64,000 nt of DNA from Phoronis australis (GCA_002633005.1 NMRA01000005.1:424925-488924), one strand, 5' to 3'; counted from the stretch's first letter, positions 1 through 64,000 are shown. Notes: generated from the letters alone by a model not told the origin. Translations and numbers: made by a program.

Positions 1-239
1 TGACAGACAACTGGGGCATGTTATACAATGCTAGTCACTTTTAACACACTTTTTGTAAGAAATCTTAGTCGTCAGATGTAAATGAAACAATGAGGTCATG
101 AAGCATTTATCAAATAATTTGAAATTTCAGCGTCATTTTAATTGGTGACCATTCCGCTCATTACCCGCAACATTATAAGTATTCCTCTTTTCACGCTACC
201 AGTAATTCCACCATGGTGATGTTATGTTGCAAATCACAA

Positions 240-586
240 GGACTTACTCTATATTAATGATGACGTAGCGTCTCCATCTCAGAGACTTCTACAGATCGAC
301 TGAAGCCAAAGTGCTAGCGTGTCGGCATTGGCGGGGATTATTGTCACGTGGATTGTGACTCAATTTCTTTGGTTGGCAATGCTACTCCACACAGCTGATA
401 CATTATGTCTTACTCCTACATGTCTGTCGAGGCTGGGGAACTCAATTCTCTAGTGTATTACATAACCAATCAACCCGCGTGACAACAATACCCGCCAAGG
501 CTGACACACCAGCACTTCGGCTTCAGCCAATCAGTAGAAGTCTCCAAGATGGAGACGATACATTATCACTGGCATACAGTAAGTCC
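240..586. mobile_element. Old foldback MITE with ~115-bp diverged inverted arms
   Basis: 240-356 is an imperfect reverse complement of ~471-586; termini GGACTTAC...GTAAGTCC. Confidence 0.75.
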
Positions 587-1076
587 AAAAATTGATTTAT
601 TTTGATTTACACTATGCCACAACTGGATGAGTAACGTACATTCAACTCATCTGTGATGTATTCTCATACCCCCAAGTCAGGTGACTTGCACCATTTTGCA
701 TTACTATGGAGCTGTTATACTTGATAGATTCTTTCAGTTATATTCCAATATGCCATTACCTTACATGATCATCTCACAGTATTTTTATTTGATTTATATT
801 TACATAATATTTATTTCTGTCAATACCGCCCGACAAATGACATTTGCCACTGAAGCCTACCCATGACTGGTTTTCAACTTCTGATCACAGCATATACATT
901 AGGAGAACAACACAAACAATTATGCTGGAAATTCTTTATCAAGAAATGAGGATCAGGTTTTTATGGAAAGCTAGCGTCTGTCTTTCAAAAGCGAGCACAT
1001 CCCTTTGCTTAAATAAACTGTGACACGAACAAAGTCAAAATAGAAATGGTGCAGCTATAGCTACAAAAGCACAAAC

Positions 1077-1148
1077 CTCATCAACAAAGTTGGCAAACTG
1101 CTTCAGAGTTGACGTTAGAATACTATCTTCTGTCTCAAATGGAAGTTT
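1077..1148 (-). CDS. APPL: APPL-like exon 4 (KLPFETEDSILTSTLKQFANFVDE); gene probably continues left of the window
   Basis: tttcag|AAA...GAG|GTTTGT, 72 nt. Aligns with recalled RFPLGGDDEVMSSTLQQFSKVIDE. No exon 5 was found in 1-1076. Confidence 0.9.
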
Positions 1149-1287
1149 CTGAAACCAAATTAAAAAGCATTAGGTCACCAATAACTCATAAGACGTCAAA
1201 TGGCGTCAAAATCTTTACCTAGAGATGACGAGCTAGTAGATCAATATTAGAACATTCAACTATTGCTTATTGATACTTCATCATCCG

Positions 1288-1756
1288 TTATACCATGTGG
1301 TGCTTGTTGAATGAAAAACAGTTATACCACATGGTGCTTGAATGAGATACAGTTATGCCATATGGTGCTTAAATGAGAAACAGTTATACCACATGGTGCT
1401 TGAATGAGATACAGTTATGCCATACGGTGCTTGAATGAGAAACAGTTATACCACATGGTGCTTGAATACAAAACAATAATACTGCACAGTGTTTGAATGA
1501 GAAATGGTTACACCGCATGGTGCTTGAATAAGAAACACTTATACCGCACGGTGCTTGAATGAGAAAAAAATTATCACATGGTGCTTGAATGAGAACAAAT
1601 TATACATGGTGCTTGAATGAGAGACAATTATAGCACACTGTGCTTGAATGAGAAACAATTATACCACACGGTGCTTGAAATCAATGAGAAACAATTATAC
1701 CACACGGTGCTTGAAATCAATGAGAAACAATTACCACATGGTGATTTAATGAGAAA
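1288..1756. repeat. Minisatellite, ~29-bp unit GAATGAGAAACAGTTATACCACATGGTGCTT, about 15 copies
   Basis: Visible tandem units with no spacers. Confidence 0.9.
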
Positions 1757-2849
1757 TGCTGAGATACGAAGAGTTCTGTTAGAGTGCATTGATTGGATCC
1801 TTTAATCACATGCACAATCACAGCTATTAATTAAATCATTATGGACAACATTTTGTGAAATGTTTTCCACAAAATTTTTTCAAAGTTAACTCTTGACAAT
1901 CTTCAACAGAACTCGACAATCAAACTTTAACACACTTCATGCTATAAAATATTTTTTGTTGCAATAGAACAGCACTGTTGTAATTTTTTTCCAGAGACAA
2001 GTAGACAGAAGCCTAGATGCAAAAGAAGTCCTTTTATAAGTCATAATTTAATCCAAAAGAATGTTACTGTCACAGCGTCTAATGGCTAATTCTCGCAAAT
2101 TGGATGTTATGCTAGTGGCTACTAGTACAGACTGTTTTTAAATGTCTTGCTTTACCATGATGAGATATTATCATATACTAGTACCTAGTTCACAATTGGT
2201 AGAACAATTTACCAATTGTAGCTTATTTTACAAGATGATAGTTAACCTGTACGAAGTTTTGTGTGATCCATCTTTCAGTAACACTGGCAGTGGTAGTAGC
2301 TGAGAGAACACACAACACAAATCTGTAACTGGCCACATAGATTAACACAGTTTTACTTGAACAGTCACCTGATCAGTGGCAAGTGTGCTTTTGATATAAT
2401 ATCCAGTGTTGCCATGGTTATATTTTTCAAGGAATATTTTAACACGATATGTTAACAGTGATGTAGAAAACATCAGTCAATTTTTTTCTGCCTGTAGCTA
2501 TCGTGTACTAACAAAAAACATTGTCTTTCATTTTTGACCACTTGACAGGTATTATAAGAGGTAAATACAAAGGTGCAATTCTCAGTGAAGGGTAATATCA
2601 CCTGGAGCAAACTCATTCCGCTATTTTGGCAATGGTGGAAATCTATATGCAGCACTCCAGATAAAATTTATACCAGGCGAAAAAAGGGTTTCCTTAAAGG
2701 ACTTAATCAGAATATAAACAGCCACACTTTCCATCATCAAAACTCGACATCTGGTTTAAGAAAACATTAATCTAACGTGAAAAAAATTTAGCATTGGTTG
2801 TATTTTTCAAAATAAAATGGTAATCTATTAACAGCATTGTTCAGCCTAC

Positions 2850-2909
2850 CTGAGCTTCATATGCAAGCAGGTGTTCGGATAAAGATTCGTATGCAGAACA
2901 TAGTTCATT
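2850..2909 (-). CDS. APPL: APPL-like exon 3 (NELCSAYESLSEHLLAYEAQ)
   Basis: tttcag|AAT...CAG|GTAGGC, 60 nt. Aligns with recalled NELSAATHLTSKLLKEYEKQ. Confidence 0.9.
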
Positions 2910-3095
2910 CTGAAACAATCACATCAATTTTACAGGTGAGTTATTGGAAGTAAGTTGAAGTAGATCGCCGATTCTTAAAACATGGCAAGCTGGCATCCAG
3001 ATCATGAAATACATAATCATGTGTATTGGAAGTTCTCAAAATTTTGAAATATAACATGTTATGTTCCACATCTGCATCTATGCACATAGATTACA

Positions 3096-3215
3096 GTAGC
3101 CTTCTAGTAGTCTTAATCTTCCAGTAGTCTTATGGCCTTAGTCTTATAGCCTTAGTCTTACTTAGTCTTATAGTAGTCTTATAATAGTCTTACAAGAGTC
3201 TTGCAAGAGTCTTAG
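3096..3215. repeat. Short degenerate (TAGTCTTA)-like tandem repeat
   Basis: Repeated AGTCTT/AGCCTT motif. Confidence 0.7.
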
Positions 3216-3551
3216 ACACTAAATACTACCTAATGGAAGCTATAGCATACAACTACGAAGTGTTGGCACAACGCATCTTTTATGAAAAAATATTGTGTCC
3301 TAAATTGGATCTGGGCTCCGTTTCCTGACACTACATAGTCTTAAGTTAGACTGAAATAACAATGCTATCATTCCACCACATCACATTGCACTTGTTGAAC
3401 AATGCTGTTGACATCATGTCAACAACCGAATCTGAGACTGAAACTTTCACGAAACGAAGATTTTTCTGACATACTGCATTCACTCCCATGAAATTAAACT
3501 TGTCATTATGCTTGCCCTAAAAGCTGGCAATAGCGGGCTGTAGAAACAAAC

Positions 3552-3650
3552 CTGCACTCGGAGAATCTTGTGACATCTTTCATGTAACCCTTTGGAATAG
3601 CTCTTGAGTCCAAAAGCATCTCTCTCGAAAACACGCAAAAAGTTCCTGGT
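3552..3650 (-). CDS. APPL: APPL-like exon 2 (TRNFLRVFERDAFGLKSYSKGLHERCHKILRVQ), BAR domain
   Basis: tttcag|...CAG|GTTTGT, 99 nt, phase 0. Aligns with recalled TRSLLGVFEEDATAISNYMNQLYQAMHRIYDAQ. Confidence 0.9.
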
Positions 3651-6572
3651 CTGAAAAGAAAAGAAAAACAAGACTCGACATGCTGCTGCTGTAGTGCAAA
3701 AGCAATGCCACAGAAAACATGAAACATGCATTCAATTATATCTGCAGGGAAGTGAAATAATTTCATTAATTTTTCTTCGAATAAAAGTCACAAAATGATG
3801 TTTCTAATTCCAAATCCAATTACATGTCAATGCAACGGTTGATTTTCCTGTCAGTGAACATGTTGAGCAGTAATTAAAATTACTGAATAGTGTTTTAACA
3901 CAGACATCATTATAATGTATCTACTGTTCACCTGAGATTTCTAAGCCAGAGGGACATTTAGAAACTGAAAATAAACCATAATCCAGCCCCCCCCCCAGAA
4001 TGCTGTCATTTGACACTGGATATCCAATTGTACCAAAGATCTAAATTATTAAACTTTACTGCAGCTTGAATCAAGTCTCTTTTAAATCATCTATTAATGT
4101 GTTGACCTGGATTACTAGACTGAATATCAATATCCATGACAACTTATATATGATAGCACCAGTCTGTTATTAACCTTTTGTAACACTGTCAATATGATGA
4201 CCTTGTAATTGTATAACACAATGGTATTGATAGATAAATGTAATCACATCACATGAGTCTGACCAATACAGGCAGCACCTGATATATCAAAACAACATCA
4301 GAATGCAAACTAATCCCCCCCAAAAAGGCAACTTACCATTAAAACCAAGCTCATACAATTTCAGATCAAACTGTGAACTAAAATTTCTTGAGGTTGGACC
4401 GTTGGAATCTTTTTCTTTCTGAGCCAAGAAATTACTTTTAAATTGAGTACTATAAGGAACAAGATACATAAGACTAATTTTATAATGGTGAGAGGGCTCA
4501 ATCAAACCTTTTTGGAAGAAAGCACGCTTTAACAGTATACATTGAAACTTAATGACTTATTTAATAATATTTTATTTTTCATTGATGAATAAAGTCTTTT
4601 TTAACTAACTTTTAAATGAAGTATGCGAGTAATCATGTCTCAGGTGAGCCCACTCATTTAAACCAGACACACACATATCTGATGGAAAGAATACAGACCT
4701 ATATGCGTTCACATGGCAAATTACATCAGATGCTTGTCATCCCAGATCAACTGGGTGTCCACATGAGCTATCTACATCTGGTTACATGGGCAAAATGCAG
4801 TGCCCATGATTGTGTACTTCTTCAATCAGATGTGACACTATACTAAGACTCAGTTGACTGGCCACTAGTGGCACAGAACGAATGAGGCTTCAAGGAAGGG
4901 AAGGCTGTCCCATTGTCTCCAAAGAGTATTTGTAATAAATTGTCACTTGTCTGACCATTCCCTACCGAAGCTGCATTCCCTAATATTGTAGTTTGTTCTA
5001 GCAATGGAAAGCTAATATTGTCATGGGTTCCCTGTACAAATGCATGCAGCCAATGTGAATGATTGAACGAACTCACAAAGCTGGCACAGTAACAACACAC
5101 AGCCTGCGAAGTGTGCCTGGCCACAAACAGTATGAAGTAAAAGCTACATGCAATAAGTAATAAACAAATGAGTCATGTAGGCTATGAGAAACTGAGTGCA
5201 AGGTCTAGGTCACCACTGGTTACCTTTCCCTGACACAGTGCAAAAACACATGGACTATGGCCGTCTAGCAGCTCTTATCATTTGACCTTTGACCCTGTGG
5301 AGGTTATTACAGCCATGTGACTAATGGTTCATCCTCCAAACACCAATTTAATAACCTGAATCTACATGCTGAATAAATTTGATCAATAAGCTACCAGTTG
5401 CTACTTGGTATTGGTTAAAACTGACAAGTTTAATAGTCCATGCTGATGCTGATGTAAACTGTTAGTACCGTATTTAGCTCTAAACATAACAGCCAGTCAC
5501 AATTTCTCAATCATGAACGATGAAAACCAAGTGGAAACTGACTTCAGAGCTAAAAAATCTCAGCAAGAACACCATGGATCGCGCCGCACAATTGACCAAA
5601 GTTGCCCAATATTTACACCCGCCCCCAGCCCTGTTTGCGAAACAAAAAATTGCAACTCAGATGATCTGAGAAACACTTTGGTGGGCGGGACAGGCTAGGG
5701 CCTCAGTGAGGTGATGAATTGTGGGTTCAAGCATTCAAAAGAAGTTAAAAGAAAATAATGACTATGATTTTATGTTTTAGGTTTAAAGGTGTTGAAAAAT
5801 CATGAACTCAGTGAAAGTTGTATACTGTAAAAGCTGCTGAAGGACAGTGCAGTCAGTGGTTTCAACAACTTAAATCTATGTAGTTCACTGGGTCACCTGA
5901 TGTGGCCAACAGATGGCGTGCTGACAAGACTTTTATGTTTGCGAGTTAAATCTGGTCTTCCCTTTCCTCTTGCACAATTTGCCTAAAGATAAAACTACAG
6001 AATTTCTTGCCACAACGATTAACATTCATGTGCTTGCTTGCTTACAACAATTAGCGTTACTTCTTTCCTCAGGACATGACCTCTTTTAATGAGTTGACTT
6101 AGGTAATTTGCATATTTATGACAAAAAACCATGAGGTCAGAAGTAGCCATTGTTCTGTTTGTGCATTTCTAATGAATCCTAATAACCACAGGTAGTGATT
6201 TCCTCATGCATTGGTATCATTGTATTTTGTCGCACAGTGAAATAGTTGAACTCTACCAGTGGTTACATGTGAGACACTCCGAATGGTCAAAATGTGTTCG
6301 TGGTCACTCGGGATACAGTGCTCTATTTAGACAACAACTCTTACTTGACATACTTTATAAGCTAATTTATTTTCAATTCATATTTTAATTACTGTTGATG
6401 GTTCTAAAGTGGCATTCAAAACAGCATGAAAGTAGAACAAATCCAGTTACGCGGCCAATGTTATATGCCTTCAATGACTCTACTTATAAACATTTGTTAG
6501 TCAGGGTGAAATGTGAAATAATAATTTATATAGGAGAATGTTATGCACTGAGTATATTTCAAAAACATACAT

Positions 6573-7008
6573 ACAGTCTAGGGGATGTTTTTGCTGTGTA
6601 AGCAGAACGTGAATGGAAGACACACAGTAGAAACTGCACTGTGTTTACCAGATTTTCATGCCAAAACATATGTCCAAAAATGCCTTAGTTACATAGGTGT
6701 TAGGCTGTGGAATTTACTCCCTAATAATGTATGCATCGTAAATGATCTAAATGACTTGGTACGACACACTAACATTTTTTTGATAACTCACAGTCTAGGG
6801 AATGTTTTTGCTGTGTAAGCAGAACGTGAATGGAAGACACACAGTAGAAACTGCACTGTGTTTACCAGATTTTCATGCCAAAACATATTTCCAAAAATGC
6901 CTTAGTTACATAGGTGTTAGGCTGTGGAATTTACTCCCTAATAATGTATGCCTCGTAAATGATCTAAATGACTTGGTACGACACACAAACATTTTTTTGA
7001 TAACTCAC
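6573..7008 (+). repeat. Near-identical 217-bp tandem duplication of a LINE (CR1/L2-like) ORF2 3' remnant
   Basis: Two copies encoding QKCLSYIGVRLWNLLP, resembling the G-x-x-L-W-N-x-L-P motif at CR1/L2-group ORF2 C-termini. Confidence 0.7.
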
Positions 7009-8236
7009 TTGCGAGAAATATAAGACTGTATCATTTTAGACCAGAAGATAGTTATCCAATTGTTTTTTTCATGAATGTACATCTTTAAAGTTTTCTTAAA
7101 TCTGCTGTATAATTCTTCCTCAATTTCTGTCAGGGACTGGAAGCACATATGCTAATGTCTTATCTGTTCGTGAACCATACCAGCATAAATTTTTTACTGA
7201 CTACTTACGTACTCTGGTTAGCTACACCAGATGGTCTGAAGTTTGAGCTGGGTCATTTGACCAAGTTATGTCACAGCCCAATCAATGAGAGGAAAAAAAT
7301 CAAAAAACAAAAAGGGGACTGATCAAATATAGTGGTCCATGATTTTGAAAACCATATGTTTAATCACTGAAAACCAAGCATGTTATTCAGTGGATGAAAC
7401 TGCTTACGCAAATCAGAGACCGCTACATTCAACAAGTGCCTGAAGAGTGAAGTTTATGCACAAAAAAATTGCTTCATTAAACGTATGTTCAGAATCAAGA
7501 GGAGTTACTAAAGAACGTAAGTGCTTTATAGAGCTCTATCATTTTGCAGTATATCATATTTTTGACAGGGCCAAACTTCTTAATTTGAAGCAGTGAAGCA
7601 GTACTACTGATTCATCCTGCAAAATACACATTGCCTAAATAAATGCATAAGCAGCATAATAGGGGGACACCTATGAGACAAACTATAGGGGCTGCCCAAG
7701 CAACTACTAAAGTTATTGTTCAGCTACCTGCATTGGAATGATAGACTTCACAAGTTTACTGTTGTTTGCACTCCATTACAAGTCTACTACTAACTACTAG
7801 TATGCAAAGCTGTGAGACAAATCGAGTATTTATGCAGCCTTTGCAATACAAGTAGCATATGGAAAATCTTCCCACACACTGCCAAATTCACTGCTTGAGG
7901 TTTTGGTTTTGATTAAACATTTTTTATTTCTTAATTGTCGGGGTTTATCTATTCTAGTTCTAGGTCAATAAACTAGGTCAAGCAAAACCTGCAACAAGCC
8001 CAAGAATAATTCAGGAATCAACCAGACGAGTTTTCAAAGTTGGTGCTAGGATTAACAAAGAACAAAATTTGATGACCATGAGATAAGCTTTAACTACAAA
8101 ATTCTTCCAATATCAAGTGAATTATCTATGAAGTATGAAGCTGTTATTTATTTACGTGCATCCGGAACTGGCATCGATCGTAGAAAAAAGTTAATGAGCC
8201 AATTTTAAGCTGCCTCTTACGTGAAAAAAACATTAC

Positions 8237-8290
8237 CTGGGGACTGTTTTCGAGAGCATCTTGAAGGTGAAGCTTTTCTACGCCAGACAT
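8237..8290 (-). CDS. APPL: APPL1/2-like adaptor, coding exon 1 (MSGVEKLHLQDALENSPQ)
   Basis: Minus-strand ATG at 8290, 54 nt, donor CAG|GTAATG. Resembles the recalled human APPL1 N-terminus MPGIDKLPIEETLEDSPQ. Not in the ORF track. Confidence 0.9.
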
Positions 8291-8566
8291 GATACTCGCT
8301 TACGAAATTTTCCACCTTACAGGGCTAAAATTTGTTTACATTTCCCCCAGGTTCTTCCCACTTGCAGATGTTGTTCCCAGTACTTCCGGTGGAAGCAATT
8401 CGATTATAAATAAGTTAGCAGTAAAAGGTTACTGCATCACAAAAAATATTTCTAAAATTATCAAATAAAATTACGGAAAATTTCGTTCATTTGGAAAATT
8501 ATTGTTTTCAACTTTAGCTGTCGATGACAATATTTTTTGTTTCCGCCGCCTGACGTCACAAGCAAA
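8291..8566. promoter_or_regulatory. Compact bidirectional promoter/5'UTR region between APPL and PSMD6
   Basis: Divergent ATGs at 8290 and 8567. ETS-type ACTTCCGG at 8382-8389; perfect CRE palindrome TGACGTCA at 8551-8558. Confidence 0.65.
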
Positions 8567-8711
8567 ATGCCGGTGGAAAATTTGGAAGAAGAAGGGTTAG
8601 CTAAGAACCCCAACTTGGAACTTGCCCAGTGGCGCTTTATGCTGGGAACACATGAAAATAAGAACAATGGGAAAATAAAGAGTGAATTGATGGAAGCAAT
8701 CAAGACTGACC
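8567..8711 (+). CDS. PSMD6: 26S proteasome lid subunit PSMD6/Rpn7, exon 1 (copy A)
   Basis: [24 protein letters not shown]... resembles recalled human [24 protein letters not shown]. 145 nt, donor C|GTGAGT. Confidence 0.9.
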
Positions 8712-8943
8712 GTGAGTTCTTGTGGTCAATTATGATCCTTGTCTTTGTACTTGTTACTTGTGTTAGGGTGAGCAAACCAATATGGCGGAAATTCAGCAAG
8801 AGCGAAATTTTGCCATTTTTCATGATTTTCACAAGCTCATATCTATTAGCATACTAAGTGGTGGAAAATGAAAAGTATGCCAGTAAAATATTTAATTTTT
8901 CTTCTTTCTAATNTTGTTTCCGCCGCCTGACGTCACAAGCAAA

Positions 8944-9088
8944 ATGCCGGTGGAAAATTTGGAAGAAGAAGGGTTAGCTAAGAACCCCAACTTGGAACTT
9001 GCCCAGTGGCGCTTTATGCTGGGAACACATGAAAATAAGAACAATGGGAAAATAAAGAGTGAATTGATGGAAGCAATCAAGACTGACC
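8944..9088 (+). CDS. PSMD6: PSMD6 exon 1 (copy B, identical; one copy is likely an assembly/haplotype duplicate)
   Basis: 8914-9140 is identical to 8537-8763 and starts immediately after a single N at 8913. Confidence 0.75.
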
Positions 9089-11746
9089 GTGAGTTCTTGT
9101 GGTCAATTATGATCCTTGTCTTTGTACTTGTTACTTGTGTCCAAATTTGTCGAATCATTATCTCACTCTAACTCTCGTCTCACTCTTTGTCTTTCGTTTT
9201 GACGGTCGTGATGTAGTTGGGGTTGGGTTGGTTGCCCTCTAGTGTAATCTCATAACTGATAAGTATCACCGTGAGCTGGCAATAACTTGTGAGTGTGAGA
9301 GACAATATTGTTTTGAGTTAAACAATGTGTGACGATTGTGACGGGTCGTTAGTAACGCTTATAGTAATGTCTTTGTTGCGTCTCAGTGCGCTTTTGTCAC
9401 GTGGACCGGCATGCGGGCGCGACTGTGTATGTGTCGGGCACTTCGCTAGCGACAGGCTTAGGATAGCGAGGACAGCATTTTTCAAAAATTTTTGAAAATG
9501 TGCATGTAATCTACATCACGAGAAAGCTCTCTACGAGACTAAAAGAACGGTGCAAAAAATTTTTAAATCGGACTTACGGTCCCGGAGAAAATGGTGTTTT
9601 TGTGTCTATTTTTTTGGTAAAAATTCTGTCAAATCAAATTTGTGAGTTTGAAATATTATGGTTACAAATCTACGTAACCTAGACAGACATGTTATACATC
9701 ATTTAATAATTTGCAAAAAAGAACATTCCGATTGGACATTCCTGTGCGAAGATATTGACCTTAGAGTCAACAAAGCCGACGAAGGAAAGTCAGTACGTAC
9801 AATTTTGTCGTTTCAAATTGGCATAGAATAACAATTACTCAAGAAAAAAATAAGCTAGTATCATTTCAAGATTTTTCATCAGGGAAGTTGTAATCTGATA
9901 ATTGGTTGGGCAAATTACTGATATTATTTTGTGACTTTTTTGTTGACATGCAGTTTGTGACTGACTTAACTTTGTCAAAATGCATTACTTTAAAAAAATT
10001 AAAGATAAACAACATCATTTCAAGTATGTATTGATGAAAAGTATGATAAACAAAAATTTTTAATACAAGCTTCATACAGTAGATAGAAATTAAACATACT
10101 TTCCACAACAATGTAACAAAATGTAGACCTCGTCTTGAGCCATGCAGGAAAGTTCATGCTATGCAAACGACAACTGCAATATTTATTTCCAAAGTTGTCT
10201 TGATATGAACCCATAAAGGTATGTATGATGGACAGATAAATAAAGTTCTCAGGGCATCCTCAAGGAAGGAAGGTCAAACCCTTTCACTGACTATCGAAAG
10301 TCAGTGGAGTGCCTTACAGACTTATGGCATCCTCAAGGAAGGGGGCTGTTAAGTCAGTGGAATATACACAATATGGAGCACTCCAGCACTTCGAGGTCCT
10401 CTTGACCGCCAAAATCGTCCATCACCCGAAAGGTGCGCACAGCCTCATCTTCATCGTAGTGGGTATTGAGCCAAACTCACTTGTTGACTGCAAGTAGAAT
10501 CGGTAGAAGCAGGAAAGAAGAAGGATCTGGACCAAGAGCTAAAGGCAGAGTGATGAGACAGAAATGCGAGACATGATGATATGTATTATAGTAAACTGAC
10601 AAATAGGAATGAAATTATAAGAAAAAATGATGAAGAAAATAACAACTGGTTTGGTCCACAGCAATTTCCAACAAAGGTTACCTGAAAGATATAAGCCAGG
10701 CTGAGATATATAACAATCTAGACGAACCTCTGAATTGTTTTGTAAAAACTAAATTCATGGTAGAAAAAATATTGATAGCATGTATAGTTTTTCATGGTAG
10801 TAAACATAAAGTTTTGGTTGAAAACACAGCACTGGAGTAGAAATACACAGTTGTAATATTTGTTTACTCTAAAATTAAAATGTTTTCATTTTCTATCTTG
10901 ACATATGCTGGCTAAACTGTCTTGGCCAGTATGGGTGGTCCTGTCTGGCAACAAGTCAGGTCTTAGTGGCCTGACCTACAAAAATGTGAGGCAAAAATAG
11001 GAAAAAAGAACCTTAAATGAGAGAATCATTGTTCTCACAACGACAAATTACTTTTTGGGTCTCTTTTACATTAACTTTTCAACAGGAAAAGTTGAAATGC
11101 TTTAGTTTGGGAACCAAAAATTCGCCGCGGTTCGAAGGAGCACCCCTAGCAGCAGTACCCGGAACTAAGAAGTGAGTCAGAAATACGCCCGATTGTCAGA
11201 AATCGACGAAGGGCCCGTTTGCAACAAGTGTTTGAAATAGTTCAATAATGAACCCTTTAGTGCGCAATAGGATTCATTATGTGCGCAAATTAGGAAATGT
11301 ACCAATTAATTCAGGTCAAAGTTGAAGGTCGCGGGAACTGGCAACTTTTTCAACTTTTAAGTCATCGAAAGTGAAAAATACTTACGTAATAACGTGCGCA
11401 AGGGTTTCTTCTACAAGTTCACGAAGTTTCACGCCAAAATTCGAGAGTTTAGTCTTCTCCTGAGTTGAAAAACAAATACCAGTTGTTTTTACCGGCGGCC
11501 ATTTTGCTTTGAAATGTCGGTCACGTCGCTGCAAAAAACTCGTGCAAAGTGTTATTAAACGTATTTTGCGACGAAAAAAACTAACATTTCAGTAAAATAA
11601 TGTCTTATTTCATACTTTGAAGTAATTTTTATTCACATTTATTGCATTTAGTGCTTTTTTGCCGATTGTAATGTGCAAATTTTACACGGTGACAGATACG
11701 CGAAGCGATTTGGTGACGTATGTTGTCGTCGCTACTTAGGAGAAGG

Positions 11747-11979
11747 TAGGCAATGACCATCGCCTCTGTTGGCCCGAACCAGAGGCTATAGGCGCTCTGT
11801 AAACACGTTGACGACCTGCTAAGGTGTTCCTCTATGCGCAAAAGGTATTTATAACAACGTGACTTTGATGGTTTAGTCGGTGCGATGCATAATTCGCCGA
11901 AAAGCTTCTGGCGTACAGAGCGCCTATAGCCTCTGCATCGCCTCTGGTTAGGGCCAACAGAGGCGATGGTCATTGCCTA
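11747..11979. mobile_element. MITE with ~40-bp TIRs and 9-bp TSD AGGAGAAGG
   Basis: TIR TAGGCAATGACCATCGCCTCTGTTGGCCC at both ends; TSD at 11738-11746 and 11980-11988. Confidence 0.9.
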
Positions 11980-12690
11980 AGGAGAAGGGTGTTTCCTTCT
12001 TTTGCCTTCATGAAAAGTGATCGTTATCATGTGTAACTGAACTGAAATGTATGCCTGATGAGTTGAAATACTCATTTTTGATGTTATCGGTCCCTGATTT
12101 AAAGAACCAGTTTTTATCCACTAAGTAATGGGCCCATTATTCAGTGATTGCCTGGCTCTCTAAATCAGGGAGCGCTAAATCCGACCCGTGTCCATTAAAA
12201 ATACTCTCGTATTGTCTGTGAATTAAGTTGTCTGATTGTGTCCGATTCTTTTGTGTTTATGGAACTACGACTGTCACATATATCTGCTGTGTGTCTGATT
12301 GGATGCTGGTATGAGGTCGTGGACAGTCTGCAATGCTACATTGTCAATGTCGTATGGTAAACATAACAGTTTGAAGTTGGAAGAAAGCAGGCCTTTGCGA
12401 CAAGAATTTCTTGGGAGCCCTCGTACGATGAACGTAGAGGACTTTAAATTTCAATTCCCAAAAGCGACTCAAGAATGACTACTGAAGTCATTTATTAAAT
12501 GTATTCTAACAATAATGACAGAGTACTTCTCTGGGAGCCAGAAAAACTTGATCTGGCACAGAATGTCACCACTTTTAGAGATAAGGGTCAATCGAGATAA
12601 GAGTGAAGCGTGTGAAAAGCACTGAACTAGCCATTGGGCTCCATAGGTGACACTTGCGTTCAGGTTTCACATTAAGGGTGAATGGTGCCC

Positions 12691-12867
12691 AAGCAGATGC
12701 CACTTGTAGTGTAGATCTCAAATGTATGATGATAAGGACCAAGTAGACAAACAGATGCCACTTGTAGTGTAGATCTCAAATGTATGATGATGAGGACCAA
12801 GTAGCCAAGCAGATGCCACTTGTTGTGTAGATCTCAAATGTATGATGATGAGGACCAAGTAGCCAAA
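12691..12867. repeat. ~57-60-bp tandem repeat, 3 copies, upstream of PSMD6 exon 2
   Basis: CAGATGCCACTTGTAGTGTAGATCTCAAATGTATGATGAT...GGACCAAGTAG occurs three times. Confidence 0.9.
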
Positions 12868-12933
12868 CGTAACTGCAAACCAGCAAATATTAAAAAACAA
12901 ATCATAAACATTAAAACAAACATTTTTATTCAG

Positions 12934-13139
12934 AAATGGCACCATTCTATGAAGAGGTGTGTTGCGAGCTGAAGTGGCCTGTTGACCAAACACTATTAGA
13001 CAGGATGAAGGCTGAGAATAGTGCAGAGTTGAAGAAACTGGACGAAGCTATCGAGGATGCTGAGAAGAATCAGGGCGAGATGGAAGTGAGAGATGCCATG
13101 CTGAAGAAGGCAGAATACTTGAGTAAAATTGGTGACAAG
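12934..13139 (+). CDS. PSMD6: PSMD6 exon 2
   Basis: ttcag|AA ATG GCA...AAG|GTAACT, 206 nt. MAPFYEEVC...[28 protein letters not shown]. Confidence 0.95.
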
Positions 13140-13154
13140 GTAACTTGTGAGGAG

Positions 13155-13300
13155 CAATATGTGTGCTGCATCAGACACAGTGTCTGGTCATCAAGCTGTA
13201 TATGTGGAGTGCATTATGTGTGCTGCATCAGACACAGTGTCTGGTCATCAAGCTGTATATGTGGGGACCATTATGTGAGTTGCTTTACACATAGTGTCTG
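13155..13300. repeat. ~56-bp tandem repeat, 2-3 copies, downstream of PSMD6 exon 2
   Basis: TATGTGTGCTGCATCAGACACAGTGTCTGGTCATCAAGCTGTATATGTGG twice plus a partial copy. Confidence 0.85.
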
Positions 13301-13955
13301 CGTATGACACTGTATTGGGGGTTTCAAGGACACGTGGGCCACTGTAAGACTCAAATATTTAAGTCTGCCTGACAGTGAGGTTGAAACAGTTCACAACAGC
13401 CAGGCAGACCAGTCTCCTACTTTTCATGGTGAACTTATGAATAGCCACTGGCCACTGGACTACCTAGTGGTTCAAAATCACTGGCACTGTTTAAAACCTT
13501 TCTTGAACAGCAACACCTGAAAATTTGGTTCATACAGAAATAAGAGCATCACTCTGAGCCCACTAATGCCATAAAGTGCCAAATGTAACGAACTGTTAGC
13601 AGTATTGACTTGCTTTTGTCTACGTCACCGCAAGAATAACCTTTTAATTCAAACAGCTGCGAATAACACCTGCACGCAATCGTGTTTTATTCTGTTCCTT
13701 ACTCAATATAACTGTTATCTGCCTTTTATGTTTGTTGTGGGATCTCGCAGTGATGCAATATGGCATGAAAAGGCAGCTTCACCTTTCATTTGACGGGCCT
13801 ACATTTGCGTGATTAAACTTGTGTTTCCTTATTTTGTGTAGGCTTTGCTAGGTTTACCTGGTTAGCTCAATACATCTAAAATAACAAAGTTCTGCTGTAG
13901 TTGGCTGTAAGAGGAAAGTTATCTTTTTAAGGTGTTTATTTGTCTATTTGACTCA

Positions 13956-14324
13956 TTTTTATGCGCCCACATATTTATATGTGGACGCATTATGCCGTCA
14001 TCTCTGTCCGTCCGTCCGGGCGGCGTCCGTCCGGCGTCTGGCGTCCGCTGCTCTATCTCCAAAACCCTTTGACATACGTTCATGAAATTTGGCACATATG
14101 TTCCATTCATGAATGGGACGGCATGTGCGAACTTTCGGACGGATCCAACTACCGGTGTGCCCCCTAGTGGCAATTTTAGTTTTTTACGCTTACCTTTGTA
14201 TCTTCAAAAGTCCTGAACGGATTTTCATGAAATTTGGTATGTAGGCACCTAGTAGTGAGATGACGCTATCCTGCCGTTTTTGGATGGATTCGACATAGTT
14301 TGCGGCACCTAGTGGCCATTTTTA
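13956..14324 (+). mobile_element. Helentron/DINE-1-like non-autonomous element running into an assembly gap
   Basis: T-rich start, short hairpin ATGCGCCCACATA/TATGTGGACGCAT, (GTCC)n microsatellite, repeated CATGAAATTTGG blocks. Confidence 0.55.
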
Positions 14325-14936
14325 NNNNNNNNNNNNNNNNNNNNNNNNNNNNNNNNNNNNNNNNNNNNNNNNNNNNNNNNNNNNNNNNNNNNNNNNNNNN
14401 NNNNNNNNNNNNNNNNNNNNNNNNNNNNNNNNNNNNNNNNNNNNNNNNNNNNNNNNNNNNNNNNNNNNNNNNNNNNNNNNNNNNNNNNNNNNNNNNNNNN
14501 NNNNNNNNNNNNNNNNNNNNNNNNNNNNNNNNNNNNNNNNNNNNNNNNNNNNNNNNNNNNNNNNNNNNNNNNNNNNNNNNNNNNNNNNNNNNNNNNNNNN
14601 NNNNNNNNNNNNNNNNNNNNNNNNNNNNNNNNNNNNNNNNNNNNNNNNNNNNNNNNNNNNNNNNNNNNNNNNNNNNNNNNNNNNNNNNNNNNNNNNNNNN
14701 NNNNNNNNNNNNNNNNNNNNNNNNNNNNNNNNNNNNNNNNNNNNNNNNNNNNNNNNNNNNNNNNNNNNNNNNNNNNNNNNNNNNNNNNNNNNNNNNNNNN
14801 NNNNNNNNNNNNNNNNNNNNNNNNNNNNNNNNNNNNNNNNNNNNNNNNNNNNNNNNNNNNNNNNNNNNNNNNNNNNNNNNNNNNNNNNNNNNNNNNNNNN
14901 NNNNNNNNNNNNNNNNNNNNNNNNNNNNNNNNNNNN
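14325..14936. other. Assembly gap (N run)
   Basis: Continuous Ns. Confidence 1.
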
Positions 14937-17111
14937 AGTAGAAATTTGTTTCTGGCATTCTAATGCTGTGCTAATCTCGTATGTTGGTAAATTTGTTTTT
15001 AATTCTATGTTTCTGTGGTGCTTTAAGCAACTGGTGTATAGGATGTGCTTGTATTATGAAGATTACTCAGATTTTGCCCCTAGCCTATGGAGGAGACAAT
15101 GACCATGCCTTTCCATTTTGCAAAGTATGCCCTCTACTGGCCACTTTATGGTACCAACAAACAACCCTAGAAGGATACCGTATGCGGTGCAATTGTGGGC
15201 GCATTTCAACGCTCCGCGTTGCTCTTGTCATAGTGTAGAATGCATTTTGAACTATCTTTTATCAAAATCAAACTAATTATAATTCCTGAAAACTGGAATT
15301 GTGGCACAGTAAACAAGTTCCAAAAATGTCCACCAGTCTGACCAAGTTGCGTTCTCTTGCATTTCCATTGTGTAACTGTGTTAATGGCGGAGACGTCCAT
15401 CAACTTGTATACAGCTCGCAGCATGATACAAACCTTGTCGGTAGTATTTAAATAATAAATGTGACAAATCACAGGAAATCTAACAACTTTTCTTTAGAAT
15501 TAGGTGGTTGATAGAGTGACATCTGTTGCCACTCACCAGTACTCTGTTGGAGTTCAATAAAAAGTAGCAGTTTGAAAGTTATTCAGAACATAGAGGGCGC
15601 TTATTATAACCCAAGGCCGTTGAAACCCGGTCTCCGAAACGGATGAAATCGGAAGCTAAAATTCATTATATTTACGCTCTGTAATGTATCTGTAATCTAT
15701 GAAAGACTTTCTACAAAACCGTGGTGCATTGCGATCATTTTACAGAAAATTGTGCTGAAATCCCTGGGCAAAAACTGGCCGACTGCCTGCCTCGCAATCG
15801 TCGATATGGCGACTTGAATGCTTGAATAAAAATACAGTTTCGACTCAAACAAATTACCTGAAATCCTCCTTAAGTTCTCCAAATTTGGCATGCCTAAGAT
15901 TTTTAAGTTCCCGTGGAGTCTGGATCACGGTAGGTTTAAGTACAAATCTGTGCTGATATTGTGCCATCTACATGTATGATTTGCAACATGAGAAAAATGT
16001 CTGGTCGAACACACATGTTGTTGTCACGTGATGTTTGTTTTGAAGTTGTCTGCGTTTGTGAGTAAGCGAGCGCGTGCGTGTCACCAGAGTTCATTTGCCA
16101 GAGCAGAGACCGTCTTGTGGCCAGAACCACGCAATCTAACGAACTATTGTGCACTGTTTCTAAAGAAATGTGCACAAGCAGTAGGCCTAAACCAGAGCGT
16201 GTTTCATTCAGCACTTTCCGGTCTCATGTGCTAAAAACTTCGACATTTGTCTCGGTAAGGTCATATTAGTCGCCGTGTGGCGGGATGCGTACGTGACTAT
16301 CTGACAGTTATTTTTCGGTGTAAGGGTGTGTAAGCATTCACTGTCAGTGGTTATTTTATTGGATATTTGGCTTAAAAACACTAATTATGGTTAATCAAAC
16401 AATTCATTTTAAAAATAACGCATGCATTTTTTATAGTAAGAGAAACTTTCAGAAATTAGTGCCAATATTCATTTCTTGCGGATGCTATGCTACCCGTTTC
16501 ATGAATGGATAGTTCCCGACTAATGCCTTTAATGACAGGTTCATGTATGTAGCGCGCGCTTCCTGGCCACGTGCTTTTAACACTGGCCAAGCTGTTTATT
16601 AGTCTTCGATTCACGGTATTCACATGTAGGCCTACAAAGAAATTTGGATTCCAGTTGAAAGCGGGAAATATCTACAAAGCAATCCGGTAGACAAATACAC
16701 TACTTCTGTTCTGAAAGGCCAGACCATTGGTCCTCGCAATATCAGCAGAACTTTTGTGTTTGTTTTGAGGCATGGCGGAAGTTTGAAGTGTACAGTCATG
16801 GCTAAATACTGACATAACAGCAAGGCTCGTGGTCTACAAAATTTTGCGCACAATGATTTTTTTCAGGACTGTCAGATATTATTGATAAATTGAAGACGTT
16901 ACTGAAGAATTTTAGGACTGTAGGTAAGGCATTTTTCGCATGTACACGTTCATGGACTGGGCGCTTATTTTAGCAAAGTCTGAAAACGCGTGGGGGGTGC
17001 TTATAGGGGCATGGACGGTTATTATGACAAATACGGTAATACTTTACTTGTTTCAAAGCCATGCAGCAAGTTTACTTGTTAATAATTGTTTCACGTTTTC
17101 TTCATTTACAG

Positions 17112-17257
17112 GAAGCCTGCCTGGCACAGTTCCGTATTACTGCCGACAAAACACAAACATCAGGTTATAAATTGGATATCATATTCCACTTAATACGACT
17201 GGGCTTGTTCTACATGGACCATGATCTCATCACAAGGAATCTTGAGAAAGCACAAAC
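17112..17257 (+). CDS. PSMD6: PSMD6 exon 3
   Basis: ttacag|GAA...AC|GTAGGT, 146 nt. [28 protein letters not shown]. Confidence 0.95.
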
Positions 17258-17907
17258 GTAGGTGGCCCATATACATTAGATGTGCTAGTCTTTGGCAGGG
17301 ACTGACACACTGACGTCATCACTCAAAGCATATCACACAGGAATGTGTAAACCACTTCTACTGCAACTTTGATTTTAACATGTGAAGTAGACACAGTGGT
17401 GCCACCTCATCTGGAAGATTACTAATAACGCCCATCAAAAATGAAAGATAATTGTCAGTTTTCATGGTATATCTCAAATTTATAGATTCAGTTACGCATG
17501 GGAACAATCACTTGGGAATCGATATTACTGTTCATCTACAGAATGGGTGAAAAGTAACTAAAAATTAAAATTTCTAGTATATCATCCATGAAGTTGTGAT
17601 AAATAGACAACACTAATTAGATTTCTTATTTTTTAGATTGTAGATGGGATATATTTGGTGTTATCAATGGTAAAATATTTAAGATGGCCGGTCACGTGAC
17701 TGGAGCCTCACATTGCATAGTGTCATTGACAGGAGGCACTGAAGGGTCGCTGAACAGAAGTGTGTCTCTTACTGGCCACAGAGTTGAACTCAGGGCGTCA
17801 TCACTGTGAATGTAATACTTCCCCCCCACATTTGTATAATAAGTAGTATTTGTTTCTAGGCCTCTATTCACCCTTCATGTGTTGAGCGTTTCACTATCTT
17901 TTTTCAG

Positions 17908-18127
17908 GCTTATAGAAGAAGGTGGTGACTGGGACCGACGTAACAGATTAAAAGTTTACCGAGGGGTCTACTCCATGTCAATACGCGAGTTCAAGAAAGC
18001 AGCCAACCTCTTCCTGGAGACTGTGGCAACGTTCACATCGTATGAACTTATGGATTACAGGACGTTTGTCACGTATACTGTCCTGTGTAGTATGATAGCC
18101 CTGGAGCGACCAATGCTTAGGGAAAAG
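17908..18127 (+). CDS. PSMD6: PSMD6 exon 4
   Basis: 220 nt with the diagnostic Rpn7 motif [17 protein letters not shown]; donor AAG|GTGAGA. Confidence 0.97.
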
Positions 18128-19399
18128 GTGAGATGTGTGGTTAGATGATGAATAGTCTGTGCAGTATGAATAGCCCTGGAGCGACCCATGCTTAGGGAAA
18201 AGATGAGATGTGTGGTTAGATGGTGGGTGATGGCAGGTGTTGGTACAACGGTAAAATTCCTATAGTTTGATATTCATATGCCGGATAGGGCTGAAGTCTG
18301 AAGTAGGTCTTCTGTACTGTTGTGCACTTGTGCCTTTATGCCTACCTGGGGATTTAGCGAACTAGAGGTGTTCAATTCACTTAAGCCACCTAGCATCCAA
18401 ATGGAACCGTAGGGTGGTCTTTTGAGGCAAGTGGTGGCTTGGGCTCTTGGAATCTGGTATTGCATCCCACACCATATTCGTTCTCCAATAGCTTTAAGGT
18501 GTGTTCACGGTTTCGCAGTGTTGGCTGTTTGAAAAAGGTGGTTATGCATTTGCTGACAAATGGTAGTTTTTGAAATATTTGATGATGTCTCGCTCTCTAC
18601 ATGCCAAGCCTCTTGAAGGATCACTTTTGTTAAAGTTGCCTAGAGTGTTCCTATCACAAGGAAAGCACCTCCCAGTTTTGGACAGTTCCAACCTCACCTT
18701 TGGTACTGCCCTATTGACTATTTGTCTGTTTTTGTCGTCAGCCTCTTTATTTGCCGAACCACTTGAAAAATCATGCAATTTGGCAGGTGTGCTTGTTTTG
18801 AGGATTGCGTGGCTATTTTCACTCTGTTGTCAATATAATAATAACCACCTCCGCATCAGTGCAGTTTTTGATGCTCACAGTGGGTACATATTAACATGTT
18901 GCCTTGCTCTTGTCTTCAGTTTGGTACGTCAGTATTAGTTAGTTAGCAAAAAATAAACATTTTATGAAAAAATGACTGTCAAAACACTGCAGCCACTCTA
19001 CCTGTTGAACATTATCTTAATTCAAGTAAAGCCTTGGAATGGGTCGTATGTATATGAACTGTGTGTCAAGTCAATAAAGGCTGCAGCTGCTCCACCTGTA
19101 GTATATTATCATGTTAACCACCATAACCAAATATTACCAGAGCCATCAGTCTCCATTCAAGTTCATTTGATCTGTGTTACAATGTACCAGATGGTGAAAG
19201 GCTGCAGCTACTCCACCTGGTGTTCAGTATGTTAACCACCACAGCCCTATGTTGTCCATTCATGTTTATGTGACCTAACTGTGTTAGTATGTACCAGGTG
19301 GTGAAAGGCTGCAGCTACACCACCTGTTGTATATTTTGTTAACCATCATAGCCCTGCCTTGTCCATTCATGTTTATGTGATCTAACTGTGTTATTACAG

Positions 19400-19508
19400 G
19401 TGGTGAAAGGCTCCGAAATCCTAGAGGTTCTCCATGAACTGCCAGACGTACGCGGATTCCTCTTCTCACTCTATAATGGTCACTATGGAGAATTCTTCAA
19501 GTGCCTAA
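19400..19508 (+). CDS. PSMD6: PSMD6 exon 5 ([36 protein letters not shown])
   Basis: ttacag|GTG...CTA A|GTAACT, 109 nt. Read manually; keeps the frame between exons 4 and 6. Confidence 0.93.
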
Positions 19509-20205
19509 GTAACTCATCATTTCTTAACCATCAGTTGTAAATAGTCGCCATGTGCTAAGATGCATCTCTTGATTCCACCTCTATTTGTTCCCTTAGTGGT
19601 ATCAGGGTTGAACTATAGCCAAGCGTGCCAATGCAGAAATCAATGCTTATTCTAAACATGATTGTCTTCTTCAGTTTAATGCAATTCCTGCAAGTCTCAG
19701 GGATGTTTACATGTTTTTCAGTGGAAGCTTTCAGTGTTTCTATAGTTCATGTAAAAGGACTGGTGTATTTATCTGCTCTGAACTATGCTAATTTATAGTA
19801 GGAGCTTAACGACAATGCTATTTTAACACAAGCTATGCTAAACAAAGTGCAGATGTATTCATTGACCTTTGCGCTAATGACGTACCTTGTGGGCTCACAT
19901 AGCCTGCATCATGCATTGTTATTCCCACACGTCACGATACTTACTGGACACGGTTCAGTGATTTGCAGCGGAGCATTTTCACCACAAAACTGATCCTTAA
20001 AAACCCTTGTCAACTTTTAAACTGCTTCATATTTACATGGTCGTTATATGTTGAGTTTCTAAATAATTTGACCAAGCAATCATGGAGACGAGTTATTAGC
20101 CTGCAAGTTACACTGTTGGGTTCAGTTTTTACAAACCCACAGAAGCATACACAGTTAAATTGCCAATTCTTTTCATAAAATCAATGTTTTTTCTACCGAC
20201 CACAG

Positions 20206-20374
20206 TTCACGTGGAAAGTGTTATGAAGACTGATCGACTTCTGAAGGACCATTACCGTTACTACGTGAGAGAGATGAGGATACAGGCCTACACACAACTA
20301 CTTCAGTCTTACCAGAGCCTCACTTTAGATTATATGGCCAAGGCATTTGGGGTGACCAAGGAGTATATTGACAT
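20206..20374 (+). CDS. PSMD6: PSMD6 exon 6 (PCI domain)
   Basis: 169 nt. [35 protein letters not shown]; donor AT|GTGAGT. Confidence 0.95.
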
Positions 20375-20800
20375 GTGAGTGGGCAGCCAGCACTGACATG
20401 CAGTCCGAGAGTCATAATCACCAATATCATTCATATCATGTCAAGCAACCAGAAGGATGCTGTCTTTAGATCTGGGCAGTAAGGTTATGAATCAGTTTGC
20501 GAGTGAAGGTGTTCAGAAGGGACCTAGTATTAAACGTCTGAGTGAGAACAGTTGTTTGAGTTCAAAGTAATAGGGGAACACCAGTTAGCTGTGTCTGGGC
20601 CCATGACCACACAAGATTCGACTCGAAAATTGGCGAACGGCATGTCATGCTTCGAGTAAGATTTCCAATTTCATGTAGTGTGATTGGTCAGTTTTTAGTC
20701 TATTTTGTAATAAAAATTGGTTTTGTTGGGCCCAGTTGTAAATGCCTTCCCCCCATCTTGTTCTTGTAGCTGAGGTGATGTGTTCAACTTGTTCTTGCAG

Positions 20801-20906
20801 GGAGCTGTCACGATTCATAGCAGCTGGTCGTCTTCACTGTAAGATTGACAAAGTGGGCGGGATTGTTGTAACAAACCGACCGGACAACAAGAATTACCAG
20901 TATCAG
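20801..20906 (+). CDS. PSMD6: PSMD6 exon 7
   Basis: 106 nt. [35 protein letters not shown]; donor CAG|GTATGG. Confidence 0.95.
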
Positions 20907-22191
20907 GTATGGACAGCTAATATAGACAGCACCTAGCAACTTCATACCACTTGTATGTAGTTTGTCCACTCTGGCAAAGCATCCTTTGTGATACATTTTG
21001 ATGCAGTTCTGTTGTAACAGGAACACACTTTACATTTTGTACACAATGTGATTTGACTGTCAGACTTGATTTTTTTGGATTATCTTGAGTTTAAACAGTG
21101 GATTTCAATGTTCTCAGTGTTGTCAGTCCTGAACGAGGATTTGTTTGAAATTTTTGAAATACAGGTCTAATACTAAAACTGTAGCAAGCTACCATTTGAA
21201 TGCACCAGAATGCACAACATACATTTCTTGTGACCCCCTTCTGAAATCGATGAAAAATTTCTTGCTAAAAGTATATATTTAAAAGAAAATCGTGCAACAT
21301 AACAAAGAAAACTGTCACGTTGGAGTTTGCTCAACATGTTCATTGCTTTCAGTTTTGCTAGTTAGTTTCTTTTGATGAGTTTTGATGCGGGTTGAAATTT
21401 GGTGAAATCGATGATGTTGCTCTCCCAGACAATAAATTCCATACATATACGTAATTTTTGTCATCCTGATGAGGGTAGAGCAAGTGCAATTCTCGAACAA
21501 AAATTTCCTTTGTAGTACTAAACCTATAACAGTTAAATCAGGTCTCCAGAAACCACCATTAGTCCACTTAATTAATTGCTTGAAAATTTGATGTGTGTAT
21601 GCATTTTGACAGTCACTGGTGAAATTTGTACAAATCGACTACATCACATTTCCCTAAGCAGGAAAATCTAGAGATGCCTATGGGTCAAGTCAACTTCTTC
21701 TGTCTATGTGCAGTATTGTTCAGTGGTGATTTTGTTTTCTATTTTGTTTTCTGTCCCAGTTTACTCGAAGTGCATTTTACAACATGCAGCTTCAGTGGCA
21801 ATGCATGTGTGGTCTTGGCAAAAAGGATAATGGTGACCTGGGAGGTGGGACAAAATTTGAAGTTGTCGGGGCCTCCCATTAAAACTGTTAGTTTACTAAA
21901 GACTCAGAGTGGCGTATGCCCTATTACTGACATCGTGTTGTTCAGACATTATCACAAGGGTAAATCAGCTTTGTCCGTAACAACTGCATTTTGTTAGAGT
22001 CTGAGTGCAACGCGAATTATTGGCATGACAAAAAGGAGTGAGTGGTAGTGCAAGTGCATGGTTAGCGGTTAGAATGCCTTAGTAAACGTGTTTGTGGTAC
22101 AATGACACAAAGCACAGTGCTAATATTATTCCAGAGTTTCAAGCCATGATAGAACTTTCTGAAGTAGTTTACATTGATCCATTTTTTCCAG

Positions 22192-22260
22192 GCTACAATC
22201 AAGCAAGGAGATGTTCTGCTCAACAGACTTCAAAAACTAAGCCGTGTCATCAATATATAG
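22192..22260 (+). CDS. PSMD6: PSMD6 exon 8, last coding exon ([22 protein letters not shown])
   Basis: ttccag|GCT...TAG. The eight exons sum to 1170 nt = 389 aa + stop, the length recalled for human PSMD6. Confidence 0.95.
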
Positions 22261-22534
22261 TTACTTAGCTGTTAACTTGTGACTGGACTTTAGTCAGCTT
22301 GGTGCTGATTGGATAAGAAAGCCAAAGGTGATTAACTTCATACTGAATGGATGAGAAGACCTTATGAGTCACTGTGGTGTGTGTGCTTTCAACAGCTGGT
22401 GTTATGTTTGCATTCAAATGTCAGAAACTTATGAATATTTTCAAACAGTATTTGAAATCTACAAAAGAACTGAATCCATTCATGCCTTGTGTTGTTTTCA
22501 TGCCAGATTTATGTTTGTATTTCAATTAGGCCTT

Positions 22535-22540
22535 AATAAA
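22535..22540 (+). terminator. Candidate PSMD6 polyadenylation signal AATAAA
   Basis: AATAAA about 275 nt after the stop codon. Confidence 0.6.
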
Positions 22541-24375
22541 CGATTTGTATATTGACTATTCTCTAAAGCCAACCTTCTTGCAAAACCCTGAGTATTTTCA
22601 TAGCCTCGAATTGTTCCCAGATGTGTTTCATATCTGCGAACATCAATTGTAATAGCAAGTCATGTGTCTAATTATTTTCTTAAATATTTGACAGCTGCAA
22701 CAGCTCAACTGTAAAAATTAGCCTCGAAACACTGAAATCACCTGAAATTTGACATACGAACAATTTGAAAGCAACCTGCTGTTAAAGACAACATACAAAA
22801 TGGCGTCAGCATTCAATACAACACTTTGGCAAACAGGTGACAACAAACCAGTTGCTAAGAGTTTGCCATATAGTTTCGTCATTGGGAAAAAACAGCTCAA
22901 AGGCACAGTGTACTGTTTGGGCAAACAGGACCTCAGAATGAACAATCCCAACTTTCCAAAGTCAAGCATTCGTCCTAAGAATACAATGTAAGCCCTCCCA
23001 GTCTGAACTGAGAAAATTATACACTTTCCTTCACGAACCAATTGCATGTATACTGCGTCCATTTAGCAACGACCACTGAGTCTCAAGTATGGTTTTTTCT
23101 AAAATGTATAAAGGCCACACGTGACCGCAGAGCGCGTTCTTACATTGGCCATTTGAATTGCCTTGTGTTTGATATCTCTCCAAAGGATTGCACTAAAAAC
23201 CCCACGACTTACACCCCACCCCCCGGCCACGACCTGCGGCAGTAGATAATATATTTGCGCTTTTTACACATTTCATGTCATTACGTCGCTGATTGACTTC
23301 CCATAGGACTTACACACGCGAATCTGCTCTTGTTAAAAGCAGAGTGACGTAAGAACATGGTCTGAAATAGCGCATTGTGAGTGTGCTATCGTTTTTACAG
23401 AAATTGTTCCACGAGCGCCTACCAATGACCCTGTACTATCAAACTTAGGCAAAGGTTGCGTTAACGTGAATACAAATAAATTTTTATTATTTGCTTTCTG
23501 TCGTATAATCGTTTACAATATATTACATGTAACAGATGCTTTTTAGTTACGAGTTTTTTTAAATTGTATTTACTGAAAAAAAAATGCATATTCGCGGCCT
23601 TCTCGCACTCTCGCTCAGGGGTTCCCTGCGTGCCGCGAGGTAAGTGGTATCCAGCATGCAGGTATCACTTCCTCGAAAAATTTTTTAAAGCGGCGTTTCT
23701 GATTGGCTGATCGAATTCTCAACAGGTAGCGCTTTACGCAAACAAAGTGGCATGATTGATGGAGGAAGTGTAAATGTGGTCTGTTGAACAGACAAATCGG
23801 TGCTTAAAATTCATGTTAAAAATGTGAATCCCAGAAAATTGTGGTTGCGCCTTTTCGGAGTGCATCCTTCTACTGTCGCTGACTTTTGTTTACGTTGCTG
23901 TCCCATATTCATGCAGTATGAATAACACACTAGTTAAATGGGCCAGATGATAACGTGTTTATTGTACATGTGTGTGTTCCAAGCACGCGGCTATTAAACA
24001 TTACAGTTGCGAAAACGAAATAGTTGCTGCTACAACGCTTGCATCGACAAGGCTAAAAATCGTTCATAGTCCGCCATTTTCTCACTTTGTTGTAAAACTA
24101 ACCAATGACTGTCGAGGTTACTTCAACCAACGATAATGCGAGAGCTACTGCCTGTTACCTGCGTGGTCGCTACCACCTAGCGGCACGCGGGGAACCAACG
24201 AGTCTCGCACTCTCCCGCCAAAATAGCTTGAATTCACCAATCGCTGAAGAGTCGATTACACTCTGCCGGGAACCAGACGATTTGTAATGTTCCGGGGCAT
24301 TGATTTGATTTGGTCGCGGGATTTGGAGGCCGGTAGGAAGGAAAAAAATTATTGGGGGGGGGGGGGGGGGGGGGG

Positions 24376-24456
24376 NNNNNNNNNNNNNNNNNNNNNNNNN
24401 NNNNNNNNNNNNNNNNNNNNNNNNNNNNNNNNNNNNNNNNNNNNNNNNNNNNNNNN
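24376..24456. other. Assembly gap flanked by poly-G
   Basis: N run between two G homopolymers. Confidence 1.
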
Positions 24457-24985
24457 GGGGGGGGGGGGGAGGTAATACCGGGGATGCAGCCATCACAGGA
24501 TTTGAGTAACCGTGAACCCACAGTTTGCGGAGAGTAAGCCAAGAGAATGGGTCTAGGGCTAGCGCACAGACGGGTAGCTGGGAGCTGGCTGAAGTAACTA
24601 TAGCTGGGTTCCAACAGTGATTCGTACCTACTACTCTCTGCTCTGGGTTGAAGATCAAGGTTTGTTTTAATAAGATCCAGTTTCGGGGAAAACTTCATTT
24701 TATTATGACCATTCTTTGAAGTAATGTTTGGAAGGTGAGGTCCCGAGGTGCTTGGTATGAGTGCCTTTGTGGCCGTTTTAGAATCCCTAGATGAAACACA
24801 GCCGGTAGTCCAGTTCCTCTGGTAGTTGCTGGGGGAAATGATACAGTGCGTGTCCCAAAAATGTACACACTTCAACGTCTGGAGTTTAAATTCAGTTCCC
24901 GTTGGTAACTGAGTTTCTACGCAGGCCTACTGCATGGTTACACCTTATTTTTAACGTGGATGTGCCAGGCCTGACGTGTTCCTTG

Positions 24986-25242
24986 CATGCGTGCACCCAA
25001 CGGGGGCTCGGAGGGCGCGAACGAGCCCCACCCCTCCCCATTTGGAAAAGTGGGCAAAAAGGTTCGCCTCAAAGAAACAAAAAGTCCGAGAAAAACGAGA
25101 CAAAAGTCCAGTAAAAAGGTAGAAATTCGGCGTATATACAGTTCATAGCCCTGAACGAACCCCGTATTTCGTATTTTTCGTTTGTAACAGGTCATCCTCA
25201 AAAATTTGAGCTCTCCTATATTTTAGGATGGGAGCGCGCATG
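24986..25242. mobile_element. MITE with CATGCG(T/C)GCACCC termini
   Basis: Imperfect TIRs; a related copy lies at 40198-40420. No clear TSD. Confidence 0.6.
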
Positions 25243-25399
25243 CCGTGTGTGTAGTATGCACGGGAAATGCAAGCAAACGATTCAGTTTTGAAGAACAAAA
25301 ATTCACTTCGCAATACTACTGGAAACTAAAAACATCAAGGAAGTGCAAAAAGAACCTTTCCAATTTGATGACCAATGAAATAGATTTTATTTGTTCAAG

Positions 25400-26100
25400 T
25401 ACTTAAACTTCTTTTTCGAACTACGGTTTGTAAACTTAAACCCAGTAATCTAGTTCCTAAGCCAATAAACAAGTTATTGTCATTTGAACTGTGAGAACAA
25501 TTTGGGACACTTAGTAGAGCTATCCAAAATTCATCAATTTCCTTGAGACTTATTTGAGACAGGCAAAAATCGTTTAGTGTACTTTTAGTTTTGGGGATCT
25601 GATGATAGATCGAATTTTCCCAATGTCGGCCTAGAACTAAGTTCATTGAAGCATTGTTTTTCTTACAAAATTAGCTTCTTATTGTCAAAAAATCATCTCT
25701 CAATCAGTCCATTTTCATAGATTCATAAACATGTAAATCAGAAACCAACAATCAAATCCATTAGCAATGCGTTTACCTTGATTTAGTTCCTTTTTGATGC
25801 CCTGTTAGTGAGTTTAAACAACAAATCTTGAACCGAAGTCAAAAAGCAATGCATTTATTGTCATTTGAATTGTGAACAAACTTTGGGAAGTGTCCAAATT
25901 GCATCAATGTTTTTGAGAGTTATTTTAGATAGATAAAAAGCCTCCAAGTGCACTTTACTATTTGGGGCTCCAATTATAGAGTTTTATTTTTTCCATATTC
26001 AAGCTTCAACTTAATTCCCTGAATCGTAATCATTTTTTTTTTTAAATTAGCTTGTAATTGCCAAAAATCATCTATTAAGCTGTCGGTTTTAGCAGATACA
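25400..26100. repeat. Diverged ~380-bp direct duplication
   Basis: TATTGTCATTTGAA..TTTGGGA at ~25476 and ~25856; AAATTAGCTT..AAAAATCATCT at ~25668 and ~26044. Confidence 0.55.
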
Positions 26101-27656
26101 TCAACAGATCAGAAACCCACGAACTTGTTGATCAAAACGGAATGTTATAAAAATTTTCCGCTCGTAGGCTCGCAGATTTTTGACGGGTAACCAGGGAAAA
26201 ATGGAGACTGAACATTCATAGTAAGATGTATTTTTGCTCAATTCCGAGGTACCTTGAACTTGGCGAGTATTCGAGTACACTCGTTCGACATGTACACGGT
26301 TTTCCACATGTGGGAATTCCTTACAAACAACTCATAGTAACCATCTTCAAACGAGGTACTATTCTTGTGATAATATGGGAACCAGTATTATTTATATCTG
26401 ACCATCGGAAATACTCCTTTTGTGCAATTAACAAACAGCGATCTTCACATTCTTTAAAATTCTTGACTCCCTTTCTATGGCGGTCAATCCTATTGTATCT
26501 TTTCACATTTTTTGGTTGTTTGGGTCGAATGTCTTGATACTGCTGTGCTGTGCACGAGTGTTTTGTGGGTTTTAATGACTTTCGAGTCACAAATTGCCTC
26601 GTGAATAATTGGCAGTGTCGGATTTACATGTATAGAGGTACAAAGAGACATTTCTCCGAACTGCACCACCGAGAGAGGGTCCCGTCTGAAATAGGACACA
26701 TTAATTATGAAAAGCTAAACATCATTAAGCTTGGAAAAGAGTGACATTTCACTCCACCGTCGTGTGGTCACAAGATGGTGCAGGAAGTGACCTTCCTCAA
26801 CATGAAAGTCGGTTGCACGATTTCACAAAAAAACGGAAACTAGACGAAGTCCTAATCGAGTCCAACTTTGGGCCCTCTGTTCCTGAGTGGACCCTTAAGA
26901 ATTTGTCAATAAAAATATAAAAAGGGTAGCCACTTAAATTTTATCAATGGCCTCCTTCAAGGTTGGGGGCCCTCAGTATGAAAATATCTATATTTTGAAA
27001 AGTCAAGAAATGTACAGCAATTGATGATATCCGTCAGTTCATCAATTTTTCTCAAGTGATATACATTTCGAAAAAAAAGCGACAGTTGTCTCCGTTATCC
27101 CTTGCCAGAGAGGGGTCTCTGGAAAAATGTGGTTTTGCAGTAGCAAAATTGACTTATTGAATTTAAAAATCCAGTGAATAATTACGCTCCACAAAAGCTT
27201 CGCTTTACAATTTTTTTTGATTTTTTGAAATATATTCATGAATCATTACTTGCACGTTTTCAAGTGCGTTTAGACGACCTGTGCTGGGAAAGCGGACTGG
27301 GCCCCAACAACAATGTCCTGGCCAGGATTCTCAAAAGGTAAACCATGGACTGATACAGAGTTGTTAAATGTTTTCTTGGATTTTCTTTCTTATCCGCATT
27401 TAGCAGTCTGTCCTTTCTGTCTCCGCCCCAAGCGTATTGCCACCGTTTAACCCTGACGCCTGAAAAGTTTTTTTTTGAGGGGGTGGGGCGTGCCATTTTC
27501 TATACAAAATGCATTGGTTTAAATGTACGTACTTTGCTGTTGAACCACGAATATGTATGCGTGCATGTAAATCGTTCAATAACTGAAGGATCGCTATAAT
27601 TGCCATAGTTGAAATAAACTACATTTCGTTTCTACAGCAATTTTAGCACATATTAT

Positions 27657-29063
27657 AGACCCTATTCACGCGGCGGCTATTGAGATCCAAAGCGAGGCTC
27701 ACTGCGATAAACAAAGTGAAAGTAGACATTGCGTGAGTTAAATAGCCGGTCTTTCGAGTCCAACCTGGATATTAAATTTTAATGATGTGTCGACAATTAA
27801 CCACAGAGACTTAGAAAATTACATTAGAGAACATGTTAAGGCGCCAAAGAGTTGTCTGACGAAAGGGTTTAATTTTTTCGGAAAACTAGGTTCGAAACAT
27901 GAAAAGTAAATATGACCAAATTGCGGCGATCGTAGTGTTACGGATTAGGTAATATGCTGAATGCAGGGTTACTTTTTTCTTGTAAATTGTTGATCAAAAT
28001 ACTTTCTACGCGGACCAGGTCATCTGCTCGTATTGTTGACAAGTTGGTGTCTGTCATGTGCAATTAGTCACATCTGGTTTAATTTGTTGATCAAGAATAT
28101 TAACATCAAGCATAGAGTGATCCTATGCACTCACTGGGACTAACAGTTGATTTGTCATTGGTCTGAAAGAATAATTGATGTTATTAAATATATTTTCATT
28201 AAAATAAAAAACCAGGCTCGTACCTGAAAATAAAAATTATTTGACCATCAATGTTTTCTTGGTTGTAATAATTCTTACGTCTATTTCATGTGTTAGATTT
28301 CAAATATCAATCTGGACCACGTTGAATTTTAAAATTAAAACACCTAATTCGTTCGTCCAAAACATAACGTCGTTTTAGAACTCAATTTCAGTTAACTGGA
28401 CAATGCAATCATAGTTATCATGTTTCTGCAGAAGCCTCTTTCATCCGAGGGGAACGGTTCCAGTGCCTACTAAGAGGCGATTTTTNTTCGGCAGATGCGC
28501 GCTCCCAGCCTAAACTCTGGGGATGCAGGGGTCTTGAATTCTTGGGTTTGCGGACCTGTTGACTAAAAAAACGGTAAACGGGGTTCATTCAGCGCCTATG
28601 CGTTGTTTATTCACCCCCCAAGACCCGCCCTGGTTGCGCACGTGTGCTAGTCAGCAATTCGCACTCGAACTCAAAAATGGGATCTGATACAATTTTAGGG
28701 GCATGCCCCCCCTCCACCCCTAAATCCGTAGTCATGAAAACACAGCCTGGCTGGCCCATTCTCCGGTCGTTAACAACTGACCGACATGCGACAAAATATG
28801 ATCGAAAACATTTATAAATTTTACACGGACGGTCGCGGCAACGACCCAACGCTTCTGAATCTCAACGTCTTTAGAGATTGTGAAGCAGACAGTTGCGTGT
28901 CCGTATTTTTTCTAGCCGTTCGCGGAACAACACGGTCTGAAACACAGAACCAGAGACCGTAGAGAGAGTTAGCGTCTTTGACAGAACTATGCCGATAAGC
29001 TAACAGAGCTATCGTAGCGAGCCTCGTTTTGGAATGCGCCTCCTGTCGGCGTGAATAGGGTCT
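27657..29063. mobile_element. Non-autonomous TIR element (~1.4 kb; AT/TA flanks; ISL2EU/Harbinger-like, tentative)
   Basis: Termini AGACCCTATTCACG ... CGTGAATAGGGTCT with further subterminal inverted similarity (CCAAAGCGAGGCTC / GAGCCTCGTTTTGG). Confidence 0.7.
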
Positions 29064-29495
29064 ATGGCAAGAAAGAGCAGTCCTCGTCCTTGTCTCACGA
29101 TTCCTCAGAGAGGCATCCAGTGCTTTTTAAACTTTTTGTCGTCTTCTTCCACTTCTCTTATAATGCCAGGTCGTTGCGCCTCCACTGCCTTGCTTACAGA
29201 TCCTAAAAAAAAAACATTTGTAGATTCTCCAGAGCGAGGAACAGGTACTATACTAGGGTCTCGAGTCACGTGTAAGTTAACATTTTGGTTTTGTTGGACG
29301 TCAAATGTTTGTTCTTTCTCCACACTCTTTTTGCTCAACGTTAACATTTTGGCTTTGTTGGACGCCAACTGTTTGTTCTTTCTCCACACTTGTTTTATCT
29401 CCGCTACGATCGTGCTCTTTCGAATAATCGAAATCAAATTCTTTTTCCGTTTCGTTTAGGTCAGCAGCACTTGCACGATACCTTGCGGTAGAACG

Positions 29496-30664
29496 TTAAC
29501 CCAGACTGCTTTTAACCGTTCTCCGTTTCTTGATTTTCTTTCTTTTTTCCACTCCAGTTTTGTTAATTTCAGAATCACCGCGACCACTGCCTATAACATT
29601 AACCGAGTTAATAGTTGATTTCGTCGATTGGGAACGCGGGGAATGCTTCTGAACTCGCGTTGAGGGCTTTTTTCGTTTTTTCACCTTTCGCCGCTTTCCC
29701 TCTTCCCTTTTCTGCGTGGTATCCATGTCACCATCTGAGTCTTCAGAGCTAATGTCCCCTTTGTCTGTTGAGTCACTTTCGTCAAGAGCATAATACCTGT
29801 TAGTTTGTGACGGAAGTACGGGCGAAGGTGAAGTCTCGTCGGAGGTATCAAGTTCTCTGCTTGTTTCGCTTGTTGTATTTGAGTCACTGTCCTCCTCGGC
29901 CTGGTTTTCAACGTTATCCAAGTCATCCGAATTTCTTCCAGTTTCCAGAACCTTAGCAACAGTGTTCTTAGCAACAGTGTTCTGTTGATTATCACGAAGA
30001 CTTGGCTCCTCTAGATCATCATCAGAATCACTGGACGTGGAGGTCAAGTCAGGATCAACAGGTGTGAAGGATTGCTTCTCAGCCACTTGAAATTTCTGGT
30101 GTACAGCTGTTTGACTGGTAGCTTCCGAAGGTTTGGTTTGTGGTAGAGCCGGCAGACTTAAACTCTTCCGCCTTCCTCCCGGCATAGTCATACTCAGATG
30201 ACTTTCAATTTGAGGTTCCTGAACGTGTGACGAGACTTTCAACAAATGATGTGACGACTGTAGTCCTTTAAGTTGCAATTGCGCCAATACACCAAGTTTA
30301 CCAGATCTTTCCATACTTGAAGCTGCGCAATCTAAAACTTCAGCAGGAACCAAACTAGCCACGCCTTTAGCCTTTTCTAGGCGATATTCTACTCTCCTGG
30401 CTCTCCAACGTAACCAGACCACGGCCGCGGCGCAAGCAAGGGCCAGAAGCAAGAACAAACCAATCAATGCAACGGCCAAATCTTTTTCAAGGCGATGTTG
30501 CTGGGGACATAAGGGTCCCCCACAAGCCATTGTCTGAGTACTGGACCCCACACAGAGCTTTTGGACAGGTTTTCCTTTAGGGTTGAAGCATCTTCGACTT
30601 CGAGACCTGGTTCCAAGACCACACGTGACGTCACAATCGGTCCAGTTGGAAAAGGGAGACCAGC
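29496..30664 (-). CDS. Terminal exon: second TSP1 repeat, TM helix and ~300-aa low-complexity cytoplasmic tail
   Basis: atttcag|GC TGG acceptor; WSPFSNWTDCDVTCGLGTRSRSRRC; 23-aa hydrophobic stretch LAVALIGLFLLLALACAAAVVWL (30411-30479) followed by RWRARR; Ser/Asp/Glu-rich then Lys/Arg-rich tail; TAA at 29496-29498. Confidence 0.85.
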
Positions 30665-31199
30665 CTGAAATAATGGAATGTTGACTAAGTATTGGGGCAG
30701 CGGTAACTTGAACTAAATTACATGTACCTCGCATACAGACGCAGTTTACACCGGTTTGGCAGCAAAATGATGCCAAGTTGTATGACGACGTACATATTTT
30801 GCAAAGGCCAATGATGATACCTTTAGAAGAACGTGAGACTGATGTGCACCAGATGAGCATGAAACTCAAGCACATGGTGGGACTCTGACAGATATCCGGT
30901 TGACGCCCACATGAGGATGTTCAATTTTCATATTTCAATTTCTATAAAATTGAAAAATATTATCCAAATTTGCATATGTAGGATCAAATCAATACACAAT
31001 TAATGTTTTGTGCGCAATTTCTTTACCTCGCTGTGCAGCTATTGGAACTGGTTTTATTGTAACACGAATCCGACTGAGGAAACTTCAAATAGAACAAAAA
31101 TTTAAGTCAATAAATGGGCGCATTGTTAAAAAATATAAACGATTACGTAATAAATGTCACAGAACGACTTTGTTGTGTTGGAACCAGTTCACAAGGTAT

Positions 31200-34100
31200 A
31201 ACTAGCGCACCCTACGACCAGAATCTAGCGCTGACCAGCCAGTGATTTCAGTAGGCTGCATCCGAAACACTAAGTTGGTGGAGGTTACGTGATTGATATT
31301 GGGACTGCCATTTTACAGCTGTGATGCATTTGTTGTTCGTTTGGTATATTCTTATCCGGTTCACCGTCGCGTCTTGTTCACTCTGTTTTCGCTACTATCA
31401 TCGTCTTATGGGACGCCCACATAGTTAGTCAGAAACAACGGTAACAACAACTTCGCCGTATCATCCAGCAAGCAAAAGGCTTACAAAGAGCGAATGGTTC
31501 AGAACTTCAAACGTAGTTTGTATGACAGATGGCTTTTTCAAGGTTCTTGTTAAATATATAATTGCTAAGCAGAGTACGATAGGACGTGCGCCCGCAAAGT
31601 TCTTTTTAGGGAGGCAACTTGACCAGACGTGGCAGGAAAGGTATGAGAGAAGCAGGCGGTTCAGAAGGACTCTGGCACAAAGTGGTTGAACAAATACCAC
31701 GATTCCCCCTGCGTGACTTATTTGGCGATGAGTGCATAGCACAAGAGAAACTAGCCCACATCGATTTGACACTCGAGGATTTTTTGCCCTGTGATATTTC
31801 GTATCGTCGGCAAGATCTTCGACTGACTTCCATGTCACCTGTGTGGGAGGACATTCGTTTGCATTTGTTGTTTCCAGTTTTTGGACATCAACGGCACAAT
31901 AACACCTAGCTTGAACTAGAAGAGCGTCCTCTAACAGCGATTTATCAATTTCATAGACGGCAATTCTACTGCCAGCAACTGGCAAAATTTTTCCAAAACG
32001 GTGGTCTACCGGACACAGATGGAACAGTTTCACTTGCACTAGAAAATTTAGTTGTTTTACAGTGGCTCCAGTTACCAGCCTCAGTTAAACAGCGATGTGG
32101 GAGAGAATTGCGTAACAAGAACTGACTTCCATTAAGCCTAAAATGTATCACACCCTTGACTGAGACACTCGTTGATTGGAACCCGACTGCTCAATCGCCC
32201 TCGCGACGTGCACTGGTATAGGCTCTTCCCAATATGTGATGGACTCCCGTCTTTGGCCTCGGCCGCAGACTATTGATGCTGTTGAATGCACAGTTCGTGT
32301 AGTCAACATAACTCCAGAACCTTACCAATTCAGACGACATGAGCAGCACTCTTTGTGCGCCAGTCTTCTTCTAAGCCAACACCTAAGCTCATTCCTCAAG
32401 TGTTCTTCTCAAACTCCATCTAGTGGCCTGACAACACACCACCTGACAAGGTTTTCAACCCAGAGATTGTTGGCTACAATGGTTGCCATCAACCACCTCA
32501 ATGGAAAGCCTTGTACCTTAGTACGCCGACAATAAACTCATCCTCTTACAAAAAAGTCTCAGAAGTTCGAACGTGATGGTGTCTTTGTTTGCTGGACATG
32601 TGTTACTTTTAAATACATCGACCCACCCTTCCCTTTGCAGAAGTCTACTGGCGACCACTGTCTTGCAACTGCCTTTGCTGTTGTATGAAGCTTCAGGAAG
32701 CCACAGCCGTCCTATTCAAAAGTACGTTGACTCCACTCGTATAACATAATCATACTGGACCTGCCCTTTCCCAGATACCGTTGTGGACACCATCCATGAA
32801 GTACTGTGGTGTGTAGACTACATTCCTGGGCGTGCGCGCTTAAAACAGATTCTCCAGGGCATGCTCGACTCACTGATGTGTCGTGTCTTGGATGACTCCA
32901 TTCAAGGAATCCTAACGAAACTCCATGATGACCTCTACAGCAGTGCCGATACCTCTGAGCAACTCACTGCCGATGGACGACGTATTTTGCATGCTTTCCA
33001 TCGATGCAATCTCCACTTGTCACCTTGCAAGACAATCATTTGTTCACAGCAAAGTTCGTTCTTGGGTGAATTTGGACCGAGGACTCTCGGCAAGCTCTCG
33101 CCGTATTTCGGCCCTGGAAGCACATCCACCACCTGACACCGTGAAGGTCTGCATTCCTTAACCGGGACTTACAAGTTTCTCAACCGCGCCCTTCCTCGTT
33201 GTTTACTGATGTTTGCTCCACTTGATCACGCAATTGCCGCTTGGCATTCCACAGAGAAGGTCACTCGCTCTGAGACGTCTTTACAAGATGTTTTAAAACA
33301 GTACTTTACCGTTGCATATATTTCCCGGCATTCGTTTTTGATCCTCGAGAACTTCCAACCTCCATTGTCCAGCCCGGAGCACATAATCATTACCAGACCT
33401 GCACTACACGTACGCTTGACCTCTAATCGTACCGCCAAGTCCTCATGGTTGTTCAACATAACGTTTTCGCCTTGGACTTGAAAACAGCTGTAAAGTTTTT
33501 GTCTTTCTCCATGTGTGCTATTTGGGTGAAATTCCCTGTCGTTCAGTCGTCTGAAGCTCTGCCAGCTGTGTATGGATTAAATTTGCAGCAGGTGTATTAA
33601 AGTGCAACAGATATCTGATACTACTTGCACACGAGTGCACTTCTTTGTACTCCGTTAACTCTATTGTTTCCGGCCAGAAAGACAGTCATAAGAAATTCCC
33701 TTTCCTGTATCTGTTTAAATCTCTATCGAATTTATGGTTACGGTGTAATGTTCACAGTTAATCCCTCCTCTGGATTTATGTATCTTCAAGGTGATCCTAC
33801 TCATCAGCGCCCGGGCTGTCTCTTGACATCGGCCGTGTGAAGAGCATTAACACAAACCCTGCCGCCGAAAGAGTCATTGCTGAATTCGAAGATGAGCTGC
33901 TACGATAAGCAAAGCTGAACACTCGGATCCGAAGCGAGGGTTTCTCTGCATGTGTGCTGTAGACTCGGCTAATTAGCCAAATTAATATTGAGCAAACCCC
34001 TGACAACTATTATCAGTGTACATCCTCAAAAACACCATCCACGTCAAAGTAACTAAGTCTACAGCGAAAGATCGAAGAACAGAAAAGGAAACCTTATCAT

Positions 34101-34400
34101 CCCTCATGTTCTACTAGTACTACCTCGTAGACCTGTGTGCTGAACGTGACACGACGTACGCTCGTGGCTGCTTGATTACCGTATCTACTGATGGGTATAG
34201 TGTTTAATCTAGAAGATTGTGGGTTCCTTGTTACAAGGTAAACGTTGTGACTGCTACCATGTTCTTCCTATTCCAACGACAGAGCAGACACCGTTCTGAC
34301 GCTTCAGATGACGACGATCCCTCTGAAGAGTTCCAACCTGCTTCGTCATTCAAGCGACGATCACCGACAGGACTACTGCTGTGCTGAACTCGTCACATCA
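31200..34400 (+). mobile_element. Heavily decayed Gypsy-type retrotransposon of a second lineage; boundaries approximate
   Basis: RT-like LMCRVLDD...KLHDDLYS...CNLHLSPCKTIIC (32783-33136); integrase-like NTNPAAERVIAEFEDELLR (~33848-33906); many stops and frameshifts. Confidence 0.65.
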
Positions 34401-35595
34401 ATAAAAGTACTAATTATGAGTCTATTTCTTTAGATTAAAGCCCTTTGCTAGTAACGAATCTGACACCATTTTCCAACACCAGGTGGTTTTGTTGCAATCC
34501 GTGGTGTGTTTGTCAGGATTGCTCACGAAAGTCATGCACCAACATACCTATAAAAATACTAACCAGCTCAATCGACACTGATTTGTGGGCCTATTATGGG
34601 GATTCGTGGGCACTTTGGATGTAAACATAGGTCGTTGTTACTAGTGTCACGCTGCGCACTAATGTCTATAAGGCTTATAAAAGTCCGTGTATGTTATATA
34701 TGGTACACAAAAATGAAATGCGTTGTAACAAAGAATACTCGGAGCCATAGATTAATTGTTTGAAATCTATGTTACCAGTGATTATCCAGGTTTACTAAGA
34801 TACTTCCTTGGCTATAAATCAGCATGGGAATGGTCATCTAGGTCAAGTGGCGGTCGCAGGGAAGACCGCTTGGTCGATGTCGACCGCAATTCCGTTTATG
34901 TTTTCGAATTTGCTCAGGTGCGTTTTCCAGCTGGGTTACCTCTACGCTTATGAGGAAAAATGATTCCACTGTTTGACCATGATGCGTTATTGGTGCCGAG
35001 AGAGAGCAACGTCTCCTCATGGGCAATAGGGAAACTGGCTCTTGACTTAAAATCTTGGCCTTAAGTCATTTTACATAAAACTAGACCCCCTTTTTTCGTT
35101 AAAGGCTGCACAACGTTGTACGGCAACTGGCGAGCATATTGTACCAATTGAGCATCATTTACCAATAAAAACGCGTTTCCTCCACAACTGGTAAACCCAG
35201 AGGTTAACATATGCCATGGCCTGTAACTGCGCAGTTCTTATGGCACATGTGGGAGCCAACTCAAATTCGTTAAAATAACCAAGGTTGCCAAACGCTAACA
35301 AGGTAAGAGTGCTTCGAGGCTTTTCCGGTGGGTCGCTGTAAAGGTCTATACAGCCTGGAAAATGATGCAAAGCTTGAATGATATTGCTCGGTGGCAAAAT
35401 TAACTTGATCTTGTCATTAAGGGTTAGGCCTGTTCAAGCTTAATGAATTTATTTTAGACTTCAGTGATAAATTTGACGAAGAAATTTCGCCAATAACACC
35501 ACCGCCTCCAGAATTCTTCAGCGGAGTAATGATCAATGCTTTTATTATTTCACCACCACCTAACCAGACTCCATTGAAACTATGCGTAGGCCTAC

Positions 35596-35772
35596 CTTCA
35601 CAGTATTGGTTCTGGCAGATGCGTGATTCACTTCCGTTGTCCAAGGGACACGGCAGTCCTCCGTATCGAGGTCGTGGTTTATTGCAAAGCCGATGCCGTA
35701 GCTGTGCCGCTCCAATATACAGGCATTTACAGTCGGTCCACGGTTGCCAACTATTCCACCCTCCGTTAAGCC
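35596..35772 (-). CDS. Thrombospondin type-1 (TSP1) repeat exon
   Basis: Read manually: LNGGWNSWQPWTDCKCLYIGAAQLRHRLCNKPRPRYGGLPCPLDNGSESRICQNQYCE (WxxWxxW, RxR, GG-x-x-C). 177 nt, phase 1-1, GTAGGC donor. Confidence 0.88.
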
Positions 35773-36113
35773 CTTAGAGAGAAGTTTATCTAAAGTTTCT
35801 GTGGCATATGATTAACGCAAAAGCAAGATTTGTTTTTGGAAGGATTCCATGACACATATTACGAAAGATTTGCACTAAACTTTACGATCGTACCCTAATG
35901 TCGCCCACATTTCGTGAGACATGGAAATTTCCGAGAAACTACATGTACTGTATAAAGAGATTTCACCATTCACCTAGCAATGCATACCGCCATAGCAAGT
36001 TTTTAGAAATTCCCTTGATTTTTTTACTTATTACGCGCAAATACAGCTTCCTGGAGATATTACGATACGTGCACTTCTATTTTCAGTAAACAGTTTCACT
36101 TCCGAAATCTTAC

Positions 36114-36386
36114 TTGTAGCAACCACTTTGCTTATGTAGTCGCTGTATCGCTTTCCCATAGCAGTCTGGCATATCGTCCTTACTTGTACGTTGTATTTTA
36201 TTCCGGATAACAGTCCAGTAAAGTGCGCCTGTCTGTCTTGGGATTCCTTTACAAACTCGAGCACTTTACCATCATCCAGTATACGGGCGTTATACCGCAG
36301 CACGCCACCACCTTCCGGAGCCTGCCAGGTGATGGTTATAGACGACGTGCTCGTAATGTGAGCGATCTGGGTCGACTTCCACGGAC
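36114..36386 (-). CDS. FN3 exon 14 (membrane-proximal, divergent)
   Basis: 273 nt, phase 1-1, GTAAGA donor. ITITWQAP...FTGLLSGIKYNVQVRT. Confidence 0.85.
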
Positions 36387-36542
36387 CTGTGAAAGCGTAG
36401 GAACTGAAGTCCAGTTATCGATTGCATACTATACGTATTCCGCCGACAGTTAGTGCTAACTATTGGTTGTTCAGGTTTAAATGAGCTTCAATAGCACTGC
36501 AACACTACCTGCTCAAAAGCACGGGATTATCTTTCATCTGAC

Positions 36543-36698
36543 CAGTGCTGTAGTGGGGCGTAGGCGCACGTAGGCGCAGCCAACCACCTTATACCATTTG
36601 AACGTAGCGCCTACGCACAGTAAGTTACGTTCAATGCTTAAGGCGATACGGTGTGCTTTGGGTGCCTACTTACCTCGAATTTTACCACTACAGCACTG
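36543..36698. mobile_element. hAT-type MITE with 8-bp TSD CATCTGAC
   Basis: Perfect 14-bp TIR CAGTGCTGTAGTGG; TSD at 36535-36542 and 36699-36706. Confidence 0.9.
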
Positions 36699-37235
36699 CA
36701 TCTGACGTTCATTTTTTCTACTTTGTTCAGATATTCTATAATCTAGATGTAAAACGTTTCGAGTTCCACCAATAACGATTTTTTACAAACTGAATTTTTG
36801 AAGGACACATAAAAATCGCGTGATGTTTACTAGATTTTGACGACATCCTTATCCAGAGTATGAGAAGACTATGGTAGCTGACGTTGTGTTGTAGAGACTG
36901 TTGGGGAACTTTAAGTGCAGTACAGCTGCGCAAGCAGTGCCACGAACATTTTTCCATTACAACCTCGAAGGCAACACACGATCGAAGTGCAATTTTAGTC
37001 AGGCTCTAAGCTAGACCTCCGGGCCCAATTTCTCCTTCTGGTTGAGTCACATTTTTTCTTTCTGATTGTCACACGTTCCCGAGTCCCTAGTCGCCACATT
37101 CTTGTTCGGGTTACCTTTCTGTCACCACAACTTGCGGGTGGGACCTCTGTAACTTCGAAGTGGAGCCCCAAATTTGTGAAAGCTCTCAGAGGTAGATTAT
37201 TTATATTATGGATTACCTTCCACTGATGCACTAAC

Positions 37236-37496
37236 CTGATGCGTCTTCAACAAGATCCGACGCATTTTCCTTCCAACCACTTCGCCAAGTGGACACTGTG
37301 AAGTTGTGTAATTCACAAGCTGCGAGGGCGCCGCACATGACGCCAGTCTCTTGTGGTGGAACGTTCAGTACGACACTTCGGCTGGCTGCCTGATACGTCA
37401 CTTTATACTTGGTATGGCCACCTATCACCGGCAGCCACGTAACCACGAGTGTTTCTCCGCTTGAGCGGACATGTACGTCTGACACTCTTTCAAGCA
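37236..37496 (-). CDS. FN3 exon 13
   Basis: 261 nt, phase 1-1, GTTAGT donor. LVVTW...YKVTY...CGALAACELHNFTVST. Confidence 0.82.
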
Positions 37497-37681
37497 CTGT
37501 AGGATACACTGATTGCCAAGTACTGAATGTTGAACCAGAAAGCTTAGATTATCAAGTGAGATCACTTGGTTCATTTGTGCCTCGGATTGTTCTATAAACA
37601 TAACTGACGACATCTGACGCCATTACCGTGATAAAGGGACCAACACAACACAGACAATGTGCAAATAGTTACAACAATTAA

Positions 37682-39358
37682 AGGGGCATGCCACCCAAAA
37701 AAACAACCTAATTTGTATCAGTTTAGATCGAGTAGTTCTACTCCATAACGACACGTGCGGTTGCGTTACCTGACACCTGACGGAGGTGTTGAAATTATCC
37801 AATTACGTCATCGGTTTCACAAGCGTTCTGTTCAGCAGTTCACAACAGTGTCAGCTTATCGCTTGGAGTCATCGTTTAGCACCAATAAATCGTCAAACTG
37901 CGATGTAAAACCCTTAAAAATACACCGAGTTCTTACAAAAACGTGTTCTTTTATTTCGTCTTACGGATTTATTGGTATTTGGACACACTGTAGCCTACAA
38001 AGTTCGGCTGGCCAATAAGGTCCGTAGGAGTTTGGGGTGTGTGTCGGAGATAATTTCGAAGTATTTTCCGTGAGATACAGACAGGAGAACCTAGATCTGT
38101 GTTGTTTAGACTTGTGATTTTCTGAGTTCTAAACACAAAACGCTTGTTATCCTGGCCAGTGTCTCGGAGCCCGATCAGGCCCTTCGCGGCCGGCCGGATT
38201 GACTCGTTATCCCGGCCAGTGGCTCGGAAACTGATCAGAAACCACGAACAAACCATCCAAAGTTCAGTGGAAACTAAACTTCCAATCAAGAAAAAACTAT
38301 GCTAGTGAGCCAAAGTAATGTGCACGATGATTATGTTGGTGAATTAGCCACGAAACTGCAAATTTACTTACTCGTCGGGAGCCGCGAATTCAGTTCCTTT
38401 TTGGCCACAGCACCGTCAGGGCAGAAGTTGTACATTGACAATTATTATTTGAGTAATGTAAATGTATAAAAAAGATTCCCCTAACACCTGGTCGTGGGGT
38501 GTAAATCGAGTTGTTTCACAACAGTTTCTGCCAGCAAACACTAAATTAGCATGAGCTCACACGGCCTCGGTGTCCCGTCAATTAGTTTTATTGCACCTAA
38601 AGCCGGTAACGCAGGTGATTTATTCATTGCTGGCTTCTCAAATCATTTCGTGCACTCACGAACACTCCAAAGGCATTGCAAATTGCAACTAATGAGACAG
38701 ACTTTGTTTCAGTTTTATATAAGTATTGGTTAGGGTGAGAATAATTCATTTTGAAACAGAACGCTCAGTAATAAACGCCAACTATGGCAACTCCCAATCC
38801 CGACTTAGGACGAGCTAGAGCGGCTCATCAATCCCGACTTCGGAGGTGGATCGTTAAGTCTTACAGGCTATCAATTCGAACAGGAATACAGTGATGAAGG
38901 AATACTAGAGAGGCGCCGTGAACAAGCTCAGACAACGGAACGTATGGAGTTATTTGGTAAGCCGGCATTCATGAGGCAAGGCTGTCGACGTCGTCTGCAG
39001 GCCACAGACACAGAGATGTTTCACGGCCTCATACTTGCTATTTACAGTGTACATTTCATTCTTTACTACCATGAGCCACTTCCTAAGCATTTTGGACTCT
39101 CGAGGAAGTAAAAAAACGATATACTCGCTTTCCTCGCGGCTGCTTAGTTTGGACAAGCGGGAACGATACACCGCAACATAGCGGCATTAATTTTCACTCT
39201 GCATATGAACCACTGACGTCGCTAGCGTCGTTTCTCACCTTCGTCACAGATTAACGCGACACCTCTTGGCAAGGTAAGGTTGACCGTATGCGAGGCGATG
39301 TGGAAATAGACCGATTAAGACGGCAAAAAAGACTAATTAAATCGGGTGGCATTCGCCT
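37682..39358 (-). mobile_element. Kolobok-like DNA transposon remnant with a THAP-domain fragment
   Basis: TTAA|AGGGGCATGCCACCC ... GGGTGGCATTCGCCT|TTAA (imperfect TIRs, TTAA on both sides). Minus-strand MPLCCGV...[frameshift]...FLLPRESKMLRKWL...LCVCGL at ~38950-39187 resembles THAP. Confidence 0.7.
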
Positions 39359-40197
39359 TTAAGCAGTCATAATGTCTCGTTTCATCACGAAAAACAACTT
39401 TCGATTTTATCTTTTTACGGATATGAAATTGATCCAAAAATTCTGAGCCAAATCAGACGGATGGTTTGTTGATTTGAAAAGAATTGACAACTTGTAATTG
39501 CTTGAGACTAGGCTCTAGGAAGTTGTTCGACTGGTCATTTCATGTACTGCGCATGCTTTGTAGCAATGGCCCATTGGCTAACTTTCAGATTCCAGCAATC
39601 ACTTCTCGTATGTAAGTTGAGGTCAATTTTATGCCGGTAATGTTGAAAGGTCAAAGGTAGTTTCTTGGGCGTAAAGCGGAGTTATAATCGCTTGAGGTGC
39701 CTACAGGAATGTGTCTAAGGAAGATTTCTTTACACACAAATATACCCGTTCCCAGCATATAACGGGTGGGTGCGAAGCTAAAGGAAGCGGACCAAATCTG
39801 GGTAGAGTTCAGTAACGCTAGGATCTCACAAATCCAGCCGAAATCACGTGTTCTTATTTAAAATACACGGCAATATCTCACCTTATCTCGCAAAGTCTTG
39901 CTTTTCAGCAAGGTCATAAGCGTTACTGAACTCTTCCCCGCGGGACACCAATCGTCGATGTACAGTAAACTACTATCCTCGTCACGTAAAGAACCCGGTC
40001 ATGCTTCACGCGACGTTAGGGTAAGGTTTTATTATGCATTGGCCAAAACTATTCACCACAGGAAATGAGCAAAAAAAGAAATCTGTACAGTAAACATACA
40101 CGTGGTGGGAATAGCTCAGCCCGTCTTGTTTTACATGTATCTATTAATGGTTTCTTGTTGCCGTTGGACGTACGCATCGGACTGATTCACAATATTT

Positions 40198-40420
40198 CAT
40201 GCGCGCACCCAAGGGGGCTCGGAGACAGGGCTCGAACGAGCTATCCATTTGGTGACGTGGGCAAAACGTTCCGCGTCAGATAAACAAAAACTCCAAAAAA
40301 GTAGAAAACGAGTCCACTAAAATGGTAGGAACCACCAGACTTCGGCGAATTCATGAATCTTAGTAAAGTCTACATGCTCATAAATTCGAGCTCCCCATTT
40401 TTAAGCTAGGTGCGCGCACG
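40198..40420. mobile_element. MITE of the same family as 24986-25242
   Basis: Shared 5' CATGCGCGCACCCAAGGGGGCTCGGAG...CGAACGAGC and shared 3' GAGCTC...GCGCGCA. Confidence 0.6.
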
Positions 40421-40906
40421 TAGTTGCTACCAAATTTGCCCTTTTGGGGATTTTAGGGCGACCCATCTGATTGTTGTGTAACACACGGCTTGAGTACAAG
40501 CTGGATTCTTATAACGCGCATGCCCTTCCCATCGTGTGCGCCTTCTTTTTAATTTGACCTGACCACAAAGTTGCCGACAATACTAAAATCGTAGGTTTTT
40601 CCGGTTTGCTGTTAGCTGACAATCTTTCTCAAGTACTTTAAAGATATCTGGCAAACAACATCATAAAAGAAAAAAAATTACATCAAAAATATTTTTAGTG
40701 AAAGAGCATTACGGAGGTAATTGAAAAAGCATAGGCACAAGTAATATGAATTAAATTTTGACTTGCTAAGGCGGACCCCAAATCCCGATGGGGGGGTGCA
40801 TTTGCTCACCTAAGAGGTAAATCGCACGAGTGCTAAGAATGGTGAATCAGGACACGTGGTCATTGGATGAAACAGAGTTAAATTTAGAATTAAGAAAGCA
40901 CTTAAC

Positions 40907-41173
40907 ATGTTTTGGCACGTATGGATGAAGATTCGTTGGCCCACGTGTTCTGTTGAGTCGTCACAGTTACCACGTATTCTGTCCCTGGCTGTAAGTCATT
41001 GCAGGAAACATTGTTGATGGAAGAGCCAACAGTCGTTGAAGTGGACGTCGTATTTAAACCTATTGGTGTACATTTCACTGTGTATCTCTCGCGCATGCCG
41101 CTCGCATGGCTCCAGTTGATTCTGATCGATGTCACGGCTGTTGTCACTTGCATGCCAGACACTCTGCTCAATT
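40907..41173 (-). CDS. FN3 exon 12
   Basis: 267 nt, phase 1-1, weaker GTTAAG donor. IRINW...CNDLQPGTEYVVTVTT. Confidence 0.83.
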
Positions 41174-41200
41174 CTACAATGTGTGGGTGTGACGACATTA

Positions 41201-41358
41201 CAGGGGCGGATCCAGGATTTTTAGTCGGGGGGGGGCAGGGCACAGCATCGGCCAGGATTTTGCCCGTTAGACATTCGCAGCCCCGTATAGCCAAATGGAA
41301 TCTGCGAGAAATTTAGGGGGGCCATGGCCCCCTTGGCCCCCCTCTAAATCCGCCACTG
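41201..41358. mobile_element. MITE with CAG(G/T)GGCGGAT termini and 5-bp TSD CATTA
   Basis: CATTA|CAGGGGCGGATCC...AAATCCGCCACTG|CATTA. Confidence 0.85.
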
Positions 41359-43086
41359 CATTAGTTCTTACTTTGGCACAACGTTTTGGTTCGTCATTTC
41401 TTCGACTATATTCAGGTGTGGCAGCGTTGATAAAAGAACGAGCACGTGTCCTTGGTACATTCATGCAAGCCAAAGGAGGACACTGTTTCTCATTTTGAGT
41501 AGTTTTACCTTGGGTAGAGGTATGATAAGAAACGAAAACCTCTAGGGAGTTTGAATATGATGAAAGTCAGAGCCTTCATGTGCGTAATGACGCACGAAAC
41601 AAAATTGTGGAAACCGCTTTTTGTCGTCTCAAATTCAAAAGCCTTACAGTCATTCAGTTTGGCTCCCGTACAGGGGCAGGAAAAGATTCACAGCGAGCCT
41701 ACAAAAATTCTAAAATCTCTTGACCAATTCACAGCAACCTATAGCCTATTTACATTGACTGACACGACGTTGAGTTAGGTCATTTCTCTGTCCATTTCTC
41801 ATTATGTGTTAAGCATTCTTAGAATGACTCGTGGTGGGCAATTTAGTTATACAGGTGTGTTTTCAGTGGTCCAGATCGAGCTGCAATCTCTGGGCCACTG
41901 TGTCATCCATTAACGTCGAGGGAAATTTGCTGTAATTATATTTTCCTTATTAGCTGTCAGTCAGGTGTTCATTATCTCAATAAGATATTTAGTACTGACC
42001 AATGTATGTGAGCGTTGATCAGAAACTTCAACAAAACGATGCGGGAACTTTTATCGATGCGTCGGTCGCCATTTTGTCACCGTCGAACGTAATGTCTCTT
42101 TGCAAAGTAAATAGCTACTTGAAATCAAAACAGGAAGATGGAAATCCACTGAAATTGTGTAGATGATCACATGGTCCTTCAGTGGCAGAAGACTGGATGG
42201 AAACGGATAAGCTAATTCAACATCCAGCCTTGCTGACCAATCACTTCAATGGGCATAACTTTGCCTGTGTACGAGTACTCGGGGATCACTAGCCGTTCAG
42301 TCACGTGATATTGCCAGGTTTGTCTGACATTCATCTCGAAACGTTTTCCGTGGAGCACAAAGTAAAAATCTTACATCTTTGAACACTTTTTTGTCCAGTG
42401 TCTCAAAAAGACGGTATTCCACAACACTGAAAAGCGTCAGGCTCCAATCCAGGCCTCATGAGCCCCAGAACAGATCTATTATTAGAGCTCCCGAGGCTTG
42501 ATTAAGCATGGTCATATCTGAACGTACATGTAAACAATGGTAAGCAACTCACGCCTAACCTTTCGAGAAAATAACGTTCACGATGTTTTTCCAGCAACCA
42601 AAATTAACATGGTTTAGCCTTAATTGTTATGTAAAAATCAGAGTCACAACGACCGACTTCAAATGGCATGCGAAAGACTTTGTCTTCTCGAATTATGATT
42701 ACGTTCCCTCTTTATTTGTTCTGGGATCTCTGAATATACATGTAATAAACAGGATTTACAGGCAGTGCAACCCAGTCTGGATTATCAGATGGTTTTGCGG
42801 TCTCGTTAAGTGCAGAAAATCTAGGCACGCGCAAGGCACTCGCCAGCGAAGTTACTAAGATCACGTTCTTCGCTGGTAACATATGGCGACATCTCGCGAA
42901 GAGTCGCGTGCTCTTGCGTTTTCGAGAGTTTCTGCATTGAAATGGAGCCGTGATCTGTGCTCCTTAAAGCGTCATATCTAAACTTTTACTTGACACGTTT
43001 TCTTGACACAACAAATCCAGATATTCTTACTGCATCAAAAGACTGTCTTTAATTTTGCATTACCGGACTTAGAGATGTGAACTTAC

Positions 43087-43368
43087 TTGTTCGCGTCGAC
43101 GAGTCGTTTAGACTATAAGAAGTGACGTCTTTCCAGCCGCTTTGCTTGGCGGTTACGGTCACAGCATAAGCGACCCCTGGGGTTAGTTGAGTGCACACGG
43201 CAGAATTGGTGCTATCGTTAACTGTCACCTTATCATTGACTGTATTGCCGACCCCACTGAAGCATTCCACCACGTAATGATCCTTGGTACTTGGAGAATG
43301 GCGCCACACCACGGATAAAGACGACATTGTTCGAACAGTAACTTGAAGCCACGGTACTGGTGCCAGAA
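43087..43368 (-). CDS. FN3 exon 11
   Basis: 282 nt, phase 1-1, GTAAGT donor. LSVVW...CTQLTPGVAYAVTVTA. Confidence 0.88.
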
Positions 43369-43850
43369 CTAAAACACACGGTAAAGCCTTAGGAACCCTC
43401 GTACCAGCGGAAACAATAGAAATTCACCATACATGTGAAAACTTTTACAATATAGGATAAACTTTGATAACCTACATATAGGCCAGATAGGCCTACCACA
43501 GGATTTGATGGTTTAGATGCTGTAGTCTAAATCTGCCTGCCTTCTGTAAAGCAACTTTTGATTTATACTTCTTAGGCTACATTCGCATGACAGGTTCCAC
43601 CTTAATCTTCCTGTTGTGGAAAAGCACCGGTTCTTCTCTGCTCAATAATTGAAACCAATCAATGATAAGTTGGCAGTTTAGTCTTGAAAACAAGCACCGA
43701 CTAATAACCACATGGCTTGCATGTATTGTCAGCTCCCTCAAGACCAGAAATCACTCTTCATCTGGGTGTGAACAAGGCGAGACCAGATTTTATAACAGTA
43801 TGTGGTCTAAATCAAAGATTTTTGACAGATGGCGTGTAGTACATACGTAC

Positions 43851-44132
43851 ACGTTCTTGTAGACGTGTCACGCACAACTTCGGAGAGCACGTCAGGCCAT
43901 GTATTCAGTTTCGTGGCGACTTGAACAGAATAGGACGTCCCAGGGCTTAGACCAGTACATGTTGCTAAATCTTCATGCGCCGGAACATCTGCTTGATATT
44001 TGACCTTTCGTTGGGAACTTGGTGTGCATGTGAGATGATACGCATCCTTGTTTCCGTCAAAGTGGATCCACGAAACGGCGAGAGATGTCGCTGTTCGGTG
44101 CACCACCCTAAGCCCGGTCACCGCTGATATCT
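43851..44132 (-). CDS. FN3 exon 10
   Basis: 282 nt, phase 1-1, GTACGT donor. LAVSW...CTGLSPGTSYSVQVAT. Confidence 0.85.
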
Positions 44133-45054
44133 CTTCACAAAAAACAGCGGCGAATCAGTGAACAGTTACTATATTTAAATTCACTTGTAATCAGTATCGG
44201 ACCATCCATTAAGCTAAATAAACTCAACCTAGAGCTTCTGGCGCCATCTTGTAGCCGTACAAGGCTTCCTATAGTGCTACCAAGCCTGCTGTGCAAATAT
44301 TCAAATACACCACGCTTAGTAAAGCCAAAGGTCAAGATTCGCCAAAAAGGTAATATGCGTACACTTAGCAAACTCGAGTTTGCGTATTTTGCCGACTGGT
44401 CTGGCATACGGCTAGTTGAATAGTTTTAAATGAAATGGTCCAGTAGTTATCTTAAAATAGGCGAACCAATATTTTTTACTTTATTATTTTGGACATTGTT
44501 GAGCCCCATTACACATAACTGGACAATGACGAGATAATCTGGACCCAACCCGAAATGTTCGTATGTTATACATCGAAAGGACGCTTTGATCCGCGTATAA
44601 TGTCATCCACAAAGTAGCCTGCCCTTCCATTCCTCAGAAAATCTGATTTTAAAATTACTCTTTCCGCTTCATTTTAGTTATAAATTGACTTTTAATGCTC
44701 ATTCAACACAACTTAAAACATTTTCAAACTTAGCTGAATTTATGAATTTTTAGTTTAATTTTTATTCTTAGCGGTCACAACAACCTAAAATGGCCGTCGT
44801 GGTGAATGACATCAGATTCATGCATTTTGGGTAATCACTCAAATGCCGCCATGTGTAGTGTTTCCATGGCAAGCTGACCCACTTAAACAAAAAAAACAAA
44901 CACATTGACGGTAGAAGAAAGCAAACACAAATACAAACACGAACACAAAGACAAACACGAACACAAAGACAAACAGGGCTAACAGTTGTTTATTATAGTG
45001 ATTTCCTTCGACTGACAAAACTCCTCCAATGTTCTAAATTGGTGAATGTAAAAA

Positions 45055-48000
45055 TGTTGGTTTAACGTTGTTTATGGCGTTACATTAACCCTGTGCAGTT
45101 ACGTGCACACCAGTTTGATGAGTTAAAGACCAGACGACATTCGTCGATACATTTATTTCAAGACGGAGTTGGGTTATGTTTGATGACACTGGAAAGTAAC
45201 ATTGCTCTATTAGACTTGATTTGCTAAGCAGAAATTGACGTCTGTTTCGACAATGAACTCTTCCACTGCTATAACGAACCCAATACGATCCGTGGTTCGT
45301 CGGCTTTCCGTAAAACGCGACCACTGGCGTTGTAGAATTTAGTCGTTTGGAGTCTAAAAAGGCACAGATAGTGATTTCGCACGTTCGTCATGCATTTCTT
45401 TACCTTGTTTCCTGGGTAGCGCAATACTCTGAGAACCTTCTTTCGGATCACGTGCTTTTTGCTTGAGCAGATCTGGGGTGATCGGCATGTATGTGCGAGT
45501 GCGTCTTACCATGAGCCTTTGAACGGATGATCCCTGCACAGTGACTCTTCCAGTGTTTCGGATGTTCATCAAGTCGGCGGGTGAGATATATGTCTGAAGG
45601 ATTTTTCTAGTAGGTACAGCTCGTTCAGCTAGTCCGTTGCTTCTATGGAAATGCTTTGAGCTGATCCCGTGATAAATGTTCCATTCTGTAGTGAAGATCC
45701 CGAGAACTTACGACAGATACTGACTACCACTGTCTGTATATCTCAGGTACACCAAACCTTGCGAAGTGTTGGTTCAGATGACATTATTAGAAGAGATCTC
45801 GTTTAGATTGTCGATATCACGCCAAGAGTCAATGGTCACCATGAAGTTTTTACTGAGCCATTCGAATATGCCTGTGGCAAATATCGACCAAGGAGCCTTT
45901 GCAATTTGGTACAGCTCGACATTCCTTTTGCTGGTGTTAAGCTGTACTGCTGCACTTCTCACATGCGGCAACACCTTCTGTGATCTGTTGGGCTATCTTT
46001 GGCTCTGCGAATGGTCGTTTCAGTTCCAGAATGTCCAGAATGTACCATGGTAATGTATTCTGGTCGGTATTACGTACATAGAGTGTATAGACACGATTTC
46101 CTTTCAGAATGGTTCCATCAAGCACATCTAGGTCATCTCTTGTGGCAGGCAATTCTTGGAGTTCTTTGTTAAGGTGTTTCTGTGTTGGCCATGTCTCAAA
46201 AATGAACTTCTTCTTTTGCTGAAATTTGTGGTTAGTTGGAGTGCGTTCCAGCAGTATCTATTGCTGCGCAGAAGACTTGACAGCGAGCTAGACTTTCAAA
46301 TTCCTCTTCTTCTTCTTCTGTTTGGTTGTTGTTTGCTGTTGAGGATTGAAAAGCACTAGACAAAGTGTCAGCTACATGAACTTCAAGACGCTTCTCTAGA
46401 TGAGGTTAAAGTCAAAGGTTTGAGCTTTCATGAAGAGACGTTGCAAGCGTTGAGATGCGGAAGCAATCGATTTTCGTATTATCGTGACTAATGGCTGACG
46501 ATCTGTTTCGACACTGATGCGTTTCCCATACATATAATGTTTGAACTTCTCACACGCAAAACTACGGCTAGTAACTCCTTTTCAATTTGTGCGTCCCAGG
46601 TCTCAGCACCGGTAATTGAACGAGACGGAAATAATACTGGTTTACCTTCTAGTAGAAATGCTGACCCGATGCCGCATTGTGAAGCATCACAAGTCGCAAA
46701 CAATTAAACATCCTTATAAGTCAGTGTTACTTTACTTCTTTGCCTTTGTCGAAGTACGGCTCACACTTAGCCCCTTTGGTCTTCTCGGAGTTAACCAAGC
46801 ATTGTTTTTCTTCAAAAGCTCATTTCACGGGGCACCTACTTCACTGAGGTTAGGTATGAACTTGGTTGGTGAGGTATTTCACCGTACCCTTAAACTGAAG
46901 TACGCCGACCTTGTCTTGAGGTTGTGGCATGTTCTGGATTGCCTGGACTTTGGTAGGATCGGGTTTGGTGCCTTTCTCTGTGATTTCATGACGTATGTAC
47001 TTGACAGAGGCTAGTCTGAAGTGACATTTGTCTCTACCAAGTTTGATTCCGAGGTCATTTAATCTTTATAAGACTTCTCTGACGTTAGCATCGTGTTCTA
47101 AAAACGCTCTCTCATGGACTAGCATATCATTCATGATTGGTTTGGATGGATAACCAACTAGTAGCTGTTTGATTGTTTGTTGCTGTATAAGCCCTTGATG
47201 CTGATAGTATACCCATGGGCATGCGTAAGTACATGTATCTTCCACACGACGTTCCAAATGTGGTGACTTTTGCTGATTCTTCATCCAAGCCAATACTGTA
47301 GAAGGCATCGCGTGCATCAAACACAGAGAACAATTTGACCTCGGCCATGTCACCTATGCACTCATCGATTGTTCGCAGTGGATACTGAGGACATTTGATA
47401 TCTTTATTGATGTCACCTGTTTCTCTGCAGAATCTGGGTCTACCTGACGGTTTCTTAAGAACAACAACAATGGATAATACCTAGTCAGTTGGTTCTTTTA
47501 AGGGTACGATGGTACCTTTGTCGCACATCTCATCACGTGTCACTTTCAGTTGTTCATTAAGTGCTGGTACAATTCTCCTTACGGGTCTCACCATTGGTTC
47601 TACCTTTTGATCTGTCATGATTGTGTAGGATGTCGGAGTATTTCCTTTCTAACCTGTCCAGTTGATGTTTGTTGTGTCGTGCTGAATGTGTAGATTGTTG
47701 TCTTGTGTGCATTGGAGGAAACCAGCTGCATCCTGAGGCAATCGTACATCCCAAAGAGTGCGCTGTTGTGATGTGTTCAATTGTTTGAACGTGACGGGTT
47801 CCGTGATGCCTCAGGGTGAAGCCATTACACAGTCGTTGTGCCCAGGGAGGTCGTAGAAGCCCTTTAGAAATGCTTTGCCCGATCGCTTGATCTTCGCATC
47901 AGGTCTGGATCTCATTGTCGTAAATAACAAGACATCACATTTCGCACCGGTGTCTATCTTGACGTTAACGATATAACCATTGTGGGAGGGGACTGTTTGA

Positions 48001-49110
48001 ATCCCCCCAGGTGCAGTTGAGTGTTGCTCAAGGCTGCTGTGCTGATACAATGCTGCTCTTCGAGTTCTACGCTGTCTATGAAAAAAATCTAATTCGCAAG
48101 TTTCGTCAGTGTAGTGCAACAATACTTGGGCCTTTTTCGGTCGGGATTTGGGCCACCCATGCCTTTATGCAGAGGTTTTCTTTGTTGGTAGGTAATGAGT
48201 GATGCATACGATAGATGGGCTTCACTACCACTGCGGCAAACTTGCGAAAAGTGGTTCCACTTGCCACAACAGTAGAACTGTATTTTTTGTTTCTAGAGTG
48301 ATCACCACCGCAGTTTATGCACTTGATTGTCTTTGGTCTTTGTTGATGTTTAGTATCATATTTACTATGTTTGCTGCTTTATAGCTTTGGCGTGTTTTGC
48401 AGAGACTCTTATCCTTAGCATATGCCAATATCCGCTTCGTGGGTGATCTCGGGTTCCCAGAGCAGCTGCTTTATGATTGGCCACCAGGATAAATATCCTG
48501 TCTCAGATCATTTGGTCATTCAAGTCACAAAATTCGCAATTGCCAGCATGGCTACCCGGGTCTGCCAGGAGTTTGTGTCTTACAGCTATTGCGTGCAACT
48601 GTTGCAATGTGAGCGTTTCAATGACATTCTTTCGTGGATTGCAGTTGCCTGAATTTAGCTTTGAGAACCTATGGGTTTTCACGTGATTTACCAGTTTCAC
48701 ATTGAAATGTTCTCTCGCGTTCTATAGTTTCTGAGCAAGCTAAGTTAAGCAAAATGCAAGCTTATGTTTTTGCACCTTTGTTGCTGTGTGTGGCATTGGT
48801 GAAAATGTAATAATCTCGCTCAAAAACACGCCAACGTTCTGTGACATTGTCGTCAATTGCAAGTGGGTTAGGTTTCTTGAGTACCTCAGCCATTACAGTA
48901 GTCCGGTGTATTAGTAATGAGGTTAAACCGAGTGAACGTGCAAACATGGTCAAATGGAATTAAACCAAAAGTTATCGGCTACAAATTGTCACATCTATCC
49001 CACTCCTGGCTTCATGTTAGTTTAGGGTTGTTGATGGCGTTACAACAGACGTGTGCAGGTACGTGCACACCAGTGTGATGAGTTATCAGACAACGTTCGT
49101 AGATACAAGA
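45055..49110 (-). mobile_element. Decayed Ty3/Gypsy LTR retrotransposon in the intron between FN3 exons 9 and 10
   Basis: Fragments in Gypsy order: gag (KKPNPLAIDDNVTERWRVF), protease (KIDTGAKCDVL), RT (FSVFDARDAF...YLRMPMGI), RNase H (CDASQCGIG...AQIEKELLAVV), integrase (PWSIFATGIF). Similar diverged LTR segments start at 45055 and 49015; PBS-like TGAAGCCAGGAGTGGGAT at 48997-49014. Confidence 0.9.
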
Positions 49111-50478
49111 TGGCGTATCCGGCCGCTCGCACAGTGCAATCATTGTAGGCTATACTCACAAAACCGAATAAAAAGATTGCAAGCAGTCTGATATCTGAAT
49201 TGCATCGGTCATGCACAGGTCACAAAGATCGGGACCATTGTGCAAAATATCTGATGAGAACCCTCGTATGTATATTAAGTCATTTGGCTCTTTCTGAGTG
49301 AGGTTGCAAAAATTCGTAGCCATGTAGGCCACATCCATCTGTTATTGGTGATGGGCATTTGATCCAGGTTACTGTCCATTACTACCACTGCTGCCGCTTA
49401 CCATTTCACTTGACCTATCCCGAAGCATTATTCCAAGTTTAAATCTGGTCATATTCCTTTAACTTTTGTGGTCCAGTGATTCCCAGAAAAGTGTCCACAA
49501 CAGACATTGCTTCCACACACCGTGTATAGAATCCCTGAAGTGAAGGAAAGGCGACAGGGACAGACGTCCAGACAAATGCACATAGCCGGGAGGACAACAT
49601 TCCTCTGTCCTTAATGCTTGATATTTGGTCCATGTTATTCTCCACAGATAGCGTCTACATCCACCACTGCTTCCTGGCTGGTCATCGTCTACCTAGAAGG
49701 TCGATTATTCCTCAGAGCAAGTCTGGTCATGTCACTTTTACTGCTGTCCCAATACGGCAGGGCCGAGAACGACTATTTATCATATCTAATTCTCTTTTCA
49801 AGAAACAGACTCGCAGTACGTCATAGCAAAGTTTTTAGATGGAATGAAAACGGCGTTAACACAGCGATGATCAATTCACACAGCAATTGTAGATTTGGAA
49901 ATATTTATTGCTTGCGAGTTTAAATCTTTTTTGTCTCATGGACAATTAGAAGTACATCGCCTGCTCGTTGGTTACCAATCCTCCCTCTAGCCCAATGACG
50001 CGCTTAGGTTCGGCTCTACGTGAGTTGAACGCAGTCGATGAAAACACGCTGTCTTTGCTTGCGTCAAGTACTGGCCCATCCAAAATACCTTGGTTATTTT
50101 CGTAGCCTCAAATTATCCCTCCGAGTGTTTAATATCTTCACGCGTGCAAACTTTAAGCAGAACAGCACGTGATGCGGTCAGTACAGACGCAGAGACGGTT
50201 TTAACACGTTCGCAGTCGTTCTTAATCTGTGGTCTTCAAAAAATCATGTTTAACCTGCTATCGGTAAGTGTATTTTGGCACTTTTAACACTATTCTCCAA
50301 TTTAAGAGTCACATGAATTGAGATTCGCACATGCACAGGCATGAAACACGCTCACGCTTCAAAACTACCCAGGCGAGGTGTTCAATGTAGTACGGACCCT
50401 TCCTGTTTTTGCCAAACAGTCCCGGATCCCACTTGTTTACTTCCGGCAGTAATTTGAGCGCGTGGTCGGAAAACTTAC

Positions 50479-50742
50479 TAGTTTTAACCTTTGCTACTTC
50501 TGAATGAACATCCAGCCAACCCGTCCTTTTGTGAGCGATGACAACGCGGTACAGTGTTCCAGGCGTGAGTTGTGTGCACGTGCCTTTAGTGACTGCCGGG
50601 CTCAACTCGGATGATGAGACAGCCAAACCTTTATTGATGCACTTTACGATTTGTTTCTCTACCCCGCCCTTTGCTGGCAACCAACTCAGTCGTATCGACG
50701 TTGTCAAAGGAGCTGTCCTCAAGCCGGTAGGAATGCTTAGTT
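50479..50742 (-). CDS. FN3 exon 9
   Basis: 264 nt, phase 1-1, GTAAGT donor. IRLSW...CTQLTPGTLYRVVI. Confidence 0.88.
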
Positions 50743-52199
50743 CTGTAAGAGTAAAGGAAACGTAAATGAATTATCAAAAGACAGTGGCAGTCGTCTTATA
50801 CATCAATGTACTTACTGAAGAGATCTCCCACATTTTAAAGAGTACAATAAATAAATAAATTAAGTAAATTCAAATATGTAACTATTATCACGAAGTTTTT
50901 TGAAACCATATCTGCATCCTTATTGTCAAGTCTGTGATTTTAGCCAAATATCAAGAAAACTGTAGATTTTGATTCAGTGAACGTACACATTTTATCACAT
51001 GACCAAGAATTAATCATCATCAAAAGGATACTGCATAACCATTATCAGGCCCTCATTCAATCTTTACAAAGGTGACGGTGGTTGACTCCGACCTTGATGC
51101 GACTCTGAACGTCCACGTGTAAATATATGGGCTACGTACGTAAGTTTTGTATATAAGCTGTAGTTAAGTATCAATGTGATTCACGCGTGACACGTGCTGT
51201 GAGTCAGGAGTTCTGGTTGAGGATTGAAATAAAGCAGTCGTGTCCAGGACTTCTAAGGTGATCGTATCAACCGGAAATTAAGGATCAACGAAATTCACCG
51301 TCACACAGATATGTGCACCCAACTGTACTATCACACGGATGATTTCCGAAATGTCGGGACAAATACTGCTGTATGTAAAACCACTCTTGTCTAAGGTCAG
51401 TCATCGCTGTTTCACCAACAGCTGTGACACTACCTGCTCCTTTAAATAAGTTCCTGTCATGACATTATGACCTCCGCTAATTTCATAAATGATCAGATGT
51501 CGCTCTCGTTCTACAATTTTAGCACAGTTCCATCCTGATTGTTGATGCTATCTTGTACATGCATTCTCGGGTTTTTTGTTTTGGTATTGCTGTCGACAGA
51601 GTGCTTGTTCTAGTGGCATTTCGTCACCTGCATACATTTGATAGACTTTGTCAACCTCTCAAGTTGTAATCCAAAGCGGCTCTTGCCGTGTGAGTTAGGA
51701 AGAGTTTTCTCGTTGCCCGATCGTTCATCATTATGAATTACGTGCTCCGTCGTGTTGTGACCCTGGGTATACTATACCGGAGTCCTAGATGTGAGGTTGC
51801 ATTTAAAGTGACATTATCGTCAAAAAAGAGATTTCCTGATAACAATCCCAACGTTGAATCAAACTTACAACCTAAGACATCGCATTCCAATGCTTTGCTG
51901 GCGGAGACAAATCCCACTCGAAAATGACAAAGAATTTTAAGCGTATTCATAACTAGTTAAGTTTCTAGCCTTGATTTCAACGACTGGCTACGGTTTTAAA
52001 AGTCATTAGGAAATCACAATGGCGAGAATTGGCGATTATGAAATAAAATCACAAAACGCAACAATCTTGTTGTTTTGTAGCTCTAGACAAAGCTAAGAAC
52101 TTCAACAATAATCCCCCAAAACAGGTTTTGCGGCCGTAATACTGATCGTGCCAATAAACAGATAAGGCCTGTAATGTCCTCGACTGAAGCGGGATAACG

Positions 52200-52331
52200 C
52201 AGTGGCGGATTTAGATGGGGGGCAAGGGGCCATGGCCTTTGGCAGTTAGGGGGTGCGAATGTCTGAAGGGCAAAATCCTGGCTAGTACTCTTCCCTGGCC
52301 CCCCTAACTTCAAATCCTGGATCCGCCTCTG
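52200..52331. mobile_element. MITE of the same family, opposite orientation, 5-bp TSD TAACG
   Basis: TAACG|CAGTGGCGGATTT...GGATCCGCCTCTG|TAACG. Confidence 0.85.
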
Positions 52332-52750
52332 TAACGTGTACTTAGAACTGCTATTGAGAGAGTCAAATTAACCGCACAGCATTGAAATTAATTGCTTAGC
52401 TCAACAGGTTTATCATCCAGTGCTGTTCTTTATTTTCAAAACTAACTATTTTGGTGTGAAGCTACATTATCTCTAACAGTAGGACCAGTTTTAAAGACCT
52501 TTGCGTTGGCAAATAAATACATTGGAGATGCATCATTTGCATATCTGTATCACCACGACTTCACATCCTCAAGAGTTCCTGCCAGTATTCCCATGGTGGG
52601 CTTCATGATGGACATAAAAGCTAGGCTGTTAAAGAGAAATCTGGTTGTTCATAGATAACTGTCAATACTCAGGCCAGTAAACATTTACTGACTTGGTAAT
52701 GGAAGGTACTATGAGCATTGTAATGTTGGGTAACACTGGCGTTGTCTTAC

Positions 52751-53032
52751 CAGTTTTTGTCTTCTCGCTTTGCAAACGTGGACCAGTTACATCAGGCCAG
52801 CCGGTTAGCTTCGTCGTAACACTCACAGTGTACAGTGACCCTGGTGTTAAGTGTTCACAGGTGGACATATTAACAGATGGTTTGACCTCTCGACGGAATG
52901 CAGCAGCACCAGGATCGGTCGATGAGCAGTGCACACTGTAATTATGATGGTTCCCAGCAGCATGGCGCCACGTTATACGTAACGAAGAGTTATCCCTGCC
53001 CTTTATACTGATGTTGCTCACCTCTGCTAAGT
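52751..53032 (-). CDS. FN3 exon 8
   Basis: 282 nt, phase 1-1, GTAAGA donor. LRITW...CEHLTPGSLYTVSVTT. Confidence 0.88.
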
Positions 53033-53340
53033 CTGTAAAAACGCTTGATTTAAAGTAGAGATGTAAGGCCAACTGGCCTCTCGGTGTCTCAGCTGTAGTC
53101 ATTGTCATATTGCGATAAATTATCGTCCACTTTCGTGCTTCGGGGCCATTGCATTGTCCATTCACCATGTTTTAAAACTTTTTAAAAGCTCTTTTAAAGG
53201 AAAAAAAGGACATTGGCATGGCAAAATAATGAAGGTTAAACGCTGTCCAGAGTTATGGCGGACTGTACATAGTTGTAATCATTGAACAGAAATATGTTCA
53301 TTTCTTCATGAAAAACGAAATAGGTCAAGGTCAGACTTGC

Positions 53341-53613
53341 CTGTTCTTGAAGTGAGAGGAGAATCAGCAAAAATCGGTAGCCAACCATCCCTATTAGTGA
53401 ACACACGTATCGAGTACAGCGATCCTGGTGTCAGACCATTGCACGTACTGGTAGCAAAGTCTGAACCAACATAGACAGTGTCTCCCAACACGTTCTTGCG
53501 CCCGATACACTTCAATGTGTAACCTTGTTTGTTCCCCGGTGCATGCTTCCACGCTACAGTAATCGACGTGCTCGTTTGATTGGTCACACTGATTGACGTC
53601 ACTCGTTCTAGCT
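53341..53613 (-). CDS. FN3 exon 7 (non-canonical GC donor)
   Basis: 273 nt, phase 1-1, donor AG|GCAAGT. ITVAW...CNGLTPGSLYSIRVFT. Confidence 0.82.
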
Positions 53614-54761
53614 CTGTTCCGGTGAAGATATTCGAAACCCATTACAGTCGGATTTTTTTAATTTCCGTAATCAATATTTTACGTGTCGACTATTGTTCAC
53701 TAAAAATTGACCCACAATGCTATACTCTTAGATGTGACATGCGTGTTGAAGAAAAAGTCAGTAAAGACACATAGCAAAGAACTTTCTGTTGTCATGGTGC
53801 AGCAAATCGTAACCTAACAAAACATGTTCGTCTGTTTATGACTCAATCTTATTTCAGCTACACCTACTTGTCAGGTTCTGTGGGCAATCTAGATACGGGA
53901 AACATTCCATCTTGATTTCTGGGGGAGAACCAACTACATATATGCTACTAATCATCGAAGCAAACATGGAAACGAAAACCGAGGTGGGCATCTGAAGGGA
54001 AGGACAGAAAGTAACGACGGTAAAATTGTCAACCGTCATGTGTGTTGGATAACTCGCGAGAAGAAATAGCAGTGACAACGTGGGAAGCAAGACATGCACG
54101 GGTTCACAATATAGGGGAAGAACTAAAATGTACAAACAAGGGTGGTGTTGGATGGAGAGTATGTAAGGGAAGAAATAGAGGGAACAGCGTCTGGTATTGG
54201 GCGAGGAAGAACGGAAAGTATAGGAAGAATAGAAGGAGCAACAGGGATACTGAACGGGAAGAAATAAATGGAACACCGTCGGGCATAGGACGAGGATGAA
54301 TGGAAAGTATACGGAGATTGAACGAATAAGGTTAACTGAGGGTGTAGGAGGATGAAGCGTGTACAAGAAGAAATAGCGTCTAACCCGAAACGGCGAGTAT
54401 GGGCGAAGAAATACATGAAGAAGGAACAATGTCTGATACAGGACAAAGGTTGGCAGAGGGTTTTCGTGATGAAACAGGTGGAAAGACTTCTAAACGAGGT
54501 GGACGAAGAGTATAGGGAAAAAAGAAAGGACGCCTGACATTGGACTGACGTGGGTGTAAAGAATACGGGAATGAACATAAGGATTAACGACTGTCAGAAG
54601 TCGGGTTAAATAAAAGTTTCAGCACCTACCGGAGGTCACATAACAATTGCCAGCGCAGCATAAGTTAAGAACAAGCAGTAGAGAAGAGACATATAATCAA
54701 GACTGGATGGATAAGAAGATATGCAGAAGACATAAAAGAGATACATGTAGCTAACGAAGAG

Positions 54762-54838
54762 GATACAGTGTAACCTAGTGGGATAAGTATCGGTGCATTT
54801 ACTCAAGGTCGTCGTGGGTTCGAATCCCATTGGTGATC
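54762..54838 (+). other. tRNA-derived (SINE head-like) sequence, not a functional tRNA
   Basis: A-box-like TAACCTAGTGG and B-box/T-arm GGGTTCGAATCCC (54816-54828); no convincing acceptor stem. Confidence 0.5.
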
Positions 54839-55960
54839 ATTGCCACACCCTTCAGACATGTTTCCGGCTCCTCAGCTTTTTTATCTATACATTGATAAAG
54901 CATAAAATGGTCCCAGTTGATCAGTGCAATGCGTTCACCCAAGCAGCCTGCGCATGTCTTGTACAGCGTGTACCAGACAGCCTGTAATTATATATTTGTG
55001 AAATGGTCATCGTTGAACTTCAAAAATTCGTTGGCACACTTTTTGGCAACCATTTGTTTTACTTATCTGCAGTTATAATAACAAGGAAGAATAGGTACAA
55101 GAGTTCTTATTGACATTATTTGTTGGCAATTGAGGATGGTGGTTAGAAGCATTAGCCCCAAACCTTTCCTCGTGTTACTTTGCCGTCGCAGCAATAAAAT
55201 AAAAAATCGACTCTATTGTGGAGCTCGAAAAACCATTTGTCTCAACCCTGAAGGTGGAAGGTTTCCAGAAATTGCAGTCTTTTAAACAAATACTGACTGT
55301 CGAAAGTTACTGACCGTCTGAGGTATCGTAAGCAGTTTTTCACATAAAATGAACTTCGAGGTCTTTGTCTGAGTAGCTCTGTGAGGAGCTCACGTGATGT
55401 ACAGTACATATCAGAAGTACATGAGACAATTGAACTGATTTGTATATTAAATGTGTAGAGGAAAAATCAGCATAAATGTCGCTGTGGCGTATATTAACAC
55501 GCCAGAGCTAACAATGTCTTAATCTTTTAAATAAATTTTGTATAGTTTAAATTCAGATAATCGTATTTTATTTAACTGATGACAGTTATGTATCCCCAGA
55601 GTCTTACAGTATTTGTTGTAAGGAGAGGAATCTGAGGAAGAAGAGTGGCGTCACTGATCGGGTCAACCACTTTAAATAAGAAAAAACTATTGGCGACCAT
55701 TATGAAATAACGACTATTCGGAGTTCCAATTCTAAAACGAAAAATTAACATTTTACCCACTATCCACTTGCATCAGGTTTAACCAATATATAACGTCAAC
55801 AATTTCCATGGTTGCTAACATACAGTGGAGCTCTCAGGAGCTAGCCCAAAACTGCAGATTAAATTTAACCCCAAACTGGCGGATTGGATTCAGAGCTGCA
55901 CAAGTGGCTCGCCTAAAACGTCCCTTAAGAACACATGAGCGTGAAGTTCACTGTATTACA

Positions 55961-56947
55961 CATAGGCGGATTTAGGGGGGAGGGCCCAGGGGGCCCGCCC
56001 CCCCCCCCTTGGCTTCCGCAAAAAATATAACAGCAAGAGCGTAGGGAAATGTTGAGTTTATTAATTAACCCCGATAATTAAAATTATAACGGATGAAAAA
56101 GGATTTAAATGTATGCAGTTTTAGGGTTGGGGGAGGGGGACTCAGATCCAGTTTCAAGTGCCAAATTCGGAACGCGGCTTATTCGTAACGGAATTATGGC
56201 TAAGTATTGGCTCTCCCGCGATATCCCAGGCGACCGCATTACGACTCCGTTTCCGTCGTCTGCTCCACTGTGCAATGAAGAAAATTTACTTCATTTTTTA
56301 AAGAAAATGGAACCTGAGTGACGATGAAAAAACAGAAGCTGCTGGTAAGATGTGAATTTTAATCGAAGTGTTAGTGAATCACTCAGAAACTCATAATTCT
56401 CTCTTTGTCAAACTGACTTAAGACGATTTCCTAAGCAACCCGTCATTATTGCCAACACGAAAAACGGATTTGGTCTTTTGGGCATTTGAAGACTATTTTA
56501 AATACAACAAAGTTGTTAAGAACCGACTGCACAAAATATAAAACGTGTAATAAGCATTACAAAAAGAAGTAGGTTTCGCACGCAAACGCTATGGACCATA
56601 AACAAGTAGGTCTCCTAGTACGAGATTAACAGATAAGTCGTGGTGGTGTAGTGGTAACGCACGCGCGCGCTAACCGCCACGTCGTGAGATCGAGTCTCCG
56701 ATACATGCAGTTTTTCTTGTTTGATGCGTTCTCCGTGTTTTTCTCTTGGATAATACTTCAGGAATCAAGGAAAATGCTTGATTTTTGGAGGGAAAAACAG
56801 AAAAATTTCCTTGGCGTGAGGGGGCAAACCCCCCTCCCGACCTCCCCCCATTCGGTGCTATGCGCACCTACAATCGTGGTTTGCGCAAATGCTTACAGCC
56901 GGACAAAATGATGGGCTCCCCCTTGTGATATCCTACATCCGCCACTG
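55961..56947. mobile_element. Longer (987 bp) element with related termini, 5-bp TSD TTACA
   Basis: TTACA|CATAGGCGGATTT...CATCCGCCACTG|TTACA. Confidence 0.75.
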
Positions 56948-57225
56948 TTACATCTGTTCTGAAGAGGCGACTAAATGATATGTCAAATCTCAGCTTCGTA
57001 ACTTTAAAAGTGTTGCAAAACCGCTTTGAAACAATTACACACGCGCGCGCGCGCACACACGCACGCACGCACATATACGCACACACAGTACTATTGAAGC
57101 AGTGTGGTGTAATTGTCTGCTTTATACGGAGGTTGAGTGAACAAATCGGCGGTTTTGAGACGCTCTTGACTGTTTGTAGTCATTGCGGGGATCACACAAC
57201 TCCTATACAATTTTACAACACGTAC

Positions 57226-57507
57226 TAGAAATTGTTGATCCATCTTGCTTCCAGTCGCTTATCGCATCTTTCCACTTTGACTGTTTGGTTACTATTCTTA
57301 ACGAGTAGCTGGTTCCTGGGGTCAGTCCATCGCACACAGCTTCGTTTTGATCAGGCATCACTTGGATACTCTTTTTCATGGCACTGCGCTCAGCTGAGAC
57401 GCACTCAAGGATATATGCCTCCTTTCTTCCCCATGCGTGGCGCCACCTCGCAGTTAGCGAAGATGCAGAGGATGCCAAAATCTTCAAATGTGTTGCGTTC
57501 GTCAACG
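57226..57507 (-). CDS. FN3 exon 6
   Basis: 282 nt, phase 1-1, GTACGT donor. LTARW...CDGLTPGTSYSLRIVT. Confidence 0.86.
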
Positions 57508-57650
57508 CTGTGTCAAGATAGCAAGCCAACAATCATGCAACAATACATTATCGGGATACCATTTCTAAAGATAAATTTAAGAAACGAAGGAAGTTTATTG
57601 AAGGCTACTGACTGAAATGTACACTGGCTGGAAAGACAATTGATTCCTAC

Positions 57651-57917
57651 CTGTCTGGCCTTCCGTATTCGATTCCACATTTGTCCATCTCCCTCTTTCA
57701 GTAGTTACAATAACCGTGTAAGTGGAACCAGCCTTTAAACCTACACACTTCGATTTGTTCGAATCTGCACTTAGAAAAGTCTCAAAATATAGGCCGTCGT
57801 CATTGGAGTGACAAGAAAATCTGTAACGATCTTTGTTGCCAATAGAAGGCGACCACGTCACAGAAAGTGAGGAAGAGGTCTCTGTTTTCACCCTCAAACC
57901 TGTGACCGGAGTTAAAT
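57651..57917 (-). CDS. FN3 exon 5
   Basis: 267 nt, phase 1-1, GTAGGA donor. LSVTW...CVGLKAGSTYTVIVTT. Confidence 0.88.
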
Positions 57918-58100
57918 CTGAAAATGAAAATAATTGACGATGAATTTGTTAAATGCATGATGAAGCAAATATCTGTTCTTCATATCAAGAGAGTGTCGAT
58001 TAGATATAATTTTCGTTAGGAATAAATATTGGCCTACATCGCTGCGTTCAGAAACGGGCTATGATCGTACCAACACCAATAGTAACGTGAGTTCACTTAC

Positions 58101-58370
58101 CAGTTTTAGTAAGAAATTCTATGGTGGACCCTTGCCACCTTGTTTTTGTAGTAGTCACCCGAACAGAGTAAAGCGAGCCTGGGGTCAGTTGGTTGCACGT
58201 ACAGTTGCGATCTTGTGAACTCAGAGTGGCGCTACTTTTCGTGGTCTGCTGATCATTACTGGTACAGGTGACCATGTAACCATGGTAACTGGGACTGGCA
58301 TGGTGCCAGCTCACCGCGACAGAGCGTGTCGTTTTCGCTGTTAATTGAAGTTTAGATACTGTGTCCAACA
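58101..58370 (-). CDS. FN3 exon 4
   Basis: 270 nt, phase 1-1, GTAAGT donor. VAVSW...CNQLTPGSLYSVRVTT. Confidence 0.88.
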
Positions 58371-58949
58371 CTGAAAAGCAAGCGAACGTTTCTAGCTATG
58401 TAACACGCCAAGTGTAGCTTTGGAGCTTAGTATTTTCACGAACGCACGTGAATTTTACGGTGCCTTTATTTAGGCAGTTGTAACGGAAAAACAAATTCAG
58501 TGTCCCTGAATTTTTGCACATCGAAATACTTAAAACAAACAAAAAATGCAACGATAAAATTACACTGAAGGGAGTTCAGCACAGTTTTGATTTGGTGCTT
58601 GAGTACGGCAGACTACTGTGATTTGCCGCGACGATGAATAGTTTACCCATGTTTGCAACTTATTACTTCAACTTTCGAGAGACAAGTTCGAATTCGAATT
58701 TGAGTTTCTAACGTGATTCTAGCGGTCATTCGAAAGACTAAGGTTGCACTGCAAATTGAAACCTTGGGTTTTGTACTTACATGCATGTGCGTAGAATACA
58801 AGAATACTCAAACTAATTATGAATAACACCAATACTGATTCCATACTGAACAATATGGCAAAGATAAACTATGGAAAGCATACGATATTCCAATCTGAAG
58901 TCTGAGGTGACGTTTGAATATTGGATTTCTCTCCTCTGAGATAACTTAC

Positions 58950-59219
58950 GCGTTGAAGACATAGCTATGGTACTTATGTTTGACCATCCGATCTTGACCG
59001 TAGTGACGGTGATTTCATACGATGACCCTGGTCGTAGTTCACGACAGATAACCGAGTTGGTATAGAACATAACTTTTTCAGTCGCCGACTTCAAGTTGCC
59101 TGGATCTTTTGGTGTACAGTCCACAACGTAAAACTGCGGAAAGCCATTTGCCTTGCGCCAGGACACAACGAGTGAAGTCGCTCGCTGGCTTATCACCACT
59201 TCCGTCACAGGTTGTAACT
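58950..59219 (-). CDS. FN3 exon 3
   Basis: 270 nt, phase 1-1, GTAAGT donor. LVVSW...CRELRPGSSYEITVTT. Confidence 0.88.
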
Positions 59220-60466
59220 CTGCACATAAAGTGAATTTAAAAACTAATTTAAAAACTGCGACTGGTGTAAGAAACGTTCGTGTGGCAGCTGCGTAGACCC
59301 AGAATCAAAACAAATCTGTGCTTTTTGTCTTTATATTCGTTCTGTTATTTGAGTTGAAAATGACGCCAGTACTCATACTTTTTCTTACTACTATAAACTG
59401 ATCCACTGATCTGGTGGCTGCCAATTGGGGAGACTGTAAATTGTTGTTTTCTACATGTTTTAAATAAAATACTCGCTACCCCCAATACTCCAGACCACTT
59501 ACGCACTGCGACTTCTCAATTTGGGATCATGGGCGCATTGAGCTATTTTGTCTTACATGTAGATGGTTGGCATAACAATAATACAGAAAATATCATCAAA
59601 ACTAATGTCAGTGACCAAAAACGTTAGTGATATGGGTCTAGCATATTTTGAAAAAACACATATCGCAATTGTGAATTTATGTTTTCGGTGTTAAAGTGAA
59701 ATTCATACCAACCACTATAGTCGAGTCATACACTCGAAAATGCCAACCTCCTGCAAAGTCGAATCCATAAAGGACAAAAATGCTAACGTGATCCATAGGT
59801 CCTTAAAACTGGCCAAAACATATGAATCCTGAGGGCCAACCGAACGATTCTTAATTTGCAGCGGTAAAACGACAAATTGGAATTTATTCAGGAAGAAACT
59901 CATCGCCTTAACTTCACCAACTTAACGTATTCCACAATCTGAACAAAATAACTCAATCCGTGTGCAGTGAGTAATCACGATCTTGACTTGAACTGGCACA
60001 TACATGTACACATGTACTGCTTTAGCTAGCTTTTGAGTTAGTCACGACAATTCATCGCATAATCCTGTAACCCTGTATCAATTTTGCCTGAAGATGAGTC
60101 AACACCAACCACGAAATATAATTGTCGTTTTAATCACAGTTTTCTTATGTCTTTTAGCCGTCTGCTTAATTGTTGGGCTGTGAACAACCATCAAAGATAC
60201 AGAGAGCTCCAGTGAATATTGCTGAGAGTTATTAATCGTGAACATTGTTGTGTGTTCAACAGATTTTGTGTACTAGAGTTGCCAAATTGTTAAAAAAATA
60301 AAACAGAAAAATACCAATTATACCACAAGGAGGTTTAAACTCAACTCGAAAACTAGACCGTTGGCCAAGTTAATTTATTTAATTTGTTTCTTTACACTGT
60401 TTTCTATAGCCTACATCTTTGTGACAACGGTTGAAATAGTCCTGAAGTTGAATGAAACAAACTTAC

Positions 60467-60745
60467 TAATTTTGGTCATATCGTTAGTAACTCCTAGACT
60501 CGTGGTTTCCGGAAAGCCCTCTACCATTGTGGAGACTGTGATGGTGTAAACAAGTCCGGGAGAAAGGTTAGTACACTTGGCGACTGAAACATAAAGAGGC
60601 ACTTCCACACGGCGCTGCTGTGCCTCTCGGCGCAGCGTTGAACACGTGACTTTGTACTTGTGTGCTCCAGCTGCTCTAGTCCAATTCACTTTTATCCACT
60701 GGTCTTCTGCAGACACAACCTGAACGCCTGTAACTGCTTCTGGAG
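60467..60745 (-). CDS. FN3 exon 2
   Basis: 279 nt, phase 1-1, GTAAGT donor. IKVNW...YKVTC...CTNLSPGLVYTITVST. Confidence 0.88.
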
Positions 60746-61144
60746 CTGCCGTAAAGCAAACAAACCCTTTCAACAGTCGATTTGTGAACGTAAGTAAAAC
60801 AAGCCTCAACTGTAGACAAAGGACGCATTATTAAAATGCACGGCTTCTGTAATTGCACGTCTCTGATCGGATGTGCGCGCGTCCCGATAAAAACGATTTG
60901 ACGATAATTACGGAAAAATTGATTCGGGAGCTCCGAAATAAGAAAAGTTGTTAATCAAATGTCAATGACGTCAACTTGAACTCCGCTGTGCGCGGTGATT
61001 GGTACGCAGCCCGGGAGCCAAATGCTGTTTTTTACTTATCCTGGATTTGCCGGATAAAGTTTTTTCTTTGCTGTTTTATGTAGCCTAGCTATAGTTAATC
61101 ATGATTTAGGGGGGGGGGGGGGGCGTTCGCAACCCTTGAGCATT

Positions 61145-61615
61145 TTTAAAATATGCAAATTAAGGTCGCCATTATGCAAAATTCTATTTTTGCTTTCACC
61201 CATATTTCCATGATCAACGAACTTAAGAGTGAAAGTTTTTGGGTAGATCCATCGTAAATTTTCAAAATTTATGCAAAGTTTCACTTGTAATAATAGCTAT
61301 GGTACCAATCATCACAGGAGAATTATCATGGTGTTTGCACCTATGTTTCTATGGTCAATTAGTTTAATGACATCAGTTTGCATGTTGTTGCAGGATAAAT
61401 TTGCATAATTAATGCAAATTAAGGCCACCATTATTCAAAATTAAATTTTGCTTAAAACACCCTTACCAAGCACTTCAGACAGGTTACATTAATGTTTTCA
61501 TCTATGCTTCCATAGTCAGCGAATTTAATGGACCTCGTTTGCTGGTGGATACATCGTGAATTTGCATAATATATGCAAATTAAGGCCATCATTATTCAAA
61601 ATTCTACTTTTGCTC
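61145..61615. repeat. Degenerate tandem repeat with an ATGCAAATTAAGG...CATTAT..AAAATT core
   Basis: Core recurs at ~61153, ~61412 and ~61574, with a weaker copy at ~61271. Confidence 0.6.
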
Positions 61616-61702
61616 ATAGCTGAAGTGCCAGGATGAATTTTGATAATTTATACAAATAAAAGACACCATAATTCCAATGATCTATAATGCAATTAAATTC
61701 AC

Positions 61703-61978
61703 CTGAATGTGTCGTGTAGTCACGCAGAGTAGAGGTCACTTCTCTCCAGCCGGACTTCTTCGTCGTAATAGCGATAGAGTATCTAACTGTTGCGGTTAAG
61801 TTCCTGCAGGTGGCGGTGTACTGTTGTCCTGGCACGTGAACAGTAGCTGTCGTAGTATTTAGGGTTGAGAAACATTTCACCAAGTAAGAATGTTTTCCAA
61901 ACGTCGTATGATTCCACGCCACTGTCAGCAAAGACGATGTCCGTTTTACAACTATGATATTCGTGACGGGAGCCAAAC
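61703..61978 (-). CDS. FN3-TSP1-TM receptor gene, FN3 exon 1 in this window (5' end not found in window)
   Basis: ttttcag|...G|GTGAAT, 276 nt, phase 1-1. Pattern LTVAW...SYLVKC...CRNLTATVRYSIAITT. Confidence 0.85.
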
Positions 61979-63321
61979 CTGAAAAAGGGAACAATAGCTC
62001 ACTTTCCAAATAGCAGTGCCACGATGAAATTCACTACACCGCCAGATGGCGATCAGGTATTTGGTGGACAGGCGTTCCGCGCCACCTACAGATCGCATGT
62101 AATGCAGACGGAAGATTTTAGTCTACTGACATCATTTAACGTTAAAACAGTTTTACTGATATTCCAATGCCTGCACATTTCCACTGCTGTGCGGTGGCAT
62201 GCAGTGTACTATTGCCTTACGAAAGAAGACTTTTTGAAATTTCAATGGAGGAACAAGGACATCATGTTCCATACATTTCCCACTACGACGAAATGTGCGC
62301 TACAAAGCCAATGCCTGCGGGTTATAAAGCGGAAGAATTTCGATTCCAGCCGTGGTCAGAAAGGTCAACTAAACCAATGATCTTAGGCTAATAAAATAAT
62401 GAGAGGGACTGACACTGGAATTTATTCCTTTGCTTCAAAATTAGTGAAACACTATGCAGTAATTGAACTTTTGTCCACCAAATCTGAATCGGGATCAATT
62501 GGGAGGCACTTTTGTGTCCTCAGTACTCCAGAGAGCGCCAAAATTCTCATATTGCAACTGCAAGAATTAGAAAACTGTTAATATTACGTTTTCAAAATTA
62601 TTCTCATTGTTAATGCTACCAAAAGAAATCTTACGTCAAAGATGCGTTTCGCTCTATTTAGCCGGAAATCTAGTAAGTCTTTTTACTCTCATGAAATTGG
62701 TCCCATAATGCCACTTACTGTGAGATTAGGATTCCATTTCAGTTACCTACTCAAGCTGGCAGCAATGTGTACGTGCGCCATTTCCAAAAATCCCACTAAA
62801 CTCTAAAGCATTTTCTGGAGTCGTTCGTGGTTTCGGTGATCAGCAAGTGAACATAGGCGGCCTGTTGGAAGATGACACGTCGGGCTCCTGTTGGCATGGT
62901 TCGTAACACACGGCCAGCATCTGACAGCAAGATGGCATAGATAACGATGACAACGGCCGACGATGATGTTCCTACCCGCTTGGTATACATGTATTTTGTG
63001 GCTAATGGGTGCCCTGAACGTGTCGCAAACGCCAATCCAAAAACATATGAAAATAATTGCAGGCGGTATGGTACAGGTTTATGGAACGCCTCTAGCGTCA
63101 CCTTGTGACGGGTCTTTTCTGACACGTGACGAGTTCTTTCCAGTAACACGCTGACGCGTCACTGATGCGTTTTATTTTTTAGTTCTTTAAAAACAATAAC
63201 AGGCCACCACTTTCTCACAAAAGACAACTTGTAGTATACCCAGTCTTCATTGAGCATTTGACACAAAGAAAAAAAAATGAAAAATACCCAGTACTGCCTC
63301 GCATAAAAACACAACCTACAT

Positions 63322-63460
63322 AGACCCAATTCACGTCGACAGGAGGCGCGTTCCAAAACGAGGCTCGCTTCGGTAGCTCTGTTGGCTTATCGGCATACTC
63401 AGGGTTGTATTCCCCGTTGGTCGGACGGGCTAGAAAAATACGGACACTCAACTGTCTGTT
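63322..63460. mobile_element. Truncated second copy of the 27657-29063 element, opposite orientation
   Basis: Matches the reverse complement of ~28886-29063 (AGACCCAATTCACG...CCAAAACGAGGCTCGC...CTAGAAAAATACGGACAC). Confidence 0.75.
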
Positions 63461-64000
63461 TTACAATTAGTCGGTGGGCCAGATTTTGTAGGGCCTCTAG
63501 AAAATGGTTTTTGTGAGTACTTTAGGGGGGCAATTTTATTTTGGTGTTTTTTAATTCATTTATTAGAGTGTTTTCAAAATCTAAAAAGTTCCCACATATA
63601 AAGTTGCACATTTTTGAGAAATTTGAGTTTGAAGTTACCTAATAATCACCAAAGAGCTTAGTAAACTTATATTTGTAAAAACAACAGTTTTGGTGACTTT
63701 TTTGTAAAACAAGTAATATGGTCCCATCAGTGCCATTGTATTGAACAATATTACACTCACATTACATGTTTTACTATGTAAATTGTTAATTAACAGTGAA
63801 ATTTAAAAAATGTAAAGAGACACCTAGTGGCGAAAATGCAAACTAAGTCTGAATGTTACTAGGAAGTTATTCTGGCATTGTCAGGCAACAAAAATAACAC
63901 AAAACACTTGAGACTGGGCAAAATTTGTGCCTCAATGACTAAAACATTGACTAATGGTGTAAAATACAGCTTGTTTGCATAATACACCAGAAATACGTTA

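What the first reader, a model, noticed from the sequence alone, without database searches (positions are those of the whole stretch)
29496..61978. Orphan single-pass receptor: at least 14 FN3 + 2 TSP1 + TM + non-catalytic tail
Seen: 16 minus-strand exons splice in one frame; the 15 internal exons are all phase 1-1. The order is FN3 x14, TSP1 x2, a 23-aa TM helix, then a low-complexity tail. Known: long FN3-only ectodomains typify R3 receptor tyrosine phosphatases (PTPRB/PTPRJ), which have an intracellular PTP domain and no TSP1. TSP1 repeats occur in the ectodomains of UNC5 and SEMA5, which lack FN3 arrays. Inference: I do not recognise this combination in any named family. It may be a lineage-specific adhesion or decoy receptor built by exon shuffling.
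Basis: partly seen in the sequence, partly recalled or inferred. Interest (0 to 1): 0.8.

Follow-up and report, generated by a model that had tools for sequence, protein, structure and literature searches.

The report
Enzyme-free fibronectin-thrombospondin surface rod
An expressed animal gene splices at least two, and likely fourteen, fibronectin-type domains onto two thrombospondin repeats, a predicted membrane anchor and an enzyme-free, likely disordered inner tail, a combination not found in the databases and papers searched, so it likely works as a lineage-specific adhesion or spacer protein on the cell surface.

Summary
Sixteen minus-strand exons give a 1,723-residue open frame: 14 FN3, 2 TSP1, a 23-residue TM helix and a 304-residue low-complexity tail. 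Stranded RNA from 2 of 3 raw-read runs shows 5 of the 6 junctions laid, including FN14-TSP1 and TSP1-TSP1/TM, and no splice out of the tail exon. No PTP or kinase ORF lies downstream; the neighbour is PSMD6. One link is missing: exon 12 to 13 was not listed. It has the weakest donor of 15, an in-frame stop just inside the intron and some intronic reads, so a secreted 12-FN3 form, or two units, remains open. Junctions 1-9 were not tested. A signal-peptide-like exon at 62990 may make 14 the full count. FN1-13 group together and 12 carry a cysteine pair absent from 83 comparison domains: local exon duplication. Best reading: a lineage-specific, non-catalytic adhesion/spacer receptor with a PTPRB/J-like ectodomain, not an R3 phosphatase. 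A new architecture of a common kind; 0.8 is too high.

The parts
62912..62990 (-). Candidate first coding exon: ATG, basic n-region, 12-residue hydrophobic core, small-residue cleavage region, weak phase-1 GT donor
   Evidence: the only such ORF with a usable phase-1 donor on either strand of the window under a crude filter set after seeing it; donor score 1.7; no RNA test
61703..61978 (-). Exon 1, FN3-1 (phase 1-1, Cys pair)
60467..60745 (-). Exon 2, FN3-2
58950..59219 (-). Exon 3, FN3-3
58101..58370 (-). Exon 4, FN3-4
57651..57917 (-). Exon 5, FN3-5
57226..57507 (-). Exon 6, FN3-6
53341..53613 (-). Exon 7, FN3-7, followed by a GC-AG intron
52751..53032 (-). Exon 8, FN3-8
50479..50742 (-). 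Exon 9, FN3-9
43851..44132 (-). Exon 10, FN3-10; spliced to exon 11 in RNA
   Evidence: 8+2 reads
43087..43368 (-). Exon 11, FN3-11; seven-strand FN3 sandwich model
   Evidence: 2+10 reads to exon 12; pLDDT 91
40907..41173 (-). Exon 12, FN3-12; atypical weak donor with an in-frame stop two codons into the intron; junction to exon 13 not listed in RNA
37236..37496 (-). Exon 13, FN3-13 (first Cys of the pair lost)
   Evidence: 1+4 reads to exon 14
36114..36386 (-). Exon 14, FN3-14 (divergent, no Cys pair); spliced to the TSP1 exon
   Evidence: (10+3 reads)
35596..35772 (-). Exon 15, TSP1 repeat 1 (6 Cys, three-Trp motif)
   Evidence: 9+3 reads to exon 16
30507..30664 (-). Exon 16, 5' part: TSP1 repeat 2
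30411..30479 (-). Predicted 23-residue transmembrane helix, followed by a basic stop-transfer run
   Evidence: confident helix, pLDDT about 90-96 over the segment
29496..30410 (-). 304-residue cytoplasmic tail and stop: Ser/Lys/Asp/Thr/Glu make up 47%; acidic middle, two Lys/Arg clusters near the end; no Pfam or PDB hit
29120..29495 (-). Transcribed 3' UTR (continuous depth about 12, no joints); looks like a relict coding extension

Best explanation
This is an expressed, spliced gene for a predicted type I single-pass surface protein in which FN3 domains (two shown joined, likely all 14) sit on two TSP1 repeats, a membrane helix and a non-catalytic, likely disordered tail, and it likely works as a long adhesion or spacer rod. 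Inferred mechanism: the FN3 array, grown by tandem duplication of one phase 1-1 exon and likely stiffened by one disulfide per domain, would hold a binding surface some 50-60 nm from the membrane (rough estimate from recalled domain sizes). The membrane-proximal TSP1 pair, with Trp/Arg ladders, would bind glycosaminoglycans or partner ectodomains. The tail would act through short motifs rather than catalysis: a YxxL sorting-type motif, an RRxS kinase-site-like motif and polybasic clusters able to bind acidic lipids or adaptors (motif labels recalled, untested). A shorter secreted 12-FN3 product from read-through at the weak exon-12 donor is a likely side product.
For: Frame, domains and TM. 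RNA on the correct strand over the exons in X5 and X6, none in X7, zero depth in most of introns 11, 13 and 15; 5 of 6 laid junctions seen, including FN13-FN14-TSP1-TSP1/TM. No joint leaves the tail exon at depth 8-14, and no alternative letter is listed at the stop. None of the 55 minus-strand ORFs of 38 or more codons between 21000 and 29500 has a PTP, kinase or other catalytic Pfam hit (one spurious crescentin match, E 0.012), and the next gene is PSMD6/RPN7 on the other strand. FN1-13 form one group in a quick tree (SH-aLRT 89; 2 changes versus 13.3 shuffled), which ties FN13 to the upstream array; the Cys pair is in 12 of 14 window domains and 0 of 83 comparison domains. The exon-12 donor's U1 duplex energy (-3.7) is like that of exon 10 (-3.9), whose junction is used, and one-base-bulge donors are a described class (PMC4856993, passages).
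Against: The exon 12>13 junction was not listed in either run. With Poisson counts at the mean of the other five junctions the chance is about 0.01, and about 0.08 from the observed spread (2 of 5 and 1 of 5 counts were 2 or less). It is the weakest donor of 15 by an approximate weight matrix (0.6 versus 4.1-10.7). Junctions 1-9 and the signal exon are untested. No ortholog was found, so there is no conservation test of the tail motifs or of the architecture. The single-sequence model also gave the folded TSP1 part low confidence, so low pLDDT alone does not show that the tail is disordered. No function was tested.
Confidence: 0.66

Rival explanations
1. Two products or two units: a secreted 12-FN3 protein that ends at the stop inside the exon-12 donor, and a separate short membrane protein (FN13-FN14-TSP1-TSP1-TM) fed from elsewhere, with the full 14-FN3 receptor rare or absent.
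For: Junction 12>13 not listed; weakest donor; strand-specific depth in the first 0.6 kb of intron 12 (1.59 in X5, 0.80 in X6; about 2.7 over 40529-40780 in X5 by subtraction), where X7 has none and the sequence is unique in the window; an ATTAAA lies at 40553. FN13 and FN14 are the two domains without the full Cys pair.
Against: No other partner for the exon-13 acceptor was listed, and no signal-peptide exon with a donor was found in intron 12. FN13 groups with FN1-12. Counts are low and noisy; in X6 the implied intronic depth is only about 0.4. Exon 13 has an equally immediate read-through stop yet splices.
Confidence: 0.2
2. A phosphatase-less offshoot of a PTPRB/PTPRJ-type (R3) receptor phosphatase that acts as a decoy or regulator of R3 signalling; its TSP1 repeats would be a built-in copy of the ligand known for PTPRJ.
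For: One-exon, phase 1-1 FN3 domains and the W4G4Y B-C loop code (8 of 14) are the PTPRB pattern (PMC5336234, passages). Six of the best ten profile hits are named receptor PTPs or PTP-like. CD148/PTPRJ binds the first type-1 repeat of thrombospondin-1 (PMC4858292, abstract).
Against: The top hit is fibronectin, and best-segment identities are mostly 24-43%. The tree gives no firm link to R3 domains (support 82, open node), and the Cys pair is absent from all R3 domains sampled. The R3 juxtamembrane domain (PTP_tm) is not hit by any exon. Phase 1-1 FN3 exons are general.
Confidence: 0.2
3. A member of a wider, already deposited but unnamed invertebrate family (auto-annotated, for example, as PTP-beta-like or tenascin-like) that my searches were too weak to reach.
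For: The word-based searches had single short exons as queries, stopped at 2,000 residues and scored only 7,990 candidates. The one full-library search used TSP1+TM and was swamped by many-repeat proteins. No InterPro/CDART architecture search was possible.
Against: 0 of 25 FN3-profile hits list PF00090; 0 of 150 TSP1 hits match the window's FN3 profile; 7 of those 150 have a hydrophobic segment after a TSP1 repeat, and none of the 7 has fn3.
Confidence: 0.3
4. A receptor cleaved in the membrane whose released tail enters the nucleus through its two Lys/Arg clusters, as recalled for Notch- or teneurin-type signalling.
For: Net charge +10 over residues 1660-1679 and +8 over 1700-1719, next to an acidic block.
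Against: No folded or conserved effector domain; basic clusters are common in disordered tails; no ortholog to test them.
Confidence: 0.08
5. An ordinary receptor phosphatase or kinase whose catalytic exons are spliced on downstream.
For: Long FN3 arrays usually belong to R3 phosphatases (PMC10815196, passages).
Against: No catalytic ORF between the tail and PSMD6; no joint out of exon 16; RNA runs unspliced through the stop into the UTR.
Confidence: 0.02

Closest known systems
R3 receptor tyrosine phosphatases (PTPRB/VE-PTP, PTPRJ/CD148, PTPRQ; fly Ptp10D)
   Same: Long FN3 array (PTPRB 17, PTPRQ 18; PMC10815196 table passage), one FN3 per phase 1-1 exon, W4G4Y loop code in 8 of 14, single TM. 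PTPRJ also makes a secreted FN3-only splice form (PMC5354644, passages).
   Different: No PTP domain, no PTP_tm juxtamembrane domain; two TSP1 repeats next to the membrane; a Cys pair in 12 of 14 FN3 that is absent from sampled R3 domains.
UNC5 netrin receptors
   Same: Type I protein with exactly two TSP1 repeats directly before the TM (PMC10084454, passages).
   Different: FN3 array in place of two Ig domains; no ZU5-UPA-death domains in the tail.
THSD1 (TMTSP)
   Same: Single-span TSP1 membrane protein that works through adaptor binding (talin, integrin) rather than catalysis (PMC8689057, passage); long non-catalytic tail (recalled).
   Different: THSD1 has one TSP1 and no FN3 array (recalled); no THSD1-named Pfam family was hit.
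Class 5 semaphorins
   Same: TSP1 repeats near the membrane in a single-pass protein.
   Different: No Sema or PSI domain within the window.
Fibronectin / tenascin FN3 arrays
   Same: Best sequence and fold matches of the FN3 domains.
   Different: Those are secreted matrix proteins; the Cys pair is in 0 of 12 fibronectin domains sampled; no ectodomain RGD (the only RGD is in the tail).

Membership tests
R3 receptor tyrosine phosphatase | Ectodomain formed solely of FN3 domains | tested here: not met
   Two TSP1 repeats are spliced between FN14 and the TM
R3 receptor tyrosine phosphatase | Single cytoplasmic PTP domain | tested here: not met
   No Pfam/PDB hit in the tail or in 55 downstream ORFs; no joint out of exon 16
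R3 receptor tyrosine phosphatase | FN3 domains mostly one per phase 1-1 exon; PTPRB-type W4G4Y loop | tested here: met
   14 of 14 phase 1-1; 8 of 14 W4G4Y; criteria from PMC5336234 passages; not specific to R3
R3 receptor tyrosine phosphatase | Large juxtamembrane FN3-like domain (PTP_tm) | tested here: not met
   PF18861 not hit by any exon, while it hits the amphioxus R3 protein P0160
R3 receptor tyrosine phosphatase | FN3 domains descend from R3 FN3 domains | tested here: inconclusive
   Quick tree of 97 rows and 88 columns; joining node has support 82, open; almost no invertebrate sampling
UNC5 | Two TSP1 repeats before a single TM | tested here: met
UNC5 | Two Ig domains and ZU5-UPA-death tail | tested here: not met
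   No Ig, ZU5, UPA or death hit
Class 5 semaphorin | N-terminal Sema and PSI domains | tested here: not met
   None in the exons or in the 14 upstream ORFs at 62089-63999; sequence beyond the window edge not seen
THSD1 | THSD1-specific ectodomains and one TSP1 | tested here: not met
   Only fn3-type and TSP1 families hit; defining features recalled
THSD1 | Tail binds talin/integrin complexes | not testable with these tools
   Needs pull-down or imaging

The most novel reading that the evidence does not exclude
A receptor-ligand chimera: a PTPRB/J-type FN3 rod that lost its phosphatase and gained, at its base, the TSP1 repeats that are the known ligand of PTPRJ. Neighbouring molecules or cells would clasp each other FN3-to-TSP1, while a bulge-register splice donor carrying its own stop codon switches the gene between the membrane clasp and a secreted 12-FN3 competitor.
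Probability: 0.1. Interest if true: 0.62.

Novelty: new variant of a known kind. Interest (0 to 1): 0.36.

Why it matters
It is a clean case of a cell-surface protein assembled by exon duplication and shuffling, with an FN3-array/TSP1/TM layout that I could not find in the sequence sets or papers searched. If the FN3 array comes from an R3 phosphatase, it bears on an open question: what the large R3 ectodomains do without the enzyme (raised in PMC10815196, passage). The possible secreted/membrane switch at exon 12 is cheap to test. Without orthologs, ligand or phenotype it remains one more lineage-specific mosaic protein, so the interest is moderate.

Tried and rejected
No whole genome is held for the window, so paralogs and the region beyond 64000 could not be searched. 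Homolog searches: TSP1+TM among longer proteins, 0 of 1,233 candidates; single FN3-11, 0 of 102; 14-domain profile, 25 generic FN3 proteins among 7,990 scored; TSP1+TM against 1.84 billion representatives, 2,607 hits with the best 150 mostly many-repeat proteins. ESM Atlas: THSD7-like clusters at 0.88 (lead only) and generic fn3 clusters. Metagenome contigs: FN3-11 gave 0 relatives among 310 pattern matches; TSP1-1 gave one locus, L001, judged a chance off-frame match in a bacterial-looking contig. NCBIfam: 0 of 6 proteins hit. Rfam: 0 matches. Run index: no RNA holder listed; the RNA runs came by species label. Complex prediction of FN3-11 with TSP1-2: no verdict (score 0.00, partner fold uncertain), used neither for nor against. 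A hidden folded tail domain, like the one other notes report for another TSP1 receptor of this genome, was looked for and not found. The first lay at 90% likeness was swamped by repeats and showed no exon junction among the 15 joints displayed of 114. Paper searches for the architecture found no describing paper: 1 listing, thrombospondin superfamily; 0; 1, unrelated; 8 listings; 20 of 23 listed; except for PMC10815196 these were seen as listings and abstract starts only, and subscription literature and supplements were not searched. The tree is the quick method; the careful search did not finish. It used 83 domains from 9 of the 25 hits (domain E under 0.01).
Full report
Observation. Six-frame translation of the window shows 14 separate FN3-like minus-strand ORFs between 62030 and 36034, a TSP1 ORF at 35773, and a long ORF at 30920-29499. 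Splice-site inspection gives 16 exons; the first 15 are multiples of three with phase-1 boundaries, 14 with GT donors and one (exon 7) with GC. Joined in a script they give 1,723 codons with one terminal stop, one hydrophobic segment at residues 1397-1419 and a 304-residue tail; the ectodomain has 24 N-glycosylation sequons. Pfam hits fn3 in 14 of 14 FN3 exons (10 above the gathering score) and TSP_1 in 2 of 2. A profile of the 14 domains finds no further FN3 in the window. AlphaFold of FN3-11 with the 14-row alignment gives a confident beta-sandwich (pLDDT 91) that matches FN3 structures (TM up to 0.87).

RNA. The run search listed four DNA holders from one study and, by species label, three raw RNA runs and one contig set. 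At 90% likeness, X5 and X6 have strand-specific depth over the exon-containing bins that are free of repeats, and X7 has none, so expression differs between samples. At 97% likeness over 29120-44300, five junctions appear with skipped lengths equal to the predicted introns (4931, 341, 849, 1913, 482): 12, 13, 5, 12 and 10 reads over the two runs, all in the orientation of a minus-strand transcript. This directly joins FN13-FN14-TSP1-TSP1/TM, and separately FN10-FN11-FN12. Depth over the tail exon and 3' UTR is 8-14 in X5 and 7-12 in X6, with no joint and no listed letter difference at the stop.

The gap. The sixth junction in that stretch, exon 12 to 13, was not listed (it needs 3 reads from 2 starts in a run). 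Its donor is the weakest of 15 by an approximate weight matrix (0.6 versus 4.1-10.7), although its U1 duplex energy (-3.7) is like that of exons 6 and 10, and exon 10's junction is used. The donor reads like a consensus site with one extra T, which fits the bulge +2/+3 register described for human sites (PMC4856993, passages; applying it here is my inference). Read-through stops after one extra residue. There is minus-strand-only depth just inside intron 12 (1.59 and 0.80 over 40274-40780), while most of introns 11, 13 and 15 are at zero; by subtraction of bins, X5 has about 2.7 over 40529-40780 and X6 about 0.4. The chance of the junction missing in both runs is about 0.01 under Poisson and about 0.08 from the observed spread. 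I read this as a weak but likely used junction with a possible secreted side product, and keep two units as a rival. Against two units: no other partner for exon 13 was listed, no signal exon was found in intron 12, and FN13 groups with FN1-12. Junctions 1-9 lay outside both lays.

Ends of the gene. Downstream, none of the 55 minus-strand ORFs between 21000 and 29500 has a catalytic hit, and the neighbour is PSMD6/RPN7 on the plus strand. Upstream, an ATG at 62990 opens a signal-peptide-like stretch with a weak phase-1 donor at 62912 that would join exon 1 in frame; it is the only such candidate with a usable donor on either strand under a crude, after-the-fact filter. A dispersed repeat lies at 63319-63467, outside it. 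If real, the protein is complete at about 1,750 residues with exactly 14 FN3.

Origin of the array. Pairwise identity among the 14 domains averages 27% (range 14-41%). In a quick tree with 83 domains from 9 of the 25 profile hits, 13 of 14 form one group (SH-aLRT 89); FN14 is a long branch elsewhere. A cysteine pair, in strand C and before the E-F loop, is present in 12 of 14 window domains and 0 of 83 others; a disulfide is inferred, not measured in the model. Eight of 14 have the W4G4Y loop code that PMC5336234 (passages) gives for PTPRB, against 25 of 54 in four fish receptor-PTP proteins and 1 of 12 in fibronectin. This is compatible with an R3-type source exon but does not show it.

Tail. 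Ser, Lys, Asp, Thr and Glu make up 143 of 304 residues, with one Trp, two Phe and three Tyr. There is no Pfam or PDB hit. The model has helices only in the first 50 or so residues after the membrane and none beyond, at low confidence (single sequence, and the TSP1 part was also poorly predicted). The charge profile runs from a basic juxtamembrane stretch through an acidic middle to two strongly basic clusters. Motifs resembling YxxL, RRxS and nuclear or lipid-binding basic runs are present, but the labels are recalled and there is no ortholog to test them.

Relatives. Three word-based searches gave nothing for single exons and only generic fibronectin, receptor-PTP, collagen XX, neogenin and microbial FN3 proteins for the profile; none of the 25 lists a TSP1 family. 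None of the 150 best TSP1 hits from the full library matches the FN3 profile; 7 have a hydrophobic segment after a TSP1 repeat, combined with VWA, SRCR, EGF, CAP or other domains but not fn3. These searches are weak for a divergent multi-exon protein, so absence is provisional. Earlier notes of the scan hold nothing on this locus or architecture. Unchecked notes from the same genome call it a likely mollusc and describe another phase-shuffled Ig-TSP1-TM receptor; I did not test the lineage.

Comparison. It works most like a non-catalytic adhesion receptor: an R3-like or fibronectin-like stalk, an UNC5-like juxtamembrane TSP1 pair (PMC10084454, passages) and a THSD1-like adaptor tail (PMC8689057, passage). 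It fails membership of each on a defining feature. One link is worth testing: PTPRJ binds the first type-1 repeat of thrombospondin-1 (PMC4858292, abstract and outline; PMC10815196, passages), and PTPRJ makes a secreted FN3-only form (PMC5354644, passages), so this gene carries look-alikes of both receptor and ligand in one chain and may make a similar secreted form.

Verdict. Real, expressed and non-catalytic; the architecture was not found elsewhere in my searches; the mechanism is inferred only. New variant of a known kind, interest 0.36.

Noticed in passing
window 29495-29108 (-): The 3' UTR looks like a relict coding extension of the tail: 64 open codons in frame after the stop, and a 57-nt repeat spaced 64 nt apart that shifts into a 116-codon frame of similar composition. 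A one-base indel at 29205 in 6 of 14 X6 reads suggests it is no longer coding.
   Followed up: partly
window 8528-20375 (+): PSMD6/RPN7 (26S proteasome lid subunit) exons with RPN7 and PCI hits; what looks like its first exon appears twice, near 8528-8854 and 8896-9168, around a single N at 8913, possibly an assembly duplication.
   Followed up: partly
window 45054-49107 (-), intron 9: Degenerate LTR retrotransposon: RT and RNase H pieces in broken frames and terminal repeats about 81% alike over 98 nt.
   Followed up: partly
window 39190-38950 (-), intron 12: Frameshifted remnant that resembles a THAP zinc finger by eye (label recalled, not scanned), inside a repeat-rich stretch with heavy, strand-skewed RNA depth in all three raw runs.
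   Followed up: no
window 53340 (-), intron 7: GC-AG intron with an otherwise perfect donor context; not tested in RNA.
   Followed up: no
window 31430-33580, intron 15: Several long ORF pieces on both strands with raised GC and no Pfam hit; possibly an old mobile element.
   Followed up: partly
window 28877-29066 and 63319-63467: A dispersed repeat (90-92% alike, inverted) flanks the gene on both sides.
   Followed up: partly
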